From: an uncultured Alphaproteobacteria bacterium
Lineage (GTDB): Bacteria; Pseudomonadota; Alphaproteobacteria; Rhizobiales; Aestuariivirgaceae
NCBI GenBank assembly: GCA_963831645.1
Contig: CAWHQZ010000028.1
Location: 627,035 to 691,034, forward strand
Direction: 5' to 3'
Length of the DNA: 64,000 nucleotides
Shown here: in pieces, positions 1 through 64,000 of the stretch
How positions within the stretch are numbered: the first letter of the stretch is position 1
Layout of the letters: each line of letters begins with the position of its first letter
Program-made: the position numbers and the translations under genes
Notes under the pieces: generated by a model
The model's input: only the letters and a program-made list of their open reading frames with translations
Told to the model about the DNA's origin: nothing
The model's database searches: none

Positions 1-452
1 TGTCCACGACCATGCGCCTGACCCGGGACCGCCGGTTTCTGATCCGTCATCACATTATCTATGCGCCTGCTCACGATGTGTCGGATGCAGCTCTCGATCG
101 GGTGCGAGGCGACCACTATCTGGCATTCAGGAAGCGCTTTCCGATGCTCGATCAGGTGACGATCGACCATACCTGGGCGGGCTTCGTGTGCCTTTCGCAA
201 AATCACGCGCCGGGCTTCGGCAAGGTGGCGCCGAACGTATGGGCCGCGGTCTGCCAGAACGCCGTCGGCGTCACCAAGGGCACGATCGGTGGCATGCTCG
301 CCGCCGACATGGCCTGCGGCGAGGACAATCCGCTCATTTCCGACATGTTGGCGCTGGGCGGTCCACGCAAGCTCCCGCCCCAGCCGTTTCTGGGTTGGGG
401 CGTGCGAATGAGGAATCGTTGGGACCTCTGGCGGGCACGGTACGAGGAGTGA
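1..452 (+). CDS. FAD-dependent oxidoreductase (DAO-like), C-terminal part; 5' end lies outside the window
   Basis: Frame is open from the window edge to the stop at 452. C-terminal segment HTWAGFVCLSQNHAPGFG...GVTKGTIGGMLAADMACGEDNP is typical of DAO-family flavoproteins. No start codon in the window. Confidence 0.5.
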   Translation, partial: STTMRLTRDRRFLIRHHIIYAPAHDVSDAALDRVRGDHYLAFRKRFPMLDQVTIDHTWAGFVCLSQNHAPGFGKVAPNVWAAVCQNAVGVTKGTIGGMLAADMACGEDNPLISDMLALGGPRKLPPQPFLGWGVRMRNRWDLWRARYEE

Positions 453-527
453 CGGCGTTTCCGATGTTTGGTGAAACTTAACCGTGACCGCTGTTAGCGG
501 TTGATTTGTTTATGGAATGTTCTATTT

Positions 528-545
528 CTTACATACGAGTGTAAG
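528..545. promoter_or_regulatory. Inverted repeat CTTACA-N6-TGTAAG immediately upstream of vapB; candidate antitoxin autoregulation operator
   Basis: Perfect 6-bp arms seen in the sequence 14 bp upstream of the vapB ATG, with a GGGGA RBS between them and the start. Confidence 0.35.
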
Positions 546-558
546 AACTGGGGACGCA

Positions 559-804
559 ATGCGTGTTACGCAAAAGGGCCAGGTGACGATCCCGGGAGCG
601 ATCCGCCGTCAGGCAGGGCTCCTGCCGGGAACCGAAGTGGAATTCGTGCCGGAGAAGAGGGGTGTCCTCCTTCGTCCTGCCAAGACCGGCCGCAGAGCGA
701 CGCAGCGCGAACGGGAAATAGTCGACACCCTCGATCGCCTTCGCGGAAGTGCGACGATCAAGATGACGACGGAAGAAATCATGGCTTTGACAAGGGGTGA
801 ATGA
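559..804 (+). CDS. vapB: AbrB/MazE/SpoVT-family antitoxin (VapB-like)
   Basis: Starts MRVTQKGQVTIPGAIRRQAGL, the swapped-hairpin AbrB-type motif. Stop overlaps the downstream PIN gene by 4 nt (ATGA). Confidence 0.8.
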   Translation: MRVTQKGQVTIPGAIRRQAGLLPGTEVEFVPEKRGVLLRPAKTGRRATQREREIVDTLDRLRGSATIKMTTEEIMALTRGE

Positions 805-1220
805 CGGCGGTTCTGGTCAATTCGAGCGTTCTCATTGATCTCGTGACGGGGGACGCTGATTGGGGCGACCGGTCGCGGGACGCCATCCTGCGTGCAGGGC
901 GCCTCCGTGAGCTTGTCATCAACCCGATCATCTTCGCCGAAGTGTCGATCCCCTACCGAAGGATCGAGGAAATCGACGAACGGTTACCGCGAACTGTCTT
1001 TCGACGGGAAGATCTGCCGTGGGAAGCCGCATTTCTTGCCGGCAAGGCATATGTTGCCTATCGCCGGGGTGGGGGCAGCCGCCGTTCTCCCTTACCCGAT
1101 TTTTTCATTGGGGCACATGCCGCGGTCCGCGGATACGACCTGTTGACACGCGATCCAGGCGGATTTCGAAGCTACTTCCCGACGGTTTCTGTCATCGAGC
1201 CCGAACGGCCGCCGCAATGA
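801..1220 (+). CDS. vapC: PIN-domain toxin (VapC)
   Basis: MTAVLVNSSVLIDLVTGD acidic N-terminal PIN motif; 139 aa; translationally coupled to vapB. Confidence 0.8.
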   Translation: MTAVLVNSSVLIDLVTGDADWGDRSRDAILRAGRLRELVINPIIFAEVSIPYRRIEEIDERLPRTVFRREDLPWEAAFLAGKAYVAYRRGGGSRRSPLPDFFIGAHAAVRGYDLLTRDPGGFRSYFPTVSVIEPERPPQ

Positions 1221-1263
1221 TCGGCAAGCTCAGTGTGTCAGCGGCCAGAGATTGAAGAGTCGA

Positions 1264-2643
1264 TCAGGCATCGACTTCGCCCCTCGCCAGCTCCAGCCCT
1301 TGCCTTGCCCCGGCGTCGACACGCTTCGTCAACCTGTAAGCGAGCAGCCGGGCGATCCGCTGGTCGCCGAGCGGCCGGCGCTCCACGCGTTGGTGAATGT
1401 CGAGATCGGGCTTGCTGTTGCCCTCGATGATGCAGGCGCCATCGGCGAGCATGGCGACATCCCAGCCCACCACTACGAGTTGCGGAAATGCGGCATGGGT
1501 GCGGCAGGCGAGCTCCACGACCTCTTTCCAGAGCGGCAGGCGCCGGCCGGCAAAGCGCGCCCCGCTCACCGGGTGGATCTCGTTCCAGCCGACGCCGGGC
1601 CTGATCCCCATATCCGAGGCCGGTCCGATTTCGCCGGTGTTCAGATCGACGGCGGTCGCCAGTCCGCCCTGGTGGAAATTATCGACCACGCAGTTGCTGC
1701 CGATCGCCATGCGGAAGGCGGCGTTGGTCGCCTCGAAGCCGTCCTCTTCATTGCGGCAGGTGAGGATGCGCGCCGTCGCCAACGCGCCGTTGCTGATGTC
1801 GGCGAGCTCCGGGTGATTTTCGAGCCGGGGCTGGACGACGATATCGCCGGTCAGCGACTGCCGCTCGAGCCGCGCCAGCAACGCCTCTCCGCCGAGCGTC
1901 TCGCCTGAGCTGTTGCGGTACCTGTCCTCGCCGAGATAGTCCCAGCGCTCACAGTGGTGGCCGCCGTTGCCCCGACGCGGCTTGACGAAGAGGTCCGAGG
2001 CGGGAAGCGCTGGGACCGTGCCATCCGTTGTCGCGGGTTTGCCGCCGGACAGGTGGAAATGCACGGGCACGGCGCGGATTCCGAGCCTGGCGCAGTCCCT
2101 TGCGAATGCGGCCTTGTCGGCCAGCAGATCCGCTCTGTCCGTCGGCTGCAGCAGGGCATAGGCCGAGCCGACCGTTTCATGGGCCGTGAGATAGAGACCG
2201 GCATTGCGCCGCCGGCCGTCGCGATAGAGCTCGAACATGTAGTACCAGAAAGGGGCGATCGACGGGCCGGCCGCGAGCTGGAGCTGCTCGGAGAGTTGCC
2301 GGCCGATCGGCTTGCCGCTCTCGCGGCGGATTGCCGAGCCGTTTCGCCGCGTGAAGAGCGCGGCCGCGACGATCAGCGCCACCGGCCACGCGACCGTCGC
2401 GATCAGGCCTCTGAGGGGGCCGGCCGGCAACGCCCAGTAGCTCCTGCCGTGGACCCAATGCAGGTAATCGGCAGGAGACTGGGTGGCCGATGGCGCGAGC
2501 GGCCGAAACACATACCGCACGGCCATCGGCAGCCCGGCAACATCGTAGGCGAACTGTTCGGCTCTGCTGAGGAAGCGGCTCCACAATCGGCCGGTGACGC
2601 GCGCCATCCGGATTTTTAGCTGCGAAGGAACCGTGGCAGGCAT
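1264..2643 (-). CDS. alpha-L-glutamate ligase-like ATP-grasp protein; family recognition by eye only
   Basis: Intact 459-aa ORF with ATP-grasp-like motifs (NSKPDLDIH..., GxGG-rich segments), adjacent to glycosyltransferase genes. Confidence 0.6.
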   Translation of the reverse strand: MPATVPSQLKIRMARVTGRLWSRFLSRAEQFAYDVAGLPMAVRYVFRPLAPSATQSPADYLHWVHGRSYWALPAGPLRGLIATVAWPVALIVAAALFTRRNGSAIRRESGKPIGRQLSEQLQLAAGPSIAPFWYYMFELYRDGRRRNAGLYLTAHETVGSAYALLQPTDRADLLADKAAFARDCARLGIRAVPVHFHLSGGKPATTDGTVPALPASDLFVKPRRGNGGHHCERWDYLGEDRYRNSSGETLGGEALLARLERQSLTGDIVVQPRLENHPELADISNGALATARILTCRNEEDGFEATNAAFRMAIGSNCVVDNFHQGGLATAVDLNTGEIGPASDMGIRPGVGWNEIHPVSGARFAGRRLPLWKEVVELACRTHAAFPQLVVVGWDVAMLADGACIIEGNSKPDLDIHQRVERRPLGDQRIARLLAYRLTKRVDAGARQGLELARGEVDA

Positions 2644-2671
2644 GGGTTTGTCGTCACCCCGAAGTATTGTG

Positions 2672-3820
2672 TCACCGCCAGGAGCGGCTTCTGCCCTCTT
2701 GACCGCGCAGCAGGCCGCGCACCCGGCTCACCGAACGCTGCAGCTCTTCCGTCTGCGGCGATCCACGGGCAGGCTGTGGATCATCGATCCAGCTCGCCCG
2801 GCCGGTTTCGATCAGCGCCCGATGAACGATGCGCAGGTCGCGCGACCATCGCGGCGGGCCAAACCGCATGGCGAGCCTGAAGGCGGTGCTGGCGAGGTCG
2901 CCGCCCCGCCAGTGTGGCGGCGGCAGGCTCTCGCCGCTCGCCGGGCCGGGAAGCTCGGCGCGCATCGCGCGCTCCTTCTCCTCGAAGTCGAAGAGCAGCA
3001 CTGGTTTGCCCGTGGCGGCGGCTTCCGACATCATTGAGATGCTATCGGCAGTCACGATGATGCGCTGGGCCAAAGCAAGATAGGCGAAGTACGGATTTTC
3101 ATCCGGCTCGGCACGGAAGCGATGGCCGTGATGGGGAACGGAAATGGCGGCGAACAAGGCTTCCGCAACGGCGGGCGGAGTACGCGGGCTCGTCGAGACG
3201 AGCAGGCTGCCGCCCTCGTCTTGCGCGAGACGGCTCGCTTGCCGCCCGAGGCGGTCGCCCGCAGCAGGCGAAAATACATAAGGACCGCTGCTGCCGCCGA
3301 CGAGAACCGCCGTCAGCGGTCGCGGCAGGTCGGCAAGCCGCGACGACCAGGCCGTGGCCGCCCGGGCGAGGTTCTGCGGGTCCACATCGTGAAGCGGCAG
3401 CGAGTTGTGCAGCACGTTGGCGCGATCGGGCAGGCGATATTGCGGCGTCGTGATGACCAGATCGAAACGATCGAGCGTCCAGGGCGTGCCGACATAGACG
3501 AGCTTGGCCGAAGGGTTGCCGTGGCGGCGGATCCAGAATGCAACGGCTTCCGTCGGTCTTCCGGCTGCGATGACGAGGTCCGGATAGGGCGGGGCGATCA
3601 GGCGCCTGGAAGCCGCATCGACTGCCGCGAGCGATGGCGCGGCGGCCAGCCGCACCAGGGCTTCATGCCGCCGGAACGCGAGCCGCTTGACCTCGCAGGG
3701 CCAGCCCAATGCGTCCGCCAGCGTCAGCAGCTGGCGATTGTCGCCGGCGTGCGGGCTTGCTAGAAATCCACACGAGGGGCGCCCCGGCTTCGGGCGCGGT
3801 GAAACCAGGAGCACTCGCAT
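2672..3820 (-). CDS. ELM1/GtrOC1 (DUF1022) family putative glycosyltransferase
   Basis: 382-aa ORF starting MRVLLVSPRPKPGRPSCGF...LADALGWPCEVKRL, matching bacterial ELM1-like proteins. A paralog sits at 6144-7259. Confidence 0.6.
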   Translation of the reverse strand: MRVLLVSPRPKPGRPSCGFLASPHAGDNRQLLTLADALGWPCEVKRLAFRRHEALVRLAAAPSLAAVDAASRRLIAPPYPDLVIAAGRPTEAVAFWIRRHGNPSAKLVYVGTPWTLDRFDLVITTPQYRLPDRANVLHNSLPLHDVDPQNLARAATAWSSRLADLPRPLTAVLVGGSSGPYVFSPAAGDRLGRQASRLAQDEGGSLLVSTSPRTPPAVAEALFAAISVPHHGHRFRAEPDENPYFAYLALAQRIIVTADSISMMSEAAATGKPVLLFDFEEKERAMRAELPGPASGESLPPPHWRGGDLASTAFRLAMRFGPPRWSRDLRIVHRALIETGRASWIDDPQPARGSPQTEELQRSVSRVRGLLRGQEGRSRSWR

Positions 3821-3958
3821 TCACATGGGCCATGAGTCTCGGCCGCGGTACGACCCGGGCTCTCCTGATCTTGAAATCGAGTCCGCTGCTGGATGTCATG
3901 ATGACGTCACACGGCGCACGTTACCCGACGCCTTCATCCAACGGTAGTTCCAAAAGCC

Positions 3959-4876
3959 ATGACCGACGCTGAAACACCCCGGCCCCACGTATTCATCCAG
4001 TCGAATGCCAAGCAGTCCATCGGGGCGGTCGTTTCCGCCTACTCGATGCAACGGAATTCCCGCCATGCCGGCGAGTTCGACGTCACGATCATGCGTCAGG
4101 AAGACTATCCTTTTTTCAGGGCGCGCGATGGTCAATCCTACCGCCGCCATGGTGTCAGCCGCGTATGGCAGGAAAACGATCTGCAGTCCTTCTCGCTGAC
4201 CCGCTTCCTGCCGCCCCAGCTCATGGGCTATCGGGGCCGGGCGCTCGTCGTCGATCCGGATGTCTTCGCCGTCGGTGACGTGTGGGAGTTGTTGACACGT
4301 GACATGCAGGGCAAGGCCATTTTGTGCCGGCGGTCGAAGTTCAAGAACGGCGCCTTCGCCACCAGCGTGATGTTGCTCGACTGCACCAGGCTGAAGCACT
4401 GGAATGTGGAGCAGGGCTTCGCGGAGCTTTTCGATGGCCGGCGTGACTACCACAACTGGATTTCGCTCCTCATGGAGCCGCGTGAGAGCATTGGATTTTT
4501 TGAAGACGAGTGGAACGATTTCGACCGGCTGACGCCGGCCACCAGGATGCTGCACAACACGCGCCGCCGCACCCAGCCGTGGAAAACCGGCCTGCGGGTC
4601 GACTATACGCCGACCGAGTTCGTGCCGGTGATCGGCTGGATCATGCGCGCCCGCCGGGTCCTGTTCGGTGCGCACGGGCTGCTCGGCAGCTATGCGCGCC
4701 ATCCTGACCGCAACCAGGAGGCCTTCTTCTTCGGCCTGCTGCGGGAATGCGTCGATGCGGGTCTTCTGGACGCCGCGACGCTGAAGGAGGCGATGGCACG
4801 GAACCATATCCGTCATGACGCTCTCGATGTCATGGCTCAGGCTCCGCGGCCGCCGCAGCTTAAGGCCGCGCACTGA
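3959..4876 (+). CDS. hypothetical protein, possible nucleotide-sugar transferase (DPD motif)
   Basis: 305-aa ORF with a clean ATG at 3959, divergent from the ELM1-like gene. No family recognised beyond ALVVDPDVF. Confidence 0.45.
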   Translation: MTDAETPRPHVFIQSNAKQSIGAVVSAYSMQRNSRHAGEFDVTIMRQEDYPFFRARDGQSYRRHGVSRVWQENDLQSFSLTRFLPPQLMGYRGRALVVDPDVFAVGDVWELLTRDMQGKAILCRRSKFKNGAFATSVMLLDCTRLKHWNVEQGFAELFDGRRDYHNWISLLMEPRESIGFFEDEWNDFDRLTPATRMLHNTRRRTQPWKTGLRVDYTPTEFVPVIGWIMRARRVLFGAHGLLGSYARHPDRNQEAFFFGLLRECVDAGLLDAATLKEAMARNHIRHDALDVMAQAPRPPQLKAAH

Positions 4877-4901
4877 GGACCGGCGCGCCGGCGAATCCTG
4901 G

Positions 4902-6162
4902 ATGACCCGGGAAGAAGCTGCAGAAATCGCCGGCGCCGGTGACCGGCAGCTGCGGGTCGCGCTGTTCACCGGCAACTACAACTATATCAAGGACGGAGTG
5001 GCCCTGACCCTCAACCGGCTGGTACGGTTCCTCGAAGGAGAATCACGTCGCCGTTCTCGTCTTTGCGCCCACCGGTCCCAAGCCTGCGTTCGATGCCGCC
5101 GGAGACCTCGTATCGGTTCCCTCGTTAGCCATTCCGCGCCGTCCCGAATATCGCTTTGCGCTCGGTCTCCCGGCTCGCGCGCGCCGACGCCTTGCGGAGT
5201 TCAGGCCCAATCTTTTTCATATCGCCGTGCCCGACCTGCTCGGCTATCGGGCTCTCAAGCTTGCCGGCGAATGGAATGTTCCCGCCGTCGCCTCGTTTCA
5301 CACGCGCTACGATCAGTATCTGAAGTTCTACGGTCTCGGCCGCCTCGAGCCCCTCGGCAAGAGATACCTGCGCCATTTCTACGGAAAATGCCGGCAGGTG
5401 TATCCGCCGACCGAGTCCATGGCCGCCATCATCCAGGAGGAGGGCTACTCCGAGAGGGTCCGCATCTGGTCGCGCGGCGTGGATGTCGAGTTGTTCGATC
5501 CCGGCCGGCGCAGCCGGCAGTGGCGCCGGTCGCTCGGCATTGCCGATGAAGAAGTAGTGGTGAATTTCACCAGCCGCCTCGTCAAGGAAAAGAACACCGG
5601 CCTTCTGACCCGTATCTTCGCCGCCCTGCAACGGGAGGGCTCGACGTTCCGGGCCATGATCGTCGGCGACGGGCCGGAAGAAGGGAGCATGAAGGCGGCA
5701 TTGCCCGATGCGGTCTTCACCGGTTTCCTCCACGGCGAAGCACTCGCGCGCGCGTATGCGTCCTCGGATGTTTTTCTGTTTCCCAGCGAAAGCGAGACGT
5801 TCGGCAACGTGACGCTCGAGGCCATGGCGAGCGGCCTGCCGGCGGTGTGTGCCGATGCCAGCGGCAGCCGCTCACTGGTGATCGAGGGGGTCACGGGATT
5901 CCTTGTCGGAGCCGGGAACGAAGCGGGTTTCCCGGCGCGGCTTGGCGCTCTCGTCGGCAGCAGTGACCTGCGCGCACACATGGGCAAGGAGGCGCGGGCA
6001 CGCGCTTTGACGTTCGCATGGGACGATACGCTCGCGAACCTGCTGGCGAGCTACAGGGATGTCGTCGCGGCGGGGGACACCGTGGTGCATGGCGGAACGG
6101 CTGGCGGGTTGAAGCCGGCGCCGCTCGTTTGCGGAGCGGAGAAATGGCCGGCGTCGCAGTGA
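4902..6162 (+). CDS. glycosyltransferase family 4 (GT-B, EX7E-type); apparent +1 frame break near 5037-5041
   Basis: N-terminal part LRVALFTGNYNYIKDGVALTLNRLVRFLEGE is in frame 3 and the remainder NHVAVLVFAPTGP...FLFPSESETFGNVTLEAMASGLP is in frame 1. Deleting one base in GGAGAA restores LEGNHVAVLVFAP. Confidence 0.75.
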
Positions 6163-7259
6163 AGCAGAGGGGGAAGACGGCGCCCCGCCGGCAAACTCGC
6201 CCGCCGAAAGTATGGCTTCTTTCGCAGGGTCGCCGCGGTGATCTCGAGCAGATGCTGGCGCTCGCGCAGGCGCTGTCGTGGCCGCTCGAGATCAAGACGC
6301 TCGTCTTCCGGCCTCCGGCAATCCCGGCACTGGCGCCCGTGCTGCTCAGGGCCGATGCCAGCGATAGAATCGCGCCGCCGTGGCCCGATGCCATCGTCTG
6401 CGCCGAGGCAATGGCCAGTGTGATCGCCCGGCGCCTGCGCCGCCTCGCCGGAGGAAGCACGAAGCTGATCTGCCTCGGCCGGCCGGCCGGCGATCCGGCT
6501 GCCTTCGACCTGGTGCTTACGACGGCACAGTATCATCTGCCGCCGCGGCCCAATGTGGTCGAACTGTCGCTGCCGCTCACCGCTCTACCGGCGCCCGACA
6601 GTCCGGCCGGCGGCAAGCTCGCCGCGCGGTTGACGGGCGACCGCCCGCACATCGCGGTCGTGATCGGCGGCGCGAGCTCTCCCGAAATCCTCGATCGAGC
6701 CGTCGCCCGGGAGCTTGCGGGCGCCCTTTGCCGGTACGCGGTCCAGAACGGCGGCACTCTGCATGTGGTTACGAGCCCGAGGACGAGCCGCAAGGTGTCC
6801 GATGAGCTTCTCAGGCGCTTTCCCCCGCCGCACCGCGTTCATGTCTATGACCGCGCGGCGAACAATCCCTACCGGCGGATCCTCGCCCTCGCCGATGAGA
6901 TCATCGTGACCAATGACAGCGTCTCCATGGTCGCCGATGCGCTGGCGACGCAGAAGCCCGTTTATGTCTATGCGCTCCCGCGCTCCCGTAACCTCGCTTT
7001 TCGCGCATCAGAATGGTGTCGCCGCAACGTGCTGGAGACTGCCCCCGTGCCGCTGTTGCTGCGGCCCGTTGCATGGCTGTTCGACAAGGGGTTCGTCGAG
7101 ACGAGCGCCGACCGGTCGCGCCTTTTCCGCCGGCTTGCGAGCGAGGGCCGCATCGGCTGGTTCGGCGGCGCCCCGCCGCTGGTCCGCAGGGACGCGGTGG
7201 CTCACGACTTGGAAACCGCCGTCGCCCGGGTGAAAGATCTGTTTCCGAAGGCCGGTTGA
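6144..7259 (+). CDS. ELM1/GtrOC1 (DUF1022) family putative glycosyltransferase, paralog 2
   Basis: Contains KVWLLSQGRRGDLEQMLALAQALSWPLEIK and IAVVIGGASSPEI, paralogous to 2672-3820. The start is ambiguous (ATG at 6144 overlaps the GT4 stop). Confidence 0.6.
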   Translation: MAGVAVKQRGKTAPRRQTRPPKVWLLSQGRRGDLEQMLALAQALSWPLEIKTLVFRPPAIPALAPVLLRADASDRIAPPWPDAIVCAEAMASVIARRLRRLAGGSTKLICLGRPAGDPAAFDLVLTTAQYHLPPRPNVVELSLPLTALPAPDSPAGGKLAARLTGDRPHIAVVIGGASSPEILDRAVARELAGALCRYAVQNGGTLHVVTSPRTSRKVSDELLRRFPPPHRVHVYDRAANNPYRRILALADEIIVTNDSVSMVADALATQKPVYVYALPRSRNLAFRASEWCRRNVLETAPVPLLLRPVAWLFDKGFVETSADRSRLFRRLASEGRIGWFGGAPPLVRRDAVAHDLETAVARVKDLFPKAG

Positions 7260-7327
7260 GTTTCCGGAAACCCTGCCCTTGGGCAACGTCCTCCGGGCGC
7301 CTATCGGTGGGGTAGGCGGCGGGCAAA

Positions 7328-8929
7328 TCACTCCGTCGCATTCCCGCGCAGCCGGACTTCCATCAGGTCGAGCTCGCGCTCGATGCGTCGCCGCGTCTCG
7401 TCGATCAGTTCACCCGAGCGCTCGAGCTCGTGAATTTGGGCGCGCTCATGGGCGATGAGGCTGAGCTCGATTTCCTCGCGCAGTCTCGCCAGCTCCCGGC
7501 GCTGCTCTTCGCTGTGCGCACGCAGCTCGAGCAGGCCGAGCCGGTCGGCAATGCTCGCCTCGAGGGCATCCACCATGTCGCGGGGAAGCTTCCGTTCGCT
7601 GCCGATTTCGCCGACCCGCCTGGCGACGGCTGCCAGAGCCTTGCGCCGCGCTGCGGCTTCGGCGCTTTGTTCCCGGCGGCGCTCCTCGCGGGTGAGCTCG
7701 GAGAGGCCGAGCGCTTTGACGACGAAAGGCAGGGACAGTCCCTGGCCGACCAGCGTGACGAGGATGACGCTGAAGGTGAGGAATATGATGAGATCGCGGT
7801 CCGGGAACGCCTCGCCGGTAGCCGTCACCAGCGGGATCGCCAGGGCCGCGGCGAGGGAAACGATGCCGCGGACGCCGGTGTATCCGAGGGCGAACACCAC
7901 CCGCCAGCCCGGTGCGGGGTCGCGCCGGGAGAGGCCAGGGACCACCCACCGCGGAACATAGGTGGCAGGAAAGACCCACAGGAATCGCGCCACGATCACT
8001 ACCGCGCTGGTCAGCGCCGCGTACGCCAGGAGCGTGGCGGCCGGCAGACCTTCCATGCGGTTAAGCAGAAATCCCGCCTGTGAGCCGGTCAGCAGAAACA
8101 CCAGGCCCTCGATGACGTAGATGACGAAATCCCAGAAGAAGACCCCCTGCAGCCGGGTGGCTGCGCTGATGAGCCGGGGCCCGTTCCAGCTGACGTAGAG
8201 CCCTGCCGCCACGGTGGCCAGCACGCCTGAGCCGCCGAAATGCTCCGGCACCCAGAACGCGACGTAGGGCGTTATCAGCGCGAGGGTGATCTCGACGCGC
8301 GCGTCGCTTGCCCAGCGCCGCAGGCGCAACACGAGCCACCCGACCAGGATGCCATAGGCGATCTCGCCCGCCACAATGGCGAGAAAGGTTCCCGTCGCAT
8401 GCCCGATCGAAAAGGTCCCGAGGCTGATCGCAGTGACGGCGAAGCGGTAGAAGGTGAGGGCGGTCGCATCGTTGACGAGCCCCTCTCCCTCGAGAACGAG
8501 CGCGAGGCGCCGCGGCACCCTGAGGCGACGCAGGATGGCCAGCGGCGCTATGACGTCGGGCGGCGAAACGATCGCACCCAGCAGAAAGGCGACATTCCAG
8601 TCGAGCCCGATCAGCCAGTGGGCCGCCGCGGCGACCAGCAGGGTAGTGAACGCGACGCAGCCGACGGCGAGGAGCGCGATGGGGCGAAGGTTGAAGCAGA
8701 ACTCCCGCCAGCTCATGGAGACGCCGGCGACGTAGATGACCGGAGGCAGGATCAGCAGCAACACCAGTTCGGGGGCGAGTTCGATCTTCGGCATCCCCGG
8801 CGCGAGGCTCAGCAGAACGCCTGCGACGACGAGCAGGATGGCCGGTGGGATCTTCAGCCGGCGGGCTGTCACGGCGACGCCTGCCAGGATCGCGAGGAGG
8901 AGGACCAGGATTCGGATCGTCTCGATCAC
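7328..8929 (-). CDS. Na+/H+ antiporter (CPA1/NhaP type) with C-terminal coiled-coil/charged tail
   Basis: 533 aa with about 11 hydrophobic helices (LVNDATALTFYRF) and a long charged C-terminal region. Confidence 0.75.
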   Translation of the reverse strand: MIETIRILVLLLAILAGVAVTARRLKIPPAILLVVAGVLLSLAPGMPKIELAPELVLLLILPPVIYVAGVSMSWREFCFNLRPIALLAVGCVAFTTLLVAAAAHWLIGLDWNVAFLLGAIVSPPDVIAPLAILRRLRVPRRLALVLEGEGLVNDATALTFYRFAVTAISLGTFSIGHATGTFLAIVAGEIAYGILVGWLVLRLRRWASDARVEITLALITPYVAFWVPEHFGGSGVLATVAAGLYVSWNGPRLISAATRLQGVFFWDFVIYVIEGLVFLLTGSQAGFLLNRMEGLPAATLLAYAALTSAVVIVARFLWVFPATYVPRWVVPGLSRRDPAPGWRVVFALGYTGVRGIVSLAAALAIPLVTATGEAFPDRDLIIFLTFSVILVTLVGQGLSLPFVVKALGLSELTREERRREQSAEAAARRKALAAVARRVGEIGSERKLPRDMVDALEASIADRLGLLELRAHSEEQRRELARLREEIELSLIAHERAQIHELERSGELIDETRRRIERELDLMEVRLRGNATE

Positions 8930-9084
8930 GTGAATCTCTCACAGTTCCCCGGCCAAGCCCCGATAGATTGACCCAGCCGCGCCGGAAACGCTATCCCCCG
9001 AAACATTCGCGTGACAAAGATGTGGATGTTGTATGACAGTGAAATGCGCTAAGAGGACCGGGTCGAAACCGGGTTAGTGGTGCG

Positions 9085-10633
9085 GTGCGTAACCGGGAGA
9101 CTGAGCTGAAATTTTTCGTGGAGGGGGAGGGGAGAGAGGCCGCTGCCCTGCCTGCCGTGTTGGCGCGGGCTATCACCGGCGTCAAGAAGACGCGGGTCGA
9201 GACCACCTACTACGATACCCCGGACAGACAGTTCGAGGCGCAGGGCCTGAGCGTGCGGCTGCGCAAGCTGTCAGGCAGGCGGATCCTTTCCGTGAAATCA
9301 TCGCGCGGGCCGGGCATCGCCAGGTTCGAGCGCGAGCTCGAAATTCGCAACGACCGGCCTTCGGCCGAGGAATGGCAAGCCGTCGCGCAAGGTTCACCGC
9401 TCGCCCGATCGCCCCTCCGCCGCATGAAGGCCTTCTGTACGACCACCGTCGATCGCCGCTCCGTGGCGGTGGAGCGCAACGGAGCGATGATCGAGGCAAG
9501 CCTGGACAAGGGCAGCGTCAAGACCAGGTCGGGTGCCAGGCTGCCGATCCATGAGCTCGAGCTCGAGATCAAGAACGGCCGCGTCACGGAGCTGTTCTCG
9601 TACGCCACGGAGCTGCTCAAACGCGACCCGCTGCGGATCAGCCTGCTCAGCAAAGGCGCGCGGGGTTTTCTTCTGGCGAGCGACGCCTGGGCGCGTCCCC
9701 GGCCCGCGACCCTGCCCGAGGTCGACCCCGGGTCTGACGGACCGGCTGCTTTCCAGGACATCTGCATGACCTGCCTGCGCGACTTCATGGTCAATGAGGT
9801 CGCCATCGAGGGCCCCGATCCCGTCGAGGGGATTCACAAGACGAGAATTGCCGTCCGGCGGCTGCGCTCGGCGATGACCTTGTTCCGTCCCATGTTGAAG
9901 GACACCGGGTCACGGGTGCTGAGCCGGGAGCTGAATTGGCTGTCCGACCAGCTGGGCAGCGCCCGCGACCTGGACGTGGCCGTCGAGCGGACAGCGGGCT
10001 GGACGCATGGCAATCGAGCCGGCTTGCGCAGGCTGATGCGGCGCATGGAGGTCGCCCGCGATAGAGCGCATGACGAGCTAGTCCGCGCACTCAAATCCCC
10101 GCGCTGCCGAGCGCTGCTGTTCGATTTCGTCAGGTGGCTGGAGGTCGGCGCCTGGAAGAAAGCAATGGCCGCAGAGCGAACGCGCCCCGGCGCCCGACTT
10201 GGCGCGCCGGCTGCTCGACAGGCGTCTGGGCAGGCTCCTGCGCGATGCGAGGAACCTCGCCCGGCTGGATGCCGAGGAGTGTCATGACATCCGCAAGGAT
10301 GCCAAGAAGCTTCGTTACATGGGCGAGTTCTTCCTGTCGCTCGCCGGCCCGCAGCAGGAGCGCAAGAGCTACCGGAAACTGCTGTCGGCGCTGGAGGATC
10401 TCCAGAACGCACTGGGCAAGGTTCAGGACCGGGTGACGCTCGAGAAGCTGTTTCACGCCCAGATCGCTGCGAGCGACGATGATGAGATGCGGCAAGCCCT
10501 GGACGAGGCGCTAAAGGATGCCGCTTCGGAAAGCGCCAGGCGCGACCGGGCGCAGCGAAGAAAAGCTGCCCGGGCGGTCAGGCAAATTCGCGACAATCAG
10601 CGCGCGACCCGGGCGCTGGAGCAGCGAACGTAA
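9085..10633 (+). CDS. CYTH-CHAD domain protein (inorganic triphosphatase-like); frame break near 10185-10196
   Basis: N-terminal ETELKFFV CYTH motif. The CHAD region continues in the +1 frame from about 10199 (FARRLLDRRLGRLLRDARNL...DIRKDAKKLRYMGEFF). A C-run is the likely indel site. Confidence 0.7.
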
Positions 10634-10649
10634 TAGCTGCGCCGCCTCA

Positions 10650-10746
10650 TTGGATCCCCTCTTTCGAGGGGATGACGGCTTGGAAGTGCGCGAGTGAACA
10701 AAGGTCGTCATCCCCGCGCCAAGCGCCGCGCCAAGCGGGGATCCAA
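10650..10746. repeat. Nested palindromic intergenic element (REP/RIME-like)
   Basis: Outer arms TTGGATCCCC ... GGGGATCCAA enclose inner hairpins CCCCTC-TTTC-GAGGGG and ATGACG...CGTCAT, plus a tandem CGCGCCAAGC x2. It lies between the CHAD gene stop and the DUF1428 gene. Confidence 0.5.
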
Positions 10747-10857
10747 TACGACGGCGCAATATCCTCGCCCCGCGGTGTCTTTATGCAACGAGGGTTCAAT
10801 TTCGAACTCCGCATCCTTATATTCGGGCTCCAGTGCTCACGTTCCAATGAGGTTGTC

Positions 10858-11217
10858 ATGAGCTACGTCGACGGATTTGTCGTGCCGGTGCCGAAAAAGA
10901 ATCTCTCCGCCTATCAGAAGATGGCCCGCAAGGCCGGCCATATCTGGAAGGAACATGGCGCGCTCGAATACGTCGAGTGTGTGGCCGACGATGTGAAGCC
11001 GGGGAAGGTCACCTCGTTCCCGCAGAGCGTGAAGCTCAAGCCCGGCGAGGTCGTGGTGTTCTCGTGGATCACGTACAAGTCGCGCAAGCATCGCGACAGC
11101 GTCAACGCCAGGGTGATGAAGGACCCGCGGATTACCGCGAGCATGGACACCAAGTCGATGCCGTTCGACGGCAAGCGAATGTTCTGGGGCGGCTTCAAAC
11201 CTGTGATCGAGCTCTGA
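10858..11217 (+). CDS. DUF1428-family small protein
   Basis: MSYVDGFVVPVPKKNLSAYQKMARKAG...; 119 aa. The longer upstream ORF extension overlaps the repeat element and is rejected. Confidence 0.65.
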   Translation: MSYVDGFVVPVPKKNLSAYQKMARKAGHIWKEHGALEYVECVADDVKPGKVTSFPQSVKLKPGEVVVFSWITYKSRKHRDSVNARVMKDPRITASMDTKSMPFDGKRMFWGGFKPVIEL

Positions 11218-11390
11218 GCGCCGCGTCCGTCATACCAGCGAAAACATGCCTCGGGCTGCGACCCGACGGGCTGGTATCACGCTTCGAGGCCCCCGCAAGC
11301 GGAAAAGCCCAAGCGGGATTCGGCCTGCGCCGCGGCCTGCGCCGGAATGACGAGATTGGTTGAGTGGCGCGACGTCGAAAGCGGGTTCTA

Positions 11391-11843
11391 CTAGCGGGCC
11401 GCCTCGTCGGCGGTCGGAATCCTACCCTGCGGAGTGTATTTGTCGACCGCCTCGGGCAGCGTCCGCGACAGGCGGGCGAGCAACTCACTTCGCGACAGCC
11501 CCGTCTGCTCGGCGAGCTTGTCGAGGATATCCGAGCCGATGGCGTTTGCCAGTTGATCGGGCGCGATCGGCTGATTCGGCCCCTTGCTGATCCACGACTC
11601 CGCCGCTTCGCCCTGGCCGTTCCTCCTGAACTGTTCCACGAGGTCGCCGAGCCCGCCGGAGAGCACGCTGCCGGCCGAGGCGCCGCCCAGCGCTCCACCC
11701 GATCCGCCCGGTTCGGCGCCTCCGCCCGCTCCCTTGCTCTGGTTCGCTCGGCCCAGCATTTCGGCGATTTTCTCGCGGTTCTGGTAACCGGCGACTGCAA
11801 GCAGTCCCAAAAGCGCCACCATGGACGGCATTCCTCGGGCCAT
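11391..11843 (-). CDS. YidB/DUF937-family protein
   Basis: Starts MARGMPSMVALLGLLAVAGYQNREKIAEML and ends in a Gly-rich region, typical of DUF937. Confidence 0.6.
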   Translation of the reverse strand: MARGMPSMVALLGLLAVAGYQNREKIAEMLGRANQSKGAGGGAEPGGSGGALGGASAGSVLSGGLGDLVEQFRRNGQGEAAESWISKGPNQPIAPDQLANAIGSDILDKLAEQTGLSRSELLARLSRTLPEAVDKYTPQGRIPTADEAAR

Positions 11844-12022
11844 TTTCACTCCTCCTTCGCTGACGAAACTTCCACTCGAAAAGACCGGAACAGTCGATAC
11901 TCGGATTTGTTCCGCGCGGGCGTATGGTGTATGATTCGATTTTGAACGAAGTGTGTCATGCGTGGTCGTTTGTGTGGGGCAGGTTCGGCTGCTGAGAGCC
12001 GACAATCGGAGGGACTATCGAC

Positions 12023-12277
12023 ATGGGCATCATCTGGACGATCATCATCGGTCTGATAGCCGGAGTGATCGCAAAATTTCTAGTGCCGGGCACCAGCAAC
12101 GAGCCGTCCGGCTTCATCATGACGACGATCCTGGGCGTCGTGGGAGCGGTCGTAGCGAGCTACCTCGGCCAGGCGCTCGGATGGTATTCGGCAGGAGAGG
12201 GAGCCGGCCTGATCGGCGCCGTGGTCGGGGCGATAATCGTCCTCCTGGTCTGGGGCGCAATCGCCAGACGCGCGTAA
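12023..12277 (+). CDS. GlsB/YeaQ/YmgE-family stress-response membrane protein
   Basis: 84 aa: MGIIWTIIIGLIAGVIAKFLVPG...GAVVGAIIVLLVWGAI, a two-TM transglycosylase-associated fold. Confidence 0.8.
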   Translation: MGIIWTIIIGLIAGVIAKFLVPGTSNEPSGFIMTTILGVVGAVVASYLGQALGWYSAGEGAGLIGAVVGAIIVLLVWGAIARRA

Positions 12278-12315
12278 GCGCCGAATTCTGAGAACTATCT
12301 GTCTCGGGTGACAGC

Positions 12316-12346
12316 CCGCCCGCGAAAGCTCGCGGCGGGCTGAAAT
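12316..12346. terminator. GC-rich hairpin between convergent genes (possible bidirectional terminator)
   Basis: AGCCCGCCCGCG-AAAG-CTCGCGGCGGGCT lies right after the stop of the GlsB-family gene and before the stop of the minus-strand IalB-like gene. No strong U-tract. Confidence 0.4.
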
Positions 12347-12717
12347 CTACTTCGTCAGCTCGACGGTGCGGGCGAGGGCGCCGGCGAAGCCCTTCAGCGA
12401 GATCGTGAAGGTGACCGGCTTGTTGTTGTCTGCCGCCGTCGCCATGATCTTGAGCACAGTGCCTTCGCGCAACAGGGCCAGCGTCTTCTGGTCGATGGCG
12501 AGCGAGACGAGACAGCCGACCGGCAGGCAGGTGCGAAACGGCAGGGGAGCGGCGGGCTCGCCATCGTCGATCTGCAGGATGGCGCCTGGCAAACGCGGAG
12601 GCGACGACGGCGTTTCGACATCGACAAGCAACCAACGGCAATACGAGCGTCATCGTGGGCGCACCTGGCGCCGGAACCGCTGAATAAGTCTGAAAGAAAG
12701 AAACCGAGGAAACGCAA
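12347..12717 (-). CDS. invasion-associated locus B (IalB)-like protein; apparent frame break near 12630
   Basis: C-terminal part CLPVGCLVSL...VTFTISLKGFAGALARTVEL resembles the IalB family. The N-terminal part continues in another frame (12394-12717). Confidence 0.4.
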
Positions 12718-12732
12718 GGGCTAAAAAGCTGG

Positions 12733-12927
12733 TCAAAACTTATGGTTTATGCCAGCCTGCTTCATTATCCCATTCGCTGTATGGCGCGAGAGTATCTTGT
12801 GGTCCACCGGAAAGGTGCGCTTGGAGATTGGTGAGTACCAATAGTCGTGGTCGCCCTTTGCGGGGCGCAAATAGTAGCATTCGTTGTCGGACAGGACTTT
12901 CTTTACGTCACGAGCGTAATCGCTCAT
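12733..12927 (-). CDS. hicA: HicA-family toxin (YcfA-like mRNA interferase)
   Basis: 64 aa containing KGDHDYWYSPISKRTFPVDHK...GIMKQAGI. Overlaps the upstream hicB by 4 nt. Confidence 0.65.
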   Translation of the reverse strand: MSDYARDVKKVLSDNECYYLRPAKGDHDYWYSPISKRTFPVDHKILSRHTANGIMKQAGINHKF

Positions 12928-13163
12928 GCAGCTTCAAGACGTATCCGTTCTTGAGTACGAAACTCCAACGGTATCTCAGCCGGGATGCGAGAAACGACCT
13001 CGTGCTTGTTGAGCCTGAGCAAGTCAGGAATCATCCCGAAGACTTTTTGGCGCAGCGCCTCTAGGGTCGATGCTTCAGTGACTAACCCAGGCACGTTTGA
13101 GTCGCTCACGTACCAGACGTTTGCCTCTGAATCGAATGCCGCCGTGACCTTGAGTACCAGCAT
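12924..13163 (-). CDS. hicB: HicB-family antitoxin (DUF1902 N-terminal domain)
   Basis: 79 aa containing AFDSEANVWYVSDSNVPGLVTEASTLEALRQKV, a HicB-like motif, upstream of hicA. Confidence 0.65.
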   Translation of the reverse strand: MLVLKVTAAFDSEANVWYVSDSNVPGLVTEASTLEALRQKVFGMIPDLLRLNKHEVVSRIPAEIPLEFRTQERIRLEAA

Positions 13164-13230
13164 TCCGAGCTCCTACCCCGCTCGATCGAATAAGTGGGTC
13201 ATTAGGAGTCAGATGTAAAGCGATTTGGTG

Positions 13231-13257
13231 GATAGTTGCTTACCGGCAGCAACTATC
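13231..13257. promoter_or_regulatory. 9-bp inverted repeat GATAGTTGC-N9-GCAACTATC upstream of hicB; candidate operator
   Basis: Perfect palindrome seen in the sequence about 70 bp upstream of the hicB start on the minus strand. Confidence 0.35.
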
Positions 13258-13458
13258 TGGTTTTATTGCCCTTTCTACATCGCAAAAAAGCCTTCGCCGC
13301 CGGGCATCTTCCTCGGCGGGGTCGCCACCTGGCGGTCTGTCGTCAGTCCCTCCTATGGCTGGTGGTGGAATCAGAGCTTCTAACGGTAACACCCCGTCCA
13401 CTCCGCCTGCATAGGATCTTGACCCAGCCATCCTCTCTTCACGAGCGTTCGCGGCCGG

Positions 13459-14641
13459 TTACTCCCGGTCCGTCCGCGTCCAGCTCGAGCCTCGGCCTCG
13501 CAGAAGCCCGGCATAGATCCCGAGCTTGCCGAGCACATACGACGGAAGTCCCGCGAAATCCCGCGCGCTCGAGACTTCACCGCCGAAGCGGCGCCAGGCG
13601 AGGCCGATCGCCAGCGCCAGCAGGACGAGCGCGCCGACGGGGATGACGATGCTCGCTGAGCCCGCGCCGGCGGCCGCGAGAACCAGAAGCAGCGCCGTCC
13701 AGGCGAGAAGCGCTCCCGCGTAAAGCCCGATGGGCGGCGCCAGGATGTCGAAGGCCAGCGCCAGCAGCCCGGCATCCCGTCGCGCCAGCGCGGTGGCGAG
13801 CAATCCCGGCGCCTGGCTGGCCAGGACCTGCAGAGATCCCTGCTCCCAGCGGCGGTGCTGGCCCGAGGCGGCAGCCGCAGCGAGCGGAAAGGCGCTCGTG
13901 ACCACCGCTTCGGGCAGGTAGATGGCGCCTTTACCCGCGGCAGCGAGCTCGACCCCGAGTTTCAGGTCCTCGGTCAGATGCCCGCTCGCCAGATCGGCCG
14001 AGACGGCGAGCGGCCAGGGAATCGCCATGCCGGTTCCCATGAGATGACAGGGTGCGCCCAAAGCACGCAGCCCGAGAGCGCGTACATGGTTCCGCATCAG
14101 GAAGGCAAATGCCGCGAGACGGTGACCGGCGCCCGCTCCATCGGGGGGCAACATGCGATAGCGGGCCTGAACCGGCCGGCCGAACTCATGCGCGGCCCGC
14201 GCCAGCCGGCCGACAGCTTCGCGCCCCAGCCGGCAATCGGCATCCAGAACGATGAGGATTTCCGGCGGGTTCTGCCCGAGATGGCGCGCGCCGAAGGCGA
14301 GAGCGTAGCCTTTGCCGCGCCGTTCCGGCTCGTGCCGCTCCACGACTTCCGCACCCTCCAGGCAGAGCCACGGCCGCGGTGTCGTCGCTGCAGTTGTCCG
14401 CCACGACCAGAAGGCGGTCGCCCGGCAGAAGCTGCTCACGTGCATCGCGAAGGGTCGCCGCCACGCGCAGGCCCTCGTCATGGGCAGGCACGAGAATGCA
14501 GACGGCGGGACGCTCCATGCTTGCCTCGGCCGCAGGCTCCGGCCGGCGCCCGAGAAGAGCCGCGCCCACTTCCACCAGCAGCACGATGGCGGGAATCGCC
14601 AGAGCCAGGCTCACCACCCACGCCGCGCCGTCGAGCAGCAC
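13459..14641 (-). CDS. glycosyltransferase family 2 (GT-A) with N-terminal TM segment; frame break near 14385-14400
   Basis: N-terminal ORF (14186-14641) has VCILVPAHDEG...LLVVADNCSDDTAAVA. The rest (13459-14481) continues AEVVERHEPERRGKGYALAF...ILIVLDADC in another frame. Confidence 0.7.
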
Positions 14642-14647
14642 GAAGCA

Positions 14648-15880
14648 TCACGGGGCCGCCTCGAGAAAAAGGCGCTCGAGCGCCGCCGCCGCCATCGCGG
14701 CATTGTGGCGCCGGAGCACCTGCTCCCTCCCGGCCTCACCCATTCGGGCGAGGACGGCGGGATCAGCCTCGAGAGCCTCCTTCATGGCGGCCGCGAGCGC
14801 CGGCGCGTCGCCCGCCGGCGCCAGCCAGCCGGTCTGGCGCGGAACGACGAGCTCTGGAATGCCGGCGACGAAAGTGGCGATGACGGGCCGCGCCAGCGCC
14901 ATCGCTTCCATCAGGACCACGGGCAAACCCTCCGCGAAGCTCGCCAGCACCAGGGCCCGGCAGCTCTCGATCTCTTGCCGGACGGCTTCGCCCGAAAGCC
15001 ACCCGGTGATCCGGACGCAGTCGCCGAGGCCCCGCGCCGCGATCTCCTCCTCGAGCTCGGCACGCAGCGGTCCATCGCCCACCAGGCGCAGCTCGAACCG
15101 GGTCCCGCTTGCGCGCAAGGCGGCCGCCGCCTCGATGAGGAGCGAGGTCCCTTTCTGCGCCGAAAGCCGGGCGACGCTCAGAAGGCGCGGAGCCGCCGGC
15201 ACGGGCGAGGCAACTGCCTTCACGTACGCCGCATCGAGGCCGCAGCGCACGATCCGCACTTTCGGCCAGTCCTGTCTGGCGGCCCAGCGCAGGAGCTGGC
15301 TGCGCCCGAAGGAGCTGACGGCGCAGACGAACCTGGCGCGGGCGATCTTCTGGCCGAGCGCGATCGCTTCCGGCCTGTCGAATTCGTCGGGTCCGTGGAC
15401 GGTGAAGCTCCAGGGAATTCCCGTCAGCTCGCCGGCGAGCATCGCGACGGTCGCAGAATTCGTGCCGAAGTGCGCATGCAGGTGATCCGCGCGCTCCAGC
15501 CTCAGCCGGCGGGCGAGCACCGCCGCCTCGCCCCAGTAGAACACATGCCACACGAGGCCGCGCTCGGAGCGCCAGCCGGTCTTCAGCGCAACGGAGAGCG
15601 AACGGAAGAGGCCGGCCGGAAAGGCGATTGCCGCCGCGGCCATGTCGGCGAGCAATCGCCGTGCCGGCTCGGCCAGCAGCGTCCTGGTTCGGCCCGCTTC
15701 CTCGATGTCCTCTTCATCGACGAGGTCGGGCCCCGCGGGGCGCAGGGAATAGCGCAGGACCGTGAGCCCGTGGGCCTCGAGCGCCCGGATCTCGCGGCGG
15801 ATGAAGCTGTGGCTCGCTCCCGGATAACGGTTGACGAGATAGGCCACTCTCACGCGGGCCTCGTCCAGATGTCCCGCCAC
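14648..15880 (-). CDS. glycosyltransferase family 4 (WcaL/colanic-acid-type)
   Basis: Intact 410-aa ORF: RVAYLVNRYPGASHSFIRREI ... EGLPVVLMEAMALARPVIAT. Confidence 0.75.
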   Translation of the reverse strand: MAGHLDEARVRVAYLVNRYPGASHSFIRREIRALEAHGLTVLRYSLRPAGPDLVDEEDIEEAGRTRTLLAEPARRLLADMAAAAIAFPAGLFRSLSVALKTGWRSERGLVWHVFYWGEAAVLARRLRLERADHLHAHFGTNSATVAMLAGELTGIPWSFTVHGPDEFDRPEAIALGQKIARARFVCAVSSFGRSQLLRWAARQDWPKVRIVRCGLDAAYVKAVASPVPAAPRLLSVARLSAQKGTSLLIEAAAALRASGTRFELRLVGDGPLRAELEEEIAARGLGDCVRITGWLSGEAVRQEIESCRALVLASFAEGLPVVLMEAMALARPVIATFVAGIPELVVPRQTGWLAPAGDAPALAAAMKEALEADPAVLARMGEAGREQVLRRHNAAMAAAALERLFLEAAP

Positions 15881-16300
15881 CGGCCCGCGGCGATATGGCG
15901 TTCGCGCCCGCCGAGCTCACGGGCGAGGGACACCAGGCGCCCCAGGCTCCAGCCGAGATTGGCGAGAAGGGGTCCGGGCGGACCGTAGAGAAGCCGGAAA
16001 TACCGGGCGCGCGAGCGATAGAAGCTGGAGGGACGGTGGCGGCGGGGCTGCCCCGGTTCCGGAACGGCCGGGCTGCCGCCTTGCAGGTGCACGATTCGCG
16101 CCTCCGGCACATAGCGGATATCGAAGCCGGCGGCCCGTACGCGATGACAGTGTTCGCTGTCCTCGTAGTACATGAAGAATCCCTCATCGAGCAGGCCGGC
16201 GGGCTCGAGCGCCTCCCGCCGGACGAGCACGCAGGCATAGCTGATCCAGTCCGGCCTCGTGCCCGCGTCGGCGGCGTGAATGGGCGCCTCGTAGCGCTCG
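15850..16300 (-). pseudogene. GT2 glycosyltransferase C-terminal fragment; N-terminal DxD half absent
   Basis: Only the C-terminal region is present (YACVLVRREALEPAGLLDEGFFMYYEDSEHCHRVRAAGFDIRYVP). Upstream space is occupied by the phosphomannomutase gene, and no alternative frame encodes the GT-A N-terminal half. Confidence 0.45.
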
Positions 16301-16423
16301 AGCAGCCGCGTAATCGGCCCGGTGCGCGCTGCATCGACGAGCTCGCCGAGCGGTGTGTGGCGGCGAAAGCAGCTGCATCCTGGGCAAAGACGGCCGTCAT
16401 CTGCCTCACCGGCCGCAACGCAC

Positions 16424-17957
16424 CTACTGAGCCAGTTTCTGATTGTACTCGCCGACCTCCGGAAACGCTGCGAGCAGCTTCTCGATGGCATGGAAGATGC
16501 GGCGCATCGCCGCCTCCGAGGACGGGCTTTCACAGACGACGACAAGCTCGGGTTTGTTGGACGAGGCTCTCACTAACCCCCAGCCGCCATCTTCGAGAGT
16601 GACGCGCACGCCATTGATGGTGAGGAGACCGGCGATGCTCTGACCGGCGAAGCTCTTGCCCTGGCGCGTGAGATCCGCGAGTTGCTGCGTCACAGTTTCA
16701 ACCACCCGGTACTTCGAAGGGTCCGGACAGTGGGGCGACATCGTCGGCGTGCACCATGTTGTCGGCAGGTCGCCATAAAGCTCCGCCATGGAGCGCCCAG
16801 CCGCCCCGTCGAGTAGATCGCAGACAGTGATCGCCGTGGCGAGTCCGTCGTCGTAACCCCGGCCGAGCGGCTCCCTGAAGAAGAAGTGCCCGGATTTTTC
16901 GAAACCAGCGATCGCTGCCGTCTCGGCTGTTCGCCGCTTGATGTAGGAATGGCCGGTCTTCCAGTATTCGGTCGTCGCGCCATTCGCCAGGAGAACCGGA
17001 TCAGTCTGAAACAGCGCCGTCGATTTGACGTCAGCCACGAAGCGAGCATTCGGATATCGCGCTGATATGGCCCGCGCCAGCAGCACGCCCATCTTGTCGG
17101 CGAAAATCGGCATCCCTTTATTGTCAACGACGCCGCAGCGGTCGCCGTCGCCGTCGAAGGCGAGCCCGATATCGGCGCGGGCTTCGGTGACGGCTCGCGA
17201 GACCGCCGCGAGCATCGCGAGGTCCTCCGGATTGGGGTTGTAGTTGGGAAAGCTCCAGTCGAGATCGCAGTGAAGCGGCACGACCTCGCAGCCGATGGCT
17301 TCCAGTGCCAGGGGCGCAAACGCTCCGGCAGTGCCGTTGCCGCACGCGACGACGGCTTTGAGCCGGCTTTTCAACTTAGGCCGTGACGTCAGGTCTGAGA
17401 GATAGCGCTGCCGCATGTCATTCACCCGGACGAGACTGCCGCCGCCGCGGTTCTTGCCCTCACCATTGAGGACGATCGCCTTCAATGCAGTCATATCGTC
17501 GGGCTCGAGCGTAAACGGACGGTCCAGGCCCATCTTGACGCCCGTCCAACCATTGGGATTGTGCGATGCCGTGACCATCGCGACTGCGGGCACGTCCAGT
17601 GCAAACTGGGCGAAATAGGCCGTTGGGGAAAGTGCCAGACCGATGTCATAGACGGTGCAGCCCGCCGCCACCAAGCCGCTCGTCAGTGCATCTTTGACCG
17701 CGGCCGAGTAGCTGCGGTAGTCGTGGCCGGTGACGATGTCAGGCCTTATCCCCCGATCTTGCAGAAGGGTGCCGAGACCCAAGGCCCAGTGCGTGGACAC
17801 CCGGGAGATTGATTTCGCTTTCATAGAGCCAGCGGGCATCATACTCGCGGAAACCGGTGGGCTTTATGAGCGGCAGAGCCTCCCCGGCCAGGGCGCCGGG
17901 CTCTAAATCGTCGCGGGGTCTGAGCAGTCTTTCAGACTGTCGCTCTTTCATCTTCAC
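16424..17957 (-). CDS. phosphomannomutase/phosphoglucomutase (alpha-D-phosphohexomutase); frame break near 17800
   Basis: Active-site TASHNPNGWTGVKM is present. The N-terminal segment KPTGFREYDARW...GVHALGLG is in a different frame (ORF 17739-17957) from the body (16424-17842). Confidence 0.75.
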
Positions 17958-19410
17958 TCAAGTCAAATGGCGACCGGCTTGCTTCAGTCGCCCGTAGCTG
18001 TCTTCAAGCCGAACAATGTCGTCCTCACCCAAATAGCTGCCTGATTGAACCTCGATGAGCTGAAGCGGTTCGCTGCCCGGATTCTCCAGCCGGTGGACCG
18101 CGCCTTTCGGAATATAAGTGCTCTCGTTCTCATTCAGGTCAAATTGCCTTTCTGCGCACGTGACACGTGCCGTGCCGTGGACGACGACCCAGTGTTCGGC
18201 TCGGTGATGATGATACTGTAAGGACAATTTTGCCCCTGGCTTCACGATAAGTCGTTTGACCTGATAGTTATTGCCTTGGCCGATCGCTTCATAGCTTCCC
18301 CACGGTCGTGCGACGCGCCGGTGGCTGGCAACCTCTGGTAGGTCGGCCGCCGCCAGCTCGTTCACCACGCCCTTGAGGTCATCGAGCGTCGAGCGGTCTG
18401 CGACCAAGAGCGCATCCGCAGTATCGACAATGATGAGATTGCGTAGCCCCAATCCGACGGTCAATCGCTCGGGACTATGGACAAACACGTCTTCGCAGGA
18501 TCTCATTTCTGCTTGCCCTACGCTCCGGTTCCGCCTGGCATCCTCCGGTAGTACTTTGGCGAGCTCTGCCCAGCTCCCCACATCGCTCCACTCGGCAGTC
18601 AAGATCGACAACGGCTACCCGGTCGTCCTTCTCGAGGACCGCGTGATCAAAGGAAACCGGCTCACAGGCGAGAAAAGCTTCAGGCTGCAGGCAGACATGA
18701 CCGTATTCTCCGGTGGCTCCGGATACTGCTCTCCGGCAGGCTGCCAACACTGCCGGGACGTGGCGGGAGAGCGCAGCAATGATCACGTCGACCCGCCCTA
18801 TCACCACTCCCGAATTCCACCGGTAGCCGTCACGAACATATTCGTGCGCCGTTCGTTCGTCGGGTTTTTCAACGAAACGGTCGACCTTCCGTGCCGGGCG
18901 CGTATCAATCGGCTGACCGGGTCGAATGTAGCCGAACGACGTGGCCGCGTGAGACGGCATGACCCCGAGGATCGTGATCCAGCCGGCGGCGGCAACGTGA
19001 ACGGCTTCCGTGAGTGTCGCGTGAAATGCTTCCGCTGACGCGATTTCATGGTCCGCGGGCAAACACACAATAGTTGCATCGGGTTCCGCTTCCGCCAGAT
19101 ACAGGGCTGCACAGGCGATGGCTGGGGCAGTATTCCGGGGTCCGGGTTCCAGAATCAGTATGTTTCGCTTGGCGGCGTTTTGCGTCACTTCTTCGATGAG
19201 AAACCGGTAGTCGTGGTGGCTGACACACACCGTCCCATCCGCCAGCGAATAGTTCGCAGCACGATCGAAGGTGCGCTCAAACAGCGACTTGCCGTCTCTT
19301 ACGACAGCGAACTGCTTCGGGAAGTCTCGCCGGCTGAGCGGCCACAGCCGTGTGCCCGATCCCCCGCAAAGTATGACCGGATGCACTCTGAGCGCGGTCT
19401 TCATGCTCAA
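17958..19410 (-). CDS. manC: mannose-1-phosphate guanylyltransferase / mannose-6-phosphate isomerase (bifunctional, cupin C-terminus); frame break near 18590-18610
   Basis: N-terminal ORF (18475-19410) has VILCGGSGTRLWPLSR. C-terminal ORF (17958-18611) has EWSDVGSWAEL...cupin with GAVHRLENPG. The two overlap in different frames. Confidence 0.75.
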
Positions 19411-19682
19411 GCCCAGAAGGTTGTACTCCGCTCTTGGAGGATTTGCCTAACCTCGCACGACCCTCACGAGAATCCAAGTCGGACTTGACCGCAAATTCTT
19501 GCGCATTCTCCCGATCCAATTGTTGTTTTTGGCGCCGAGACGACCTACTGGACGTGGTCATCGTGATGAGTTGCGCCTGAGGGCTTGGGCCTTCCGGCAT
19601 TTTCTTCCCGGCGCACCATTTCGACCGCTGCATCCCGCCGCCTAGGACTGGACCGGCTGCAGCCACCCGGAGACAGACTGAC

Positions 19683-20018
19683 ATGAAGAAGCCCTTTGGG
19701 GCCGCGGGAGCGGCTTTTTCTGTTGTGCTGGGTGCAGCGTTGTTATGCCCCGTCGAGCCGGCCACACCCGCCGCAAGGCCGGCTCTGCCGCAAACGTGCG
19801 GCGAGCATGAGCAGATCGCTCGCCTGCTCTCCGGCAGCTACGGCGAATACCTGGTGGCGAGCGGGCGATTGCTGGCGGGCGTTGTCGAGCTGTGGGTCAG
19901 CGACGCGCAGACATGGACGCTGCTTCGCATTCTACCGGGCGGTATTGCCTGCCTCGTCATGGCCGGTCGCGATATCCGCTTCAGCAGGCCTCGTACAGGA
20001 AAGGAGCGTGAGGCATGA
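19683..20018 (+). CDS. hypothetical secreted protein (signal peptide)
   Basis: MKKPFGAAGAAFSVVLGAALLCPVEPA... 111 aa, located at the left edge of the phage-derived block. Confidence 0.4.
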   Translation: MKKPFGAAGAAFSVVLGAALLCPVEPATPAARPALPQTCGEHEQIARLLSGSYGEYLVASGRLLAGVVELWVSDAQTWTLLRILPGGIACLVMAGRDIRFSRPRTGKEREA

Positions 20019-20184
20019 AAACGAATCAAGACACCGCAATGGACTACGTGTTCGAGGCCGAAGGCGGTTATGCCGAGCGCGACAGCGAACCCGGCGGCGC
20101 GGGGTGAATATGGGAATTTCGTTCCGCGCTTTCGAGGACTGCTGGGACGATATGGGCGGGGATAAAAACGTCTCACTCGCCTGA
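20015..20184 (+). pseudogene. GH108-family phage lysozyme remnant (N-terminal about 55 aa only, with a frame break)
   Basis: MKTNQDTAMDYVFEAEGGYAERDSEPGG then TNMGISFRAFEDCW in the +2 frame, then a stop. GH108 endolysins are about 170-250 aa. Confidence 0.5.
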
Positions 20185-20247
20185 TTTCGCATCTGACGCG
20201 GCCCGAGCGTAATCGCGACACAACCCGTAAAAGATGGAGAGTGACAA

Positions 20248-20421
20248 TGTTGCAAGGTTACAAGACGTATGTCGTGGCGCTGATGGTATTGGCGATCGCC
20301 CTCATCGAAGGGGTTGCGGGAATCGACATCCCCGGTGCCGAGGTTAAAGGCGACTGGTTCACTTATATCCTGGCTGCACTCGGCCTGGGCGCCCTGCGTT
20401 CCGCAGTGCCCGCGAGATGAC
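20248..20421 (+). CDS. holin-like small membrane protein (57 aa, two predicted TM helices)
   Basis: MLQGYKTYVVALMVLAIALIEGVAGIDIPGAEVKGDWFTYILAALGLGALRSAVPAR. It lies directly after the lysozyme remnant. Below the ORF-track size cutoff, found by reading the sequence. Confidence 0.4.
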
Positions 20422-20488
20422 TCTCCACTGAATGCTTGCAGAGGAGTGGAGAGCCTCGCACGGGGCCTCCTTGCCAAGGAGAGGCGGA

Positions 20489-20731
20489 ATGGATCGATCA
20501 AAGGATACGGCAGTGCGATTTGACGTTACCAGCGTTGCTCGCTCCCACGCGCCCTCTGCGCTGGCGGAACTTGCGCGCCTTTGTTTACAGGCTAAGTCGG
20601 AAACGGCGCGCATCGCTGCGATCAAGGAAGTTCTGGCGCTCGCGTGCGGTAAAGGCAAAGAGGCGGCGGACGAAGTAGAGCCGCTGGTGGTGCGCTTTAC
20701 CGATGACTGGGCTAGACCTCCCACTGCCTAA
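20489..20731 (+). CDS. hypothetical phage protein (candidate small terminase subunit by position)
   Basis: MDRSKDTAVRFDVTSV... 80 aa with RBS AAGGAGAGG. It sits immediately upstream of the terminase large subunit. No diagnostic motif. Confidence 0.35.
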   Translation: MDRSKDTAVRFDVTSVARSHAPSALAELARLCLQAKSETARIAAIKEVLALACGKGKEAADEVEPLVVRFTDDWARPPTA

Positions 20732-22078
20732 CAACTGGCGAGGGCGGCTGTACCAAATTCCGCTCTGGCGATTTCTGCGTACGGGCGGCAAGCGCGCAAT
20801 TGCCGTTTGGCACCGCCGCGCCGGCAAGGACGAGGTAGCACTGCACTGGGCAGCAATGGCGTCGAATTCAGAAGCGTGCCAACTATTGGCACATGCTGCC
20901 GGAGTATGCCCAAGCGCGAAAAGCGATCTGGAACGCAGTTAATCCCCATTCGGGCAAACGCCGGATCGACGAGGCGTTTCCTGCGAGGATGCGTGTTTCA
21001 ACGAACGAGCAGGAGATGTTGATCAGGCTGCAAGGCGGTTCTACGTGGCAGGTCGTAGGCTCAGACAGCTACAACAGCTTGATCGGCACGGCGCCTTACG
21101 GTGTCGTCATGTCGGAGTGGGCAACAGCCGACCCCGCAGCTTGGGCGTACCTGGCTCCGATACTTGCCGAAAACGATGGCTGGGCGCTGTTCATCACTAC
21201 GCCGCGTGGACGCAACCATGCTCTTAAAATGTACGAAATGGCGAAAGGCGAACCGGGCTGGTTTGCTCGAGATCTCGACTTATCGCGATACTGGCGTGCT
21301 CACCGATTTGGAGGTCGAGGTGCAGCGACGTGAATATCGTTCTCTTTTCGGTGAAGGCTTTGGCGATGCCCTGATCGAGCAGGAATACCTCTGCTCGTTC
21401 GATTCAGCCATGCTCGGTGCTTACTGGGCTCGTGAGCTGGCTCAACTCGAGCGGTCGGGCAGAGTGCGCGAACTGGCAGCCGATGCAAATTTGCCGGTCC
21501 ATACGGCTTGGGATCTGGGCATCGGTGATTCGACTGCAATCTTTTGGTGGCAGGCTGTCGGTGCCGAAATCCATGTCCTCGATCATCACGAAACCCATGG
21601 GGAGGGCCTCGAGCATTACGCTAATCTGGTTCTTGCAAAGCCATGGCGACGCGGCAGCGACTATGTTCCCCAGGACGCGAGGGCGAGAGAACTCGGTACC
21701 GGGCGAACACGTATCGAGACGATGTTGGCGCTGGGTCTGAGGCCGCGGCTCGTTCCCGACCACAAGCTCATGGACGGCATCAACGCGGCGCGACTTACCA
21801 TCTCTAGGTGTTTCTTCGATACCTTCAGGTGCAAGACGGCGCTCGACCTTCTTCGACAGTATCGCGCTGAGTACGACGAGAAGGCGCGAGTGTTCAAAGA
21901 TAACCCCAAGCACGACTTTACGAGCCACACCGCCGACGCCTTCCGCTACCTTGCCATGGCATGGAGGGAGATGGCCGCCGTGCCGCAGTCAAAGCCCGAG
22001 GGCCGCACCATCCACGAGATGACACTGAACGAACTTTTCGATGCCGAGCGCAAAGTCAGACACTCCATACGCATCTGA
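20703..22078 (+). CDS. terL: phage terminase large subunit; two frame breaks (about 20900 and about 21290)
   Basis: ATPase segment RLYQIPLWRFLRTGGKRAIAVWHRRAGKDEVAL (frame 3); middle WALFITTPRGRNHALKMYEMAKGE (frame 1); nuclease domain HTAWDLGIGDSTAIFWWQ...HDFTSHTADAFRYLAM (frame 2). Confidence 0.8.
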
Positions 22079-24120
22079 GCCAGACGATAAAACGCCCGGC
22101 CAGAGAGCTTGCGCGAAATGGCTTAGGGAGATCGCGCGCGCGGAAAAACACCGCGAGGAGTGGTTGCGACGCTCTGAAAAGCTGCTCAAGCTCTACCGCA
22201 GGCAGCGCGGCCAGTCCGACACGGTGCGCCGGTTTGCGATGCTGTGGGCCAACACCGAAGTCCTCAAACCCTCGATCTATGCGAGGCCGCCGGTGCCACA
22301 GGTGTCGCGCCGCTTCAAGGATCGTGACCCGGCCGGCCGGCTCGCCGCGGAAATCCTTGAGCGCAACGCGGCCTATGAGCTGGAACGCATGAACATCGAC
22401 GTGGTTCTACGCAATTGCCGCGACGACCTGTTGCTCCCGGGCCGCGGCACCGCGTGGGTGAGGTATGAAGCTGAAACCGATGCGACCGGCGTCGCAGCCG
22501 AGCGCGTTCAGGTCGACTACGTGCACTGGAAGTGTTTTCTGCATTCGCCCGCACGCACGTGGGACGAGGTGACGTGGGTCGCCAGAGAGGGCTACTTCTC
22601 CAGTGACGAGCTTGATGCGCGCTTCAATATCAAGGCGCGCCGGCTCTTGGTTTCGCTCGACCACAGCGAGATGAAATCCGACGGCAGCAACGAGACCGAT
22701 CTCCAAAAGGGCATCGAGGCAAAAGCCACGGTCTACGAGAATCTGGTGCAAGAAGCCCCGGCGGGTCTTCTTCATCGCCAAGGGCTGCGACGAACCGCTC
22801 GAGGAATCCGAACCGTTTCTTGACCTAACCGAGTTTTGGCCCTGCCCCAAGCCGCTGTTCTCGAACCTGACCACCGGCACGCTCATCCCGGTGCCGGACT
22901 ATGCCTACTACATGGACCAAGCGGAGGAGATCGACGATCTTACAGCCAGGATCGGCAAGCTCACCGATTGCCTGAAGCTCGTTGGCTTCTATGCGGCAGG
23001 CGACAGGAACGCCGCGGCGATCGAAAAGGCGCTGGAGCCCGGCGTCGAGAACAGGGTGATCCCGGTTGATAGCTGGGCAGTGTTCTCGGAGAAGGGGGCG
23101 GGCGGCGGACTCGCCTGGCTGCCGGTGAAGGACGTCGCCGTGGTGCTCAAGGAGTGCGTGACGCTCAGAAACCAATTGATTGCGGATGTTTATCAAATCA
23201 CCGGCCTGTCGGACATCCAGCGCGGAGCCACCGACCCGAACGAAACGGCGGCTGCGCAAGAGCTGAAGTCCCAGTTCGGCAGTCTGCGCATCCGCGAACG
23301 TCAGAAGGAGATGGCCCGCTTCGCCCGCGACATCGTGCGCATGGCCTGCGAGATCATGGCCGAGCGCTTTGAGCCCATCCGTCTCGTCGAAACCGCCAAC
23401 CTTATGCCCGAGGCGCCCGAGAAAATAGCCGAGACGATTGCCGCGGTGGAACTGTTGCGGAATCAGCGCCTCAGGTCGTTCCGCATCGACATCGAGACTG
23501 ATTCCACGATCGAACCCGACGAGAATGCCGAGAAACAGAGGCGAACCGAGTTCGTCACTGCGGTCGGAACGCTCTTCCAGCAGGCCGTACCGGTAGTGCA
23601 GCAGGTGCCGGAGATGGCCCCGCTCATCGGCGAAATGCTGATCTTCACGGTGCGGGGGTTTAGGGCCGGGCGGATGCTGGAAGACCAGATCGAGCGCACC
23701 ATGCAGGCCGTCCAGCAACGCGTCGCACAAGCGGTGGCGAATCCGGGGAGCGACCCGGAGGCGGCCAAGGTCGAGACTGAAAAAGCCAAGCTTGCCATGG
23801 AACAGGAGCGCCATGGCGTTGAGATTGGGGCAAGGCAGGCCGAGATCGCCCACGCCCAGGCAATGGCGGGTTTCGATGAAGGCATGAAGCAGCGCGAAAT
23901 AAGCAAACTCGAGGCTGAGCAGGAGATGAAGGCCGAGGAAATCGCATTGATCGTCAACCCGCTGATCGAGTCCATGAAGCAGTTGGGCGAGATGGTGGCG
24001 CAAGCCCAGCAAGCGCAACTGCAGGTCAGCGAGCAGCTCATCGCTGCAATCACGGCCCCGCGCTCCGTGACTACGCCCGAAGGCAGAACGTATACATCGG
24101 AAGTGGGGCGGCTGAACTAA
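22041..24120 (+). CDS. phage portal protein; frame break near 22745
   Basis: The two ORFs (22041-22823 and 22891-24120) join as KATVYE|IWCKKPRRVFFIAKGCDEPLEESEPFL if one A is removed from GAGAATCTGG. Large acidic/coiled C-terminal region typical of portals. Start codon uncertain. Confidence 0.7.
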
Positions 24121-25134
24121 TGACCATTTCTCTCAAGCACGCCTTCACCAGCGCGGTCGCAGACGGCGGCGATGCAAATCTGGTGCAGCCGTCCAACTGG
24201 AACGCCGAGCATACTCTAACCCTCGCGGCAGATCGGGTGCTTGGGCGGTTGAGCTCGCCTGGAGCAGCAGAGGAGCTGACGGGCGTGCAAATCCTTACTC
24301 TTGCCGGAGGCGCCGCTTCATCGCACACCCATGTTGAGGGGGATATCACTCTTGGCAATACACAGAGAATCGTAGGGCGTAATTCAGGCGGTGGTGGCGC
24401 GGCGGAGGAAGTTACCGCCACACAAGCTCTTGATTGGATCGGCTCGACGCAAGGCGAGCTTCTGTACCGTAGCGGTTCCGCGTGGTCGGCGCTGGCTGTG
24501 GGCACCAGCGGACAGTCGCTGCGAACGGCCGGTGCAAGCGCAAATCCGGCATGGGCGGACATCTACGGAATGCCCCAAGCCCCTTATTGGGGCGATCGGA
24601 CCAGTTTCTGGGTCCTCCATATGTGTCGCAGGGTACGTCGCAGGCGCTGACCGCGAGCGTCCTCTACATGATGCCGATCGTCGTGCCTGAGCGCCGAACG
24701 TTCACGACGATCAAATTCTATATCAACACGCTGCAGGGCACGTCCGGCGTTCGTGTTGGATTGTGGAGCGCGGTTCAGGCGACACGCCAGCCGAATGCAT
24801 TGCTGCAAGAGGCGACTGGCTCGCCGGTAGACACATCGACCGGCACGGGATCGACCGGCGGAAAGACGGTGACGATCAGCCAGGCGCTGGACCCCGGCCT
24901 GTATTTCATCGGCCTGCTGACGGACGGAACGCCCACCGTAAACGGTTTGGTCCACGTCTGCTGCTGCCTTCGGTTTTCTCGGCCTCGATGGAAGCGGTGG
25001 TGCAACTTCGGCACGTCGATCAGAGGCTCCAGCGAACGAGCGTCACTTATCAGGCGCTCTCCAACTATGCCGATGAAAGCGCACAAACCTATGCCGCTAC
25101 CGGTGGCAACTTTCCACTGATGGGGATGCGCTGA
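24120..25134 (+). CDS. phage-associated hypothetical protein; two -1 frame breaks (about 24600 and about 24950)
   Basis: Continuous reading needs frame 3 then 2 then 1 (MTISLKHAFTSAVADGG...; ...PPYVSQGTSQALTASVLYMMPIVVPERRTF...; ...SMEAVVQLRHVDQRLQRTSVTYQALSNYADE). Confidence 0.45.
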
Positions 25135-25177
25135 TGCCGCAGTTCCGTGCGTTAGTGAAGTCGCTGCTGTAGAAAGC

Positions 25178-25647
25178 ATGGCTGCCGCCTTTCAGGTCAG
25201 CGCATTCCAAAACAATGCGTTCCAGATCGACGCTGGCTTGTCGAGACAAGTGTTTCCAGAGGTGGTTTCGATCTTCGTGAGATCGACAAGTACAAGCGCA
25301 TCGACCGGGCGCGCTCCCAAGCCCGCGAGGCGGCCCGCAAGGCGGCCCGGGAGCTGCGTCAGACACTGGAACACGCCTTTGACGACAACACTGCGACTGC
25401 CGAAGTAACGGTGGCGATCGAGCCGGAAATCCGGCGCAGCATCGCGGCTGCCCAGGCCGAGTTGGCCAACGTACTTCAACTCGAGCCACTCGGCTCGGAT
25501 ATCGGAAAACTTCGGTACGGACTGATGCAGCTTATCGCGGCGGAATACTTCAGCCGGTCAAGTATCACGCAAGCCGCAAAACAGGCGGAATTGATCCATG
25601 CCGCGCTTCTCGATGAAGAAGCAGCGATCGTGACCCTGTTGATCTGA
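25178..25647 (+). CDS. phage-associated hypothetical protein; frame break near 25255
   Basis: MAAAFQVSAFQNNAFQIDAGL... joins ...GGFDLREIDKYKRIDRARSQAREAARKAARELRQ...EAAIVTLLI. Confidence 0.4.
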
Positions 25648-25660
25648 GGAGAAGACCAGA

Positions 25661-25978
25661 GTGTCGAGACTAGCCACCTATGAATATGGCAGCAGCTACG
25701 AGACCGTTGCCGCGTCGCAGACGGCGCAAATATTGGGCGGGACGGGTGCCAAGGGCGACTATCTGGCGCGCATCATCTGCGTCGTCGCGACCGCCGCGAC
25801 GGCTGCCACGTCGATCAAGGACGGCTCGGACTTTGCGATCAGCATCCTGCCGAACTCGCCGGGCAGCGGCGTTGGGACCTACGTCATCGAAGTGGGCCTG
25901 TTCAGCAAGACCGGTGCTTGGCAGATCACGACGGGCGCAGGCGTCTCAGTCATCGCTTGTGGGACGTTCTCGGCATGA
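25661..25978 (+). CDS. phage-associated hypothetical protein
   Basis: 105-aa ORF. Its stop overlaps the next start (ATGA). Confidence 0.4.
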   Translation: MSRLATYEYGSSYETVAASQTAQILGGTGAKGDYLARIICVVATAATAATSIKDGSDFAISILPNSPGSGVGTYVIEVGLFSKTGAWQITTGAGVSVIACGTFSA

Positions 25979-26301
25979 CGAAGGAGACGGAATGGTGCGA
26001 CCCGGAGACGGGCGAGGTGCACGTATTCGAGACTACGGACGATTGCATCGCGTTCTTCCGCAAGCGCGCCGCTGGCTATGAGACACGACGAGCGCCAGCA
26101 ATCCGACCCGACACGATTGAGATGTGGTCGCCTGTGACGGGCAAGGTCGTCACATCGAAGTCCCGCCACTACAAGGAAGTCCGCCGGGCCGGCTGCGAGA
26201 TCAACCCGGAAGCGGGCATCCGTGAAACCAACCGCCCTGAGTTCAAATCCCCCGGCCTCGCCGACGACATCAGGCGGGCCATTCAACTAACCCAGAGGTA
26301 A
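25975..26301 (+). CDS. phage-associated hypothetical protein
   Basis: MTKETEWCDPETGEVHVFETTDDCIAFFRKRAAGYE... 108 aa. Confidence 0.4.
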   Translation: MTKETEWCDPETGEVHVFETTDDCIAFFRKRAAGYETRRAPAIRPDTIEMWSPVTGKVVTSKSRHYKEVRRAGCEINPEAGIRETNRPEFKSPGLADDIRRAIQLTQR

Positions 26302-26304
26302 TCC

Positions 26305-27364
26305 ATGACCGATCAAGTTTTGAACGGCGCTGCCGCGCCGGCGGAAGACCTGCGCTCTACCATCGAAGCTGCATTTGCGGACGACGCGACGGCTGAGTTA
26401 CCGACCACGCCAGCCGAACAAGCCGCGACCGCAGTAGAGCACCCCGAGTCAACAGAACGCGCCCGCGATGAATCAGGACGGTTCATCAAAGGTGGTGAGC
26501 CTGTGGCAGACAAACCCAATAGCGAAAAACCGGTGGCTCCCCCTCCAGCCGCGGTGGTTGGCCAGCCGGTAGCGGCAGCGCCTCTGGCTTCCGGGCCGCC
26601 GCCGCGGCTGGTCCGTAGCCGGCAAGGCCGCCTTCGATGCCCTTCCGGATGCTGTTAAGGCAGACATTGCCAAGCGCGAGGAAGAAATCTCCAGGGGCTT
26701 CGCCAAGCTCGCCGACTACAAAGGCTTGGATCCGTGGGTGGAGATGGCGCGCAAAAACGGCCGGACCCTACCCGAAGTGGTCGCGGCCTATATCGAAGCC
26801 GAGAATCAGCTTTCGGAAAACTTCGGCGATGGAATCCGTTCGCTGTGCCAGATGTACAACGTCGATCCGGCACAACTCGGTCGGCTTCTCACAGGCGGTA
26901 AGCAACAGGACGATCAAGCGCCGCAAAGCGCGGACGCTTTCGCGCCCGTCCTCAACCGCCTCAATTCGGTGGACCAGCGCCTGCAGAAATGGGAGCGACA
27001 AATGGAGGAGCGTGAAAACGCCGCCGTCCAGTCCGAGCTTCAGCGCTTCGCCGCCGACCCCGCACACAGGTATTTCGAGAATGTTCGGCGGACGATGGGT
27101 CAGATCATCGCTGCCAACCCGGAAGCGTCACTCAACGACGCCTACGACCAGGCCTGCTGGATGAACCCGGAAATCCGTGACCTTCTCATCAGCGAGAAGA
27201 CGAAGGCGGACGCCGAGGAATCCAGGCGCAAGGCGGATCAGGCCCGCCGCGCTTCAGGCAGCCTACCCAACGGTTCGCCGGTGCCGGGAGCAATCTCGGC
27301 CAGCGGACCAGCCCCCACCTTGCGCGCGGAACTCGAACGAGCGTTCGAGGCCGCCCGCATCTAA
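26305..27364 (+). CDS. phage scaffolding-like protein; at least two frame breaks (about 26600 to 26720)
   Basis: Acidic/Ala-Pro-rich N-terminus then helical Q/E/R-rich C-terminus (...QRLQKWERQMEERENAAVQSELQRFAADPAHRYF...). Positioned immediately before the major capsid gene. Confidence 0.45.
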
Positions 27365-27379
27365 CGAAAGGAGTGACCG

Positions 27380-28351
27380 ATGGCTTCCCCCAATCTTTCG
27401 GAAATCATCACCACCACGCTCCGCAACCGCACCGGCAAGCTCGCTGACAACGTCACCGAGAACAACGCCATCCTGTTTCGCTTGAAGCAGAAGGGCAGGA
27501 TCAAGCCGGCGAGCGGCGGGCGGACGATCGTGCAGGAGTTGGAGTACGCCGAAAACGGCACCTTCCTGTGGTACTCGGGCTACGAGACGCTCAACGTGCA
27601 AACGTCGGACGTGTTCACGGCCGCCGAGTTCGACTGGAAGCAGTGCGCGGTTGCGGTGACGATATCGGGCCTGGAGCAGTTGCAGAACGCGGGCGACAAC
27701 CGCGTCATCGACCTGCTCGAAAGCCGTATCGGCAACGCCGAAAAGACGCTGGCCAATAACATCGCAACGGGCATGTATGCCGACGGCACGGGATCGAGCT
27801 CAAAGGAGATCGGCGGGCTTCAGCTGCTGGTCGCCGACAGCCCGTCAACCGGCACCGTGGGCGGCATCAACCGCGCCACGTACACCTTCTGGCGCAACGA
27901 GGCCAAGGACGCGACCACCGACTTCGGCGCGGCCGCCACCTCGGCATTGATGCAAAGCTACATGAACCGGGTCTACCTCGCCATCGCCAGAGGGCGTGAT
28001 CACCCGGACCTCATCGTCGCCGACAACAACTACTACCGCCTCTATCTCGAATCCCTGCAAACCATCCAGCGCGTGACCAACACGGAGCTGGCGTCCGCAG
28101 GCTTCGACAACCTCAAGTACATGGGCGCGGATGTGGTCTACGACGGCGGCATCGGCGGCAACTGCCCCACCAACCACATGTATTTCCTCAACACCGACTA
28201 CATCCATTACCGCCCGCACAGCGAGCGCAACATGGTGCCGATCGGCGGGGAACGCATGAACACCAACCAGGACGCCATCGTGAAGCTGATCGGCTGGGCG
28301 GGGAATATGACCCTGTCCAACGGTTCGCTCCAGGGCGTCTTGAAAGACTGA
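27380..28351 (+). CDS. phage major capsid protein
   Basis: Intact 323-aa ORF with a strong RBS (AAAGGAG) after the scaffold-like gene. Terminase-portal-scaffold-capsid gene order; content is consistent with a capsid protein. Confidence 0.6.
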   Translation: MASPNLSEIITTTLRNRTGKLADNVTENNAILFRLKQKGRIKPASGGRTIVQELEYAENGTFLWYSGYETLNVQTSDVFTAAEFDWKQCAVAVTISGLEQLQNAGDNRVIDLLESRIGNAEKTLANNIATGMYADGTGSSSKEIGGLQLLVADSPSTGTVGGINRATYTFWRNEAKDATTDFGAAATSALMQSYMNRVYLAIARGRDHPDLIVADNNYYRLYLESLQTIQRVTNTELASAGFDNLKYMGADVVYDGGIGGNCPTNHMYFLNTDYIHYRPHSERNMVPIGGERMNTNQDAIVKLIGWAGNMTLSNGSLQGVLKD

Positions 28352-28372
28352 TCGCGGAAAGGAGAAACGCAA

Positions 28373-28863
28373 ATGGCTTTTCGCATCACTGACCATCTCA
28401 TTGGTCCGCAGCCCATCGCCAACACGGAAACGACCCAGAATCATCCCCTGGGCACGATCGTGCGCGCGACTGATCCGACCTATGGGGCGGGCGAGTTCAT
28501 CTACCTGAAGGGCGTGGCGTCCACCGCCATCGGCTCGTGGGTGCTGTACAACCCGGACGACTTCTCCACGACGCTGCTCGCTGCCAACGATATCGGGCCG
28601 GTGGCGGTCGCCATGTCAGCGAACGTGGCGAACCAGTACGGCTGGTATCAGATCCAGGGCAAGGCCGTGGGTCTGGTGCTGTCGGGTTCGTGGACAACGC
28701 GAACGTTTACGCCACCGCAACCGTGGGCAGCGTGGATGACGCCGTTGTGGCGGGTGACCGGGTGAAGAACGCCAAGGGCGCTTCGGCAATCGGCACTCCT
28801 TCCGGCTCTTTCGCCGAGATGGAGATAGAGCGCCCGTGGATGGACGACGCACTGGCGGCGTGA
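28373..28863 (+). CDS. phage structural protein (possible head decoration/cement); frame break near 28690
   Basis: MAFRITDHLIGPQPIAN...GEFIYLKGVAS... continues in another frame as ...VDNANVYATATVGSVDDAVVAGDRVKNAKG.... Followed by a terminator. Confidence 0.4.
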
Positions 28864-28876
28864 GCCACGAAAACTG

Positions 28877-28906
28877 GGCGGGGGCTTCAAGGCTCCCGCC
28901 TTTTCC
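28877..28906 (+). terminator. Rho-independent terminator after the capsid/decoration genes
   Basis: GGCGGGGGC-TTCAA-GGCTCCCGCC hairpin (one mismatch) followed by TTTTCC. Confidence 0.5.
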
Positions 28907-28923
28907 ATTCAGCAGGTGACCGA

Positions 28924-29577
28924 ATGTCCATAACTGATCCTCTCGACTTTTCCGCGTTCGAGCAGCAGGCCCTGCAGGCGCGCCCGCCCGGTCCGATCCT
29001 GCGTTTCTTCATCGAAGCGGTGGAGAACAAGTTCAAGTCCGCGCAGGCCGGTCGGCCTATCTACGACAACGTGGAGATGATTTCGATCATCAATCCGGGT
29101 TCGAAGGACGAGTTTATCAAGAAGGTGGACGCTGCTGCTAAGCAGCGCTTCGGACCGCAATACGAGCACTGGAAGCGAACACAGGAACAACCAGCCGAAG
29201 GTACGCCGCTCGAAATGGTACCGTTCCTCAACCCGGCGCAGGTGAAGGAGCTGAAGGCGCTCAACGTCCCGACGCTCGAGCACCTCGCCAATCTGCATGA
29301 TGGCGCCATCCAGAAAATCGGCTTGGGCGGGCTGGAGCTGGTGCGCAAGGCGCAAGCCTACATCAAGGCCGCCGGCGACAACTCCGTCGTCACGAAGCTG
29401 GCGGCGGAAAACCATCGCCTGAAGGCCGAGATCGAGACGCTGAAAGCCCAGATCGCGCAGGTGAATGCCCGCTACGAAAACGTGCTCGCAGGAGCCGCAC
29501 CCGTTTCCCCGCCAGCCGATCTGGACGCGATGATCGCCGCCGCAATCGACAAACGAATGAAAGGAACCCAAGCATGA
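28924..29577 (+). CDS. phage-associated hypothetical protein
   Basis: 217-aa ORF with a coiled-coil segment (AENHRLKAEIETLKAQIAQVNARYE). Confidence 0.4.
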   Translation: MSITDPLDFSAFEQQALQARPPGPILRFFIEAVENKFKSAQAGRPIYDNVEMISIINPGSKDEFIKKVDAAAKQRFGPQYEHWKRTQEQPAEGTPLEMVPFLNPAQVKELKALNVPTLEHLANLHDGAIQKIGLGGLELVRKAQAYIKAAGDNSVVTKLAAENHRLKAEIETLKAQIAQVNARYENVLAGAAPVSPPADLDAMIAAAIDKRMKGTQA

Positions 29578-29795
29578 CCGAACGCCAGGCAGTTTACACC
29601 ACGGGGCCACGGTTTTTTGTCTCCGAGGACGGCAACCACATCCTGTTTTCCTATCGGATAGACAGCGCCAGTGAGATCGGCCCGCGTGAGGCGACCGACG
29701 CCGACAAGCGAGGCTATCCCAAGGCCTGGGAAGCGTTCGAGGCAAGCCGGCCTGTGACCGTTAAGAAGTCAGAAGGCCGGCGGCCGACCGCATGA
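29574..29795 (+). CDS. phage-associated small hypothetical protein
   Basis: 73 aa with ATGA overlaps at both ends. Confidence 0.35.
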   Translation: MTERQAVYTTGPRFFVSEDGNHILFSYRIDSASEIGPREATDADKRGYPKAWEAFEASRPVTVKKSEGRRPTA

Positions 29796-30517
29796 CGATG
29801 TTGTCGATTTGCCAGGATGCGGCTGTCCATATCGGCATTCCCCAGCCCTCGGCGGTTGCCTCATCGACTGCGACCGACGCCATGCAGCTCAAGCGCCTGC
29901 TCAACGCGGGCGCCAGGCAGCTGATGAAGGATCATCACTGGTCGAAATTGCTGAAGGTCAAGACGTTCACCGGGGTCGCGGCCCAGGCGCAGACCGGCCA
30001 GCCGCCCGCGAACTTCGACCGTTTCGCCCCGGTGACGAAACTTTGGGACGTTAACAAGCGGCTGCCGCTGGCGGGAGCGATCTCCGCGGACAAGTGGTTG
30101 CTACTGCTCGCCCAAAACGTGACGGGAGCGGACAAGTACTGGACGATGATCGACGGGGTGATCAACATTACGCCGACGCCCACTACGTCGGACTCGTTCC
30201 GCTACACCTACGTGTCGCGCTACTTCGCCAGGCCGACCGGCAACAGCGACGAAACCAACGACAAGGCTGCGTTCACCATCGATACCGACGAGAGCCGCCT
30301 GTCAGAAGAATTGCTGACGCTCGACCTGGTATGGCGCTGGAAGAAGGCGAAGCAGCTCGACTATGCCGAGGATTTGGCCGACTTCGAGCGCCAGAAGGAA
30401 ATGGACATCGCCGCCGACCGGACGGCGCAGCCGATCTCTACTGCGCTCCCGTTCGAGGGTCTCACCTCCGGCTACGGGCCTGACGGCTGGTGGCCGGGGA
30501 CCATCACGCAGGTGTAA
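29792..30517 (+). CDS. phage-associated hypothetical protein
   Basis: 241-aa ORF, translationally coupled within the structural gene string. Confidence 0.4.
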   Translation: MTMLSICQDAAVHIGIPQPSAVASSTATDAMQLKRLLNAGARQLMKDHHWSKLLKVKTFTGVAAQAQTGQPPANFDRFAPVTKLWDVNKRLPLAGAISADKWLLLLAQNVTGADKYWTMIDGVINITPTPTTSDSFRYTYVSRYFARPTGNSDETNDKAAFTIDTDESRLSEELLTLDLVWRWKKAKQLDYAEDLADFERQKEMDIAADRTAQPISTALPFEGLTSGYGPDGWWPGTITQV

Positions 30518-30520
30518 TCC

Positions 30521-32103
30521 ATGCGCAAGGCCGTCCGCCCCAATCCTGGCCGCACGCCGCAGGGCCGCACCGTGCAGTTCCCCGCACCGGTCAAGGGCTG
30601 GATGACGCAGGAATCGCCCGTCGATGCGGAGGAGCAGTCGGCCCTCATCCTCGACAACTTCTTTCCCGAGCCGCAGGGGGTACGGGTCAGGCGCGGCTAC
30701 ACCAGCCACGCCACCGGTATGTCGGGCAATGTGGAATCGCTGCTGGTGTTCACGTCTGCCTCGGCCTCGGCGATGTTCGCGGCCAACGGCACTGCGATCT
30801 ACAACGTCACGAGTTCCGGCGCGGTAGGCGCGGCGGCAGTGTCGGGCCTGGCCGACGCCCGCCATCAGCATGTGATGTTCGCCACTTCGGGCGGGCAGTT
30901 CATGGTCATCTGCAACGGCACCGATGGGGTCAGGACCTATGACGGCTTGTCGTGGGTGGACCGCACCGCGTCGATCACCGGCACATCGGGGGCGGTGAGC
31001 ACGTTCATCAACCTCACCGCGCACAAGAAGCGGCTGTGGTTCGTGCCGTCTGCCTCTACCACCTTGTGGTATCTGCCCACGGAATTCGGTAGCGGGCGCT
31101 GCACGTCGTTCCCGCTTGGCGCGCAACTGAAGCGCGGCGGCTACATCATGGCTGTGGGCACCTGGTCGGTGGATGCCGGCGACGGCATGGACGATCTGTT
31201 CGTCGCCATCTCCTCGGAAGGAGAGATCGTCATCTACGCCGGGACCGATCCCGCTTCCGCGACGACGTGGGAGCTGGTCGGGGTCTACCGGGTGGGCAAG
31301 CCGATCGGCCGGCGCTGTCTGTTCCAGGTGGGCGCCGACCTCGCCATCCTCACCGAGGACGGGGTGATCCCGCTGTCGGTCGTGTTCCGCGGCGATGCCG
31401 ACCGCGCCGTCGCAAACAACAAGGCGCTCTCGCGCAACATCCGCGAGGCCTGGGCGGAGGCGGTACAGCGGGTCGCATCGTCGTTCGGCTGGGAGATGGT
31501 GGCCTATCCGCGCCGCAACATGGCGCTGGTCAACGTGCCGGCCGGCGGCGGCGAGCTGGTCTGGCAGTTCGCGTTCAACACCATCACCGGGGCATGGTCG
31601 CGGTTCCGGTCCCAGGAAGCCAACTGCTGGGCCTGTTCGACGACAATCTCTATTTCGGCGGCACCGACGGCAAGGTGTTCCAGGCGGACTTCGGCGCGTC
31701 CGACAACACGGCGTCGATCATCGCCACCATGCTGCCCGCCTATATGCACTTAGGCGCCAGGGGCCGGCTGAAGCACGTGAAGGGCTGCCGGCCGATCTTC
31801 TTCACCGACGTTCCGAACGTGGCGCCGGAAATCGCCATCGGGGTGGATTATGAGTATCCTACCGAGACCGACGAGGCGCAGGACGTCAGCACCGGGTTTT
31901 TCACCTGGGATTCCTCGCTCTGGGACGGGCCGGACGTCTGGTACGGCTATGTCGTGCAGCGCGCCTGGCGCGGCAACGGCAACATCGGCACGGTCGTCAG
32001 TCCGTACACGTACATCAACATCGACGAGACGGCGGCGGGCAGCGAGTTTCGATTTGTCATGACCGGCTACGACGTGCTGTTCGAAATGGGCGGCGTGGTA
32101 TGA
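30521..32103 (+). CDS. phage structural protein, about 527 aa (tail/injection candidate); -1 frame break near 31620
   Basis: ORFs 30521-31753 and 31267-32103 join around ...RFRSQEA|LLGLFDDNLYFGGTDGKVFQADFG.... No family assigned. Confidence 0.45.
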
Positions 32104-32517
32104 GGATCGTCCGCGATTTCGGCGCCGCGCAGGCAGCGCTGCGGCTTGCCGAGGACGAGTTGCAGAACTCGGTTCGTGCCACCGTTCGCTGTACTGGCCA
32201 TCGAGGACAGGTTCGGACACTTGCGCGGCGCGGCGGTGCTCAACGACTTCTGTGATTGCAACATCGAGCTTACCTGCGTCGGCAAGGGTGCCTTCAGTCG
32301 TGATGTGTGCAGGGAATTGGCGCAGGTGGCGTTCAACGTAAACGGCTGCGAGCGAATAACCATTCGCACCCGCAAAGGCAATGTGAAGTTGGTGGCGATG
32401 GCGCTTCGGTGGGGGTGGATGGTCGAAGGCGTGCTGCGCCGCTGGTATGAGGACGACGACGCGGTTGTGATGGGGATGGTTCGAGAAGATTGCCGTTTTC
32501 TGCCGAAGGTGAACTGA
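32100..32517 (+). CDS. GNAT-like acetyltransferase-fold protein; frame break near 32170
   Basis: The ATG at 32100 overlaps the previous stop. The C-terminal part ...VAFNVNGCERITIRTRKGNVKLVAMALRWGWMVEGVLRRW... is GNAT-like. Confidence 0.4.
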
Positions 32518-32544
32518 TATGCACTGGCAACGAGGACAATTCGC

Positions 32545-33675
32545 ATGAAAGCTCCAAAGCAGCCATCTGTAGGTGGGACTGCGCAGGCCCAGGGTGCAGC
32601 CAACCGGGACGCCGCTATTTCGCAGCAGCTTCTGAACATGACCAACCAAGTGACGCCGTACGGCGACCTGACCTATGCACAGTCGGGAACTGGAACACAA
32701 CGGATGGAAGTCCTCGACAGCCAGGGTCGTCCCACCGGCAAATTCCAGACGATCAAGACGCCGACATTTACTGCAACCACGACGCTGAGCCCAGCACAAC
32801 AGGCCCTCCTTGATCAGGAACAGCAGTTCGACAAGCGCTTCAACGAGATCGCGCTCGATCAGACCGGCCGCATTGGCTCGCATCTTGCGCAGCCTTTCAC
32901 GCTCGACAATAACGCTATCGAGGGTCGCATCGGGGAATTGGCACGGGCACGCCTCGATCCGCTGTGGGAACAGCGCGAAGGCCAGTTCGAGCAAAAGATG
33001 GCGAACCAGGGCATATCGCCTGGCTCCCAGGCCTACATGGACGCCCGTCGGTCTTTCGATGTCGGCAGGAACAATTCCTATAACTCGCTGCTGCGCGATG
33101 CCCGCGGCCAGGCGATGAGCGAACTGCTCACAGCGCGCAACCAGCCCATAAATGAGATCACTGCGCTCATGGGCGGTGCGCAGGTGCAGCGGCCCCAGTT
33201 CGCAAGCACTCCGCAAACGGGAGTGGCCGGAGTCGACGTCGCGGGCCTGACTGGGAACAACTTTGCCAACCGCGCAGCAAGCCATCGGGCGATGCTTGGT
33301 GGTCTTTCGGAACTGGGCGCGGCTGCGCTGGGCGGCTGGGCGCTGTCCGACCGCCGCGTGAAGAAAGATGTCAAGAACATAGGCCGCCTTAATGACGGAA
33401 CGGGGCTCTACTCCTTTCGCTACCGTGACGGCGCGGGCGACGGGAGCACCAAGGTCGGCGTCATGGCCCAGGAAATCGAGGATAGGCATCCCTACGCGGT
33501 GGCCAAAACCAATCGAGGTATCAAGGCCGTGAACTATTCGGCGCTTGCCGAAGCGTTGCGGAAAGGCTCATCGCAGATAGAGCAACCCCGGCACTGGACC
33601 CAAGCTGCGGCGCGTCTTGCGCAAGCGCTCGTCACTGGCCTTCAGCGAAGCAAACAGTCTGCCTACGGATTATAG
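32545..33675 (+). CDS. tail-fiber-type protein with C-terminal S74 intramolecular-chaperone (autoproteolytic) domain
   Basis: C-terminus SDRRVKKDVKNIGRLNDGTGLYSFRYRDGAGDGSTKVGVMAQEIEDRHPYAV...GIKAVNYSAL matches the peptidase S74 chaperone domain. Confidence 0.65.
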   Translation: MKAPKQPSVGGTAQAQGAANRDAAISQQLLNMTNQVTPYGDLTYAQSGTGTQRMEVLDSQGRPTGKFQTIKTPTFTATTTLSPAQQALLDQEQQFDKRFNEIALDQTGRIGSHLAQPFTLDNNAIEGRIGELARARLDPLWEQREGQFEQKMANQGISPGSQAYMDARRSFDVGRNNSYNSLLRDARGQAMSELLTARNQPINEITALMGGAQVQRPQFASTPQTGVAGVDVAGLTGNNFANRAASHRAMLGGLSELGAAALGGWALSDRRVKKDVKNIGRLNDGTGLYSFRYRDGAGDGSTKVGVMAQEIEDRHPYAVAKTNRGIKAVNYSALAEALRKGSSQIEQPRHWTQAAARLAQALVTGLQRSKQSAYGL

Positions 33676-33721
33676 CTCGACAGTTATATGAGAACGGTTT
33701 TTCCTTAAGGAGATTCTGCGT

Positions 33722-35062
33722 ATGCCCCGCAACGGATCCGGTGTCTATTCGCTGGTGACCACGCCTTTTGCCACCGCCGGCGCGATAGCCGTTGCCTCGA
33801 CGGTCAACGCGAACATCAATGATATCGGTGCCGAAATCACCGGCTCCCTGCCGCGCAACGGTTCGGCGGCCATGACTGCAGCACTGGCCATGGGCTCGAA
33901 CAAGATCACGGGGTTGGCCTCCGGGACGGCGGCGACCGACGCGCCGACGCTTGCACAGGCGCAAAGCTCCATCGTATCGCAGGCCGCCGCCGTCGGCGGC
34001 ACCGTCGATGCCATCACGCTGACGTTTTCGCCGGTCTACACGGCCTACACGTCGGGAATGCGCATCCGGTGGGTATCCGGCGGCGCCAACACAGTCACCA
34101 ACCCTACCGTCAATGTTGACAGCCTGGGAAGCAAGACGGTCAAAAAAGGGGCCGGTTCTGCCCTGGTGGCGGGCGACACAGGAGCATCCGGATACATCTG
34201 CGTGGCGGTGTATAACGGCACAGACTTCGTTCTGCTCAATCCTGCGGTAGTAACGGTATCCGGCATCGCGGTTTCGGCGACAACGCTGGCCGCGTCCGAA
34301 ACCTTGGCACTAACAGGCGACATCACGCCCTCGCAGATTACCGCCGACCAGGACAACTATGCGCCCGCAGGCCACGCGACTGCGGCGGTGCTGAGGCTCA
34401 GCACGGACGCGCTGAGGTATCTAACCGGATTGCAGGGGGGATCGGACGGCCGCGTGGTGGCGATCCACAATGTTGGATCACAGGTGCTCGGTCTCAAACA
34501 CGATACGACCTCCACAGCCGCGAACAGGTTCTATACCCCCGGCGGAATCGACATGTTCTTGGCCGCCAACGCTTCCTGTCTACTGCAGTACGACGCCACT
34601 GCTTCACGGTGGCTCGTGGCAGCCCAGTCTATCGGCTATGCAAATCAGACCGTCATGGAGGCGGCGTCGGCGACGGCGTCCTATGTGAACCCGGCGAACC
34701 AGCACCACCACCCTGGGCACCCGAAGTGCTGGGCCATGGTTACTGTTTCCGGTGGCACTCCGACGCTCCAGACGAGCTACAACATCACCAGCATCACCGA
34801 TACGGCGACCGGTCGTCTCACCGTGACGATTGCGACGGATTTTTCGACTGCAAACTGGGCCTGTCTGGTTACCGTTGAACGGACCTCAACGACCATATCG
34901 TCAACCGAGATGCGTCGAGCGGCGATACGAAGCTCCACATTGGCGGTGGGCTCTGTACAGCTCGAATGCGCGGATGAAGCGACTGACTCGGCTGGCGGCG
35001 GCAATAATCCGGCACTGTCAGACCCGGCTTCGTGGCACATGGTCGGCTTCGGAGATCAGTGA
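33722..35062 (+). CDS. phage tail fiber protein
   Basis: 446 aa. N-terminus MPRNGSGVYSLVTTPFATAGAIAVASTVNANINDIGAEITGSL is a tail-fiber N-terminal motif; Gly/Thr/Ala-rich beta-rich body. Confidence 0.6.
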   Translation: MPRNGSGVYSLVTTPFATAGAIAVASTVNANINDIGAEITGSLPRNGSAAMTAALAMGSNKITGLASGTAATDAPTLAQAQSSIVSQAAAVGGTVDAITLTFSPVYTAYTSGMRIRWVSGGANTVTNPTVNVDSLGSKTVKKGAGSALVAGDTGASGYICVAVYNGTDFVLLNPAVVTVSGIAVSATTLAASETLALTGDITPSQITADQDNYAPAGHATAAVLRLSTDALRYLTGLQGGSDGRVVAIHNVGSQVLGLKHDTTSTAANRFYTPGGIDMFLAANASCLLQYDATASRWLVAAQSIGYANQTVMEAASATASYVNPANQHHHPGHPKCWAMVTVSGGTPTLQTSYNITSITDTATGRLTVTIATDFSTANWACLVTVERTSTTISSTEMRRAAIRSSTLAVGSVQLECADEATDSAGGGNNPALSDPASWHMVGFGDQ

Positions 35063-35511
35063 TGAAATACTACGCGCTTTCCCGCCACGACGGCGGCGTC
35101 GAGATTATGCAGGTTACGGAGGGCGATGCCGCCACCTCGATCGCCAGGTGGCCGGCGGAGCGCCAGGCGGAGATCGCGCGAATCCGAAATCTCACCGATG
35201 CCGAGTTTGCAGCCATCGGCAGCATGGACCGCGCCTTCCGCGACGCGTGGCGCGATGCCGGCGGTGTCATCGACCATGACATGGACAAGGCGCGGCTAAT
35301 CCACATGTCCCGCATACGGAAAGCCCGCGACAGCAGACTTGCAGCACTTGACACGGCATGGATGCGAGCGACGGGGCAAGGGCAGGCCGCGGAAAGCCGC
35401 CGCGATAGAAGCCGAAAGGCAGAAGCTGCAGACACCTTCCGCACACGCTCGACCTCAACGCCGCCGCCACACCGGATCAGCTCAAAGCCTTGTGGCCTGA
35501 CGAACTGAAAT
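35062..35511 (+). CDS. phage-associated hypothetical protein; frame breaks near the 3' end
   Basis: MKYYALSRHDGGVEIMQVTEGDA.... A plausible C-terminus ...LDLNAAATPDQLKALWPDELK is in another frame. Start overlaps the tail-fiber stop (TGATG). Confidence 0.4.
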
Positions 35512-35647
35512 AACCGAGTGAGCCTGCATCGAGGGCGTGCTGGCGCTCGACTTTCTCGATAATGTCACACCCATGCTGGAAGGATATCTCCGACATGATG
35601 ACCGTACGTAAGCTTCGAGGCTTTTCCCCGCGCCTGCGCACTGTGGC

Positions 35648-38059
35648 GTGATTCTCGCGCGCTCCGGTAAGGCCCTTTTCGCCGTCGTGCTGCTGGTGCT
35701 TCTCGCGGCCTGCAGCTCACCGGAACAGCGCGCCCAGTCGCACTACGAGCGCGGCCTCGAGCTTCTCGAGGAGAAGAACCTCGCCAAGGCCGAGATCGAG
35801 TTCAAGAACGCCGTGCAGCTCAACAACAACCTCGCCGGCGCCTGGTTCGGCCTCGCCGAAATCGCCGAGCAGCGCCAGGACTTCCCGGCCTTCGCTGCGC
35901 TGCTGCAGAAGGTCGTCGAGCTCGACGCCAAACATGCCGACGCCCGCCTGCGCCTGGCGCGCCTCTCTCTGCTGCGCGGCGAGTTCGACAAGGCGCTGCA
36001 GCTCGTCAACGCCGCCGACGCGTTGCGGCCGGGCGACGGCGACATCCTGACCACCCGGGCGGCGACCTTGCTCAAGCTCGGTGACCGGCAGGGCGCCTTG
36101 GCCGACGCCGAGCGGGCGCTCGGCCTCGATGCCGCCGATGCCGAGGCCCTGGCGTGATCGCGGCCGATAAGTCTCGGCAGCGGCGACACCAGGGGCGCGC
36201 TCGAAGCCCTCGACCTCGGGCTCGCCAAGGACCCGTTCGACCTCGGGCTGCTGCTGTTCAAGATGAAGATCTTCGAGCAGCAGCAAAACCAAGCGGGCGT
36301 CGAAGGGATCATGCGCACCATCGTTACGGCGCATCCGAAGGAGAAGGGCTTCCGCCGGGCGCTCGCCTCCTACTACGTCCGCACCGGCCGCAAGGACGAG
36401 GCCGAACGGGAGATGCGGGCGCTGGCCGACGCATCGCCCGACGACGCAAATGCCGGGCTTGAACTCGCCGAGTTCCTGCGCGCCATCAAGGGCACGGACG
36501 CGGCCCGCCAGGAACTGGTCCGCCGGATGGAGAGTGGCGGCGAACTGCGCCGGCCGTTATCGTCTGGCACTCGCCCGCCTCGAATTCGCCGACGGCAAGT
36601 TCGATGCGGCGACAGAAATTCTGGACGGCATCATCGGCAAGGGCGAGCCGGCCGGAGACGTCAGGGATGCCAAGCTGCTCAAAGCGCAGATGCTGCTCCA
36701 GCGCAAGGACGCCGCGGGCGCCAGCCGGCTCGTAAGCGAGGTGCTGGCGGACGATGCCAAGAACATCGAGGCGCTCCATCTGCGCGCCGCCATGCGCATC
36801 GAGGAAGGCAAGCTCGACGAGGCGATCGCCGACGCGCGCCAGGTGCTCAACGAGAAACCCGATGCGGTCGCAACGCTCGAGCTGCTGGCGCTGGCGCTGG
36901 AGCGCAGCGGCTCCATCGAGCTCGCCGAGGAACGTCTTTCGGACGCGATGAAGGCCTCCAACATGCAGCCGGCGCTGGTGTTGAAGTATGCCGACTTCCT
37001 GCACCGCCGCGGCGCCTTCGACCGGGCCGACGATCTCCTGACGCGGGCCACGGCCCAGCGCCCCAACGAGACCAGCCTCCTGAGGGCGCTGGCGGCGGTG
37101 CGGCTCCGGCGACAGGACTGGGAAGGAGCGCAGGAGATCGCCGAGGCGCTGAAAAAGCTCGGCGACAAATCCGGCGTGGCCGACCAGATCCTCGGCTCCG
37201 CCCTCGCTGGGCAGAGCAAATTCGACGACAGCATCCGCAGGTTCGAGGCGGCCTACCAGGAGACCCCCGCTGCGGTCAGGCCGATGTATTCGCTGGTCAT
37301 GGCCTATCTGCGCGCCAAGAAGGTCGCGGAAGCCGAGGCGTTTCTCAATTCCGTGCTGAAGGCCAATCCCGCCAATGCCGAAGCGCTGGTGCTCCTGGGC
37401 ACCGTCCAGGCCTCGCGGAATGCCGCCGGATGAGGCCGTCGCGAGCTTTCAGAAGGCGATCGCCAGCCAGCCCAAGAACCCGAGCGGCTATCTGGCGCTG
37501 GCCCGGTTTCATCTGAGTCGAGCGCAACCTCGAGGCGGCCGAGAAGGAGCTTCGCGCCGGGCTTGCCCAGGTCCCGGGAAACTTCGGGATACGCCTGACG
37601 CTCGCCGGCATCCTCGAGCAGAAGAACGACATCGATGGGGCGATCGGCGAATACGAGGCGCTGCTCGAGGATTACCCCGACGCGCTGGTCGTCGTGAACA
37701 ACCTCGCCAGCCTGCTCTCCGATCATCGCGCCGACAAGGAAAGCCTGGAGCGCGCCCACCAGCTGGCGCTGCGGCTGAAGGACGGCCAGGCGCCGCATTT
37801 CCGGGACACGACGGGCTGGATCAGCTATCTCAGGGGCGACTACCGCCAGGCGCTGTCACAACTCGAGCAGGCGGTGGAGCAGCTGCCCTCGGTGGCGCTG
37901 GTGCGCTATCATCTGGGCCTGACCCACGCGGCGCTGGGGCAGAAGGCCGAGGCGCAGGAGCAGCTGCTGAAGGCGATCGAGCTCGCACCGGAAGGGGAGT
38001 TGCGCCGCAAGGCGCAGGAGGCGCTCGACAAGGCGAAGACAGCCGCGGCGCAGCCATAA
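35648..38059 (+). CDS. prsT: PEP-CTERM-system-type TPR-repeat lipoprotein (PrsT-like); at least four frame breaks
   Basis: GTG start and lipobox LLAACS. Successive TPR-rich ORFs in alternating frames (35648-36157, 36263-, 36450-37433, 37694-38059) assemble into one roughly 800-aa TPR protein. Confidence 0.6.
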
Positions 38060-38061
38060 CA

Positions 38062-38913
38062 TCAATCCTTGCGCACCAGGCGCGGCGACGGGTATTCGGT
38101 AGGGAAGAGCCCATGGCGGCGCTTGTCTTCGATCACCTTGTCGACGATCTGGGTGGTGATGGTCGTCGTCCGCTGCGAAAAGCCGTAGACCAGCGCGGTA
38201 TCGCACAGGATGTTGATGGTGCGCGGAATGCCGCGGCTCAATTGCGCGATCGCCTGGCAGGCGTTGGCGGAAAAGAGGGCCCGGCCGGCGCCGGCGACAC
38301 TGAGCCGGTGCTCGATATAGGCCTTGACTTCCTCTTCGGTGAGCGGCGGCAGATGGAAATCCGATGACACGCGCTGGGCGAACTGAAAGAGCTCGGGCCG
38401 CTTCAGGATGCCGCGCAGCTGCGGCTGTCCGACGAGGATGAGCTGCACGAGCTGGGCCTGGTCGGTGTTGATGTTCGACAGCATGCGCAGCTCCTCGAGC
38501 GCCTCCGGCGCCAGGTTCTGGGCTTCGTCGATGATCAGCACGGTGTGGCGGCCGGCGGCGAACTCGCCAATGAGAAACTCCTGCAGCTGGCGGTAGAGGC
38601 CGACATAGGAAGCGTTCTCGAAGGGCTGATTGAGAGCAAGCAGGATCCATTCCAGAAGCCGGCCGGCGCCCGGCATGACGTTGGTGACGAGGCCGACGGT
38701 GATGCGCCGGTCGAGGCCGCCGAGCAGCTGCCGCAGCAGGGTGGTCTTGCCCGAGCCGATCTCGCCGGTGACGACGGTGAAACCCGCCTGGTTCAGGATG
38801 CCGTACTCGAGCATGGCGTAGGCCATGTTGTGGGCCTCGCCCCAATAGATGAAGTAGGGATCGGGCAGGATCGAGAAGGGCTTTTCAGCGAGCCCGTAGA
38901 AGGCTTCGTACAT
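38062..38913 (-). CDS. AAA ATPase of the GspA/ExeA type, PEP-CTERM-locus subfamily (TIGR03015-like)
   Basis: Intact 283 aa with Walker A GEIGSGKTTLLRQL and Walker B VLIIDEAQNL. Convergent with prsT, 2 bp apart. Confidence 0.65.
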   Translation of the reverse strand: MYEAFYGLAEKPFSILPDPYFIYWGEAHNMAYAMLEYGILNQAGFTVVTGEIGSGKTTLLRQLLGGLDRRITVGLVTNVMPGAGRLLEWILLALNQPFENASYVGLYRQLQEFLIGEFAAGRHTVLIIDEAQNLAPEALEELRMLSNINTDQAQLVQLILVGQPQLRGILKRPELFQFAQRVSSDFHLPPLTEEEVKAYIEHRLSVAGAGRALFSANACQAIAQLSRGIPRTINILCDTALVYGFSQRTTTITTQIVDKVIEDKRRHGLFPTEYPSPRLVRKD

Positions 38914-39138
38914 GGGAGATCTGCTCGCTGACGGCGCTACTCCGCGTCCGCGTCATAGCCCGAACGCGCAAAATGCCCCGTGCTCGGGGGGAATGTGTGT
39001 AATCACTATTTCTAACCGAATAGCTCAGATAAGCAATCCGGCCAGGCCTCGGCCGCCGGCGCTGGACAAGGCAAATCTGCTTTCCTATAACGCGCGTCGC
39101 ATCGGCAAGGAGCGGCAACTCCCTCCGCCGCAATCGGC

Positions 39139-39214
<76 letters not shown>

Positions 39215-39267
39215 TCATTTCCACCCGCGTCCCGTCGGGCGAGAAGGCTGCGGAATTGACCCGCCTC

Positions 39268-39783
39268 TCATGCCCTTCGAGTCGCAATCGCTCGCGAAGC
39301 TGGGGGAGGACAGCACCTGGGCTCTCCAGCCCTCGACAAAGAGGAGCAGTTCAAGCATGGCTCAGGTCCTCCACTCCGCCGGCAACCTCCTGCGGATGGC
39401 CGAGAGCGCGTGGCCGAGGAAGCGACTCGACGTTCGGCACGGGCTGCTTGGTAGTGGCCATCTTTGCCAAGGATTTCGGCCATTCCCTTCAACGGAGTTG
39501 CGAAGTCCGGAACCGGTATCAGCGCCAGGAGCAGTCCCGCGATCCAGTAAATGTGGTTGTGCGTGAACAGCGAGAGGAGCCCCAAAACACCTACGATCTG
39601 CAATTGCACTTTGCTGGTCCCGTGCGCCATATGTTCGGGAAGGGCGTGAAGCCGGAAATACAGGATCCCCACCATGAGGATGGTATCGGCGAGGAAGACC
39701 ATCATGACGTTTAGCAGTACGTCGGTTTCTCCCGGAGCCGTTATGAAACCCGGCAAGTGATGCGTCGCTGCGCGGGATCGCAT
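39268..39783 (-). CDS. hypothetical small membrane protein (3 predicted TM helices); C-terminal region probably frame-shifted
   Basis: MMVFLADTILMVGILYFRL..LQIVGVLGLLSLF..YWIAGLLLALIPV hydrophobic segments. The low-complexity tail is unlikely to be native. Confidence 0.35.
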   Translation of the reverse strand: MRSRAATHHLPGFITAPGETDVLLNVMMVFLADTILMVGILYFRLHALPEHMAHGTSKVQLQIVGVLGLLSLFTHNHIYWIAGLLLALIPVPDFATPLKGMAEILGKDGHYQAARAERRVASSATRSRPSAGGCRRSGGPEPCLNCSSLSRAGEPRCCPPPASRAIATRRA

Positions 39784-39796
39784 GCTCGAGCCTCCC

Positions 39797-40161
39797 GACC
39801 GGAATTCTGGTATTCGCCCGGCGTGAAGGCCAATGTGATCTTATTCGACAAGAGAGAGGGCCGTGCCGAAGCCTGGACGGACAAGCTCTGGGTCTATGAT
39901 CTGCGCACTAACCAGCACTTTACGCTGAAGCAGAAGCCGATCAGGCGCGGCGATTTCGACGAGTTCATCGCCTGCTACAAGCCGGGCCGCACGCACGAAC
40001 GTGCCGAGACCTGGAGCGGGGCCAACCCCGAAGGCCGCTGGCGCTGCTTCGACTATGACGAGCTTCTTAAACGCGACAAGCTGAGCCTCGATCTGTTCTG
40101 GATCAAGGACAAGAGCCTGACCGATTACCGACGCCCTGCTCGAGAGAAAACTCGAGAATAA
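39797..40161 (+). pseudogene. hsdM: type I R-M methyltransferase (HsdM) 3' fragment, paralogous remnant
   Basis: ...RPEFWYSPGVKANVILFDKREG..LWVYDLRTNQHFTLKQKP..DFDEFIACYKPGRTHERAETW..NPEGRWRCFDYDELLKRDKLSLDLFWIKDKSLTD matches the HsdM C-terminal domain. No start codon or N-terminal part. Confidence 0.6.
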
Positions 40162-40163
40162 GA

Positions 40164-41300
40164 TTACGGTTGCGAAGGGCTCGCGAGCCGCGCGGCGATC
40201 TTGGTGAACTGTTCGAGCGCCGCCTCCAGATCATCGGCGATCTCGGCAGCGATGATTTCGGGTGCCGGCAGCAGCGTATGCACCCGGCATTTCTGCAAGA
40301 GGTTGCGCCGTACCTTCTCGCCGGCGCCGCCCTCGAACAGCACGTTGTCGGGCACCACCATCGCCGCGCGGCCGTCGATCTTCAACAGCGAGTAGATGTG
40401 CTGCACGAAATTGAGCTGCTTGTTGCTGGTCGAGGTCCAGAAGTCCTCGCGGACGACGATCTGGTCCTCCTTCTCGGTGTCGCCCTCCTCGTTGACGAAC
40501 AGGAGGCTTTGCTTCTTCCCGAACGGTGGATTGGTCAGCACCATCGAGTATTCGCGGCTCCAGGGCGCGGCGAGGCTGTCATGGCCGGTATGGATCACCA
40601 CCGCCGTTTCGCCGCCGATGCCGTGCAGATAGAGGTTCATCGCGCACATGCGGCCGACCTTGGGCGAAAGTTCCATGCCTTCGACCAGTCCTCGCGCAGC
40701 GCCCGCTTCTCGTCGGCGTCGAGGTCGCGCTCGTTGCGGTCGAGCACGTATTGATAGGCGTTGCAGAGGAAGCCGCCGGTGCCCGCCGCCGGATCGCAGA
40801 TCGTGTCCGCCGGCGTCGGCTGCATCACCTCGCACATCGCCTGGATCACCGGCGCGCGTGGTGAAATACTGGCCGGCGCCGCGCGAGGACTCCTGCGCCG
40901 AGCGCGACAGCAATTCCTCGTAGATCGTGCCCTTCACGTCCACCGGCAGCGACAGCCAGTCCACCTTGTCGAGCAGGTTGACGATCAACTGCTTGAGCAG
41001 CGCCGGGTTGTGGATTTCGCAGCGCGCGCCCTTGAAGATGACGCCGAGCATGCCGGGCTTGACGCCGAGCTTTTCGAGGCTCGCGCGGTACTGGTCCTCC
41101 AGCGCCGCGCCGTCGAGCGGCAGCAGCGCCTTCCAGCCGAGTTCCGGCGGCACGATCGGCGCGCGGTTGTAGGGCTCCTCGGTGAGCTGGTCCGCCATCT
41201 TGAGGAAGAGGAGCAGGGTGAGCTGCTCGACATATTCGAAGCAGGACAGGCCGGCGTCCTGCAACACGCCGGCATAGCTCCAGGCCCGCTTACGCGAACA
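40164..41300 (-). pseudogene. hsdM: type I R-M methyltransferase HsdM, disrupted: internal frame breaks and a roughly 115-aa deletion of the C-terminal domain
   Basis: N-terminal FLKM region, GAGQYFTxR motif (in ORF 40637-40849: DTICDPAAGTGGFL), NPPFG, and DNVLFEGGAGEKVRRNLLQKCRVHTLL. The sequence then jumps straight to the extreme C-terminus PAPEIIAAEIADDLEAALEQF. The RLPTGIFY...SLTD segment is missing, and no hsdS or hsdR is nearby. Confidence 0.6.
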
Positions 41301-41568
41301 CGTGCAGGAACGTGCCGGCGATTGCGGTGACCGACCAGGAGAATTATCAAATCAAATCAGAGGCTTCGATGCTTGAGTACCCAATCGGTTGACTGCGAGA
41401 CACGCCATGCCTCCCGAATGGTGCATCGACGCACCGGTTGAGCCGGCAATCTGCACGATGCCGCACAACGGCTCGAGGGACAGCTCGGCAACTGTTCTCT
41501 ACAAGCCGAATTCACATTTAAAGGACTTCTTGGGCCCGCGGCAAAACAAATGAAAGGGAGATCATCCG

Positions 41569-43404
41569 ATGTCTATCCTCTTTCTGGGAACAATCCTGGG
41601 AGCGGTATTGTTGTTTGTCGTGCCGACGCTGATCCGGGAACACCTCTCCCCTGCTGGCTCATTCGGAATCCGGGCGATCGGTGCAGTGCTGATTGCCTGG
41701 GCTGTCCTTTCGACCTCGTTCGTATATGTCGGTGAGAACCAGACTGGCCATCTCAACAAGATATACGCAGGTGGTTCACTGCCCCCGGGTAAAATCATCG
41801 CCACCCAGGGTGAGAATGGACCGCAGGCATCGGTGCTTGCTCCCGGCTTCCATGTCATTCCTTTCATCAACGTCATGTACGACGTGGTGATGCGCGAGGT
41901 GACGGAGATCCCTGATGGACATTATGGGTATCTCGTCGCGCGCGACGGCAAGTCGCTCCGGCCGGACCAGACTTTTGCCGATGCGTTCGACCCGGTGGTC
42001 TCGACCCAGATGGTCAGTGATGCGGCGTATTTCCTGAATCGCGGCGGTCAGAAGGGGCCGCAATCGAGCGTGCTTGGTCCAGGCAAGTATCGCGTGAACC
42101 ACTACCTGTGGCTGCTGGAGACGAAGCCCGCGACGGAAATCCCGCCCGGCTTCGTCGGCGTCGTGAAGTCGAACGTTCACTCTCGCGTCGACTTCGGTAA
42201 TCTGCGCACCGACAAACCGGTGGATTGCGCTCCGATCAGACCCCGAGGGACTGATACCAGCAGTCTTGCCGTGCCGCTCGTTCCCCGCGGATGTGTCGGT
42301 ACGTGGGCTGACCCCCTGCTTCCCGGTCGATATTACATCAACCTGGACGCTTACTCGGTCACGATGATCGACACCCGAGTCCAGACCTGGGAATACAAGG
42401 GCGGTTACACGAGAAGGGATATCAATCTCACCGTCTCTCAAAACGGTGAAATCGAACAAAAGGAAGTTTCACACAATTTTCCCAAGCCCGAGGACTTCGT
42501 CGACATCGCCGTAACGGTCAAGATAGAAGGATCGGACATTCCGCTTGACTTGCGGGTTCTCGTGCAGATCAGGCCGGAAGCCGCGCCGGTTATCGTGGCA
42601 TCGGTCGGCGATCTCGATCGCGTTGAAAATGATATTCTGTCGCCGGTAATCCGGGCGGTAGTCCGTAACGTCACCGGCGGCATGATTAACGCCCCAACGC
42701 TGCTGCGAGATGCCCAGGGCGACTTGATCATCGATGCGGAAGGCAAGCCGACTGTTCGCAGCATTCTTCGGCCGACCCGCCCGCTGGACCTTATCGAGAA
42801 CAGGCCGGTCATCGAGGACGAGGTCGAGCGGCTAGCCAGGCCGGAAGGTCTCAAGGCGGGCGTCGACATCAAGGAGATCCGTCTCGGAGAAGCGGTTATC
42901 CCGCCCGAGTTGCTGCTCGCGGCACGACGAAAGCGCCTCGCGGAGGAGCTCCAGCTCGCCTTCGAAGAGGAAAAGGCCGCTCAGACGGCGCGCATCTCGA
43001 CCGAGCAGGCCAAGGCGACCGCCGATCAGCAAGATGAACTGGTAAAGGCCCAGATCGAGCTCCAGAAGTCGGAGCAGTCGATGAAGGCCCGGCGCAACGA
43101 GGGGCAGGGCGAGCGCGACAAGCTTGCGCTCATCGCTGAAGGCCAGCGAAATCAGGTCGAAGTTCTGGGCCAGGATCGAGTTGTCGATCTGCGGAAATTC
43201 GAGCTTCTCACGGAACGCGCCCTCGGCTTCCTCGAAAACCACCCGGACGTGCTGTCAACTGCGCTCGCGAACGCCCACAAGCTGGTTCCTGAACGCGTGG
43301 TCACCCTCGGAGAGGGCAGCGCCAGCGGCCTTTCCGGAGCAGCGGCGATTTTTGGCGAGCTGTTCGGCTCGCCCGGACCGCGACCGGCGAAAAGCGAGCC
43401 TTGA
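41569..43404 (+). CDS. flotillin-like SPFH/band-7 family protein (611 aa)
   Basis: N-terminal TM segment, SPFH core, long E/A/Q-rich coiled-coil (EELQLAFEEEKAAQTARISTEQAKATADQQDELVKAQIELQ), RBS AAGGGAG. Confidence 0.7.
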   Translation: MSILFLGTILGAVLLFVVPTLIREHLSPAGSFGIRAIGAVLIAWAVLSTSFVYVGENQTGHLNKIYAGGSLPPGKIIATQGENGPQASVLAPGFHVIPFINVMYDVVMREVTEIPDGHYGYLVARDGKSLRPDQTFADAFDPVVSTQMVSDAAYFLNRGGQKGPQSSVLGPGKYRVNHYLWLLETKPATEIPPGFVGVVKSNVHSRVDFGNLRTDKPVDCAPIRPRGTDTSSLAVPLVPRGCVGTWADPLLPGRYYINLDAYSVTMIDTRVQTWEYKGGYTRRDINLTVSQNGEIEQKEVSHNFPKPEDFVDIAVTVKIEGSDIPLDLRVLVQIRPEAAPVIVASVGDLDRVENDILSPVIRAVVRNVTGGMINAPTLLRDAQGDLIIDAEGKPTVRSILRPTRPLDLIENRPVIEDEVERLARPEGLKAGVDIKEIRLGEAVIPPELLLAARRKRLAEELQLAFEEEKAAQTARISTEQAKATADQQDELVKAQIELQKSEQSMKARRNEGQGERDKLALIAEGQRNQVEVLGQDRVVDLRKFELLTERALGFLENHPDVLSTALANAHKLVPERVVTLGEGSASGLSGAAAIFGELFGSPGPRPAKSEP

Positions 43405-43436
43405 CACCGGTTCCAGGCAGCAGACCATGAATGAAC

Positions 43437-45918
43437 TTCGTTCAGGAGTTTCGGACATGCCAAGTCGGTGGCACGCCGTCCTTGCCTTCTGTTGCGTCGC
43501 ACTTCTGCAGCTCTCATCGGCATCCGCAGCGGCGCAAAGCGCCGGCCGAACGCTCTACAGCATCGGGCCGCCGGCAGCGTGGGTCGAACCGGTACGGGCC
43601 GAGTACGACGCTCCTGCGCCGCGCGACGGTGTGCGCGAAGGTTCGTATTTCCTGTTGTACGATACCCAGATAGATGTCGGACCGAACGGCCACGACGAAT
43701 ACTCTCACTTCGCCATCCGCGCGCTGACGCCGGCGGCCGTCAGCAGCAATGCTCAGCTCAACATTTCCGTGGACCCGAGCTACCAGACGCTGGTGCTGCA
43801 TTTCGTACGCTTACGGGGCCGAGGCGAAACCTCTCGTCACGATCCGAGATGGACGCCGGGAGATGCTCTTCGAGTGGCGTGACCTCGCGGCGACACCGGC
43901 GGATCCGGATCGCCCATCGTGGTATTCACCATGGCCATGGCTCGAATTCACGGACCAGGAGGACTGGACGCAAGTCGCGCGCGCCATGAGCGCGCTGTAT
44001 CCGGTGGAGGATCGCCCCGGTGGCGCGGTAGGCCGTGTAGTCGAAACGATACGGGCGAAGGGTGGCACGACGGAAGAACAGGCGCATCGCGCCCTGCAGT
44101 TCGTCCAGGACGAGATCCGCTACACGAGCATTTCGATCGGCCCGGGTTCGCACCGGCCTTCGGCGCCCGAGACCGTGCTCGATCGCCGCTTCGGCGACTG
44201 CAAGGACAAGTCGCTGCTTCTCGTGACGCTGCTGCGCGCGCTCGGTATCGATGCTATGCCCGCGCTCGTGCACACCAGGCGCGGGCATGTGTTGCCGCAG
44301 GCGATGCCGACCCCGTTTGCCTTCGATCACGTCATCGTAAGGGCTGTCCTGCCAAGCGGCGTCTACTGGCTCGACGGCACACGCGCCAGGCAGACGACGC
44401 CGCTGGCGGCGCTCGACCCGCCCGATTACGAGCATGCATTGCTGATCCCTGCCGAAGGACCGTTGCGACATCAGGTGAAGCGCCTTCCGGAAGGCCGGCC
44501 CGCCCATAGGCTGGCCGACATGGCGAAAGCGAACCAGTTGCTGGCGAACCTGTCCAGAGCGAGGCAGCTGGCGCCGATCCCGCGACCTGCGACGGACGTC
44601 GAACGTCACGAAGTGCACGTCGAGTTCGACGCCAGCGAGGGGCTGCAGCAGCCGGCGACGATTGCCGTCACTACGCGTTATTTCGGCGCGACGGCGGACT
44701 TGATGCGCGAGCAGTTCCAGCGGACCCACGCGGCCCAGCGGGAGAAGGACTATCTCAACTACTACGCGCGCCTGTATCCCGGTGTGCAGTCCGCGGGTCC
44801 TGCCGCGGTCGAGGACGATACTTCGAGGAACACTCTTGAGATCCGCGAGCGGTACCGTCTCGATAGCGCGTTCACGAAGGGCGAGGACGGCGCTCTCACA
44901 CTTCTCTTGCCTGCAGATGAGCTGTCTCAGTACGCCACGGCTTTCGACGGGTCGGTTCGCACGTCGCCTCTGGCGCTCGTATTTCCGGTCAACATCACAC
45001 AGTCGATCACGGCGCGGCTTCCGGAGGACTGGGTGGTCAAGGAGGGCACGGTCACGATCGACAACCCCGCCTTCCGCTACCGTTCGCAGGTGCGCTATGC
45101 GCAACGAACGCTGAATTTGCGTTACGAATATGTAGCGCTAGCGGACCACGTGCCGATCGCCGCTCTCCCGCAATATCTCGCCGACCGTGGCCGAATGAAT
45201 TCGGGATATCTACCTTCAGCTCACGCGCGGCCCCGAGGTTGGCATCATCGCCGATTTCGCCATCGCACCGCTGCCGCTCGCCGTACTGCTCGGCGCCCTC
45301 GGCCTCGGGATCTGGCTGGCGTTCCGGCCGATCTATCGCTACGACCCGGCGCCGCGCGCCAGGTCCACGCCGGGAGACGGCCCGCGAGGCATCCGCGGAT
45401 GGCTCGTGTTGCCGGCATTGGGTGCCATCCTCACGCCGATCATGTTGCTGGTGGTGCTTGGCCCGCTCGCCATGTATGTCGAGGCGCACATTTGGCGGAA
45501 CATTCCCGAGGCGGTGTCCGGCGCAGCCGGCGAGTGGATCAGACCCGCAGTACTGCTGCTCCTCGCCGCCACCGCGGTTGCGGTCCCGGCCAGTATTGCC
45601 GCAGGCGTGCTGTTCTTCGCCCGGCGGACCTCCGCCCCGCTGATGTTCGTTGCGCTCCTCTGGTACTCTTCAACCATCGTCGACTTGGCAGCGTTTGGAT
45701 TTTTCTTTTCCGGGCTCGACACCGAGACAAGCCTCGAAACTCTGTATTCCGACACCATTCTGGGTCTGGCGGTCAACGGTATCTTGACCGCGTACATGCT
45801 TACTTCGAAGCGGGTGCGGGTGACGTTCGTGCGGCGCCGCGGCAGGCGCTCCGAGGCGACGGTACCTTCCACTGCAATAGCCGTGTCCGGTGCGCAGAGC
45901 CCGGTGGGGTCAATGTGA
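43437..45918 (+). CDS. DUF3857 / transglutaminase-like cysteine-protease-fold protein with C-terminal multi-TM (DUF2569-like) domain; at least three frame breaks
   Basis: Signal peptide MPSRWHAVLAFCCVALLQLSSASA; transglutaminase-like core RFGDCKDKSLLLVTLLRALGIDA...FDHVIV; C-terminal membrane domain in ORF 45406-45918 (LPALGAILTPIMLLVVLGPLAMYVEAHIW...). Confidence 0.55.
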
Positions 45919-46004
45919 GCCAACCATCTTTTCCAGGCCGGGAAGCGCGTGCTTCGCTCGGAACATCGTTTGTGAATGCGTCTTCCCCGGTTCCGAAGCC
46001 GCAC

Positions 46005-47015
46005 TCATCCTTCCAGGCCGTCGTCCCTGGCCGGCGAGAAGCCGGCGATCGGTCTGTGCTCGGCGAGAAATGAGAGAGTGCTCTCGAGCTGATCGGGTGG
46101 AACAAGAGATCCCAGAGATGCTATCGGCTTTACCCCGATCTCGTTCAAATGCGTCTTCTTCAGGGTCTCGAAATCGTCACCTTGGAGATTTTCGCTGTTT
46201 TCCACGGACAAGGCCCGCACCCGCGCGACCACGGGGCGGCCCGAGCTGGTTAGCGACAGAGAGATTCCGCTTGCCACCCTGGCGTGATCATGCAGCTCGG
46301 GGTTGGACGTGAAGCGCCAGACCATGAGGGTGAGCAGCTTGTGGCGCGTCGAAAGTCGCCCCAGGAATTCGATGCGGTCGACATTGGGAATGACGTAGCC
46401 TTCGAAGACGCGGCGCTCGTCCCGTTCCCGGTCCTTTCCGAGGCTGTACCAGCGAAAATCGCACAACGTGCCGCCGATTACCGTCCTCGGGCGTATGTTC
46501 AGAAGGGAGCAACTGACTTCTTCCGTATTCGAGCGGTTCGCCGGATCGCCCGCATTCTGGAACGAAGACGCCCTCAGCACGGACCACAGGCCGCTGTAGC
46601 GCAGCTCGACTTCATCGGTGTCATCGCGGGAAACCGCCAGCCACTTGGCAAGCGTCTCGTCGATGGCTGGATCCCGATGATTTGCAGGCAACTTGATTTT
46701 CGCCGTTTCCAGCCATTGCGCGCCGAAAAGATGCTGCAGGATGGAAGTAGCGAAATCATCCAGCCGAAGGCCGGGCGCCCGTTCTGAAATAAGCGTCGCG
46801 CAGCGCTCGCAAAACGCGCTGTACATCTCGCTCGCCCGCAAGCTCCGGGAAGACTTGTCGTTGGTATAGTTCTTGACGGCGCTCTCGTCGAAACCGGTGC
46901 CGCTGCTGATCGATTTGTAGGGAATGCTGAGCACGCTGCTCATGTATTTCATCAGCGCGCGCAGCGCGACATGGTCAGCCGGAAGGGGGACCCGTGGCGG
47001 CGACAGAAGGGTCAT
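46005..47015 (-). CDS. hypothetical protein (about 336 aa), no family recognised
   Basis: Long ORF on the minus strand. The start may be 47015 (MTLLSPPRV) or 47072. Local GC looks lower than surroundings. Confidence 0.4.
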   Translation of the reverse strand: MTLLSPPRVPLPADHVALRALMKYMSSVLSIPYKSISSGTGFDESAVKNYTNDKSSRSLRASEMYSAFCERCATLISERAPGLRLDDFATSILQHLFGAQWLETAKIKLPANHRDPAIDETLAKWLAVSRDDTDEVELRYSGLWSVLRASSFQNAGDPANRSNTEEVSCSLLNIRPRTVIGGTLCDFRWYSLGKDRERDERRVFEGYVIPNVDRIEFLGRLSTRHKLLTLMVWRFTSNPELHDHARVASGISLSLTSSGRPVVARVRALSVENSENLQGDDFETLKKTHLNEIGVKPIASLGSLVPPDQLESTLSFLAEHRPIAGFSPARDDGLEG

Positions 47016-47045
47016 TTTCAGAACCGTCGCTATGGCGCAGCGCAA

Positions 47046-47063
47046 TGTGACAATACCGTCACA
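47046..47063. promoter_or_regulatory. Perfect palindrome TGTGAC-N6-GTCACA in the divergent promoter region
   Basis: Seen in the sequence between the minus-strand hypothetical gene (start about 47015) and the plus-strand TIGR04222-like gene (start about 47233). Resembles CRP/FNR-class dimer sites. Confidence 0.4.
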
Positions 47064-47232
47064 ATCTACCATATCCGGCGCCGTTTGCACGTGTGGGGCC
47101 TGCACGTGCTGGAACGAGCGAGCGGCCGCGGCAGCCCGCGAAACCGGCGAGCCTCCTGGCACCACATGCCACCACGCCCGGCGGGACAGCCCGGAAAGTG
47201 GCCCCTAGACAGGGATCATCTCGGATTACGGG

Positions 47233-48098
47233 AGGTGATCATGAACACGAAACTGCAGCGCAACGCCGGAATGTATCCCGCGCGTTATGGCGGAGAGGGA
47301 CATTGGCCGCATCATCCGGACCTCCTGACCCGCACCCCGCCCCCGGCAGGGGAGCATCACAGGGAATGTGGACCCTTACGAGATTGCCTTCCTGCGCAGT
47401 GATGAAAACGCGGTCCTGACTCTGGCTCTTTTCGACCTCGTGCAGCGCGGACATCTGCAGGTCGTTGAAACGAAGCGTTGGCTGGGAACCGAGCAGAGGC
47501 TCCGGCGGCAGAAAATCCACCTTCGCACGACCGTTTGACGGAGGCCGAAAAGGATCTCATCGGCAGGTTCAGCACCCCTCTTGCTGCCAGCGAGACCTTC
47601 GCGTTCGGCCTGACCGAAGCGCTGCGATCGGCTTGCTCCGGCTATCGAACCAGGCTCGAAGAGACAGGTCTGTTGCGGACGCAGGACCAGGCGAAACTGC
47701 GGAGAACGGCGCTGGGAGTAGCAGCGTTTGTCGGTTTCATTGCGCTGGCTGCGGCAAAAGCGCCCCTTCCGATGTTCCTGGCATGTTTCGCGGCGGTCAT
47801 TGCGGCGAACGCCCTTCTCTCATCTCGCCTGACCGCGGCCGGCAAGGCGCACCTGAAACGGATCGAGGCGCGGCTCGCCCGCCTCAAGGACCGTCCTAAA
47901 GCCGCCCGGTTGGGCGCCGCCGATCCTCTGCTTCTGACGGCGGTAGGCGTGTTTGGTGTCCCGATCCTCGCCGGCAGCGCCTACGACGCATTCGCGGCAG
48001 CCGTGAAGCCGATGGCAAGCGGCACATGGAGCTTCAGTGCCGATGGATGCGGTGGAGACGGATGCGGGGGGTGCGGCTGCGGGTGCGGGGGTGAATGA
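47233..48098 (+). CDS. TIGR04222-family membrane protein with C-terminal Cys-Gly repeat tail; about two frame breaks near the 5' end
   Basis: Hydrophobic helices (VAAFVGFIALAAA, MFLACFAAVIAANALLS) and a terminal GCGGDGCGGCGCGCGGE tail. The N-terminal pieces DPYEIAFLRSDENAVLTLALFDLVQRGHL are in other frames. Confidence 0.5.
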
Positions 48099-48700
48099 CC
48101 GTGAGCGGCGCGACTCCTGCCGCTCGCGGTGCATCGGTTGTTGCCGGCTGCAGCGGGGCGAAACCGGGGCATTATTCGGCCGACCCCCTCTGGAACCGAA
48201 TCGAGGACTTCCGGTTCGATGACCCCGCCGCCCAACTGTCGTTCTCTCAGCGCCTGGCGCGGGAAAACGGCTGGTCCCGCTACTACGCCAGCCGGGTCAT
48301 CGCCGAGTACAAGAAGTTCTGCTACTTGGCGATGACGGCGGGCCACAGCGTCACTCCCTCCGATGAAGTCGATCAGGCGTGGCATCTGCACCTTATCTAT
48401 ACGCGGAGCTACTGGGACGGTTTCTGCGGCCGGGTGCTCGGGCGTGCATTTCACCACGGCCCGACCCGCGGCGGCGCCGATGAAAGCGCCAAGTTTCACG
48501 ATTGGTACGAAGCGACTCTCGTTTCCTATCAGAGCACCTTCGGCTCGCCGCCACCGACCGACATATGGCCGGGACCGGAGTCACGCTTTGCCAAGACCCG
48601 AACGCTTCCGCCGCATCGACACGGCATCCTGCTGGCTTCTGCCAAAGCCCCGTTTGCGCCTTTTTGCCCGGCGCTGGCGCAAGGAGGCCTGATCATGGCT
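48095..48700 (+). CDS. DUF1399/GRDP-like protein (family assignment by eye only)
   Basis: PLWNRIEDFRFDDP..FSQRLARENGWS..AEYKKFCYLAMTAGHSVTPSDEVDQAWHLHLIYTRSYWDGFC. Start overlaps the TIGR04222-like stop (ATGA). The ORF tail beyond about 48700 looks like frame-shifted read-through. Confidence 0.45.
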
Positions 48701-49028
48701 CACACCAGCGGCTCGACTGAACGGACCCTCGGCAGGAAACGGCAGTACCGCCCGATATCTGGCAGACCTGCTCTGCTTGAGCGTGGACGTGGTTTGCCAC
48801 TCATTGCGAGGCGCATTTCCTCCAGTTTGCATGTAAGTTCTAGCTTGGCCCAGGAGAACGTCACAGGAGCCAATGGCGCGGATCGGAGGCCAACGGCGAG
48901 GCTTTCGTCACCGGCGATAGTGCTCGATCGCCTCGACCACCGTGCCCTTCACCGAGGCCGGGAAGTAAGTAGTATTCCCGCTGTAGGGCTTTTGCCTTGG
49001 GCGGGTACGAGCGGGGACGCCGAACAGG

Positions 49029-51316
49029 ATGGATAGCGACCCAAAACCGAAACGCAAGATTTCCGCCATCCTGGCCGCCGACGTCGTGGGATACTCGTCT
49101 CACACGGAAAAGGACGAGGCCGGAACGTTCACGCGTCTCAGGTCTCTCCGCAAGGAGCTTTTCGAACCGCAGATCAGAAACCATCACGGCCGCATATTCA
49201 AGCTGATGGGCGACGGTCTGCTGGCCGAGTTTGCCAGTGTCGTGGAAGCGGCTCAGTGCGCGGTCATAGTGCAGAGGGAGATGGCGAGCCGCAATGAGAA
49301 GCTGCCGGAGGACCATCGCATCCGTTTCCGGATGGGCATCCATCTCGGCGACATCATCGTTGAGGGCAAGGATCTCCTTGGCGACGGCGTGAACATTGCC
49401 GCCCGTCTTCAGCAGCTCGCCGAGCCAGGTGGCATCGCTGTGTCCGGAGTGGTTCGCGAAAATGTCGGCAACCGGCTTGCTCTCGCCTTCGAGGATAGGG
49501 GCGAGCAGCGGTTAAGGAACATCGAACGGCCGATGCGAGTCTATAGCCTGCTACTTGAAAATGATCGGCCCAAAACAGCAAACGGCCGGGCTGCTGCCTG
49601 GATCGGCGGGCCGATAATGGTCGCTCTCCTTATTGCGGTGATGGTCGAATGGCCGCTGTGGTCTCCCCAGTCGAAATTGGCCATCTCCATCTCAATTGCC
49701 AGCTCCAGCAACAAGGAGGAGTGGCTGAACGAGGCGATCGCTTCGTTCAATGCCGCCTCCAGGACCAGCGCGGCGCTGCAACTCGATGGCAAGCCGGTCT
49801 CTGTCGATGTGGTCCTGGAACAGCTTGAGCCCGGCAAGAAAGACCACTATCGCTCCGGCTCCATGGTTGCCGATATCCTGCCCGGCAAGATCAAACCCAC
49901 TATCGCCTCTCCGGCCGAAAAATTCTGGATATCGAAGCTGAACAACGATTGGCAGGCGGCCAACTCCAAGCCGATAACAACCGAACAGGCGCCGGCTACG
50001 GCGCGCACACCACTCGTCATCGCCATGTGGGAGTCGAGAGCCCAGGCTTTGGAGTGCTGGCCATCTCCAAAACCGCAGTGCACATGGGAGCGTATCCGTG
50101 CCCTTGCGACGAACGCGGACGGATGGACGATGTTCGGGAGGCCCGATTGGGGCAAGTTCAAGCTGGGCTACGGCCACATGGATCAATCCAACTCGGGCAC
50201 CCTGACTGCCGCCATCCTATGCATGCGGGGCCTTGGTAAGAGCGGCGACCTCACCATGGAAGATGTAGACGCAGGCAACGGGTGTGGCCGGATGATTGCC
50301 GCCGTCGAAAAAGCCAAAGTGCACAGCGGCAAAAGGAGTGCTTGGCTGCTCGACAGAATGCGAACCGGCGGTCCAGAATATCTGGACGCTATCGTCACCA
50401 ACGAACAGGAGGTAGTCGAATTCAACCATGACCCGTCGGGGTTGAGAGAGCCCATGGTGTCCGTCTATCCGCAGGACGGCACCGTGTTCAATACCCATCC
50501 CTTCGCCATTCTTGACGGGGCACCGTGGGTCAGCCCGGAGCAAGTCAAAGCGGCAGAGATTTTTCGAAAGTATCTGCTCTCCGACGAACAGCAGGCGCTG
50601 CCTCGTCAAGCACGGCCTCAGGCCGGTCGATGAAGACGCACCGCTCGGTGCTCCTCTGGAAACGGCATATGGTGCTAATCCGGAGGCCAAGCTGGTGACT
50701 ATTGAAGTGCCGGAGGTTCAGGTCTTCGATCGCGTGCGAGAGGTATGGCACGAAGTAAAGAAGCACGCTCACATCGCCATTGTATTTGACAAGTCGAGCA
50801 GCATGGCGGGCGAAAAAATGACCCAGGCTGTCCAAGGCGCGCAGGCGTTTGTATCGGCCATGGACGCGAAGGACTGGCTCGCCTGGTTCACCTTTGATGA
50901 CCGGATTTATGCCAGGACCCAAGGGCTCAAGTCGGAAACCGGCGTGCAACTGCTGAGCGACATCAGATCAACCACCGCTTTCGGCGGTACGGCGCTTTAC
51001 GATGCGGTGGCTTGCTGCGTTTGATACATTGGCAAACAAGCGAAGAACTCGGGAGGATTCGGTTCGCTACGGCATTGTGATCCTCTCGGATAGCGGGGAC
51101 ACAAGCAGTACCACCACATGGACTGCGCTCGAGGCGAAGCTGAAAGATTCAGAGCAAGATCCCACAGGGATCCAGATTCACGCCATAGGCATTGGCGATG
51201 AAGCCAACGAGGCAGTGCTTAAGAAGATCGCCAATCTTGCCCACGGAAGATACTGGAAAGTGAAGAACCCTGCCGACGTTGTCGCGGTTTATAGAGAGAT
51301 CGCCACTCACTACTGA
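49029..51316 (+). CDS. multidomain signalling protein: class III adenylate/guanylate cyclase, TM, periplasmic-binding-protein-like domain, vWA domain; two frame breaks (about 50600 and about 51010)
   Basis: Cyclase motifs ILAADVVGYSS...FKLMGDGLLAEF...GIHLGDII..GDGVNIAARL. TM VALLIAVMVEWPLW. vWA MIDAS HIAIVFDKSSSMAG...DxxGxT in ORFs 50512-51024 and 51002-51316. Confidence 0.6.
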
Positions 51317-51358
51317 TGAGTTGGCTAGGGCGAGACGGCGGGAGATCGCACGCAGGCG

Positions 51359-51560
51359 TTATTGCGCCTTGCTCCGGATTGCCTTCGCGCGAGCTTCCAT
51401 TTCTTCCGCCTGGGAATGGCGCCCGGTCTGCCGTAGCAGCGCCGCGTAACCTTCGAGGCTCGCCGCCACCTGGGGATGCTCGGGCCCGAGAGTCTTTTCA
51501 TCGATGCTGCGCTCTTGCGCTCGCTCAATGAGATGCTCAACAAATCGCCGTGGTTTAATG
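51359..51560 (-). pseudogene. TPR-protein C-terminal remnant
   Basis: ...DEKTLGPEHPQVAASLEGYAALLRQTGRHSQAEEMEARAKAIRSK is a kinesin-light-chain-type TPR. Upstream it collides with a plus-strand gene fragment. Confidence 0.35.
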
Positions 51561-51950
51561 TGCACTCCATAGTTGTCGCGCGCAGCGGCAAGCTGGTCTA
51601 TGAGGTTTATCGTACCGGCTTTGACGAGAACTGGGGAACCCGGCTCGGCACCGTATCCTACACGGCGGACATGCCACACGATGTCCGCTCGATCAGCAAG
51701 AGCGTTGTCTCGCTCCTCTTCGGGATCGCGCTCGATCGAGGATTGATTGCAAGCGTCGATGACCCAGTGCACATCTACTTTCCCGACTATGCGGTGCTTC
51801 GGACGCGGAAAAGGACGCATTCTGCTACGGCATTGTTGACGATGACATCAGGGCTCGAGTGGGACGAGCACCGTTCGTACGACGATCCAAAGAATAACGA
51901 AATCATGATGAGCGGTTCTCAGACGGGAGACCCGATTCGTAAATCAAATC
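51476..51950 (+). pseudogene. beta-lactamase-family serine hydrolase fragment (N-terminal half only)
   Basis: SxxK active site RSISKSVVSLLFGIALDRGLI and YFP motif. No signal peptide or C-terminal half. Confidence 0.45.
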
Positions 51951-52028
51951 GTTGTCCCAACTCCCGCGATAGCGGGTTCGTTCAATCCCCTAACTGAAGA
52001 CAGGCCCTAGAGGTCCTGTGTAACGGGA

Positions 52029-53110
52029 GTGTGGTCCGCAATGGTGCGAATGCCAGTCTTTGATCCCATCGAATACCTTGTTTCTCGTCGTTACCCGGCT
52101 TGGAAAATCGAGCTTCCAAATTTTCACAGCTTGGCTGAAGCAGAATCGATCGGAAGGCGAAGAAAGTCGCGCGAGAAAGCACTCGCCTATGAGCAGGAAC
52201 TTCGGTGCAAAACGCCGGAGGAGATCAACGACCTAGTGAAAGCCGAGAAGGCGGCCGAGGTTGAACAACTGCGGCGAAAACAAGAAGCTGAGGAAAATGC
52301 CCGCTTCTTCAATCAACCCGCGGCAAGGGCCGATTTCACGCACTGGGGCAGGCTTTCCTACTGGACGCTCGATGAAGCGGTAGCGCTGTCCTTTGGCCGG
52401 GCGCCCGAGAGCGTGAACTGGAAGGTAATCGAAGCCATCGAAGCCTACACAAACATGTCTCCTTTCGCGTTTCAGTACAACCGCCGGCGGCAGCTAGCAC
52501 TGAGGGCGAAGGCATCTTCCGAGCTTTACGATCCTGTAAGGCCCGGTTTCTTCATAGCCTGGGCCAAGAGGCTCGACTGGGACATTAAGCCAAGCCTGGA
52601 AGCTGTGGTCGCGGTGCGCGGAGGGCAGATAGGAGATTGGAAGACGGCTTATGAGAACGAGAGGGATGCTCATGCGAAGACCATGGAATGGGCGAAGTCA
52701 AAAATTGGCGAGGTAATGGATTCCGCAAAGCAACATCAGGCGGATGCTTTCGAGTCGGCGAAGCAGTCCCAAGCGGAAGCTTTCGAGATCGGGCGCCAAG
52801 TTGTGGCGGAGCGCGACGCCGAAATAGCGCAAGCTGCAGGAGGTCCTGCGCGCGGCGGAGGCGCGAAAAATCGTACAGGAGAATCAGATTGCGAAGGTGC
52901 CGTCACCGGATGCAAGTTCGCGCGAGCGGGAAAGCATGCTTCGCCTTATTATAGGGATGGCGATTAAAGGTTACACCTATGACCCTGCTGCGGCAAAGAA
53001 CCGGCCGGTCAAAGAGATTGCTGATGACCTCCAGTTCTCGGTATCGGTTTGGACGAAGATACCGTCCGTAAATATCTCCAGGAGGCCAAGGGTCTCATTC
53101 CTCGCGAAAC
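52029..53110 (+). CDS. hypothetical island protein; frame break near 52880
   Basis: Charged/coiled N-terminal part. C-terminus ...MLRLIIGMAIKGYTYDPAAAKNRPVKEIADDLQ... is in a second frame. Confidence 0.35.
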
Positions 53111-53221
53111 CGAATAACGGGTGCTGAAACCGAACTCGGTTTCAGTCAAACCGAATACGGCCACCGAGTCGGCTGCACTTCCTAGAACGGCTTCATCCTC
53201 AACTGGATGGAGTCGCACCCC

Positions 53222-53426
53222 GATGAATACCGCTGAATTGCCGAGTACCGGCTTCCTTCGCCAGCCTTCCATCATCGCCCCGAATGGACCAATCCCGGTT
53301 AGCCGCTCCACTTGGTGGGCAGGCGTCAAGGAAGGCCGCTACCCCAAGCCGGTGAAGCTTGGCCCTCGAATTACCGCTTGGCGCGTGGAAGACATCCGCG
53401 CCCTGATCGAGAAGGGCGCCGCCTGA
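53222..53426 (+). CDS. alpA: AlpA-family phage/island transcriptional regulator (excisionase-like HTH)
   Basis: MNTAELPSTGFLRQPSIIAPNGPIPVSRSTWWAGVKEGRYPKPVKLGPRITAWRVEDIRALIE is a canonical AlpA motif. Confidence 0.75.
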
Positions 53427-53427
53427 C

Positions 53428-53946
53428 ATGACCCGTCGCCGCGCGTCGGCCCGGCGGGTCAAGAAGCACTTGAGCTACACGGCAGAAGAGGCGGCGGACG
53501 TGCTGGGCGTCCATCGCCATACCGTGCGGCGCTGGATCACCTCCAAGGCCCTTCCGGCGCTGACCGACAAGAGACCGCATCTGATCCTCGGCCGCGACCT
53601 TCAGGCCTTCCTGTTCGCTCCCTCACCCGGCCGGGCAAGGCTGAAGCCGGGCGAATTCTACTGCGTCAAGTGCCGCCTTCCGAAACGGCCGGCACTCGGC
53701 ATGGCGGACTACATGCCGATCAACGACCGCATCTGCAATCTGCGGGGCATCTGCCCCGACTGCGAAATCCTGATTTACCGCCGCGTCGCCCTGGACAAAC
53801 TTGACGCAGTTTCCGGCGATCTGGAGATAACGCGCCCGCCCACGGAGCAACACCTATTAGAGCGCTCCCGCCCCTCCATAAATGTTGACTTTGGAGAGAC
53901 CCGACATGACCCGATCAAAGCACTGCGTCGAAAACAAGCGGATTAA
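53428..53946 (+). CDS. HTH-domain protein with C-terminal Cys-rich (zinc-ribbon-like) segment
   Basis: TAEEAADVLGVHRHTVRRWI HTH, then CVKCRLP...CPDCEI. Its 3' end overlaps the integrase start. Confidence 0.45.
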   Translation: MTRRRASARRVKKHLSYTAEEAADVLGVHRHTVRRWITSKALPALTDKRPHLILGRDLQAFLFAPSPGRARLKPGEFYCVKCRLPKRPALGMADYMPINDRICNLRGICPDCEILIYRRVALDKLDAVSGDLEITRPPTEQHLLERSRPSINVDFGETRHDPIKALRRKQAD

Positions 53947-55005
53947 GCGCCGTTACCTGCAATGGCTGAAGGACGCTAAGGGATACGGCATCGCCTCCAC
54001 CGACATGGCCGCGGCAGCTATCGCCCGATTCGAAGGCTATACCGGTCACCGCGACTTCAGGCGTTTCCATGTGGAGCAGGCGCGCGGTTTCAAGGCCCAT
54101 CTCACCGGCAAGGCGAAGGGTGCCCGATCCGGCGAACCCCTGAGCAGGGCGACGGTGGCATCCACCCTGAGACAGCTCAAGGCCTTCTTCACATGGCTTG
54201 CCGATCAGCCGGGCTACCGGTCCGCCATCCGCTATGCGGACGCGGCCTATTTCACTCCAGCGAGCCAGGACGAGCGGATCGCCAGCGGCGTGCGCTTCAG
54301 GCCGATACCTGAGCCGGAGGAGATCGAGAAAGTCCTGCGCGCCATGCCGGATGACACCGAAATTGCCAAGCGGGACAGCGCCCTCATCGCCTTCATCTTC
54401 CTGACCGGGGCGCGCGACCGGGCGGTTGCATCGCTGAAGCTGAAGCATCTGGACATCGAAACTGGCAAGGTTTTTCAAGATGCCCGCGAAGTCAAAACTA
54501 AGCGCGCCAAGACCTTCGTGACGCAGTTCTTCCCCGTTGGCGAACTGCCCCCCACCATAGTCAGGGAATGGGTAGACTTCCTGAAAACCAAGGGCTTCGG
54601 TCCTGATGACCCTCTGTTCCCGGCGACCGAAGTGGTGCTTCATGGCATGGTGCAGTCCGCGACCGTCGGACTTTCCCGCGGCACTGGCAGACGACGACGC
54701 CGATCCGCAAAATCTTCAGGACAGCCTTCGCTCGCGCTGGGCTTCCCTACTTCAATCCTCACAGCTTCCGGTCAACCCTCGCCCGGCTTGGCGAGAGGCT
54801 TTGTGGCCCCGGGGAGGAATGGAAGGCGTGGAGCCAGAATCTTGGCCACACCGATATGATGACGACATTCTCAAGCTACGGGCACGTGCCCGAGCACCGG
54901 CAATGCGACATCATCACCAATATCGGGCAGCGGAAAAAGGAGCCGGACGATCTCGCATCGGTCATTGCCAGCGCCATTCGCAGCTCGGGCATAAAGGCGG
55001 CGTGA
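53906..55005 (+). CDS. int: tyrosine site-specific integrase; at least one frame break (about 54640-54700)
   Basis: N-terminal SAM-like domain in frame 2. Catalytic C-terminus FNPHSFRSTLARLGE...NLGHTDMMTTFSSYGHV (R..H..R..Y) is in frame 1 and ends at 55005. Confidence 0.7.
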
Positions 55006-55831
55006 GCTGGCCCGCCCCCCGTTTCCTTTCGAACGGAACATCTTAGCGCATCATTGATCGTATGTTCAGTCGTCGCCATCGGAACCGAACCTGCCCCCTG
55101 ATCCCAGTGGGTACAGATATTCCCGAAATCGATAGCGCCGCAAAGAAGGTTATGCCCAGCCGTGCTCCCGAACAGGCCCCCAACCGTCAGCAAACGTCGG
55201 TATATTTGACGGTATATTTGAAGTTATTGATCATTAAACCTAATAGTTACAATATGTTGTGCTGACTTGTCGAGTCACGCATGCGCACCATTCTTGCACA
55301 ACGTCAGCCAAGACCATCGGGGTCGAACGCCTACAGCGGATCGCCTGCGGCGAAGATGGCGCAAGCGAAGCTGCTCGATCGTCGTATCCCTCGGGGCTTG
55401 GTCGCCCGTCTCGCTCTCCTTCGGGTTGCTTGCCCGCTTGGAGAGCTTGCCGGCGGGCGGAGCGGAGGATTGCACGTCCTGTCGTAACTCCGTACGGGCC
55501 GTCTCTTTGGTCATAGCTCGCGTCGGCATCGAAGAACTCCTTCCTGGGGCAGATAGATCCCTCGTAAGCAGCGTATCGACGCGATTTCGTGCCGGCTGTG
55601 ATAAATCTCACACGCCCGCGCGACTCGGCCCAACGGCCATGCGGCGGACAAACGAACAAACCCGTCGCCAGGCGTTTGCATGTTTCGGGTCGCTGGCCGC
55701 GATACGGAGCAGACGCTCGTGAACTGGAACGTGGTAGGAAGAGATCTCCAGGCTTTGGCCGTTTCGGGACAGCGCGAGTGGGACCGGCCTATCGGCTGAC
55801 CGAAGTCATCAACCGCAGCGAATACAAGTCT

Positions 55832-55993
55832 TCAGCCGGTCTTGGCGCCTTCGTCCGGCAGCTGCTCGGGGTCGCGGGCAACTTTGCGTTTGGCCGCCTC
55901 TTCTTCGCGGCGCTGCAGCTTTTCGTCTCTCTTGCGCTGCTTGGCGCGAGTTCGCTCGCTGCGCAGCTGCCTGTAGCTGGGCTTGAAAGCCAT
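55832..55993 (-). CDS. small highly basic/charged protein (53 aa), unknown function
   Basis: MAFKPSYRQLRSERTRAKQRKRDEKLQRREEEAAKRKVARDPEQLPDEGAKTG. Preceded by a strong RBS GAGGAGG 6 nt upstream. Confidence 0.45.
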   Translation of the reverse strand: MAFKPSYRQLRSERTRAKQRKRDEKLQRREEEAAKRKVARDPEQLPDEGAKTG

Positions 55994-56261
55994 AGGATCC
56001 TCCTCTTGCTGGACGACCTGCCGCCTTCCTTGCACTCGGCGTTGGCCGGGCGGGGCAAAATCCACACCAACGTTCCGGCAAAGAAGATTACTTCGCCGTA
56101 GGGAAAATGCAGCAAGATTCCACGCCCGGGAGCGTGAATGGCAGGTGCTGGAACGACGATGCCGGAAAGCACTGCCTGCCGGCGCCGTCTGGCGGCTAGA
56201 AATCCATGTCAAGCACTAACGCCAGGCCGGCTGGCCAGCGCATTTTTTTGGCGAAACTTAC

Positions 56262-56471
56262 CTAAACCGCCTTGAGGTTTTCCGCCGATGTCTTGCCGCG
56301 CTTGGGGTCGCGTTGTTCCTCGTAGGAAATCTTCTGGCCTTCGTTCAGGCTGCTCATGCCGGCTCTTTCAACCGCCGAGATGTGGACGAAAACGTCCGAT
56401 CCGCCGCTGTCCGGCTGAATGAAACCAAAACCCTTGTTGACGTTGAACCACTTTACAGTTCCGACAGGCAT
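56262..56471 (-). CDS. cspA: cold-shock protein, CspA family
   Basis: [34 protein letters not shown]...; RNP1/RNP2 motifs; RBS GGAGGA. Confidence 0.9.
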
Positions 56472-56707
56472 CACCTTCCTCCAATTCAGTCGCTGGCGCC
56501 GCATCGCGTGAGCGGCACATCAAACTGTACCGCAAAACGGCAAGGAACCAGCGTCTTGTGGCAAGGCTCGCCGGCAATCCAACCAGAATGACGCACTCTT
56601 AATAGGGTTACCGGGCATTATTGCAAGACCGAAAAATCGTAGGCCCGCTTGGGCACGGCTGCAGAAACGGCTTATTATATCGGCAGCGGATAGAGATAGG
56701 ACAGCAC

Positions 56708-56890
56708 ATGCAATTCACCGTAGGCCTCAAGCTCAAGGGCAAGTCGCGTCACATGGCGGTCACCGCTGAAGACGCGCTCATAGCCGCGCTCAAGGTAAAG
56801 ACGGAATACCCGGAGGCCCGCATCGTCTATGTCCGTCCACAGAACCGCCGCGGTGACGCGCGCCATCCACCCGTTGCCCACGAGGACTGA
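56708..56890 (+). CDS. small hypothetical protein (60 aa)
   Basis: MQFTVGLKLKGKSRHMAVTAEDALIAALKVKTEYPEARIVYVRP.... A weak AGGA 8 nt upstream. Confidence 0.35.
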   Translation: MQFTVGLKLKGKSRHMAVTAEDALIAALKVKTEYPEARIVYVRPQNRRGDARHPPVAHED

Positions 56891-57017
56891 CAACAATAGG
56901 GCGGAGCCTGACCGGACCTGGACCAGCGCGCCTGCTTGACAAGTGGTATATTTGCTCCCCCTAATAGCAAAAGCTCAGCAAACTGCGATCCTCCAACGAG
57001 GGTGGCAGACGATCGCC

Positions 57018-57686
57018 ATGAGTCTCCGGGATGGGTTCGAACTCGTCATCTTCGACTGCGACGGCGTTCTCGTCGACAGCGAGGTTCTCGCCGCCCAGTG
57101 CCTGTCGCACCTACTGACACACTACGGAATGGCGACATCGATGAGCGATGTGTTCAATGACTACCTGGGAGCCAACTTCAGGATTGTCCAGAACGCCTTC
57201 CGGCGCGCCGTGGGGCGACCGCTGCCCCAGCGCTTCCAGGCGGAGTTCATGGCTGACCTGGCGCGCCGCATCTCGGCTTCGCTGAAGCCGGTCAGAGGAA
57301 TTGAAGACGTGCTTACGCGCCTGGGAATTCTCTCGTGCGTCGCTTCATCGAGCCAGCGGGCGCGGATCGCCCACTCGCTGGCGGTCACCGGTCTCGATCG
57401 CTTCGGGCTGCGGATATTCGATGGCTCGATGGTGGCGCGGAGCAAACCTGAGCCTGATCTTTTTCTCCACGCCGCCCAGTGCATGGGAGCGACGCCCGCC
57501 CGGGTGCTGGTGGTCGAGGACAGCGTGAAGGGTGTCACGGCGGCGAAGGCGGCCGGGATGACCGTGTGGGGGTTCATCGGCGGCAGCCACTACGCGCACC
57601 TCGACGGGAACGCGCTGCTCGCCGCCGCCGGCGCCGACCGCGTATTCCGTGACATGAGGGAGTTTGCCGCGGATCGGGATCGCTGA
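57018..57686 (+). CDS. HAD-superfamily hydrolase (beta-phosphoglucomutase-like subfamily)
   Basis: Motif I VIFDCDGVLVDSE; C-terminal VEDSVKGVTAAKAAGM. Confidence 0.75.
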   Translation: MSLRDGFELVIFDCDGVLVDSEVLAAQCLSHLLTHYGMATSMSDVFNDYLGANFRIVQNAFRRAVGRPLPQRFQAEFMADLARRISASLKPVRGIEDVLTRLGILSCVASSSQRARIAHSLAVTGLDRFGLRIFDGSMVARSKPEPDLFLHAAQCMGATPARVLVVEDSVKGVTAAKAAGMTVWGFIGGSHYAHLDGNALLAAAGADRVFRDMREFAADRDR

Positions 57687-58656
57687 ATGGGCGGCGACAA
57701 TGAGAGCTCGAACTCGATGACGCGGCCCGGGCCGGCTGGCTCTACTTCATCGCCGGCAATACCCAGGGCGAGATCGCCAGGAAACTGAATGTCTCTCGCC
57801 CGACGGCGCAGCGCCTCGTCTCGCTGGCTCTCTCCGCGCGCCTGATCACCTTCCGCCTCGAGCATCCGATTGCCGCCTGCATGGCGCTCGCGAGGGACCT
57901 GAAGGATCGCTTCGGCCTGGTCTACTGCGAAGTCGTGCCGACCAATTCGGAGGCGCCTTCCTCGGCCGCCGGCATCGCCAAGAGCGCGGCAGCGTTTCTC
58001 GAGCATCGGCTGCGCTCTGACGTCCCGGCCATCATTGCCCTTGGAACGGGACGGGCGCTCAGGGCCGCGGTCGAAGAGCTGCCGGCGATGAGCTGTCCCA
58101 GCCATCAACTGGTTTCCCTGGTCGGCAATATTTCGCCCGATGGCTCGGCGAGCTTCTATGATGTGCTGACCCGCATGGCGGAATCTGACCCAGGCGCCGC
58201 ATTACCCCATGCCGCTGCCGCTGTTCGCATCGTCCGCCGAAGAGCGCGATCTGTTTGCCAGCCTGTCCACGGTCAAGAAGGTGCGCACTCTCGCACAGCG
58301 GGCCGACTTGACGCTGGTCGGCGTCGGCCAGATCGACCTCGAGGCGCAGATCTACGTGGATGGTTTCGTCAGCCGCGGCGATCTACTGGAATTCATCCGC
58401 AACGGCAGCATCGGCGAAATCGTCGGTTGGTGTTTCGACGCTAAAGGGGAAGATCGTCGGCGGCCCCTCGCGCGACAGAATCACCAGCGTGCCGCTGGAG
58501 ATCCCGGCCAAGAGGCTCATCGTCGGCGCGGCCGTCGGCGCCGCCAAGGCAGCGGCGATCCGAGCCGCTGTCACCGGCAGGCTGCTGAGCGGGCTCATCA
58601 CCGATGAGCAAACCTCGAGGGCAATTCTCCGCCTTGACGCAAAGTCAACCGTGTGA
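57687..58656 (+). CDS. SorC-family sugar-binding transcriptional regulator (polyol operon regulator); about three frame breaks
   Basis: HTH LDDAARAGWLYFIAGNTQGEIARKLNVSRPTAQRLV plus a sugar-binding domain, spread over ORFs 57881-58444, 58209-58607 and 58360-58656. Confidence 0.6.
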
Positions 58657-58704
58657 GAGCATTTGCTTGCAAAAGGAGCAAATGCTCCAGTTAGGGAGGA
58701 AGTC

Positions 58705-60020
58705 ATGAAGCGTCTAGCAGGCATTATCCTCGGTGCCGTGTCGTTCCTCGCTGCCGGAATGGCTGCGGCGGAGACCAAGCTCACCATCGCTACCGTAAAC
58801 AACGGCGACATGATCCGCATGCAGGGTCTGACCGAAGATTTCACGGCCAAGAACCCGGACATAACCCTCGAGTGGGTGACACTCGAAGAAAACGTTCTGC
58901 GCCAAAAGGTAACCACCGACATCGCAACCAAGGGCGGACAGTTCGATGTGCTGACGATCGGGACTTATGAGGTGCCGATCTGGGCTGGCAAGGGGTGGCT
59001 CGTACCCCTCGAGAACCTCGGCGCCGACTATGACGTGGACGATCTCCTGCCGGCCATACGGGCCGGCCTCAGCCACGAGGGCAAGCTCTACGCAGCGCCG
59101 TTTTACGGTGAAAGCTCCATGGTGATGTATCGCAAGGACCTCATGGAAAAGGCGGGGCTCACCATGCCGGACGCGCCGACGTGGGAGTTCATCGCCGAGG
59201 CGGCGCGAAAATGACCGACAAGGCAAACGAGGTCTATGGAATCTGCCTGCGCGGCAAGGCCGGCTGGGGCGAGAACATGGCCTTTCTTTCGGCAACGGCG
59301 AACTCCTTCGGAGCCCGCTGGTTCGATGAGAACTGGAAGCCGCAGTTCGACCAGCCGGAGTGGAAAAAGACCATGGACTTCTATGTGAGATCTGATGAAA
59401 GACGCCGGGTCCTCCCGGCGCCTCCTCCAACGGTTTCAACGAGAACCTGGCGCTGTTCAACTCGGGCAAATGCGGCATGTGGATCGATGCCACGGTAGCC
59501 GCCTCGTTCGTGACCAACCCGAAGGAATCAAAGGTGCACGACAAGGTCGGTTTCGCGCTCGCCCCCGATACGGGTCTGGGCAAGCGCGGCAACTGGCTGT
59601 GGGCATGGTCGCTCGCCGTTCCGGCCGGTTCGCAGAAGTCGGACGCGGCGCAGAAGTTCGTCTCCTGGGCAACCAGCAAGGATTACCTCGGCATCGTCGC
59701 GGCCGAAGAAGGCTGGGCCAACGTTCCACCGGGCACGCGGGCCTCGCTCTACAAGAACCCTGAATATCTGAAGGCGGCGCCGTTCGCGCAGATGACGCTG
59801 AACTCGATCAACTCTCGCCGACCCCACGAAGCCGACCGTAAAGCCGGTGCCTTATGTCGGCGTGCAGTTCGTGGCGATCCCGGAGTTTCAAGGCATCGGG
59901 ACGACCGTCGGCCAGATGTTCTCGGGTGCGCTGGCCGGCGACATGACGGTCGACGAGGCGCTCACCAAGGCCCAGGACGCGGTCACCCGCGAGATGACCA
60001 AAGCAGGCTACATCAAGTAG
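58705..60020 (+). CDS. smoE: ABC transporter periplasmic sugar/polyol-binding protein (SmoE-like); about four frame breaks
   Basis: Signal peptide MKRLAGIILGAVSFLAAGMAAA, RBS AGGGAGGA. SBP family-1 segments are spread over ORFs 58663-59214, 59181-59498, 59477-60181 and a final frame ending ...TKAGYIK. Confidence 0.6.
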
Positions 60021-60105
60021 CCTCACCTCCCCGACTTGCACCGTCCGGCTTCGCCGCCGGACGGCGCCTTTTTGCAAGGCCATCGACAGCGACGAGTGGG
60101 AGCCT

Positions 60106-60978
60106 ATGGCGAGCCGTCACACCACCGCTGCAGCCAATCTTGCGGTCGCCCCCACGGTCGCGGTGCTGTTTCTGTGGATGATCGTGCCGCTGGGCATGAC
60201 CGTTTACTTCTCGCTGCTGCGCTACAATCTGCTCGACCCCGGCACAGAAACCTTCATCGGCCTCGTCAACTACCGCTACTTTCTTACCGATCCGGCGTTT
60301 CTCACCGCCCTCGGCAACACGTCGAAGCTGGTGGGCGCGGTGCTGGCGATCAGCGTGGTTGGCGGCGTGCTGCTGGCACTGCTGCTCGATCAGCCGTTTT
60401 TCGGGAGGGAAATCGTGCGCCTCATGGTGATCGCGCCATTCTTCGTCATGCCCACGGTAAGCGCGCTCGTATGGAAAAACCTGCTGATGCATCCGGTTTC
60501 GGGCTTCTTCGCCTGGATCGCGAAATCGCTGGGCCTGCAGCCGATCGACTGGTTCGCCGACGCGCCGTTGACGGCAGTCAGCCTGATCGTGGCGTGGCAG
60601 TGGTTGCCGTTCGCGACCCTAATTCTGCTGACCGCGGTTCAGTCGCTCGACGAAGAACAGAAGGAGGCGGCTGAAATGGACGGAACGCCGCCCTTGTCCT
60701 TCTTCTTTCATATCGTGCTGCCTCATCTGGCACGCCCGATCACCGTGGTCATCCTGATCGAGACGATCTTCCTGCTCAATGTGTTTGCAGAAATTCTGGT
60801 GACGACGGGCGGCGGACCGGGGCAGCAGACGACCAACATTCCGTTCCTCGTCTATGCCCAGGCGCTCCTGCAGTTCGATATCGGAGGGGCCTCGGCGGGC
60901 GGCATCATCGCCGTGGTGATTGCCAACATCGTGGCCTTCTTCCTGGTCCGGATGATCGGCCGCAACCTGGAGGGCTAG
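60106..60978 (+). CDS. smoF: ABC transporter permease (SmoF-like, MalF-type)
   Basis: Intact 290 aa with the EAA-loop region. Confidence 0.75.
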
Positions 60979-60983
60979 CAGAC

Positions 60984-61812
60984 ATGGCTCGGGCGCTGTC
61001 GGTGAGACGAAGGATGGTAACCACGCTCGCGGCATGGACGGCCGGCTTCGTCATCTTCTTTCCGATACTGTCGATGTCCCTCACGAGCTTCAAGACCGAG
61101 CTCGACGCCTTCTCGACGCCGCCGCAGTTCCTGTTCTTCGACTGGACAGTCGAGAACTACGCAATCGTCCAGGAACGCTCCGACTATTTCCGCTTCGCAA
61201 TGAATTCCATCGTGCTGTCGTTTGGAGCCGCATTGCTGAGCCTGCTGTTCGCAATTCCGGCGGCGTGGTCCATGGCATTCGCCCCGCGCAAGCGGACCAA
61301 GGACCTGCTGATGTGGATGCTGTCGACCAAAATGATGCCGCCGGTCGGCGCGCTGATACCGATCTACCTGCTGTTTCGCGACGGCGGTCTTCTCGATACC
61401 CGCATCGGCCTGATCGGCGTTCTGTTCCTTCTCGACCTGCCGATCGTCGTGTGGATGCTCTATACCTATTTCAAGGAGATTCCGGGTGAAATCCTGGAAG
61501 CCGCCCGCATGGACGGCGCTTCGCTGTGGAACGAGCTCGTGTATGTTCTCGCTCCCATGGCGGTGCCCGGCATCGCGTCCACCTTGCTGCTCAACATCAT
61601 TCTGACCTGGAACGACTCGTTTTCGACGCTCAACCTGACGACCTCGGATGCAGCGCCGCTGACCGCCTTCATCGCATCCTACTCGAGCCCCGAGGGGCTG
61701 TTCTGGGCCAAACCGTCGGCTGCCTCGACCCTCGCCATCGCGCCGATCCTGGTCCTTGGCTGGCTGGCGCAGCGCCAGCTGGTGAGGGGCCTCACTTTTG
61801 GGGCCGTCAAAT
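60984..61812 (+). CDS. smoG: ABC transporter permease (SmoG-like, MalG-type)
   Basis: Six TM segments with EAARMDGAS loop. The ORF track reads through into the ATPase gene, so the native stop is probably obscured by an indel near 61800-61815. Confidence 0.65.
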
Positions 61813-61841
61813 GGTCGCCAACTTGTGAGGGCTCGCACCCA

Positions 61842-62880
61842 TGGGCACAATCGTTCTCAAGCGTGGAAAAGAGCTTCGGTGAAGTCGTCATCATTCCGGG
61901 CGCCGACCTGACGATCGACGACAACGAATTCGTGGTGTTTGTCGGTCCCTCGGGCTGCGGCAAGTCCACGCTGCTGCGGCTGATCGCGGGGCTCGAGGAC
62001 CTGAGCGGGGGTGACATCTTCATCGACGGCGTGAGCGCCCGTCAACGTGCCGCCGGCCAAACGCGGACTGTCGATGGTGTTCCAGTCCTACGCGCTCTAT
62101 CCGCACATGAGCGTGCGCAACAATATCGCTTTCGGCCTGAAAATGGCCGGACAGTCGAAGGAAGAAATCGCCGCCAGGGTGGGCAAGGCGGCGCAGGTCC
62201 TCAACCTCACCGAATACCTCGACCGCAAGCCCAGGCAACTGTCCGGCGGCCAGCGCCAGCGCGTAGCCATCGGACGGGCGATCGTCCGCGAGCCGAAGGC
62301 GTTCCTGTTCGATGAGCCGCTGTCCAATCTCGATGCCGCGCTCCGGGGGCAGATGCGAATCGAGATCATGCAGCTTCACCAGTCGCTGGGGGCGACGATG
62401 ATCTATGTCACCCACGACCAGGTGGAAGCCATGACGATGGCGGACCGCATCGTAGTTCTCAACAAGGGCAACATCGAACAGGTCGGCTCGCCACTGGAGC
62501 TGTACAACCAGCCGCAGACGCTGTTCGTCGCCGGCTTCATCGGCTCGCCCAGCATGAACTTCGTCACCGGGCAGGCAGCGCAAAAGCTTCGCGCTCACAC
62601 GGCCGGGATACGTCCCGAACACATCGCGATCGACAAGAAAAGCGGAACCTGGCGGGGAACGGTGGAACTGGCGGAGCACCTCGGGGCGGACACCATCCTG
62701 CACGTGGAGACCCAGCTCGGCCGCCTCACGGTCCGCACGCCCGGCGAACTCTCGGTCGCGCCGGGCGACAAGTTATGGCTGACACCCATCGCCGACCGCC
62801 TCCATCGCTTCGACAGCGACGGCAAAGCACAACGCAACGGATCGGGAGGATATCGACGGGGGCGCGATGTATCTGGATAA
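61842..62880 (+). CDS. smoK: ABC transporter ATP-binding protein (SmoK/MalK-like); two frame breaks (about 61870 and about 62040)
   Basis: Walker [14 protein letters not shown]-loop, signature [14 protein letters not shown], Walker [11 protein letters not shown], and the MalK-type C-terminal regulatory domain. Confidence 0.75.
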
Positions 62881-63645
62881 GCTGAAGCTCGAAGGCAAGG
62901 TCGCGGTGGTTACCGGGGGCGGACAGGGGATAGGTGCTGCCTGCTCACGGGCGCTCGGCGAAGCGGGGGCGCAGGTGATCGTCGCCGACCTGCTGGAGGA
63001 ACGAAGCGAGGCGTGCGCTGCCGGGCTGCGCGAGCTCAAGATCAAAGCCCACGGCATGCGGCTCGACGTTACGAAATCGAAGGAGGTCGACGCAGCGTCG
63101 GCGGCGGTGTGAAGAACCACGGCCAGGTCGACATCCTCGTCAACAATGCCGGCGTCGCCAACAGCGACGTCAGGGCCGAGGACACCAGCGACGAGCATTG
63201 GCGCTTCCACATGGACGTGAACGTCGACGGATTGTTCTGGTGTTGTCGCAGCTTTGGGCGGGCGATGCTGCGGCAGGGCTCGGTGGGGGATCGTCAACGT
63301 CGGATCGATGTCCGGCTTCATCGTCGACGAAACCGCAGCCGCAGGCGTTCTACAACGCTTCGAAAGCCGCGGTCCATCATCTCACGCGATCGCTCGCTGC
63401 CGAATGGGCGAGGCGCGGCGTGCGCGTGAACGCGGTGGCTCCGACCTACATCGAAACGCCCCTGACTGCCTTCGGCATCAAGGAAAATCCGGAAATGTAC
63501 AAGACCTGGCTCGAGATGACTTCCATGGGGCGGGTGGGCCAGCCGGACGAGATCGCATCGGTTGTGCATTTCCTCGCTTCCCGACGCGGCGAGCCTCATG
63601 ACCGGGGCGATCGTCGCCGTCGACGGCGGCTATACCTGCTGGTAG
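62867..63645 (+). CDS. short-chain dehydrogenase/reductase (sorbitol dehydrogenase-like); two to three frame breaks
   Basis: [10 protein letters not shown] cofactor motif, [20 protein letters not shown] catalytic YxxxK; spread across three frames. Confidence 0.65.
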
Positions 63646-63675
63646 CATACGTTCGGTCATCGGATCGCCGTGTCG

Positions 63676-64000
63676 GAATCTCTTTTCACTCAAGGGTCGG
63701 GTTGCGCTCGTTACCGGCGCTTCCCGCGGCCTTGGGCTGGCCATGGCGAAAGCGCTCACCGATCATGGAGCCCAGGTTTTCGTAAGTGGCCGCGATCCGC
63801 GCACCCTGGCCGACGCGGCGAGCCGGACCGGGGCAGCACCGATCGCCTTCGACGTGGGCGATGCGCGGGCCTGCCGGGCGGCGCTCGAGGAGGTGATCGG
63901 CAAACGTGGTCGCCTCGACATCGTCGTCAACAATGCCGGAGTTCAGCATCGCGCCGCCCTGCTCGACTGGACGGACGAGGATTTCGAACGGATCCTTGCC
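63676..64000 (+). CDS. second short-chain dehydrogenase/reductase, 5' part (continues beyond window); frame break at the very start
   Basis: LKGRVALVTGASRGLGLAMA...VVNNAG. A probable GTG start at about 63676 is one base out of frame with the body (a T-run). Confidence 0.6.

Follow-up and report, generated by a model that had tools for sequence, protein, structure and literature searches.

Frame-breaking single-base indels across a 64 kb alphaproteobacterial contig, very probably uncorrected errors of a long-read assembly

The window analysed here, meaning the whole 64,000-nucleotide stretch of DNA, carries an ELM1-like, a GT4 and a CYTH-CHAD gene at its left end, followed by sugar-nucleotide genes, phage genes, prsT, hsdM, several domain-defined genes, a tyrosine integrase gene and the smo region. 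Across it lie at least 37 frame-breaking indels (0.58 per kb), which were confirmed by DNA alignment to 84%-identical relatives, by protein homologues and by HMM coordinates, and which affect transport, sugar-nucleotide, regulatory, phage, restriction-modification and integrase genes on both strands. A sequence-only reading had proposed frame changes in conserved genes at a series of positions, and these were borne out at or near almost all of them. Its figure of more than 30 holds for sites, though for genes only about 23 are supportable. The sites, whether localised by DNA alignment or homologues or supported by HMM coordinates or peptides, are as follows.

3762..3766, minus strand: +1 insertion GA[A]ATC near the N-terminus of the ELM1-like (PF06258) gene 2672-3833; alignment to relative L163
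5031..5041 (5033-5041), plus strand: +1 insertion in the gene for the GT4 glycosyltransferase, 4902-6162; relative alignment and junction LEG|NHVAVLVFAP
10154..10158 (10156), plus strand: +1 insertion in the CYTH-CHAD gene 9085-10636; alignment to L163
14340..14365, minus strand: frame change in the GT2 glycosyltransferase gene; HMM coordinates and a peptide
17775..17779 (about 17777), minus strand: +1 insertion in the phosphomannomutase gene (PMM), GGG[T]CTCGGC on the coding strand
18595..18599 (about 18597), minus strand: +1 insertion in manC (mannose-1-phosphate guanylyltransferase); HMM coordinates and junction read
20856..20866, plus strand: +1 insertion TCGA[A]TTCAG in the terminase large subunit gene (terL); IMG/VR homologues shift from frame 3 to 1
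21266..21272, plus strand: +1 insertion CGA[G]ATCT in terL; IMG/VR homologues shift from frame 1 to 2
22737..22741 (22740), plus strand: +1 insertion (GAGAATCTGG) in the portal gene; 32 homologue junctions and KATVYE|IWCKK
26485..26610, plus strand: probable frame change, weak, in the gene upstream of the capsid gene
28683..28688, plus strand: -1 deletion in the small gene that follows the major capsid gene; 18 homologue junctions, frame 2 to 1
31628..31636, plus strand: -1 deletion in the phage structural gene 30518-32100; 41 homologue junctions, frame 2 to 1
36150..36175, plus strand: paired -1/+1 indels 20 nt apart in prsT, giving a local TGA at 36155-36157
36541..36546, plus strand: +1 insertion in prsT, frame 2 to 3; TIGR02917 coordinates and tblastn
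37424..37429, plus strand: +1 insertion in prsT, frame 3 to 1
37514..37518, plus strand: +1 insertion CTG[A]GTCGAG in prsT, frame 1 to 2
40640..40950, minus strand: two frame changes in hsdM, -3 to -1 near 40940 and -1 to -3 near 40660
44200..44320 (about 44256), plus strand: frame change, approximate, in the transglutaminase-like gene
47450..47520 (about 47500), plus strand: probable frame change, approximate, in the TIGR04222-domain gene
51000..51025 (about 51010), plus strand: frame change in the VWA-domain gene
54517..54697, plus strand: frame change in the tyrosine integrase gene; Phage_integrase profile
57709..58445, plus strand: three 1-bp indels in the SorC-type regulator gene (deletion 57711; insertions 58182 and 58443)
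59205..59817, plus strand: four 1-bp indels in smoE (deletion 59207; insertions 59389, 59410 and 59815)
61859..62040, plus strand: 2-bp deletion 61861 and 1-bp insertion 62038 in smoK
63106..63679, plus strand: five 1-bp indels in two SDR genes (deletion 63108; insertions 63284, 63329, 63580 and 63677)

The two junctions that had been reconstructed by hand, in the GT4 and portal genes, match exactly at 5041 and at 22739/22741, respectively. Elsewhere the profiles themselves cross the breaks: CHAD positions 5-152 lie in frame 1 and 138-227 in frame 2; PF00535 positions 1-45 of the GT2 gene lie in frame -1 and 58-116 in frame -2, with the peptide PAVCILVPAHDE sitting in the other frame; the N-terminal peptide FREYDARWLYESEINLPGVHALGLG of PMM and its PGM_PMM_I-IV body occupy different frames, as do the NTP_transferase profile (2-213) and the beta-helix/isomerase domains of manC. 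In hsdM, which also has an apparent internal in-frame deletion, HsdM_N and N6_Mtase 82-215 are in frame -3 and N6_Mtase 33-73 is in frame -1, while the Phage_integrase profile is divided between frame 2 (5-69) and frame 1 (108-169). The Transglut_core match ends at profile position 72 of 108 with the ORF still open, and the TIGR04222 gene yields positions 75-228, the first 74 being absent from the frame. For the VWA gene, VWA_2 positions 2-82 (frame 1, 50446-51021) are followed by VWA_3 positions 83-153 (frame 2, 51002-51316), a continuity that is approximate because two related VWA models were matched. The indel at 3764 in the ELM1-like gene had not been listed before; after correction, this gene is 85% identical at the amino acid level and has no internal stop.

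No in-frame stop was found in any homologue-supported phage gene, and the weak site at 26485..26610 reflects window frames 1 and 2 both matching frame 1 of L083 (8950-9984). In prsT, for which at least four sites had been suggested, five were localised by tblastn with P0362 and other homologues of approximately 800 residues. Here the frame-1 peptide VIAADK matches P0362, and the TGA at 36155-36157 is therefore not a nonsense substitution. The three SorC-type regulator indels come from a three-way alignment with L081 and L082, the corrected gene being free of stops with an omega of 0.10. All four sites expected in smoE were localised by relative alignment (corrected, it is 95% identical to L082 at the amino acid level, omega 0.049), and both of those expected in smoK at the DNA level. 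The two to three sites given for the SDR understate it, since four fall in the first SDR gene (63108, 63284, 63329 and 63580); 63677 belongs to the second. Among the remaining positions, 32170 proved to be a normal gene boundary, where the stop at 32101-32103 splits two genes that are separate in the relative L084 too, and the change placed at 52880 seems to lie nearer 52825. For the putative frame changes around 24600, 24950, 25255, 35440 and 50600, informative homologues were not found and the GC3 signal was weak.

The spectrum of these lesions is narrow. Not one nonsense codon accompanies the 37 breaks, an outcome of probability 3e-4 if nonsense made up just 20% of real disruptions. Once the indels are corrected, premature stops are absent from the translations of 19 reference gene models, which cover 13 window genes; the sole stop lies 2 codons before the CYTH-CHAD end. 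Moreover, 16 of the 17 DNA-localised events are exactly 1 bp, and over all localised sites insertions outnumber deletions by 22 to 7 (p = 0.004). Such an excess is opposite to the deletion bias of real bacterial decay, and it would not be expected from Nanopore raw reads either, where deletions usually dominate. As had been claimed, there are both insertions and deletions (+1 and -1 shifts), and the breaks are spread over both strands, in housekeeping as well as accessory genes. Selection appears unchanged: omega is 0.05-0.20 in frameshifted genes and 0.06-0.24 in well-aligned intact neighbours, and smoE, despite its four breaks, has a dN of 0.027, compared with 0.034 for intact smoF and 0.038 for intact smoG. 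In other words, we observe indels without a matching substitution or nonsense load and without raised dN in broken genes, as in an indel artefact, and not the mixed lesions, deletion bias and relaxed selection that mark genuine pseudogenes.

Homopolymers, to which the sequence-only reading had attributed the indels, do not explain them. Namely, at the 17 DNA-localised sites the run length is 1 (8 sites), 2 (5) or 3 (4) and never 4 or more, which follows the background per base (56%, 31%, 9.5% and 3.3% for lengths 1, 2, 3 and at least 4) in a window whose longest run is 7, so that the proposed check on homopolymer clustering came out against it. Instead, roughly half of the insertion contexts read G-A-(N)-A/T-T-C and resemble GANTC, the CcrM N6-adenine methylation motif of Alphaproteobacteria. 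GANTC-associated insertions number 10 of 22, where 1.8 are expected, and none of 4000 permutations reached 10. It is tempting to see CcrM methylation behind these errors. At several GANTC-associated sites (e.g. 22740 and 37516), however, the erroneous sequence contains the motif and the likeliest corrected one does not, and for this reason we put the methylation link forward as a hypothesis. No ccrM gene was found in the window. In agrobacteria (PMC12710330) and Brucella (PMC12392509), errors in Nanopore assemblies have been described close to methylated motifs, GANTC among them.

As a control, 83 homologous smo loci were sorted by contig naming into long-read-named and short-read or isolate contigs. 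Of the 10 long-read-named contigs, 5 carry high-support frame breaks, as against 0 of the 72 others (Fisher p = 9e-6), and since the same junction detector gave no such break in those 72 short-read or isolate loci, the signal in the window is far above chance. The five broken loci are three Microflora Danica MAGs, one Canu 'tig' and one ENA 'contig_N', and some of their breaks are also at GAATTC or GAATC. All DNA-localised sites are private to the window when compared with L081, L082 and L163, and L081 and L082 stay in frame at the orthologous positions. The source contig is 691 kb long, an identical protein (P0241) being encoded on a contig of 691,034 bp in NCBI and ENA. The three nearest relatives, L081, L082 and L163, are ENA 'contig_N' assemblies (Flye-style metagenome contigs) and also contain split genes (Sod_Fe, GATase, Amidohydro_1 and ATP-grasp). 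The MFD-LR MAGs were built from Nanopore data alone, with metaFlye as the assembler and one round of Medaka 1.8.0 for polishing, and the catalogue paper checked its own MAGs for Nanopore-associated errors (PMC12313526); gene-fragmenting long-read indel errors are the problem that Kastor addresses (PMC12007338).

Taken together, we put at about nine in ten the probability that the breaks arose as consensus errors in a long-read assembly left without any accurate-read correction. The earlier preference for assembly noise over mass pseudogenisation is thus strongly favoured by the lack of nonsense codons, the unchanged selection, the 1-bp events and their long-read-only occurrence. Judging from the contig naming and the relatives, the source would most probably be a metagenome contig built by Flye from Nanopore reads alone, with one polishing round, in which single bases, mostly spurious insertions, may have persisted into the consensus at approximately 0.6 per kb, around half of the insertions at GANTC-like contexts, where Nanopore base-calling is known to be unreliable. 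We infer that the broken genes are almost certainly intact in the organism itself. The density of breaks is uneven, with 14 in the 6.3 kb smo region versus 3 in the 9.3 kb left end (p = 5e-4) and none in smoF and smoG. Such a pattern is not what a uniform error process would give, and an extra assumption is needed, e.g. locally low coverage or mixed strains.

One such assumption, itself an artefact sub-type, is that co-assembled strains were collapsed into hybrid consensus columns with local bursts of indels. This would account for the clustering and fits what is apparently a metagenome contig, but blending should also bring a substitution excess or raised dN to the dense regions, which show neither, and we regard it as a distinctly minor possibility. 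Somewhat more plausible, if still improbable, is a mixture in which most breaks are artefacts and a minority are real lesions (in hsdM, the integrase, GT2, the prophage or the dense smo operon). The uneven density, the hsdM internal deletion, which is beyond what a point error can produce, and the common decay of prophage and island genes all speak for it, yet no subset of breaks is set apart by size, direction or context, and the densely hit smoE and SDR genes are under the strongest purifying selection.

Could the frameshifts be real throughout, in a lineage that very recently lost selection on many genes? Many genes are affected, several of them repeatedly (prsT at 5 sites, smoE and the first SDR at 4 each), the breaks cluster in some operons beside clean neighbours, and some larger window lesions, such as that in hsdM, do look real. 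Nonetheless, such mass pseudogenisation is very unlikely given the nonsense, dN and omega values above, the near-uniform 1-bp size with its 3:1 insertion bias, the context bias towards GANTC-like motifs and not slippage-prone runs, and the confinement of identical lesions in related loci to long-read contigs; nor was a transposase noticed among the fragments scanned. Even less credible is that an unknown, insertion-biased mutational process acts at GANTC-like (CcrM) sites, too recently for substitutions or nonsense codons to have followed, in which case a large part of this bacterium's genes would be newly broken. Biological recoding, be it programmed ribosomal frameshifting, transcriptional slippage or RNA editing, has nothing specific in its favour beyond the conservation of downstream frames, and we give it next to no credence: +1 and -1 shifts are both present without a shared slippery heptamer, no site falls in a run of 4 or longer, and relatives, whose genes are continuous, do not share the sites. 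Indeed, in-frame orthologues at all aligned sites effectively refute it.

If, as we prefer, the breaks are uncorrected long-read errors and not gene decay, the finding is a warning about data quality and not biology; with the genes almost certainly intact, it has no biological importance. ORF boundaries, pseudogene labels, domain architectures and 'truncated' or 'fused' genes in these 64 kb should be taken as provisional, and only lesions above a base or two, such as the hsdM internal deletion, can be considered as possible real decay. Most of the errors would escape homopolymer-aware filters, because every one of the 17 DNA-localised sites falls in a run shorter than 4, and the share of insertions at GANTC-like motifs suggests methylation-aware re-polishing as a remedy.

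It is instructive to compare these breaks with known systems. As in the programmed frameshifts of prfB, dnaX and IS3-family transposases, the protein continues in a neighbouring frame, but those sites are conserved among relatives and carry slippery motifs, whereas the present ones are private to the contig and have none. Many genes are interrupted, some at several places, as in the genomes of Mycobacterium leprae and Sodalis glossinidius; however, the nonsense mutations, multi-base deletions, deletion bias and raised dN/dS of those genomes, often joined there by IS expansion, are absent here. The roughly five-fold enrichment at GANTC-like contexts resembles Nanopore errors at methylation motifs (Dam GATC, Dcm CCWGG, CcrM GANTC), although the GANTC-linked errors reported so far are for the most part substitutions, found at a small proportion of motif occurrences (PMC12710330, PMC12392509), in contrast to the 1-bp insertions seen here. 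Finally, while the classic description of long-read indels centres on homopolymers, and here insertions dominate with no localised site in a run of at least 4, the breaks otherwise behave as indels of Nanopore and PacBio CLR assemblies do: they split conserved genes of all classes into adjacent ORFs in neighbouring frames, and they are missing from short-read assemblies of related loci.

Frame breaks pervade the window, as a sequence-only reading had held: at least 37 could be located by alignments, homologues, HMM coordinates and peptides (0.58 per kb), although the genes they affect number about 23, and not the more than 30 then claimed. It is our view, strongly supported but not proven, that these breaks are assembly noise and not a biological feature of the organism. 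The homopolymer cause proposed for them is, however, refuted. The window itself has a G+C content of 62%, no ambiguous bases and homopolymers of at most 7 nt, and its gene complement is alphaproteobacterial:

1-20 kb, polysaccharide and sugar-nucleotide genes
20.6-35 kb, phage-like structural cluster
35.6-39.2 kb, PEP-CTERM-type TPR gene (prsT), ExeA-like ATPase and tRNA-Phe
to about 55.8 kb, mixed accessory stretch
57.7-64 kb, sorbitol/mannitol (smo) operon

In the species-representative genome set, the nearest match, to Dongiaceae MAGs, reaches a protein identity of only 84%. Better relatives came from a large protein collection, namely the loci L081, L082 and L163 on ENA metagenome contigs named 'contig_N', of which the former two align over window positions 55831-63993 and the last over 1306-10620, all at a DNA identity of about 84%. 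These references carry frame breaks of their own (L163 at 16889 and 17065; L081 at 1621-2425 and 16114-16846; L082 at 1372-2062), the broken genes being those for ATP-grasp, Amidohydro_1, GATase and Fe-superoxide dismutase, and split Sod_Fe, GATase and Amidohydro_1 are visible in the own gene calls of the window's closest relatives. One-base differences at window positions 1843 and 2018 are errors of L163; the window ORF there has a continuous ATP-grasp domain. The breaks placed by alignment or by ORFs of relatives are the following:

3764, 5033-5041 (glycosyltransferase GT4) and 10156 (CHAD), +1 insertions at the left end, by alignment to L163
20856-66 and 21266-72, terminase frame switches, from ORFs of 80 IMG/VR relatives
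22740, portal frame switch, from the same ORFs
28683-88 and 31628-36, two more frame switches of the phage cluster, from the same ORFs
57711, 58182 and 58443, regulator (SorC-type) indels, within coding sequence and private to the window in a three-way alignment
59207, 59389, 59410 and 59815, smoE indels, likewise private
61861 (2 bp) and 62038, smoK indels, likewise private
63108, 63284, 63329, 63580 and 63677, SDR indels, likewise private

In the same three-way alignment, smoF and smoG are free of indels. Full-length homologues of about 800 aa resolved five indels in prsT, where at least four had been suspected, and HMM coordinates or peptides place further breaks in the genes for manC, PMM (phosphomannomutase), GT2, hsdM (two), the transglutaminase-like protein, TIGR04222, VWA and the integrase. 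Most of what had been read from the sequence by eye thus reappears: the sites near 5040 and 10190, two in terL, one in the portal, those near 28690 and 31620, three in the regulator, four in smoE and two in smoK, the breaks in manC, PMM, GT2, hsdM, transglutaminase-like, TIGR04222 and integrase genes, and that near 51010, which by HMM coordinates lies in the VWA gene. Both junctions rebuilt by hand (LEG followed by NHVAVLVFAP, and KATVYE followed by IWCKK) fall exactly where they had been put. The two to three sites counted for the SDR were too few, five being spread over the SDR genes; the site given as 52880 appears to be closer to 52825; and 32170 is an ordinary boundary of two genes. At 24.1-26.6 kb and 33.7-35.5 kb there was no match in PHROGs, Pfam or NCBIfam, and the GC3 frame signal is too weak to bear on the suspected sites 24600, 24950, 25255 and 35440. 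Over the window as a whole, GC3 frame mapping without a reference was too noisy for counting breaks. A 186-aa ORF lies within 51437-51994, where fused fragments had been read.

Could the breaks instead amount to mass pseudogenisation? When the window was projected onto the relatives' gene models, the indels neutralised and the result translated, all 19 reference models (13 window genes) were free of premature stops, the sole stop in the corrected models being that of CYTH-CHAD, two codons short of the gene end. In-frame stops are likewise missing from the homologue-supported phage genes. An in-frame TGA at 36155 in prsT was rejected as a nonsense mutation, having a -1 and a +1 indel on either side, and the alternative-frame peptide at this place, VIAADK, matches a homologue exactly. 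Consequently, nonsense substitutions account for none of the 37 disruptions, an outcome with P = 3e-4 even if nonsense made up only one fifth of real disruptions. What is more, the dN/dS of the broken genes (0.05-0.20) is the same as that of well-aligned intact neighbours, and smoE, for all its four breaks, retains 95% identity to its orthologue, with a dN below that of the intact smoF and smoG. In natural mutation substitutions far outnumber indels, so that four real indels within the 1.3 kb of smoE would be expected to bring tens of extra substitutions, which are absent. As for size and direction, 16 of the 17 DNA-localised events are of exactly 1 bp, and over all localised sites insertions stand against deletions at 22 to 7, opposite to the deletion bias of bacterial gene decay. 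Lesion spectrum, selection, event size and direction and the control described below thus uphold assembly noise over mass pseudogenisation, strongly if short of proof. That said, a few breaks in accessory genes may be real. In hsdM (40167-41351), for instance, the stretch from the NVLFEGGAGEKVRRNLL motif to the C-terminal helix appears to be short of about 100 residues, and the N6_Mtase profile match stops at position 215 of 311; this gap may be a genuine internal deletion, a lesion beyond the reach of any point error.

Homopolymers fail as the source of the noise at the 17 DNA-localised sites, where run lengths are 1, 2 or 3, never 4 or more, and are distributed as in the per-base background. 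Insertion contexts are frequently GGAATCT, GAGATCT, GAGAATC, GAATTC or GAAATC. GANTC, the CcrM methylation motif of Alphaproteobacteria, is associated with 10 of the 22 localised insertions versus 1.8 expected, by a permissive criterion under which random positions were scored identically, and 0 of 4000 permutations reached 10. Strings of the GANTC type likewise occur at some breaks of other long-read loci. Nanopore assembly errors close to methylated motifs, GANTC among them, have been published, and are mostly substitutions (PMC12710330, PMC12392509). For this reason, and because the motif is in some cases present in the erroneous sequence only, we offer a link between the insertions and CcrM-type methylation as a hypothesis. 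With a GATC (Dam-type) context in place of GANTC the association was weak, GATC being so abundant in the window (437 sites). Base composition would lead one to expect, as a rough estimate, some 220 sites for GATC and about as many for GANTC, of which there are only 103. An extra T also stands in the identical coding-strand 9-mer G[T]CTCGGCA of two unrelated genes, PMM (17775-17779) and prsT (36171-36175), which may point to another context, beside GANTC, in which errors recur.

The phage-like cluster (20600-35500) holds terminase, portal, major capsid (27380-28348) and tail or baseplate-like genes, with capsids of IMG/VR relatives reaching an identity of 85% and no integrase adjacent to it. 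At 35640-38913, prsT encodes a TIGR02917-type TPR lipoprotein of about 805 codons once corrected, adjoined on the opposite strand by an ExeA-like AAA_22 ATPase; judged by gene content, the two suggest a PEP-CTERM/exosortase-associated locus. A single, intact tRNA-Phe (GAA) at 39139-39214 has PEP-CTERM genes on one side and the accessory stretch on the other, and its intactness is uninformative on the error rate, since it is only 76 nt long. Synteny with L081 and L082 picks up again near 55.8 kb, at the end of this stretch. An island at the tRNA-Phe is unproven, as a search for flanking att-like direct repeats gave nothing convincing.

The breaks are unevenly spread, with 14 in the 6.3 kb of the smo region versus 3 in the 9.3 kb of the left end (p = 5e-4, at equal detection power), and locally low depth or strain blending in the metagenome assembly could account for this. 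Pseudogene calls and gene boundaries throughout the window are provisional, as had been cautioned. As a control, the frame-junction detector used on the window was run all-against-all on 83 homologous smo loci, counting junctions that had the support of 40 or more other loci and lay away from true gene boundaries, where shadow-frame ORFs spanning them cause false calls. Such junctions were found in 5 of 10 loci with long-read names, whereas all 72 short-read or isolate loci were free of them. The five comprise one Canu 'tig', one ENA 'contig_N' and three Microflora Danica MAGs, the latter being Nanopore-only, assembled with metaFlye and polished a single time with Medaka 1.8.0 (PMC12313526).

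What the first reader, a model, noticed from the sequence alone, without database searches (positions are those of the whole stretch)
1264..19410. Surface-polysaccharide locus combining two ELM1/GtrOC1-like paralogs, an alpha-L-glutamate-ligase-like ATP-grasp enzyme, GT4/GT2 enzymes and GDP-mannose supply genes
Genes 1264-7259 (ATP-grasp, ELM1-like, unknown putative transferase, GT4, ELM1-like) and 13459-19410 (GT2, GT4, GT2 remnant, PMM, ManC) are all polysaccharide-related. They are separated by unrelated small genes and two toxin-antitoxin pairs. ELM1/DUF1022 proteins are poorly characterised putative glycosyltransferases. An ATP-grasp ligase in such a cluster suggests amino-acid (glutamate-like) decoration of a mannose-containing polymer. 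About 16 kb further on lie a PEP-CTERM-type prsT and its ATPase, hinting that the polymer belongs to an exosortase-dependent surface system. No exosortase (xrt) or Wzx/Wzy/Wza export gene is present in the window.
Basis: partly seen in the sequence, partly recalled or inferred. Interest (0 to 1): 0.55.

Follow-up and report, generated by a model that had tools for sequence, protein, structure and literature searches.

The report
Two separate sugar-chain gene modules
The flagged stretch is not one polysaccharide locus but two unrelated sugar-chain gene modules: a five-gene cassette conserved in nearly all related soil and water bacteria examined, built from barely studied enzyme families, and an ordinary, patchwork exopolysaccharide gene set.

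Summary

**Module A (1264-7259).** This is a divergent five-gene cassette. It encodes an ATPgrasp_ST ligase with a hydrophobic N-terminal segment, two ELM1-type GT-B proteins, a GT4, and the "unknown" gene. The unknown gene lies on the + strand and is a Pfam-less GT8-like GT-A glycosyltransferase. The same arrangement occurs in 35 of 41 related species genomes (Aestuariivirga-like Hyphomicrobiales). It evolves under purifying selection.

**In relatives.** The cassette is usually followed by a sulfotransferase and a HepA/MsbA-like ABC exporter. Both are missing here.

**Module B (13459-19410).** It holds a GT2, a GT4, a GT2 remnant, PMM and ManC. It starts beyond the synteny break with the closest relative, has mixed base composition, and was found beside module A in none of 59 related loci. 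These loci cover only the genes next to the cassette.

**Broken genes.** GT4a, GT2 and ManC are each split by one extra base. About eight genes are split across the window, so assembly error is the likeliest cause.

- Glutamate specificity is unsupported: TIGR02291 scores 30 bits against a cut-off of 314.
- The PEP-CTERM link is weak. PrsT and its ATPase lie beyond a 14-kb prophage-like block.

**Best reading.** Module A assembles a conserved, membrane-associated glycoconjugate carrying an ATP-grasp-installed amide decoration. No experiment supports this yet.

The parts
1264..2643 (-). Module A: ATPgrasp_ST (PF14397) carboxylate-amine ligase, 459 aa. It has one hydrophobic segment at residues 79-97 and a conserved N-terminal region (IAPFWYYMFELY motif) ahead of the ATP-grasp domain.
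   Evidence: Pfam 121.5 bits against 31.4. TIGR02291 scores only 30.4 against 314.2. Hydrophobic segment. Invariant K221, D395, E407 and N409 among 17 homologues. dN/dS 0.165 against L061.
2672..3820 (-). Module A: ELM1a, a PF06258 GT-B fold putative glycosyltransferase, 382 aa.
3821..3958 (.). 138-bp divergent intergenic region between ELM1a(-) and the GT8-like gene(+). It is presumed to hold the two promoters (inference only).
   Evidence: ORF coordinates. The divergent arrangement is conserved in 35 of 41 loci. The promoter was not tested.
3959..4876 (+). Module A: GT8-like GT-A glycosyltransferase, 305 aa, from a family with no Pfam model. Its DPD motif lies at residues 99-101. It is the most conserved protein of the cassette.
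   Evidence: GC3 0.80 on + against 0.65 on -. No Pfam or NCBIfam hit. 5233 homologues and 986 clusters at 50% identity. 16 of 51 diverse members weakly hit PF01501. AF2 pLDDT 93.9. Foldseek matches GlyE, LARGE1, LgtC, XXYLT1 and glycogenin. 69-92% identity across most related loci.
4902..6162 (+). Module A: GT4a retaining glycosyltransferase, interrupted by one extra base near 5035-5038. The N-terminal part is in the frame of ATG 4902; the rest is in the frame of 5008-6162.
   Evidence: Pfam Glycos_transf_1 and Glyco_transf_4. tblastn with intact orthologues gives two HSPs in different frames. Deleting one base gives a 419-aa ORF. L061 has its own +1 at a different site. dN/dS is 0.02-0.18 on every piece. 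Nearest named families are GlcNAc-PG synthase, MshA, BshA and PimA, all far below cut-off.
6018..7259 (+). Module A: ELM1b, the second PF06258 GT-B paralogue. The ORF from ATG 6018 overlaps the end of GT4a, so the true start may be near 6141.
   Evidence: Pfam 143 bits, domain from residue 74. 37% identical to ELM1a. Conserved position in 35 of 41 loci.
12289..13458 (.). Boundary zone. Synteny with the closest relative ends at 12288. The zone holds an N-truncated IalB fragment (12347-12631, -) and a HicA/DUF1902 toxin-antitoxin pair (12733-13163, -), and its GC is low (0.59).
   Evidence: blastn and tblastn against L061. Pfam. Composition.
13459..14641 (-). Module B: membrane GT2 (Glyco_trans_2_3, M. 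xanthus EpsU-like), about 393 aa, with one +1 frameshift near 14340. It has an N-terminal TM segment and 2-3 C-terminal TM segments.
   Evidence: Pfam and NCBIfam. The N-terminal GT2 motif lies in the other frame. Restored to 393 aa by a single-base deletion. TM segments.
14648..15880 (-). Module B: GT4b (EpsE-like), 410 aa, intact.
   Evidence: Pfam. NCBIfam EPS_EpsE 231 bits against a cut-off of 400, full-length alignment.
15850..16545 (-). Module B: 5'-truncated GT2 remnant. Only the C-terminal half of the domain is present.
   Evidence: Pfam hits below cut-off, profile positions 162-217 of 230. The upstream space is occupied by the intact PMM gene.
16424..17842 (-). Module B: phosphomannomutase/phosphoglucomutase, 472 aa, intact.
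   Evidence: All four PGM_PMM domains. The best NCBIfam hit, PgmG, scores 257 against 600, so substrate specificity is not resolved.
17958..19410 (-). Module B: ManC (GDP-mannose pyrophosphorylase / mannose-6-P isomerase) split by one extra base just before the GWSDVGSW motif. Its GC3 is lower than that of its neighbours.
   Evidence: NTP_transferase and MannoseP_isomer domains lie in two frames. Sequence read. Restored to 483 aa by a single-base deletion. GC3 0.63-0.64.

Best explanation
The finding merges two unrelated glycan modules.

**Module A (1264-7259)** is a self-contained, vertically conserved cassette of the Aestuariivirga-like Hyphomicrobiales. It encodes four predicted glycosyltransferases with no predicted transmembrane segments (GT8-like GT-A, GT4, two ELM1-type GT-B) and a membrane-associated ATPgrasp_ST ligase.

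Proposed mechanism:
- The four transferases build a short oligosaccharide on a membrane-bound acceptor at the inner face of the cytoplasmic membrane (inferred).
- The ATP-grasp enzyme activates a carboxylate, most plausibly that of a sugar acid, as an acyl phosphate. It couples this to an amine, an amino acid or amino alcohol of unknown identity, to give an amide decoration. This is inferred from ATP-grasp chemistry and the Cj1438C precedent.
- In most relatives the product would be further sulfated and moved by an adjacent HepA/MsbA-like ABC exporter. In this genome and its closest relative those genes are not adjacent.

The tight conservation across species suggests a housekeeping envelope glycoconjugate, such as LPS-core-like material or a glycolipid, rather than a strain-variable EPS.

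**Module B (13459-19410)** is an ordinary EPS-type gene set with GDP-mannose supply genes, in a non-syntenic, compositionally mixed segment.

**The frameshifts** in GT4a, GT2 and ManC are most likely assembly errors.
For: **Shown**
- Family assignments.
- GT8-like fold: pLDDT 93.9, matches to GlyE, LgtC and LARGE1. Weak PF01501 hits in 16 of 51 relatives.
- ELM1a has a GT-B fold.
- The canonical five-gene order occurs in 35 of 41 species genomes.
- A sulfotransferase follows in 29 loci and an ABC exporter in about 25. The exporter's best match is the HepA family, then CydD, LssB and MsbA. Both are absent from the window.
- dN/dS is 0.02-0.26 for all cassette genes, including every piece of GT4a.
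- Synteny with L061 ends at 12288. No module B homologue lies near the cassette in 59 loci.
- GC is 0.71 at 14-16 kb and 0.59-0.62 at 17-20 kb. ManC GC3 is 0.63.
- Single-base deletions restore GT4a, GT2 and ManC.
- Further split genes occur elsewhere: CHAD, PrsT, the portal gene, an ABC ATPase, and possibly an SDR seen only as a fragment.
- The closest relative has a different frameshift in the same GT4 gene. Non-triplet indels lie inside conserved coding sequence in both assemblies.
- The ATP-grasp protein has one hydrophobic segment. The four GTs have none.

**Precedent**
- The TupA-like ATP-grasp Cj1438C amidates the C6 carboxylate of GlcA in a capsule (PMC11800379).
- Distant GT8-like relatives sit with UDP-sugar dehydrogenase and Asn-synthase-type amidotransferases.
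Against: - No experiment exists on any member of ATPgrasp_ST, on bacterial ELM1 proteins or on this GT8-like family. Glycosyltransferase and ligase activities are inferred from fold and family only.
- No uronic-acid (UDP-sugar dehydrogenase) gene was seen in the cassette or in the window ORFs scanned.
- No acceptor, priming enzyme or exporter lies in the window.
- UDP-GlcNAc 2-epimerases are among the best structural matches to ELM1a, so a non-transferase role is not excluded.
- The frameshift in GT4a, together with an independent one in the closest relative, could reflect real inactivation in this sub-lineage, which also lacks the adjacent sulfotransferase and exporter.
- The loci of relatives reach only about 10 kb, so a more distant link between modules A and B in other genomes was not tested.
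Confidence: 0.5

Rival explanations
1. Genes 1264-19410 form one surface-polysaccharide locus making a mannose-containing polymer. The polymer is decorated with a glutamate-like amino acid and belongs to an exosortase/PEP-CTERM system.
For: All genes are glycan-related. PMM and ManC are within 17 kb. PrsT fragments and a TIGR03015-like ATPase are in the window. GT4 enzymes give weak hits to the PEP-CTERM stp2/stp3 families.
Against: - Synteny with the closest relative stops at 12288, before module B.
- No module B homologue lies within the about 10 kb fetched around the ATP-grasp gene in any of 59 loci.
- Six kb of unrelated genes and a toxin-antitoxin pair separate the modules.
- TIGR02291 scores 30 bits against 314.
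- PrsT and the ATPase lie behind a 14-kb phage structural block. Both score below their NCBIfam cut-offs.
- No exosortase or polytopic candidate is present.
- Relatives pair the cassette with an ABC exporter, not with xrt.
Confidence: 0.07
2. Module A is specifically an LPS/LOS core-oligosaccharide assembly cassette. Cytoplasmic GT4, GT8-type and ELM1 transferases extend lipid A-core. The ATP-grasp enzyme amidates a Kdo or uronic-acid carboxylate. MsbA and Lpt export the product. This is a more specific version of the best explanation.
For: - ELM1 (GtrOC1, 14, 19, 22), GT4 and GT8 enzymes co-occur in the A. baumannii outer-core locus (PMC4172580).
- E. coli outer-core assembly uses GT4 WaaG and GT8 enzymes (established knowledge).
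- There is no Wzx/Wzy, priming transferase or exporter in the cassette.
- Conservation across species and low dN/dS fit a conserved core structure.
- The exporter next to the cassette in relatives is related to MsbA, among other families.
Against: - No kdtA, heptosyltransferase, waaL or lpx genes were seen in the two neighbourhoods with precomputed Pfam annotation. ORF clustering across all fetched loci showed no further widely conserved neighbour family.
- The exporter matches the HepA family better than MsbA, and both fall far below cut-off.
- Several sulfotransferases and a Nucleotid_trans gene in relatives suggest a larger, separate glycan.
- The GT4a family resemblances are to small-molecule and lipid acceptors.
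Confidence: 0.2
3. Module A is a decaying relic in this lineage. GT4a is truly frameshifted, the sulfotransferase and exporter have been lost, and no product is made.
For: - There is a +1 frameshift in GT4a here and an independent +1 in the same gene in the closest relative.
- Both genomes lack the adjacent sulfotransferase and ABC exporter that 25-29 other loci carry.
Against: - dN/dS is 0.02-0.18 on all GT4a pieces, the same as for intact neighbours.
- There are no stop codons or larger deletions.
- About eight genes of unrelated function are split by frame changes in 64 kb, including phage, transport and TPR genes. Compensating non-triplet indels lie in conserved coding sequence. This pattern is typical of indel-prone assemblies.
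Confidence: 0.1
4. The ATP-grasp enzyme does not decorate a glycan. It ligates amino acids onto a peptide, protein or soluble metabolite, and the neighbouring transferases glycosylate that molecule. The product would be a glycosylated small molecule or a modified protein rather than an envelope polymer.
For: - Many ATP-grasp families are peptide or metabolite ligases (PMC4431377).
- There is a weak hit to the YheC/D family.
- Structural neighbours of ELM1a include natural-product GT1 enzymes such as CalG and YojK.
- GT4a resembles MshA and BshA, which glycosylate small molecules.
Against: - No precursor peptide, NRPS or other metabolite-pathway gene is conserved next to the cassette.
- The ligase has a hydrophobic, membrane-type segment.
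- Sulfotransferases plus an ABC_membrane exporter in relatives fit an exported glycoconjugate.
- The Pfam family was defined by its association with sugar transfer (family name).
Confidence: 0.1

Closest known systems
Campylobacter jejuni HS:2 capsule enzyme Cj1438 (C-terminal TupA-like ATP-grasp amidoligase)
   Same: An ATP-grasp ligase sits in a glycan-biosynthesis gene set alongside glycosyltransferases. Its demonstrated chemistry is ATP-dependent amide formation on the C6 carboxylate of glucuronic acid (PMC11800379). I propose the same reaction type for the module A ligase.
   Different: - The Pfam family differs: ATPgrasp_ST PF14397 here, with no TupA-like hit at E<=0.01.
- It is a stand-alone protein with a hydrophobic N-terminal region, not a fusion to a GT2.
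- No KpsMT/Kdo-linker capsule genes are present.
- The amine and carboxylate substrates are unknown, and there are no biochemical data.
Acinetobacter baumannii LOS outer-core (OC) locus with ELM1-family GtrOC1/14/19/22
   Same: PF06258 proteins are treated as putative GT-B glycosyltransferases and co-occur with GT4 and GT8 enzymes in a locus with no Wzx/Wzy (PMC4172580).
   Different: - The organism is a gammaproteobacterium.
- That locus has no ATP-grasp ligase.
- It is variable between strains, whereas module A is nearly invariant in gene order across species.
- GtrOC1 activity is itself unproven.
'Sugar-transfer associated ATP-grasp' systems predicted by comparative genomics (Pfam PF14397; Iyer et al. 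2009, Mol Biosyst, cited in PMC4431377; the paper itself could not be read)
   Same: It is the same ATP-grasp family, above the gathering score. The neighbourhood shows the same kind of association with glycosyltransferases and, in relatives, sulfotransferases.
   Different: I found no paper describing this fixed cassette of two ELM1 genes, a Pfam-less GT8-like gene and a GT4 gene, or its clade-wide conservation. That the original prediction stayed generic is my recollection and could not be checked.
Myxococcus xanthus Wzx/Wzy-dependent EPS glycosyltransferases EpsE and EpsU (NCBIfam NF041876, NF041865). The attribution to M. xanthus rests on my own knowledge plus a paper hit.
   Same: They are the best named matches for module B's GT4b (231 bits, full length) and membrane GT2 (113 bits).
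   Different: Both scores are far below the equivalog cut-offs of 400 and 700. No Wzx, Wzy, PCP or OPX genes lie in the window. Module B also contains a truncated GT2 and mixed-composition PMM/ManC genes.

Membership tests
ATPgrasp_ST (PF14397) | Pfam score above the gathering threshold | tested here: met
   121.5 bits against 31.4, profile positions 15-267 of 278.
ATPgrasp_ST (PF14397) | Conserved gene-neighbourhood association with sugar-transfer enzymes | tested here: met
   ELM1, GT8-like and GT4 genes are adjacent in 35 of 41 loci. A sulfotransferase follows in 29 loci.
ATPgrasp_ST (PF14397) | ATP-dependent carboxylate-amine ligase activity | not testable with these tools
   The only evidence is invariant Lys, Asp, Glu and Asn positions (K221, D395, E407, N409) in 17 homologues. 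These are consistent with an active ATP-grasp site (inference).
alpha-L-glutamate ligase-like protein (TIGR02291, RimK-related) | NCBIfam score at or above the curated cut-off | tested here: not met
   30.4 bits against 314.2.
TupA-like ATP-grasp amidoligase (Cj1438C type) | Sequence membership in the TupA-like family | tested here: not met
   Only PF14397 and a sub-threshold PF14398 hit were reported at E<=0.01. The PDB sequence search found nothing significant.
ELM1 / PF06258 (GtrOC1-like) | Pfam score above the gathering threshold (both paralogues) | tested here: met
   207.2 and 143.4 bits against 27.
ELM1 / PF06258 (GtrOC1-like) | GT-B two-Rossmann fold | tested here: met
ELM1 / PF06258 (GtrOC1-like) | Glycosyltransferase activity | not testable with these tools
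   I found no characterised bacterial member.
Glycosyltransferase family 8 (PF01501) | Pfam hit for the window protein | tested here: not met
   No Pfam or NCBIfam hit for 3959-4876. 16 of 51 diverse relatives give weak hits, best E 1.4e-6.
Glycosyltransferase family 8 (PF01501) | GT-A fold most similar to GT8 structures, and a DxD motif | tested here: met
   Foldseek probability 1.0 to GlyE, LgtC, LARGE1, XXYLT1 and glycogenin. D99-P100-D101 is at least 90% conserved.
[quoted passage not shown] | Both Pfam domains above threshold; intact reading frame | tested here: inconclusive
   The domains are present in GT4a, but one extra base splits the gene. GT4b is intact.
PEP-CTERM / exosortase EPS system | Exosortase (XrtA/EpsH) gene | tested here: not met
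   None was found among the ORFs scanned. The only polytopic ORFs are the Na/H exchanger, ABC permeases and part of a transglutaminase-like protein. The rest of the genome was not available.
PEP-CTERM / exosortase EPS system | PrsT and the associated ATPase at equivalog score | tested here: inconclusive
   PrsT lies in three fragments scoring 67.9, 91.5 and 92.4 bits against 312.2. The ATPase TIGR03015 scores 285 against 324.5.
PEP-CTERM / exosortase EPS system | Physical or conserved linkage to the glycosyltransferase modules | tested here: not met
   It is separated from ManC by a 14-kb phage structural module. No PrsT or xrt was seen in the two cassette neighbourhoods with precomputed annotation.
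GDP-mannose supply (ManB/ManC) | PMM domains and a bifunctional GMP/PMI | tested here: inconclusive
   Four PGM_PMM domains are present, but the best equivalog, PgmG, scores 257 against 600. The ManC domains are split by a +1 frameshift, and one deletion restores a 483-aa ORF.
ABC-transporter-dependent glycan export | ABC exporter adjacent to the assembly genes | tested here: not met
   It is present in about 25 related loci but absent from the window and from the closest relative's locus.

The most novel reading that the evidence does not exclude
Module A would be the genetic signature of an undescribed, clade-wide envelope glycoconjugate of Aestuariivirga-like Hyphomicrobiales. The product would be a short lipid-anchored oligosaccharide made by three orphan enzyme families: bacterial ELM1 GT-B proteins, a Pfam-less GT8-like family with more than 5000 members, and ATPgrasp_ST. 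An ATP-grasp-installed amino-acid or amino-alcohol amide would be a conserved feature, and most species would add sulfate. If true, it would give the first functional assignment for bacterial ELM1 proteins and for ATPgrasp_ST.
Probability: 0.3. Interest if true: 0.55.

Novelty: new member of a known kind. Interest (0 to 1): 0.35.

Why it matters
Three families in the cassette have no characterised bacterial member: bacterial ELM1/PF06258, ATPgrasp_ST/PF14397, and a GT8-like family missing from Pfam.

The cassette keeps a fixed gene order across dozens of species. It is also present in a cultured type strain, Aestuariivirga litoralis KCTC 52945 (locus L028). That makes it a practical entry point for assigning their functions.

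For genome annotation there are three practical lessons:
- Nearby sugar genes should not be merged into one locus without checking synteny.
- The 'alpha-L-glutamate ligase-like' label is not justified here.
- Split genes in this assembly should not be called pseudogenes.

Otherwise this is a predicted glycan-biosynthesis cluster of a familiar general type.

Tried and rejected
- **Exact-protein look-ups.** Look-ups of the window ATP-grasp protein and its 100% identical database entry found no indexed contig. The source genome could not be read beyond the window.
- **PDB sequence searches.** Searches with the GT8-like protein, the ATP-grasp profile and ELM1a gave nothing significant. Structure prediction was needed instead.
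- **Literature.** PF14397/ATPgrasp_ST returned no papers. PF06258 returned only the A. baumannii OC-locus papers. The Iyer et al. 2009 paper is not held.
- **Longer GT8-like relatives.** A Pfam scan of ten of them, looking for informative fusions, found nothing.
- **Prophage ends.** A search for att-type direct repeats around the prophage-like block found only chance-level matches. I could not show that the phage split module B from PrsT.
- **Distant ATP-grasp loci (41-49% identity).** Only L058 kept an adjacent ELM1 among the called ORFs; tblastn also shows one in L057.
- **Strand of the unknown gene.** I considered the - strand ORF 3896-4975 and rejected it on GC3 and on conservation of the + strand protein.
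- **SqdD/SqdX-type sulfolipid synthesis.** I considered this idea for module A but did not test it.

Full report
**1. What is in the sequence**

The window is GC-rich (0.56-0.71), so many spurious ORFs exist. I used third-position GC content (GC3) to pick the coding frames and profile searches to name the genes.

On the minus strand lie two genes:
- An ATPgrasp_ST protein at 1264-2643 (PF14397, 121.5 bits against a cut-off of 31.4).
- An ELM1/PF06258 protein at 2672-3820 (207 bits).

Diverging from them on the plus strand are three genes:
- A 305-aa ORF at 3959-4876 with no Pfam or NCBIfam hit.
- A GT4 gene.
- A second ELM1 gene at 6018-7259 (143 bits).

The overlapping minus-strand ORF 3896-4975 is not the coding one. 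Its GC3 is 0.65, against 0.80 for the plus-strand ORF. Only the plus-strand protein is conserved elsewhere.

Downstream come unrelated genes:
- A Na+/H+ exchanger, a CYTH-CHAD protein and DUF1428.
- A YidB-like protein, a Transgly_assoc protein and an IalB fragment.
- A HicA/DUF1902 toxin-antitoxin pair at 12733-13163.

After these, on the minus strand, lie a membrane GT2, a GT4, a partial GT2, a PGM/PMM and ManC. The VapC(PIN) pair at 501-1220 lies upstream of the ATP-grasp gene, not between the clusters.

**2. The 'unknown' gene is a GT8-like glycosyltransferase**

- It has 5233 database homologues, all unnamed, and 986 clusters at 50% identity.
- Of 51 diverse members, 16 give weak Glyco_transf_8 hits.
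- An AlphaFold model built on that alignment is confident: pLDDT 93.9, pTM 0.91.
- Its best structural matches are GT8 enzymes: GlyE, LgtC, the LARGE1 xylosyltransferase domain, XXYLT1 and glycogenin.
- A D-P-D motif at residues 99-101 is nearly invariant.

**3. The ELM1 proteins are GT-B fold proteins**

- The ELM1a model has pLDDT 91.
- It is close to no particular solved family.
- The only literature on bacterial PF06258 found is the A. baumannii outer-core locus work. There these proteins are predicted, but not shown, to be glycosyltransferases.

**4. Module A is a conserved cassette**

ATP-grasp homologues are numerous in Aestuariivirga and other Hyphomicrobiales. A scan of one genome per species returned 59 loci.
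- In 35 of the 41 loci with enough upstream sequence, the order ELM1b-GT4-GT8-like <> ELM1a-ATP-grasp is identical to the window.
- The GT8-like protein is the most conserved, at 69-92% identity in most loci.
- Against the closest relative (L002/L061, 88% ATP-grasp identity), dN/dS is 0.09-0.26 for all cassette genes.
- In relatives a Sulfotransfer_1 gene follows the ATP-grasp gene in 29 loci. An ABC_membrane+ABC_tran exporter follows in about 25.
- The exporter's best NCBIfam matches are the HepA family, CydD, LssB and MsbA, all below cut-off.
- Neither gene is in the window or in the closest relative's locus.
- Two distant loci (L057, L058) still keep an ELM1 gene next to the ATP-grasp gene.

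**5. Module B is separate**

- Nucleotide and protein synteny with L061 runs through the cassette and on to 12288, then stops. L061 has no counterpart of the IalB fragment, the HicA pair, GT2, GT4b, the GT2 remnant, PMM or ManC.
- None of the 59 loci has a homologue of those genes within the about 10 kb fetched around the ATP-grasp gene. This reach covers only the immediate neighbours of the cassette.
- Composition is mixed: GC 0.71 at 14-16 kb and 0.59-0.62 at 17-20 kb. ManC GC3 is 0.63, against 0.76-0.85 for its neighbours.
- The GT2 'remnant' is truly 5'-truncated. Only the C-terminal half of the domain is present, and the upstream space is filled by the intact PMM gene.
- GT4b and the GT2 resemble the EpsE and EpsU models. 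I attribute these to Myxococcus xanthus from my own knowledge and a paper hit. The scores are well below the equivalog cut-offs.

**6. The frameshifts**

- GT4a: the N-terminus (MTREE...RVALFTGNYNY) lies in one frame and the rest in another. Relative to L061 the window has one extra base near 5036. Deleting it gives a 419-aa ORF.
- L061 carries its own extra base at a different site in the same gene.
- All GT4a pieces show dN/dS of 0.02-0.18.
- ManC and the GT2 are each restored by a single-base deletion, to 483 and 393 aa.
- Other genes in the window are split the same way: CHAD, PrsT in three pieces, the phage portal gene, and an ABC ATPase. An SDR appears only as a fragment.
- Non-triplet indels, some compensating, lie inside conserved coding sequence of both assemblies.
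- I conclude that indel errors in the assemblies are the most likely cause. I estimate this at about 0.8. Real recent inactivation cannot be excluded without reads.

**7. The PEP-CTERM hint**

- PrsT-like TPR fragments (35612-38059) and a TIGR03015-type ATPase (38062-38952; 285 bits against 324.5) are present.
- They are separated from ManC by a prophage-like structural module at about 21.1-35.1 kb, with portal, capsid, tail, amidase and tail-fibre genes. The capsid protein is 62% identical to that of Bradyrhizobium phage ppBjS10J-1.
- No att repeats were found.
- No exosortase, Wzx, Wzy or similar polytopic protein is encoded in the window.
- Any PEP-CTERM link would concern module B at most, and it remains unproven.

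**8. How module A most likely works**

*Shown:* four predicted glycosyltransferases with no hydrophobic segments, plus one ATP-grasp ligase with one hydrophobic segment, always together. There is no priming transferase, flippase or polymerase.

*Inferred:*
- A short glycan is assembled stepwise on a membrane acceptor at the cytoplasmic face.
- ATP-grasp chemistry (acyl-phosphate activation of a carboxylate, then attack by an amine) adds an amide-linked substituent.
- The precedent is Cj1438C, which amidates the GlcA C6 carboxylate in the C. jejuni capsule (PMC11800379).
- Distant GT8-like relatives lie next to UDP-sugar dehydrogenase and Asn-synthase-type amidotransferases. That fits a sugar-acid context.
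- In most relatives, sulfation and ABC export would follow.

*Not supported:* the 'glutamate' specificity. The TIGR02291 hit is 30 bits against a cut-off of 314.

Strict conservation across species is unusual for strain-variable EPS or O-antigen loci. It points to a conserved envelope glycoconjugate, such as LPS-core-like material or a glycolipid.

**9. Verdict**

- Module A is a new, undescribed member of the known class of glycan-assembly clusters with an ATP-grasp decorating enzyme.
- Its value lies in offering a tractable handle on three uncharacterised families.
- Module B is ordinary.
- Interest: 0.35.

Noticed in passing
window 21100-35100: A prophage-like, podovirus-type structural module. 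It holds a portal gene split into two frames (22041-22823 and 22891-24120), a major capsid gene (27380-28351; 62% aa identity to Bradyrhizobium phage ppBjS10J-1), a tail protein, an amidase and tail fibres (32545-35062). No integrase, att repeats or early genes were identified.
   Followed up: partly
window 4902-6162, 9085-10633, 13459-14641, 17958-19410, 22041-24120, 35612-38059, 60984-62880, 62783-63112: About eight genes of unrelated function are split by frame changes. The three tested (GT4a, GT2, ManC) are each restored by deleting one base. The SDR at 62783-63112 appears only as a fragment. This suggests an indel-prone, probably long-read, assembly rather than pseudogenes.
   Followed up: partly
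window 9085-10633 and L061 15157-16711: The CHAD domain of the CYTH-CHAD gene continues in a second frame in both the window and its closest relative. The window also has a +1/-1 indel pair 72 nt apart (10156, 10229) relative to L061. It is unclear whether this is a shared real frameshift or a systematic error.
   Followed up: partly
window 12733-13163 (-) and 501-1220 (+): A HicA toxin / DUF1902 (HicB-like) pair sits just beyond the synteny break with the closest relative. A VapC(PIN) toxin, with a small upstream ORF, is inserted between the DAO gene fragment and the ATP-grasp gene; it is absent at that spot in L061.
   Followed up: partly
window 3959-4876 and proteins P0121-P0390: The GT8-like protein belongs to a large family (5233 hits; 986 clusters at 50% identity) with no Pfam or NCBIfam model. 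This looks like a gap in current domain libraries.
   Followed up: yes
L062 1-8884; L064 1-14792: Distant GT8-like relatives (about 30% identity) lie in polysaccharide loci with GT4 genes, Asn-synthase-type amidotransferases and, in L064, methyltransferases and a UDP-glucose/GDP-mannose dehydrogenase. This suggests uronic-acid amidation by a different enzyme class.
   Followed up: no
L001/L025 11400-21300 (Aestuariivirga chromosome): Downstream of the cassette, relatives carry up to four sulfotransferase-family genes, a HepA/MsbA-like ABC exporter, a Nucleotid_trans (PF03407) gene, an NDP-sugar epimerase/dehydratase, kinase-like proteins and two proteins with no family. This would be a larger sulfated-glycan locus that is absent from the window.
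   Followed up: partly
window 39139-47200: tRNA-Phe (39139-39214) is followed by a DNA methyltransferase-like gene (40164-41351, -), an SPFH/Band-7 protein (41569-43404) and a 774-aa transglutaminase-like protein (43749-46073). This may be an integrated island or a defence region.
   Followed up: no
window 49029-50633: A 534-aa protein combines an adenylate/guanylate cyclase catalytic domain with a periplasmic solute-binding-protein domain.
   Followed up: no

Follow-up and report, generated by a model that had tools for sequence, protein, structure and literature searches.

A 15.8-kb podophage late module between manC and prsT in an alphaproteobacterial chromosome is probably a defective prophage remnant

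We analysed a window of 64,000 nucleotides from an uncultured Alphaproteobacteria bacterium (GCA_963831645.1). Positions 19683-35513 of the window hold a co-oriented phage late module of 15.8 kb, with packaging, head and tail-fibre genes all on the plus strand. It is very probably a defective (cryptic) prophage remnant, namely the late half of a short-tailed temperate phage akin to Mx8 and ppS10JBj-1. With the other half, the lysis enzyme and two genes for DNA injection gone, it would be an ordinary kind of dead prophage and not a new gene-transfer particle. A preliminary description had reported a phage block at this position, ending at 35511, and had offered two readings, a decayed prophage or an element resembling a gene transfer agent (GTA). 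The block is indeed there, and its end is now placed 2 bases further on. The first reading is supported by collinearity with temperate podophages of 39-53 kb and by three independent deletions, which took away the early half, the greater part of the lysin and, leaving a scar, a pair of ejection genes; the GTA-like reading was not supported.

Host flanks and frame disruptions

The borders of the block are tight. On the left, manC (mannose-1-phosphate guanylyltransferase / mannose-6-phosphate isomerase; 17958..19410, minus strand) lies 272 nt away, and on the right the PEP-CTERM gene prsT, encoding an XrtA/PEP-CTERM TPR lipoprotein (35648..38059, plus strand), lies 134 nt away. The flanks agree with the preliminary description. 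The left one holds manC/PMM and EPS glycosyltransferases; the right one holds PrsT (TIGR02917 fragments), a PEP-CTERM ATPase (TIGR03015) and a tRNA-Phe. The block is thus embedded in a chromosome with host genes on both sides, and it is plausible from these flanks that it interrupts a single EPS/PEP-CTERM locus. A close host relative with an empty site was not found. The ends of the block are clean, at gene boundaries and adjoining host promoters, which counts against the reading as decay.

Both flanking genes are disrupted in frame. The manC gene has one frame shift near 18602, its Pfam NTP_transferase and MannoseP_isomer domains are in two separate frames, and the intact 481-aa ManC of a relative aligns with it in frames -2 and -3 (tblastn). 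PrsT is split over at least three frames, and its fragments match TIGR02917 positions 8-162, 162-407 and 808-896. At least nine frame disruptions are present in the block itself, where the split genes are terL (two shifts), portal, scaffold, the decoration gene, the 527-aa gene, the chaperone (two shifts) and GH108. The host genes CHAD, PMM, manC and prsT are broken at a rate similar to that of the phage genes, about 0.5 per kb across the window, and no in-frame stop was seen in about 2,900 aligned codons, so the frame shifts look like assembly indels and not like evidence of decay. Single-base shifts set aside, the conserved structural genes are all full length. Should the shifts be assembly errors, the genes that survive remain intact; this counts against decay, as it suits retention by selection as well as a young remnant.

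Gene content of the block

The leftmost phage-derived gene encodes a secreted phage-type protein of 111 aa (19683..20018; phrog_25396, E 2e-8), and its stop codon forms an ATGA overlap with the start codon of the lysin remnant. That the left edge is itself phage-type is a correction to the preliminary description. The GH108 lysin (20015..20184, in two frames) retains the N-terminal ~45% of its catalytic domain. Once the two frames are stitched, the 56-aa piece matches PF05838 positions 1-38 of 85 (E 3e-4, 21.6 bits), in agreement with the truncation noted before; the remaining catalytic domain and any cell-wall-binding domain are absent, and its weak tblastn matches are solely to phage GH108/DUF847 genes. 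The ORF of 57 aa that follows (20247..20420), earlier called holin-like, has two hydrophobic segments and a fitting position, and no HMM match in PHROGs or Pfam. A candidate small terminase (20432..20731) is at the expected place, and its matches are weak (phrog_2538, E 0.003; 29% identity to the ORF immediately 5′ of terL in L184, a metagenomic contig), so that this earlier assignment stands as a candidate.

The genes for terL, portal, scaffold, major capsid, the 527-aa protein and the GNAT, all named in the preliminary description, were confirmed by homology (tblastn to the Bradyrhizobium phage ppBjS10J-1, the phage of prophage ppS10JBj-1, OP596615; PHROGs; Pfam). The large terminase (terL, 20703..22078) runs through three frames with shifts near 20868 and 21250; ppBjS10J-1 terL residues 3-457 are covered in these three frames (tblastn, E 1e-123), and the stitched protein matches phrog_2. 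The portal (22041..24120), located by tblastn to ppBjS10J-1, has one shift near 22740, where the window reads GAGAATCTGG versus E-I-W encoded by relatives, and the stitched protein matches phrog_12082 (E 2e-185). Between portal and scaffold there is a fibre-like gene (24120..25120, at least two frames), whose ORF translations have weak tail-fibre matches to phrog_25864 and phrog_14726, followed by small ORFs with no assigned function (25178..26301) identified by tblastn to relatives, the last of which (25918-26301) is kept directly 5′ of the scaffold gene in relatives. The product of 26305..27364, with one shift near 26648, would be the scaffold protein, to judge from its position; its pieces share 43% and 52% identity with the ORF between portal and capsid in L184, and its C-terminal piece 37% with a 361-aa ORF of ppBjS10J-1. 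The major capsid protein (27380..28351) is intact (phrog_9953, E 9e-121) and shares 62% identity with that of ppBjS10J-1 and 48-51% with those of Mx8/Mx9, the closest database proteins being at 89-92%. A virion structural protein of decoration type (28373..28863) has one shift near 28680; stitched, it matches phrog_29386 (E 6e-40), and both pieces correspond to one gene of a relative (L074). The intrinsic terminator described 3′ of the capsid genes is present as a terminator-like hairpin at 28876..28901, with an 11-bp stem of 8 GC pairs followed by a T run.

Downstream of the hairpin, a conserved virion-module protein of 217 aa (28924..29577; phrog_20268, E 8e-28) shares 37% identity with a 194-aa ORF of ppBjS10J-1, and a small conserved ORF of 73 aa (29574..29795) has tblastn matches at the same position in 27 relatives. 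The next product (29792..30517) is a tail or adaptor-type protein (phrog_6013 'tail protein', E 4e-51); an ORF of the P0121 contig, lying between the capsid genes and an ORF of ~525 aa, carries PF24175 SU10_adaptor and is equated with it by position only. The conserved virion-module protein of 527 aa (30521..32103; phrog_5107, E 2e-120), with one shift near 31624, matches the 526-aa ORF of ppBjS10J-1 in two frames (tblastn, E 2e-79) and was found in 43 of the 45 long genome loci. The GNAT-type acetyltransferase (32146..32517) shares 40% identity with the GNAT of ppBjS10J-1 (phrog_4470, E 3e-17). A GNAT is a family-wide passenger in this podophage late module.

Three genes complete the right part of the block. 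The first encodes an S74-domain protein of the virion/ejection class (32545..33675; PF13884 Peptidase_S74, phrog_6121, phrog_4287), and the second a tail fibre (33722..35062; phrog_11355, phrog_25848), whose N-terminus shares 41-47% identity with the fibre N-termini of ppBjS10J-1 (456 aa) and the Stenotrophomonas phage BUCT555 (860 aa). The rightmost phage gene, for a tail-assembly chaperone (35062..35513), was translated in three frames with shifts near 35390 and 35430, and the stitched protein matches PF16778 Phage_tail_APC (E 4e-6) and phrog_20196. In a metagenome collection, the fibre and its chaperone have no close relative (54% at best, over partial length). Two tail fibres had been proposed earlier. 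The second is one; the first is the S74-type protein, to which part of the following gene has been fused, and the gene at 24120-25120 is a third fibre-like gene.

Absent genes and the deletion scar

Two large ORFs come after the S74-type protein in all 31 relatives with enough sequence, and in ppS10JBj-1 and BUCT555 as well; their signatures are transglycosylase, 'internal virion protein', 'released upon infection' and 'DNA ejection'. In the window, 46 nt separate the S74 ORF from the start of the fibre gene and these two ejection genes are absent. The last ~30 codons of the S74 ORF (about 33590-33675) are left over from the N-terminal part of the gene that follows it in relatives, which we call B. 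This tail, HWTQAAARLAQALVTGLQ, can be aligned to the motif at the N-terminus of ORF B, e.g., SWSQGLARLAQTLAG in L095, in the same frame and place in eight independent relatives, and the in-frame fusion scar of S74 to B looks biological from these alignments.

No integration, immunity or replication genes had been seen in the block before, and this was borne out: integrase, repressor and replication domains were found neither in any block ORF (Pfam) nor elsewhere in the window, and the early genes of OP596615 have no match anywhere in the window (tblastn). No att repeats were found. Its 15.8 kb are, as had been said of 16 kb, far below the size of a complete podovirus-type genome, given 40-50 kb for complete genomes of the Mx8 / ppS10JBj-1 kind. 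A complete prophage of that kind, with early, lysogeny and lysis modules, was rejected on this size and on the absent early genes.

Functions for an autonomous cycle (integration/excision, immunity, replication, lysis and a complete virion) are thus missing from a block that is collinear with the bona fide phages ppBjS10J-1 and BUCT555 and with L184. We propose that a temperate podophage with a complete genome of about 40-50 kb once resided in the chromosome between manC and prsT. Deletions would then have removed the whole early half (integrase, immunity, recombination and replication), most of the GH108 endolysin, and the two internal-virion/ejection genes that normally lie between the S74-type protein and the tail fibre. 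The remnant should be unable to excise, as it has no integrase and no att repeats, and is probably unable to replicate or to lyse the cell by itself. T7 gp14-16 and P22 gp7/16/20 are required ejection proteins, and by analogy with them the remnant might at most assemble DNA-filled heads with fibres that are incapable of DNA delivery. Without excision, replication, lysis and delivery, it would be inert cargo, a cryptic prophage.

Alternative explanations and known systems

It is conceivable that the block is a helper-dependent structural cassette still in use. A related intact prophage at another place in the genome would switch it on and supply ejection proteins, lysin and late activator in trans, to give mixed particles or particles of alternative host range. 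The packaging, head and fibre genes appear intact, the fibre is distinct and neither it nor its chaperone has a close relative in the metagenome collection, and Hyphomicrobiales and other Alphaproteobacteria commonly carry related prophages. However, no second prophage is visible in the window and there is no sign of a late promoter or activator site. This explanation is purely speculative and very unlikely. An assembly artefact, in which the truncations or the placement come from a mis-assembled complete prophage or free phage, is just as improbable. The source is a single, indel-rich MAG contig of 691 kb, with frame disruptions window-wide in host and phage genes alike. However, two chimeric joins would be needed, because host DNA is on both sides with tight, gene-respecting junctions; long-read errors do not typically collapse 3-4 kb and about 25 kb of unique sequence, and the apparently biological fusion scar also argues against an artefact.

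Slightly less probable still is a domesticated, GTA-like podovirus-type head-and-fibre module that packages and exports host DNA, with lysis, regulation and delivery provided by other loci or by the competence genes of recipients. We know of no podovirus-type GTA. On the domesticated reading, an intact packaging-head-fibre module would be kept beside exopolysaccharide/PEP-CTERM genes, and the loss of the ejection proteins would be domestication and not decay. The block does consist of structural genes alone, genes for integration or replication being absent, and its conserved genes are full length, free of nonsense codons, apart from single-base shifts that also hit host genes. There is also the precedent of RcGTA of Rhodobacter capsulatus, whose genes are spread over five loci (PMC5026251); lysis and delivery functions could likewise sit elsewhere in this genome, a point counted against decay. 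Within the window, however, the set for head, tail, delivery and release has a truncated lysin and no ejection proteins, and the deletion, with a scar, of a family-universal gene pair together with the truncated adjacent lysin are hallmarks of decay and not of maintenance.

The distribution of relatives also argues against a GTA. A search of 185,579 species genomes found no orthologue of the block (best capsid 68%), and none turned up in IMG/VR or in a protein collection. The power of the genome search is limited because close relatives of the host have not been sequenced (PMM identity at most 79%), and vertical conservation across the host lineage was not seen within the same limit. The best capsid in IMG/VR is at 85%, the rest being mosaic, and in a protein collection capsid relatives of 89-92% are on contigs of 27-47 kb, one with a replicative helicase; the nearest capsids (85-92%) come from viral contigs or contigs of phage size, the rest of which is mosaic. 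The closest overall relative, the 41.9-kb contig L184 (capsid 89%, other genes 29-66%), encodes a Toprim/DnaB helicase that lies 2.5 kb 5′ of the terminase genes. Members of the capsid family are scattered over Alpha-, Beta- and Gammaproteobacteria, Myxococcota and Acidobacteriota, with many matches on contigs of 35-45 kb, which is the pattern of a mobile phage lineage and not of a vertically kept element.

Like the block, RcGTA is a chromosomal head-tail cluster of ~15 kb in an alphaproteobacterium; it lacks genes for integration and replication, and accessory functions may sit elsewhere (PMC5026251). However, RcGTA resembles a siphovirus and has a conserved gene set of its own, and it is widely distributed and conserved within an order (PMC5026251), whereas the block is of podovirus type with deletion scars, no orthologue found and its closest relatives on phage-sized contigs. 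The RcGTA-type set (prohead protease, HK97-type capsid, tape measure) has no Pfam or PHROG matches in the block. As the preliminary description had noted, the gene order is unlike that of RcGTA; profile matches and layout are of the podophage type common to ppS10JBj-1. A phage satellite (PICI or capsid-forming PICI), which has its own integrase and replication module and takes virion parts from a helper, was rejected, the content here being reversed, with structural genes present and integrase and replication genes absent.

The decayed prophage is best compared with ppS10JBj-1, a functional, spontaneously produced podophage of 44.6 kb whose capsid measures 65 nm and whose tail measures 18 nm (PMC10127595). 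The block is collinear from terL to the tail fibre with it, Mx8/Mx9 and BUCT555, and PHROG assignments agree. Identities to ppBjS10J-1, whose host comes from the order-level group to which the window host's nearest named relatives belong, are 28-67%. Both share the order terL, portal, scaffold, capsid, ORFs of 194, 234 and 526 aa (lengths in ppBjS10J-1), GNAT, S74-type counterpart (282 aa in ppBjS10J-1) and fibre. ppBjS10J-1 alone has ERF, YqaJ and NinB recombination genes, HTH regulators, a methylase, a lysis cassette, and the two large ORFs (417 and 481 aa) between S74-type protein and fibre. The Myxococcus phages Mx8/Mx9 and BUCT555 have a capsid of the same family (48-52% identity), in complete genomes of 50-53 kb and 39 kb, respectively. 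BUCT555 has the core order of the block, including GNAT, S74-type protein and fibre, whereas its ejection proteins, among them a transglycosylase-bearing internal virion protein (585 aa), and its annotated integrase, DNA polymerase I and helicase are absent from the block. The cryptic prophages DLP12, Rac, Qin and e14 of E. coli K-12 are lambdoid, reduced by deletion, and often keep a run of late genes. Like the block, they are chromosomal remnants that lack excision, replication or lysis functions, although they belong to an unrelated phage lineage and another host.

Gene content of the phage block

The phage block at 19683–35513 is likely to be a defective prophage. It would represent the late-gene half of a ~40–45 kb temperate podophage after at least three deletions. 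The window has a G+C content of ~63% with a strong third-position G+C bias, and all credible coding signal in the block is on the + strand. A Pfam search of the raw ORFs gave one match in the block, the Peptidase_S74 chaperone domain of the S74-type protein (32545–33675). The other block genes were made visible by PHROGs, by tblastn and by stitched sequences, in which the split reading frames of one gene are joined into one protein before the profile search. The major capsid gene (27380–28351, + strand) is intact and was recognized by sequence identity to phage capsids; its 323-aa product shares 62% identity with the capsid of the Bradyrhizobium temperate podophage ppBjS10J-1 and 48–52% with those of Myxococcus phages Mx8/Mx9 and Stenotrophomonas phage BUCT555. 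When all 73 ppBjS10J-1 proteins were used as tblastn queries, the late region of this phage was found to be collinear with the block, with counterparts of terL, portal, scaffold and capsid on the head side and, downstream, of the 194-, 234- and 526-aa ORFs, the GNAT gene, the 282-aa S74-type ORF and the N-terminus of the 456-aa fibre. PHROGs likewise recovered head genes (terminase large subunit, portal, major head protein, virion structural protein), tail genes (tail protein, tail fibre, tail-fibre assembly) and an acyltransferase, and classified the S74-type protein as a virion structural/DNA-ejection protein with an S74 end. At the left end, a 111-aa ORF of phage type (19683–20018, + strand; phrog_25396), for which IMG/VR holds no relative, is translationally coupled to a GH108 lysin remnant on the same strand. 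At the right end, the last gene (a chaperone, + strand, stop at 35513) matches Phage_tail_APC in Pfam once stitched. With these tblastn, PHROGs and stitched Pfam results, the gene inventory of the preliminary description is essentially right, and the terminator it placed after the capsid genes is present as a strong hairpin with a T run at 28876–28901, 3′ of the capsid and decoration genes. Megablast of the block against phage genomes gave no match, and no metagenome relative of the tail fibre exceeds 54% identity, those found being partial.

A fibre-like gene (24120–25120, + strand) lies between portal and scaffold and is read in at least two frames. It carries an N-terminal "…VQPSNWNAEH…" motif, and its C-terminal part has a weak tail-fibre PHROG match; in relatives, the portal–scaffold interval holds variable cargo of 1.3 to 6.9 kb. 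The 527-aa protein (30521–32103), which occurs throughout the family, was assigned to phrog_5107, labelled "amidase / lysis". This label looks doubtful, because the protein has no Pfam domain and is set among tail/adaptor genes in every relative.

Gene losses and frame shifts

The early half of the phage is wholly absent from the block. Pfam detected no integrase, repressor, recombinase or replication domain in any block ORF, and tblastn found no match to the ppBjS10J-1 early/lysogeny proteins anywhere in the 64-kb window, in agreement with the earlier claim that integration, immunity and replication genes are missing. The stitched lysin remnant covers Glyco_hydro_108 positions 1–38 of 85 (E = 3e-4), so that less than half of the catalytic-domain positions are kept; the wall-binding domain is missing, and a holin-like ORF starts ~60 nt after the remnant.

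A further loss was exposed by comparing gene order with complete relatives. In every one of the 31 related loci whose downstream sequence extends to 3.5 kb or more, as well as in ppBjS10J-1 and BUCT555, the S74-type gene is directly followed by two large ORFs, B (220–980 aa) and C (310–850 aa), although just one long ORF was seen in four of these loci. Their signatures are lytic-transglycosylase, "internal virion protein with endolysin domain", "released from the phage upon host infection" and "DNA ejection protein". The fibre comes after B and C in all seven relatives with a matching fibre N-terminus (five loci and two phages). In the window, the fibre ATG (33722) comes 46 nt after the stop of the S74-type ORF (33675), and neither B nor C has a match anywhere in the window. 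The final ~30 codons of the S74-type ORF (…ALAEALRKGSSQIEQPRHWTQAAARLAQALVTGLQRSKQ…) line up with the motif found at the N-terminus of B, which reads …SWSQGLARLAQTLAGVYKGNQ… in the related locus L095 and …KLAETLMGQGIDTSPVESPWQAVGRIGEAAIGGY… in L184, another relative. This alignment is in the same frame and place in eight independent relatives (tblastn E-values of 3e-4 to 1e-2 in a small search space). We read the junction as a probable deletion scar, left by the removal of C and of B except for a stub now joined to the S74-type gene. In podophages, passage through the cell envelope depends on internal proteins of this kind (gp14–16 in T7, gp7/16/20 in P22), so particles made from the block alone should be unable to deliver DNA. 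Locally, nothing is encoded that would allow excision, replication, lysis or DNA delivery; that a second prophage complements the block in trans is very improbable. The missing early half, the cut lysin and the scarred loss of B and C are evidence of decay independent of frame shifts, and they bear out the "decayed prophage" part of the preliminary description.

The frame shifts themselves were rejected as evidence of decay, since host genes are equally broken and nonsense codons are lacking. At least nine homology-supported frame disruptions are found in the 15.8-kb block (GH108, terL twice, portal, scaffold, the decoration gene, the 527-aa gene and the chaperone twice), and one more probably affects the fibre-like gene at 24120–25120. 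Host genes carry at least five shifts in ~10.5 kb of homology-checked sequence (CHAD, PMM, manC, and PrsT twice or more); the PMM and manC breaks were established against intact relatives, and PrsT is read in at least three frames. The rate is ~0.5 per kb in host and phage genes alike, and there are 0 in-frame stops in ~2,900 aligned codons of the block. A reference-free frame model indicates further same-strand frame switches over the window. Split host genes occur at 9085–10633, 16424–19410, 35648–38059, 40164–41267 and elsewhere, and the N6 DNA methylase gene and others are probably also split. The source sequence is a single 691-kb MAG contig. The shifts are most likely indel-type assembly errors, and the split host genes suggest a long-read MAG assembly prone to indels and not true pseudogenes. 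If the shifts are real, they affect the whole genome, and in both cases they carry no information particular to the block. Mis-assembly as the explanation of the block is itself hardly probable. It may be that the structural genes left in the block are actually intact, in which case the remnant would be evolutionarily young. Pseudogene calls in long-read metagenome assemblies call for caution, as the shifts would have looked like decay had the host genes gone unchecked.

Borders and flanking regions

The manC start codon (19410) is separated from the first phage ORF by 272 nt, and prsT starts 134 nt beyond the chaperone stop (35513). Host genes on the left encode EpsU/EpsE-like glycosyltransferases, PMM and ManC; those on the right comprise PrsT (TIGR02917 in fragments), an XrtA/PEP-CTERM-associated ATPase (TIGR03015) and tRNA-Phe. 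The block has no flanking direct repeats (att sites) and no tRNA-Phe fragment at its edges. No empty site is definable: the nearest usable PMM relatives (71% identical) keep manC–PMM, and their neighbouring genes differ. The PrsT fragments scanned (35648–38059) cover TIGR02917 positions 8–407 and 808–896 only, and an in-frame TGA lies at 36155–36157 in this region; part of the TPR array of prsT may be missing, or the uncovered positions may be encoded in other frames.

Rfam matched tRNA alone in the window. In the interval 39139–57000, the tRNA-Phe gene (39139–39214) is followed by a lower-G+C stretch encoding an N6 DNA methylase, an SPFH protein, a DUF3857/transglutaminase protein, an adenylate-cyclase/solute-binding fusion, a VWA protein and an HTH_17 (excisionase-like) protein (53428–53946). 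The stretch is a candidate genomic island at the tRNA, and no integrase was found among its scanned ORFs. It was rejected as the missing half of the phage, as it holds no phage early genes.

Relatives of the module and the gene transfer agent reading

The best capsid match among 185,579 species (one genome each) is 68% identical, and the best 80 matches in this set are spread over several phyla, many on 35–45 kb contigs. In IMG/VR the best capsid reaches 85%, with the remainder of the matching locus mosaic, and in a large protein collection the nearest capsids (89–92%) lie on 27–47 kb contigs. The closest relative overall is L184, a 41.9-kb contig, with identities of 89% for the capsid, 64% and 50% for two pieces of the 527-aa protein, 47–50% for the portal, 43–52% for the scaffold and 37–56% for terL; it encodes a Toprim/DnaB-type helicase 2.5 kb upstream of the terminase genes. 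This distribution is that of a horizontally moving temperate phage lineage, not of a vertically inherited domesticated element.

Gut/rumen Alphaproteobacteria MAGs (e.g., L058, L064, L066, L032, L065 and L069) make up about half of the species representatives that carry this capsid family (loci L022–L073). Their structural modules share 64–74% nucleotide identity over 13–15 kb across species and may be either one widespread prophage lineage or something retained by that clade. The closest capsid (92%), P0121 from JGI sample 3300056388, is on a 27-kb contig that also has host-like genes (DUF2214, response regulator), ~0.5 kb from a small ORF preceding a terL-sized ORF and ~0.8 kb from the latter. 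This suggests that the packaging end can be a prophage end in this lineage, in which case all early genes could be lost through one deletion starting at the fibre end.

The preliminary description also raised a GTA-like element. The one GTA feature found, a cluster of structural genes that lacks genes for replication and integration, is trivial, and "structural genes only" is insufficient for such a call. The GTA reading keeps a small residual probability for two reasons: RcGTA genes are distributed over five loci (PMC5026251), and close relatives of the host are missing among sequenced genomes (the best database match to its PMM reaches 79% identity). As far as the conservation test is applicable to such a host, it failed. 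A GTA, which would be the first short-tailed one, is moreover contradicted by the scarred loss of family-universal genes and the truncated lysin; this reading is unsupported and the least probable of all.

As a likely defective prophage, the block adds one more member to a very common class; few features of bacterial chromosomes are commoner than prophage remnants, and the single case matters little. Among its complete relatives, ppS10JBj-1, the 44.6-kb prophage of ppBjS10J-1, is a proven temperate podophage that is spontaneously produced as particles with a 65-nm capsid and an 18-nm tail (PMC10127595), BUCT555 (39 kb) has annotated DNA polymerase I, helicase and integrase genes, and the Mx8 and Mx9 genomes are 50–53 kb.

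Follow-up and report, generated by a model that had tools for sequence, protein, structure and literature searches.

The locus and the reconstructed gene

The window (the whole stretch of DNA that was analyzed) spans 64,000 nucleotides, and the gene considered here occupies positions 49029..51316 of its + strand, with the stop codon at 51314-51316. As assembled, it appears as three + strand ORFs in successive frames (49029-50633, 50512-51024, and 51002-51316). Once two extra bases are removed, at ~50601 and ~51010, the reconstructed product is 760/761 aa long and consists of a class III nucleotidyl cyclase domain, a single transmembrane (TM) helix, a type II solute-binding-protein (SBP) domain, and a von Willebrand A (vWA) domain. 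Taken singly, ORF1 matches the Pfam families Guanylate_cyc and SBP_bac_11, ORF2 the N-terminal half of VWA, and ORF3 its C-terminal half, and the frame-corrected product scores above the Pfam gathering thresholds for all three families. An exact-match look-up of the ORF1 protein returned no record. A sequence-only reading of this DNA had joined the three ORFs into a single protein of ~760 aa, and it gave the right coordinates, domain order, and approximate sizes throughout.

Two intact orthologs establish that the three ORFs are one gene encoding one protein. First, locus L006, from an uncultured alphaproteobacterial MAG, carries an ORF of 758 aa (10001-12277, 93% identity) without a stop or frameshift. 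Second, protein P0001 (locus L002), from another metagenome, is 782 aa long, is 64% identical at 99% coverage, and carries Guanylate_cyc, SBP_bac_11, and VWA by Pfam. Because both read straight through, the ORFs are not separate genes. The raw ORF structure does look like that of independent genes, one for a soluble cyclase/SBP protein and another for a vWA protein, and gene callers split the gene on sister contigs too. However, in addition to the read-through orthologs, which already refute this arrangement, the vWA Pfam model is cut mid-domain between ORF2 and ORF3, and the ORFs overlap in consecutive frames and show continuous homology to single proteins of ~590 aa; we give it practically no credence. 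The gene is under purifying selection, with a dN/dS of 0.25 overall against L006 (cyclase 0.15, SBP 0.21, vWA 0.41) and of 0.125 against P0001.

The gene belongs to a block at 46005-51320 that is 92-94% identical by blastn in sister loci L003, L006, and L007, with differing flanks, and the upstream genes at 46005..49028 accompany the cyclase gene in every sister locus. These encode a 386-aa ORF on the - strand (46005-47165) with no family match, a TIGR04222-type membrane protein (47368-48098; NCBIfam TIGR04222) that is itself frame-broken, and a UCP032817-like protein (48095-~48720; precomputed PF27765 matches). None of the nearby genes encodes a ligand, a partner, a cAMP receptor, or a phosphodiesterase through which the protein could be assigned to a pathway. 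The mobile island on which the gene had been placed by the sequence-only reading is only suggestive: a tRNA-Phe (39139-39214), an adjoining type I methylase gene, an HTH_17 protein (53407-53943), a weak Phage_integrase fragment (53882-54859), and an insertion sequence (IS) within the gene in sister loci point toward it, but a search of the window found no att-type direct repeat of the tRNA-Phe end.

The two frame breaks

The first frame break, at 50600..50601 (+ strand), is one extra C, and each of the five sister loci has one base fewer there: the window reads GCGCTGCCTCGTC, L003, L006, and L007 read GCGCTGCTCGTC, and L001 and L008 read GCGCGCCTCGTC. The second, at 51009..51010 (+ strand), is likewise one extra base by comparison with the sister loci, the window reading GCGGTGGCTTGCTGCG and L006 GCGGTGCTTGCTGCG. 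Here L003, L006, and L007 each lack one base relative to the window and L001 lacks three, so that L001 shares the frame of the window. Both breaks lengthen a homopolymer of 1 to 2 bases by one. The MAG contigs that carry the sister loci are of the long-read "contig_N" style, and every one of the loci has private indels of its own. Furthermore, ordinary genes elsewhere in the window show at least 5 breaks in 6.8 kb (~0.7/kb), compared with 2 in 2.3 kb here; the CHAD, ABC ATPase, and SorC-type Sugar-bind protein genes are each in 2 pieces, the SDR gene is in 3, and an SBP_bac_1 gene is truncated. Given the homopolymer gains, the comparison with sister loci, and the background rate of split genes, both breaks are most likely long-read metagenome assembly errors in homopolymer length rather than signs of decay, and thus the organism itself probably has an intact gene.

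Alternatively, both frameshifts could be real, and this strain would then carry only a decaying pseudogene within a junk-rich island. At least one disruption is found in five of the six loci of the clade. In L001 and L008 the disruption is genuine, a bona fide IS of ~0.9 kb inserted in the vWA domain after window position 51146, and the gene must therefore be dispensable in at least some strains. Additionally, remnants of other genes (a beta-lactamase-fold fragment and a TPR fragment) lie directly downstream in the window, and the window lacks, at 48779, a 1.65-kb segment that L003 and L007 both contain and that carries an M48 peptidase gene and a 267-aa gene. The breaks themselves argue otherwise, since both are private +1 homopolymer changes, their density equals that of housekeeping-type genes across the window, and each sister contig has different private indels; a rate of ~0.7-0.9 indels/kb alone predicts that only ~1/6 of the copies of a 2.3-kb gene would be intact. 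The overall dN/dS against L006 also implies constraint until very recently. We therefore consider a pseudogene unlikely, although it is the most serious challenge to the reading of an intact gene. More generally, the background break rate should be checked before frame-broken genes in windows of long-read MAGs are called pseudogenes.

Domains, relatives, and origin of the fusion

The cyclase catalytic domain comprises aa 13-174 (49065..49550, + strand). The reconstructed product matches Guanylate_cyc (PF00211) with 33.7 bits against a Pfam gathering threshold of 21.9, and a PDB sequence search matches the domain to the solved cyclases 3mr7 (E 2e-42), which is the nearest, Ma1120, and Rv1900c, in whose conserved columns its catalytic residues fall. 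All six canonical catalytic residues are present (D18, K58, D62, D115, N122, and R126) and canonically spaced, with K58 four residues before D62, D115 seven before N122, and R126 four after N122. By canonical Rv1625c-type spacing we take D18, in AADVVGYS, and D62, in KLMGD, to be the metal aspartates, and N122 and R126, in GDGVNIAARL, to be the transition-state residues. In class III cyclases a Lys/Asp pair specifies an adenylate cyclase and a Glu/Cys pair a guanylate cyclase. The Lys58/Asp115 pair thus predicts ATP as the substrate, and cAMP rather than cGMP as the product; of the earlier suggestion of cAMP/cGMP synthesis, the pair favors the first half and speaks against the second.

A single TM helix follows at aa 188-211 (AAAWIGGPIMVALLIAVMVEWPLW; 49590..49661, + strand). 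The only strongly hydrophobic 19-mer of the protein (Kyte-Doolittle mean 2.27) lies within aa 188-210, and the sequence RPKTANGR directly N-terminal of the helix puts basic residues on its N-side. From these features we infer a type II (N-in), single-pass topology in which the cyclase would be cytoplasmic and ~550 aa would lie outside the membrane, as the topology logic of the sequence-only reading had it. The four near-invariant cysteines of the SBP domain also favor an outside location, because they fit an oxidizing compartment. The cyclase domain begins almost at residue 1, which leaves no N-terminal regulatory domain, and it is tethered to the TM helix by ~14 residues.

The part beyond the helix begins with a type II periplasmic-binding-protein domain, SBP_bac_11-like, at aa 222-530 (49692..50619, + strand), which matches SBP_bac_11 (PF13531) over aa 222-529 with 42.5 bits against a cutoff of 25. 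Besides the cysteines, its near-invariant elements are the motifs SNSGT, KVHS, GPEYLD, and DGT..HP. An AF2 model of the domain has a pLDDT of 93.3 and a pTM of 0.87, and by Foldseek it comes closest in the PDB to ModA and to the sulfate-binding proteins 1sbp, 5um2, and 6ddn; profile, model, and structural matches agree on a bilobed PBP fold. The matches to ModA, Sbp, and SubI (E 1e-8, TMq 0.56-0.65, 12-15% identity) suggest a remote likeness to oxyanion-binding proteins that does not identify a ligand; SNSGT is similar to the Ser/Gly/Thr loops with which PstS and Sbp bind anions, a likeness that we treat as a lead only. A vWA domain at aa 582-748 (50773..51274, + strand) ends the protein. It matches VWA (PF00092) over aa 581-747 with 44.6 bits against a cutoff of 23.8, and has 8s05 and 5a8j as PDB matches; the family profile, searched against PDB sequences, matched the vWA domain only. 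The DxSxS motif that had been called MIDAS-like belongs to a complete MIDAS, D587-K-S589-S-S591 (window 50788-50802) together with T654 and D687, and all five residues are conserved across the SBP-vWA family.

Stand-alone SBP-vWA proteins form a large, highly conserved, and uncharacterized family of membrane-anchored proteins of ~590 aa: 6829 of the 8000 candidates scored in our homolog search were significant, and the ~590-aa matches are 50-77% identical over TM-SBP-linker-vWA (aa ~190-761), at 70-76% query coverage. They are named "substrate-binding and VWA domain-containing protein" by PGAP (plasmid homologs) and "Ca-activated chloride channel family protein" by JGI/KEGG; NCBIfam has no model for them, and our searches found no studied member. 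They share with the window protein the motifs ASSxxK..WL, SNSGT, KVHS, GPEYLD, and DGT..HP.AILD..PWV, the MIDAS, and the cysteines, but only a few cytoplasmic residues precede their TM helix, in place of the 180-aa cyclase of the window protein. In three of the four stand-alone loci examined the neighboring gene encodes TelA, which we take to be a cytoplasmic or membrane-associated protein, and a conserved 449-aa protein is often nearby, whereas tblastn matched neither in the window, L003, or L006.

The same ectodomain is reused with other cytoplasmic outputs. P0062, P0246, and P0247 are Pkinase-TM-SBP(-vWA) fusions with ectodomains 47-59% identical to that of the window protein, and an FHA-domain gene adjoins a kinase fusion. 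P0244 has a weak match to Trans_reg_C (ToxR-like DNA-binding), then a TM helix and the SBP(-vWA) module. The cyclase and kinase fusions, with the weakly supported DNA-binding one, place the SBP-vWA module outside the membrane, and they speak for a module that passes information inward.

The cyclase half has its nearest relatives (~65% identical) in cyclase-TM-"TolB-like"/TPR proteins of Mesorhizobium, Sinorhizobium, and Phyllobacterium. Rhizobia commonly encode an N-terminal cyclase followed by a TM helix and a periplasmic domain, and across the TolB-like/TPR proteins, which also occur in Rhizobium, the cyclase is ~55-65% identical, with the same N-terminal position, motifs, and cyclase-then-TM order. 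Their periplasmic TolB-like and TPR parts, however, are wholly replaced by SBP-vWA in the window protein. We found this replacement in none of 72,556 plasmids, nor in other loci among the 165 genome/metagenome loci fetched, and in 0 of the 80 loci returned by a JGI metagenome scan. Likewise, a plasmid tblastn gave no record at 80% coverage or more, and megablast of the 41-53 kb region against plasmids matched nothing. Word-indexed searches whose queries were the first 260 aa and the junction (aa 100-330) returned no new fusion; they missed P0001 as well and so are not exhaustive. Nor can the representative search count fusions, because clustering at 50% identity hides P0001. Its two-stretch matches of 750-830 aa to ORF1, which could have been further fusions, are tandem-cyclase/TPR proteins by Pfam.

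In the searches made here the same domain order was thus found in two lineages only. Our literature searches turned up no account of a cyclase-SBP-vWA protein, the nearest being the cyclase-vWA proteins of MoxR systems and the kinase-vWA protein PpkA. The fusion itself is rare, and its junction is the only unusual part. The earlier remark that the architecture is not commonly described therefore holds for the junction, but both the SBP-vWA half and the cyclase-TM-periplasmic half are common. The best explanation is that the ectodomain was taken whole from the SBP-vWA family and grafted onto a rhizobial cyclase-TM scaffold in place of TolB-like/TPR. The protein joins common parts in a way that is new and rare. 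Since bacterial class III cyclases accept many sensor domains, one more such combination is in itself unsurprising.

Candidate functions and comparison with known systems

We favor, with fair but far from full confidence, the hypothesis that the gene encodes a type II single-pass membrane adenylate cyclase with the SBP-vWA ectodomain as its sensor, and that the frame breaks are assembly errors; its topology, ATP specificity, ligand class, and mechanism of regulation are our predictions. A receptor function is plausible from the domain composition. The SBP cleft would bind a small anionic ligand, and/or the MIDAS would engage a carboxylate from a protein or a ligand, and binding would change the self-association of the ectodomain. 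Class III cyclases are active only as dimers. Association of the ectodomains may thus bring together or reorient two cyclase domains, and so set the cAMP output. Control by such proximity or dimerization would be more likely than helix-rotation signaling, given how short, variable, and rapidly evolving the linker is.

Such control has been proposed for receptor kinases such as PpkA of Pseudomonas aeruginosa, with activation through the periplasmic domain by dimerization; the likeness (kinase, TM, periplasmic vWA) is by analogy only. The Ser/Thr kinase-TM-SBP-vWA fusions come closer, having the same ectodomain and one TM helix behind a dimerization-dependent cytoplasmic enzyme. The output of these fusions and of PpkA is phosphorylation, whereas the window protein is predicted to make cAMP and has no FHA partner. 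PpkA itself consists of a kinase, ~300 aa, and a vWA domain (Krupa and Srinivasan 2005, PMC1262709).

A different possibility is that the cyclase is merely tethered, being constitutive or regulated from the cytoplasm, and that the ectodomain serves adhesion, scaffolding, or envelope-stress handling like that of TelA-linked proteins. No HAMP, S-helix, or cyclase transducer element is recognizable between the TM helix and the cyclase, and for this reason the ectodomain may not regulate catalysis at all. Furthermore, the linker and TM region evolves fast (dN/dS ~1.3 against L006), linker length varies between lineages, and in three of four loci the stand-alone gene is accompanied by TelA and not by signaling genes; these stand-alone proteins may serve a purpose other than sensing. 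On the other hand, the ectodomain has been joined independently, with one TM helix between, to two or three different signaling outputs, as is typical of a sensor module, and dimerization of a class III cyclase could be controlled by an ectodomain through a linker that is not rigid. We consider an uncoupled ectodomain quite improbable and retain the sensor hypothesis.

The pairing of cyclase and vWA domains also recalls nucleotide-signaling systems of conflict or defense, namely the vWA-MoxR-VMAP systems with cyclase-vWA fusions, or Pycsar. Like the window protein, the vWA-MoxR-VMAP fusions combine a class III cyclase and a vWA domain in one polypeptide, and cNMP cyclase-vWA fusions often occur with Band 7 domains (Kaur et al. 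2020, PMC7159879). In the window, a Band_7 gene lies 6 kb upstream of the cyclase gene, the type I methylase gene adjoins in the possible island, and PADLOC gives weak PycC matches (26 bits). However, a general scan found no MoxR/AAA, VMAP, or cNMP-binding effector in the Pfam lists of neighbors in the window, L001, and L003, PADLOC matches none of the neighbors, and the PycC score (15-26 bits) reflects generic class III similarity; we therefore reject the Pycsar reading. The described fusions are cytoplasmic, MoxR/VMAP-dependent, often inactive as cyclases, and without an SBP domain (Kaur et al. 2020, PMC7159879), whereas the window protein has, besides an SBP domain and a canonical active site, a TM helix that separates the C-terminal vWA domain from the cyclase, and no MoxR/VMAP neighbor in the scanned lists. 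A defense role as a whole is in our view very improbable.

Under the favored sensor hypothesis, the value of the fusion lies in what the cyclase partner reveals about the uncharacterized SBP-vWA half. Tentatively, and with more doubt than conviction, we suggest that SBP-vWA could be a widespread unrecognized extracytoplasmic sensor, with an oxyanion-type cleft and a MIDAS, that is wired interchangeably to TelA-type envelope/anion-stress proteins, Hanks kinases, ToxR-like regulators, and an adenylate cyclase. The cyclase version would be the most convenient handle for finding the SBP-vWA ligand, because cAMP can be read by complementation. If the module is a sensor, cAMP in a cya-deficient host would be an easy assay for thousands of "substrate-binding and VWA" proteins.

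A similar logic is seen in metazoan receptor guanylyl cyclases, in which a PBP-fold ectodomain is followed by a TM helix, a kinase-homology domain, and a class III cyclase. Both are single-pass proteins with a PBP fold outside and, inside, a dimeric class III cyclase, as predicted for the window protein. In the metazoan receptors, however, the ectodomain is N-terminal and of the type I PBP fold and the substrate is GTP, whereas the window protein has the opposite polarity and a type II fold; the metazoan receptors also possess a kinase-homology domain and a coiled-coil transducer, and lack a vWA domain.

One gene across three reading frames

The cyclase fusion gene (window positions 49029-51316, plus strand) appears as three ORFs in consecutive reading frames with overlapping ends. 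ORF1 (49029-50633, +) matches the Pfam families Guanylate_cyc and SBP_bac_11 when scanned alone, whereas ORF2 (50512-51024, +) and ORF3 (51002-51316, +) match the first and second halves, respectively, of a vWA domain. Given that the vWA domain is cut in mid-fold and that the ORF ends overlap, frame breaks rather than gene boundaries are indicated. Deletion of one base near 50601 and of another near 51010 yields a 761-aa protein in which Guanylate_cyc (aa 13-174), SBP_bac_11 (222-529), and VWA (581-747) all pass their Pfam gathering thresholds, and its sole strongly hydrophobic segment in a hydropathy scan is aa 188-211. The full signature of a metal-ion-dependent adhesion site (MIDAS) is present, that is, the DxSxS motif D587-K-S589-S-S591 (window 50788-50802), completed by T654 (in GGTALYD) and D687 (in LSDSGD). 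The coordinates, sizes, and domain order proposed in the sequence-only reading are thus all correct, and its single TM helix and MIDAS-like motif are borne out.

That reading also took the three ORFs to be one gene, and intact orthologs agree. The sister locus L006 encodes an unbroken 758-aa ORF (10001-12277) that is 93% identical to the window reconstruction, and its protein is continuous across the break points ('DEQQALLVKHGLR' and 'YDAVLAALDTL'). The database protein P0001, which is more distant than L006, is likewise intact (782 aa, 64% identity, 99% coverage) and matches all three Pfam families. Neither L006 nor P0001 has a stop that would divide the sequence into independent genes; these read-through ORFs refute the possibility of three separate genes. 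Furthermore, a scan in which a single genome represented each GTDB species recovered three loci spanning the cyclase-TM-SBP junction (SBP, type II solute-binding-protein domain) at 87-92% identity, in the MAGs MFD00962.bin.2.181 (two contigs) and MFD05454.bin.2.245, which are labelled 'uncultured Alphaproteobacteria bacterium'.

Both breaks consist of a single extra base within a short homopolymer and are probably assembly errors rather than biological. In a six-locus comparison of break 1, the window reads GCGCTGCCTCGTC, L003, L006, and L007 read GCGCTGCTCGTC, and L001 and L008 read GCGCGCCTCGTC; the window exceeds each of the five sister loci by one base. At break 2 the window reads GCGGTGGCTTGCTGCG and L006 GCGGTGCTTGCTGCG. 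Relative to the window, L003, L006, and L007 lack one base here and L001 lacks three, which keeps L001 in the window's frame. Every sister contig has private single-base indels elsewhere in the fusion gene, and the contig names are in the style of long-read assemblers. Ordinary genes of the window are also split, as overlapping ORFs in different frames: a CYTH-CHAD gene (9043-10284/10082-10630), a SorC-type (Sugar-bind) regulator (57881-58444/58170-58604), an ABC ATPase (60984-62315/62035-62877), and a short-chain dehydrogenase in three pieces (62783-63109/63013-63429/63198-63785). An SBP_bac_1 gene (58657-59211) is truncated. These ordinary genes have at least five breaks in ~6.8 kb (~0.7/kb), compared with two in the 2.3 kb of the fusion gene; at that rate about one-sixth of 2.3-kb copies would be expected to be intact, and L006 is the intact copy seen. 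The window resembles an unpolished long-read assembly, which calls for caution with any pseudogene call within it. Genuine inactivation did occur in the strains of L001 and L008, where an insertion sequence of ~0.9 kb with a DDE_Tnp_1/DUF4096 transposase (L001 7553-8474 and L008 2697-3604, both minus strand) interrupts the vWA domain after window position 51146. That the gene is a pseudogene in the window's strain as well is possible but unlikely.

Purifying selection acts on all three domains as parts of one gene. By the Nei-Gojobori method, dN/dS of the corrected window gene is 0.25 against L006 (cyclase 0.15, SBP 0.21, vWA 0.41) and 0.125 against P0001, with dS saturated in the latter comparison. 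We regard the original observation as confirmed and its interpretation as supported.

Two common modules and a rare junction

For the SBP-vWA half, matches at 50-77% identity come from a very large family of ~590-aa proteins, with at least 6829 of 8000 scored candidates being significant. Its members share with the fusion protein one TM helix, the SBP and vWA domains, and the same invariant motifs, but have few cytoplasmic residues before the TM helix. They carry the JGI label 'Ca-activated chloride channel family protein', and plasmid-borne members are named 'substrate-binding and VWA domain-containing protein' by PGAP; we found neither a specific NCBIfam model nor a paper for this family. 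Of four stand-alone SBP-vWA loci examined, three (L004 5378-7959, L005 5399-7981, and L167 8692-9939) have a TelA-family gene adjoining the SBP-vWA gene, and two of these three also encode a conserved 449-aa protein. This arrangement looks like an uncharacterised conserved operon; TelA and 449-aa protein genes are absent from the window, L003, and L006. The 449-aa protein is coiled-coil-like and 72% identical between its two loci. In L166, a metagenome contig, a stand-alone SBP-vWA gene is preceded by three tandem paralogous SBP_bac_11-like genes (27-5370; 657, 503, and 470 aa), so that this SBP type is locally expanded.

Nearest to the cyclase half are abundant proteins of Mesorhizobium, Sinorhizobium, Phyllobacterium, and Rhizobium (~55-65% identity). 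As in the fusion protein, these have an N-terminal cyclase and one TM helix, but a periplasmic 'TolB-like'/TPR region takes the place of SBP-vWA. Because the scaffold is common to the rhizobial cyclases, the fusion appears to have arisen by a swap of the ectodomain on that scaffold. The swap was found solely in P0001 and the window's clade, its domain order being recovered in the sister loci L001, L003, L006, L007, and L008. It is absent from 72,556 plasmid records, from the other 157 of 165 fetched loci (a set that includes 160 from two collection scans), and from the matches listed in three further protein searches. Since these searches are heuristic or their counts cover the matches listed, 'rare' is justified and 'unique' is not. 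The claim of an uncommon architecture therefore holds for the junction and not for either half. The fusion is real, selectively maintained, and rare, and it joins two common modules. That both halves are ordinary, and that bacterial cyclases are notoriously modular, lowers its significance; it does provide a handle on the large uncharacterised SBP-vWA family.

The ectodomain and possible control of the cyclase

Other cytoplasmic output domains are also joined through a single TM helix to the SBP module, with or without vWA. P0062, P0246, and P0247 are fusions to Hanks-type kinases (Pkinase E 1e-23 to 1e-25 for the latter two), and the P0062 gene has as neighbours an FHA-domain gene and another SBP-vWA gene, this one stand-alone. 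P0244 has a winged-helix region before the module (Trans_reg_C weak at 22.7 bits, below threshold), and long multi-TM regions precede it in P0011, P0025, P0242, and P0382. An extracytoplasmic sensor is typically recognised by repeated fusion to signalling outputs that are unrelated to one another, and this is evidence that the SBP-vWA ectodomain probably acts as one. The fusions also bear on topology: ATP-using domains must be cytoplasmic, which puts the predicted location of SBP-vWA outside the membrane, and four near-invariant cysteines in the SBP domain agree with this. A confident AF2 model of the SBP segment (pLDDT 93.3, pTM 0.87) has as its best PDB neighbours the molybdate-, sulfate-, and tungstate-binding proteins 4kd5, 5um2, 1sbp, 6ddn, and 3cg1 (E ~1e-8, TMq 0.56-0.65, 12-15% identity), a lead toward an anionic ligand that does not in itself identify one.

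The catalytic domain, which begins at about residue 9, has 3mr7 (E 2e-42) as its best match among solved class III cyclases, followed by Ma1120 and Rv1900c. All six canonical residues are kept at canonical spacing: the metal-binding aspartates D18 and D62, Lys58 four residues ahead of D62, and Asp115 and Arg126, respectively seven residues ahead of and four residues past Asn122, with roles that we take from established Rv1625c-type numbering. From the Lys58/Asp115 pair, the predicted activity is that of an adenylate and not a guanylate cyclase. Of the cAMP/cGMP synthesis first suggested, the cAMP side is thus the predicted one and the cGMP side is not favoured. Between D62 and D115 the spacing is short, suggestive of a short-arm, class IIIc-like domain. 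Overall, the assignment of a putative receptor-type adenylate cyclase is supported.

How the halves might communicate is suggested by the linker between cyclase and TM helix, which is ~14 residues long in the window's clade versus ~35 in P0001. Evolution is rapid across the linker and TM region (dN/dS ~1.3 against L006), and the fusion protein lacks a HAMP domain, an S-helix, and a cyclase transducer element. These features lead us to favor proximity control, in which a ligand in the SBP cleft, or a partner at the MIDAS, would alter self-association of the ectodomain and thereby set the frequency of the obligatory cyclase-domain dimer. A real alternative is that the ectodomain is non-signalling and the cyclase merely tethered. 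Proximity control would be analogous to that of single-pass receptor kinases including PpkA of Pseudomonas aeruginosa, activation of which is dimerisation-based. PpkA has a kinase-vWA architecture (PMC1262709). Fusions of cNMP cyclases to vWA components also occur in vWA-MoxR-VMAP systems (Kaur et al. 2020, PMC7159879), which could point to a component of a conflict or defence system. However, the Pfam lists of the neighbours contain no MoxR, VMAP, or cNMP-binding effector family, PADLOC returned no neighbour matches, and the cyclase's PycC matches are generic; we therefore reject this reading.

Genomic surroundings

The fusion gene is part of a 5.3-kb block, window 46005 to ~51320, shared with L003, L006, and L007 (92-94% identity) and with L001 (94.9%). 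Its left edge at 46005 is sharp, and the flanks differ in each of L003, L006, and L007. The block encodes a 386-aa ORF (minus strand, no family match), a TIGR04222-type membrane protein, a UCP032817-like protein, and the cyclase fusion. L003 and L007 have an extra 1.65 kb (Peptidase_M48 and a 267-aa gene) at window position 48779, which the window, L001, and L006 lack. One MAG holds two block copies, which could be paralogs or strain mixing. Upstream of the block (41569-46073) are a 611-aa SPFH/Band 7 and a 774-aa transglutaminase-core protein, with no PADLOC or NCBIfam match and absent from the sister loci.

The proposal that a mobile island carries the fusion gene is plausible, although unproven. 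A tRNA-Phe (GAA) gene (39139-39214) and, after it, a type I restriction-modification methylase (N6_Mtase, minus strand; PADLOC MTase_I E 1e-85; region 39139-41267) may be an island edge; no integrase lies beside the tRNA gene and no att repeat was found. At 53407-54859, an HTH_17 (excisionase-type) protein precedes what is probably a tyrosine recombinase with a broken frame; its ORF matches Phage_integrase weakly (17.7 bits) over model positions 5-69 of 172. Directly downstream of the fusion gene, within 51359-51997, a beta-lactamase-fold fragment (+; model positions 18-122 of 329) overlaps a TPR_12 fragment (-), and these are either gene remnants or frame-broken genes. A weak resemblance also links window 47329-47562 to L004 5004-5330, which encodes a 108-aa protein ahead of the TelA/SBP-vWA operon. 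On the window side it covers the N-terminal portion of the TIGR04222-type gene (55-79 aa at 42-53%, E ~1e-6), and it may point to a shared partner of SBP-vWA proteins.
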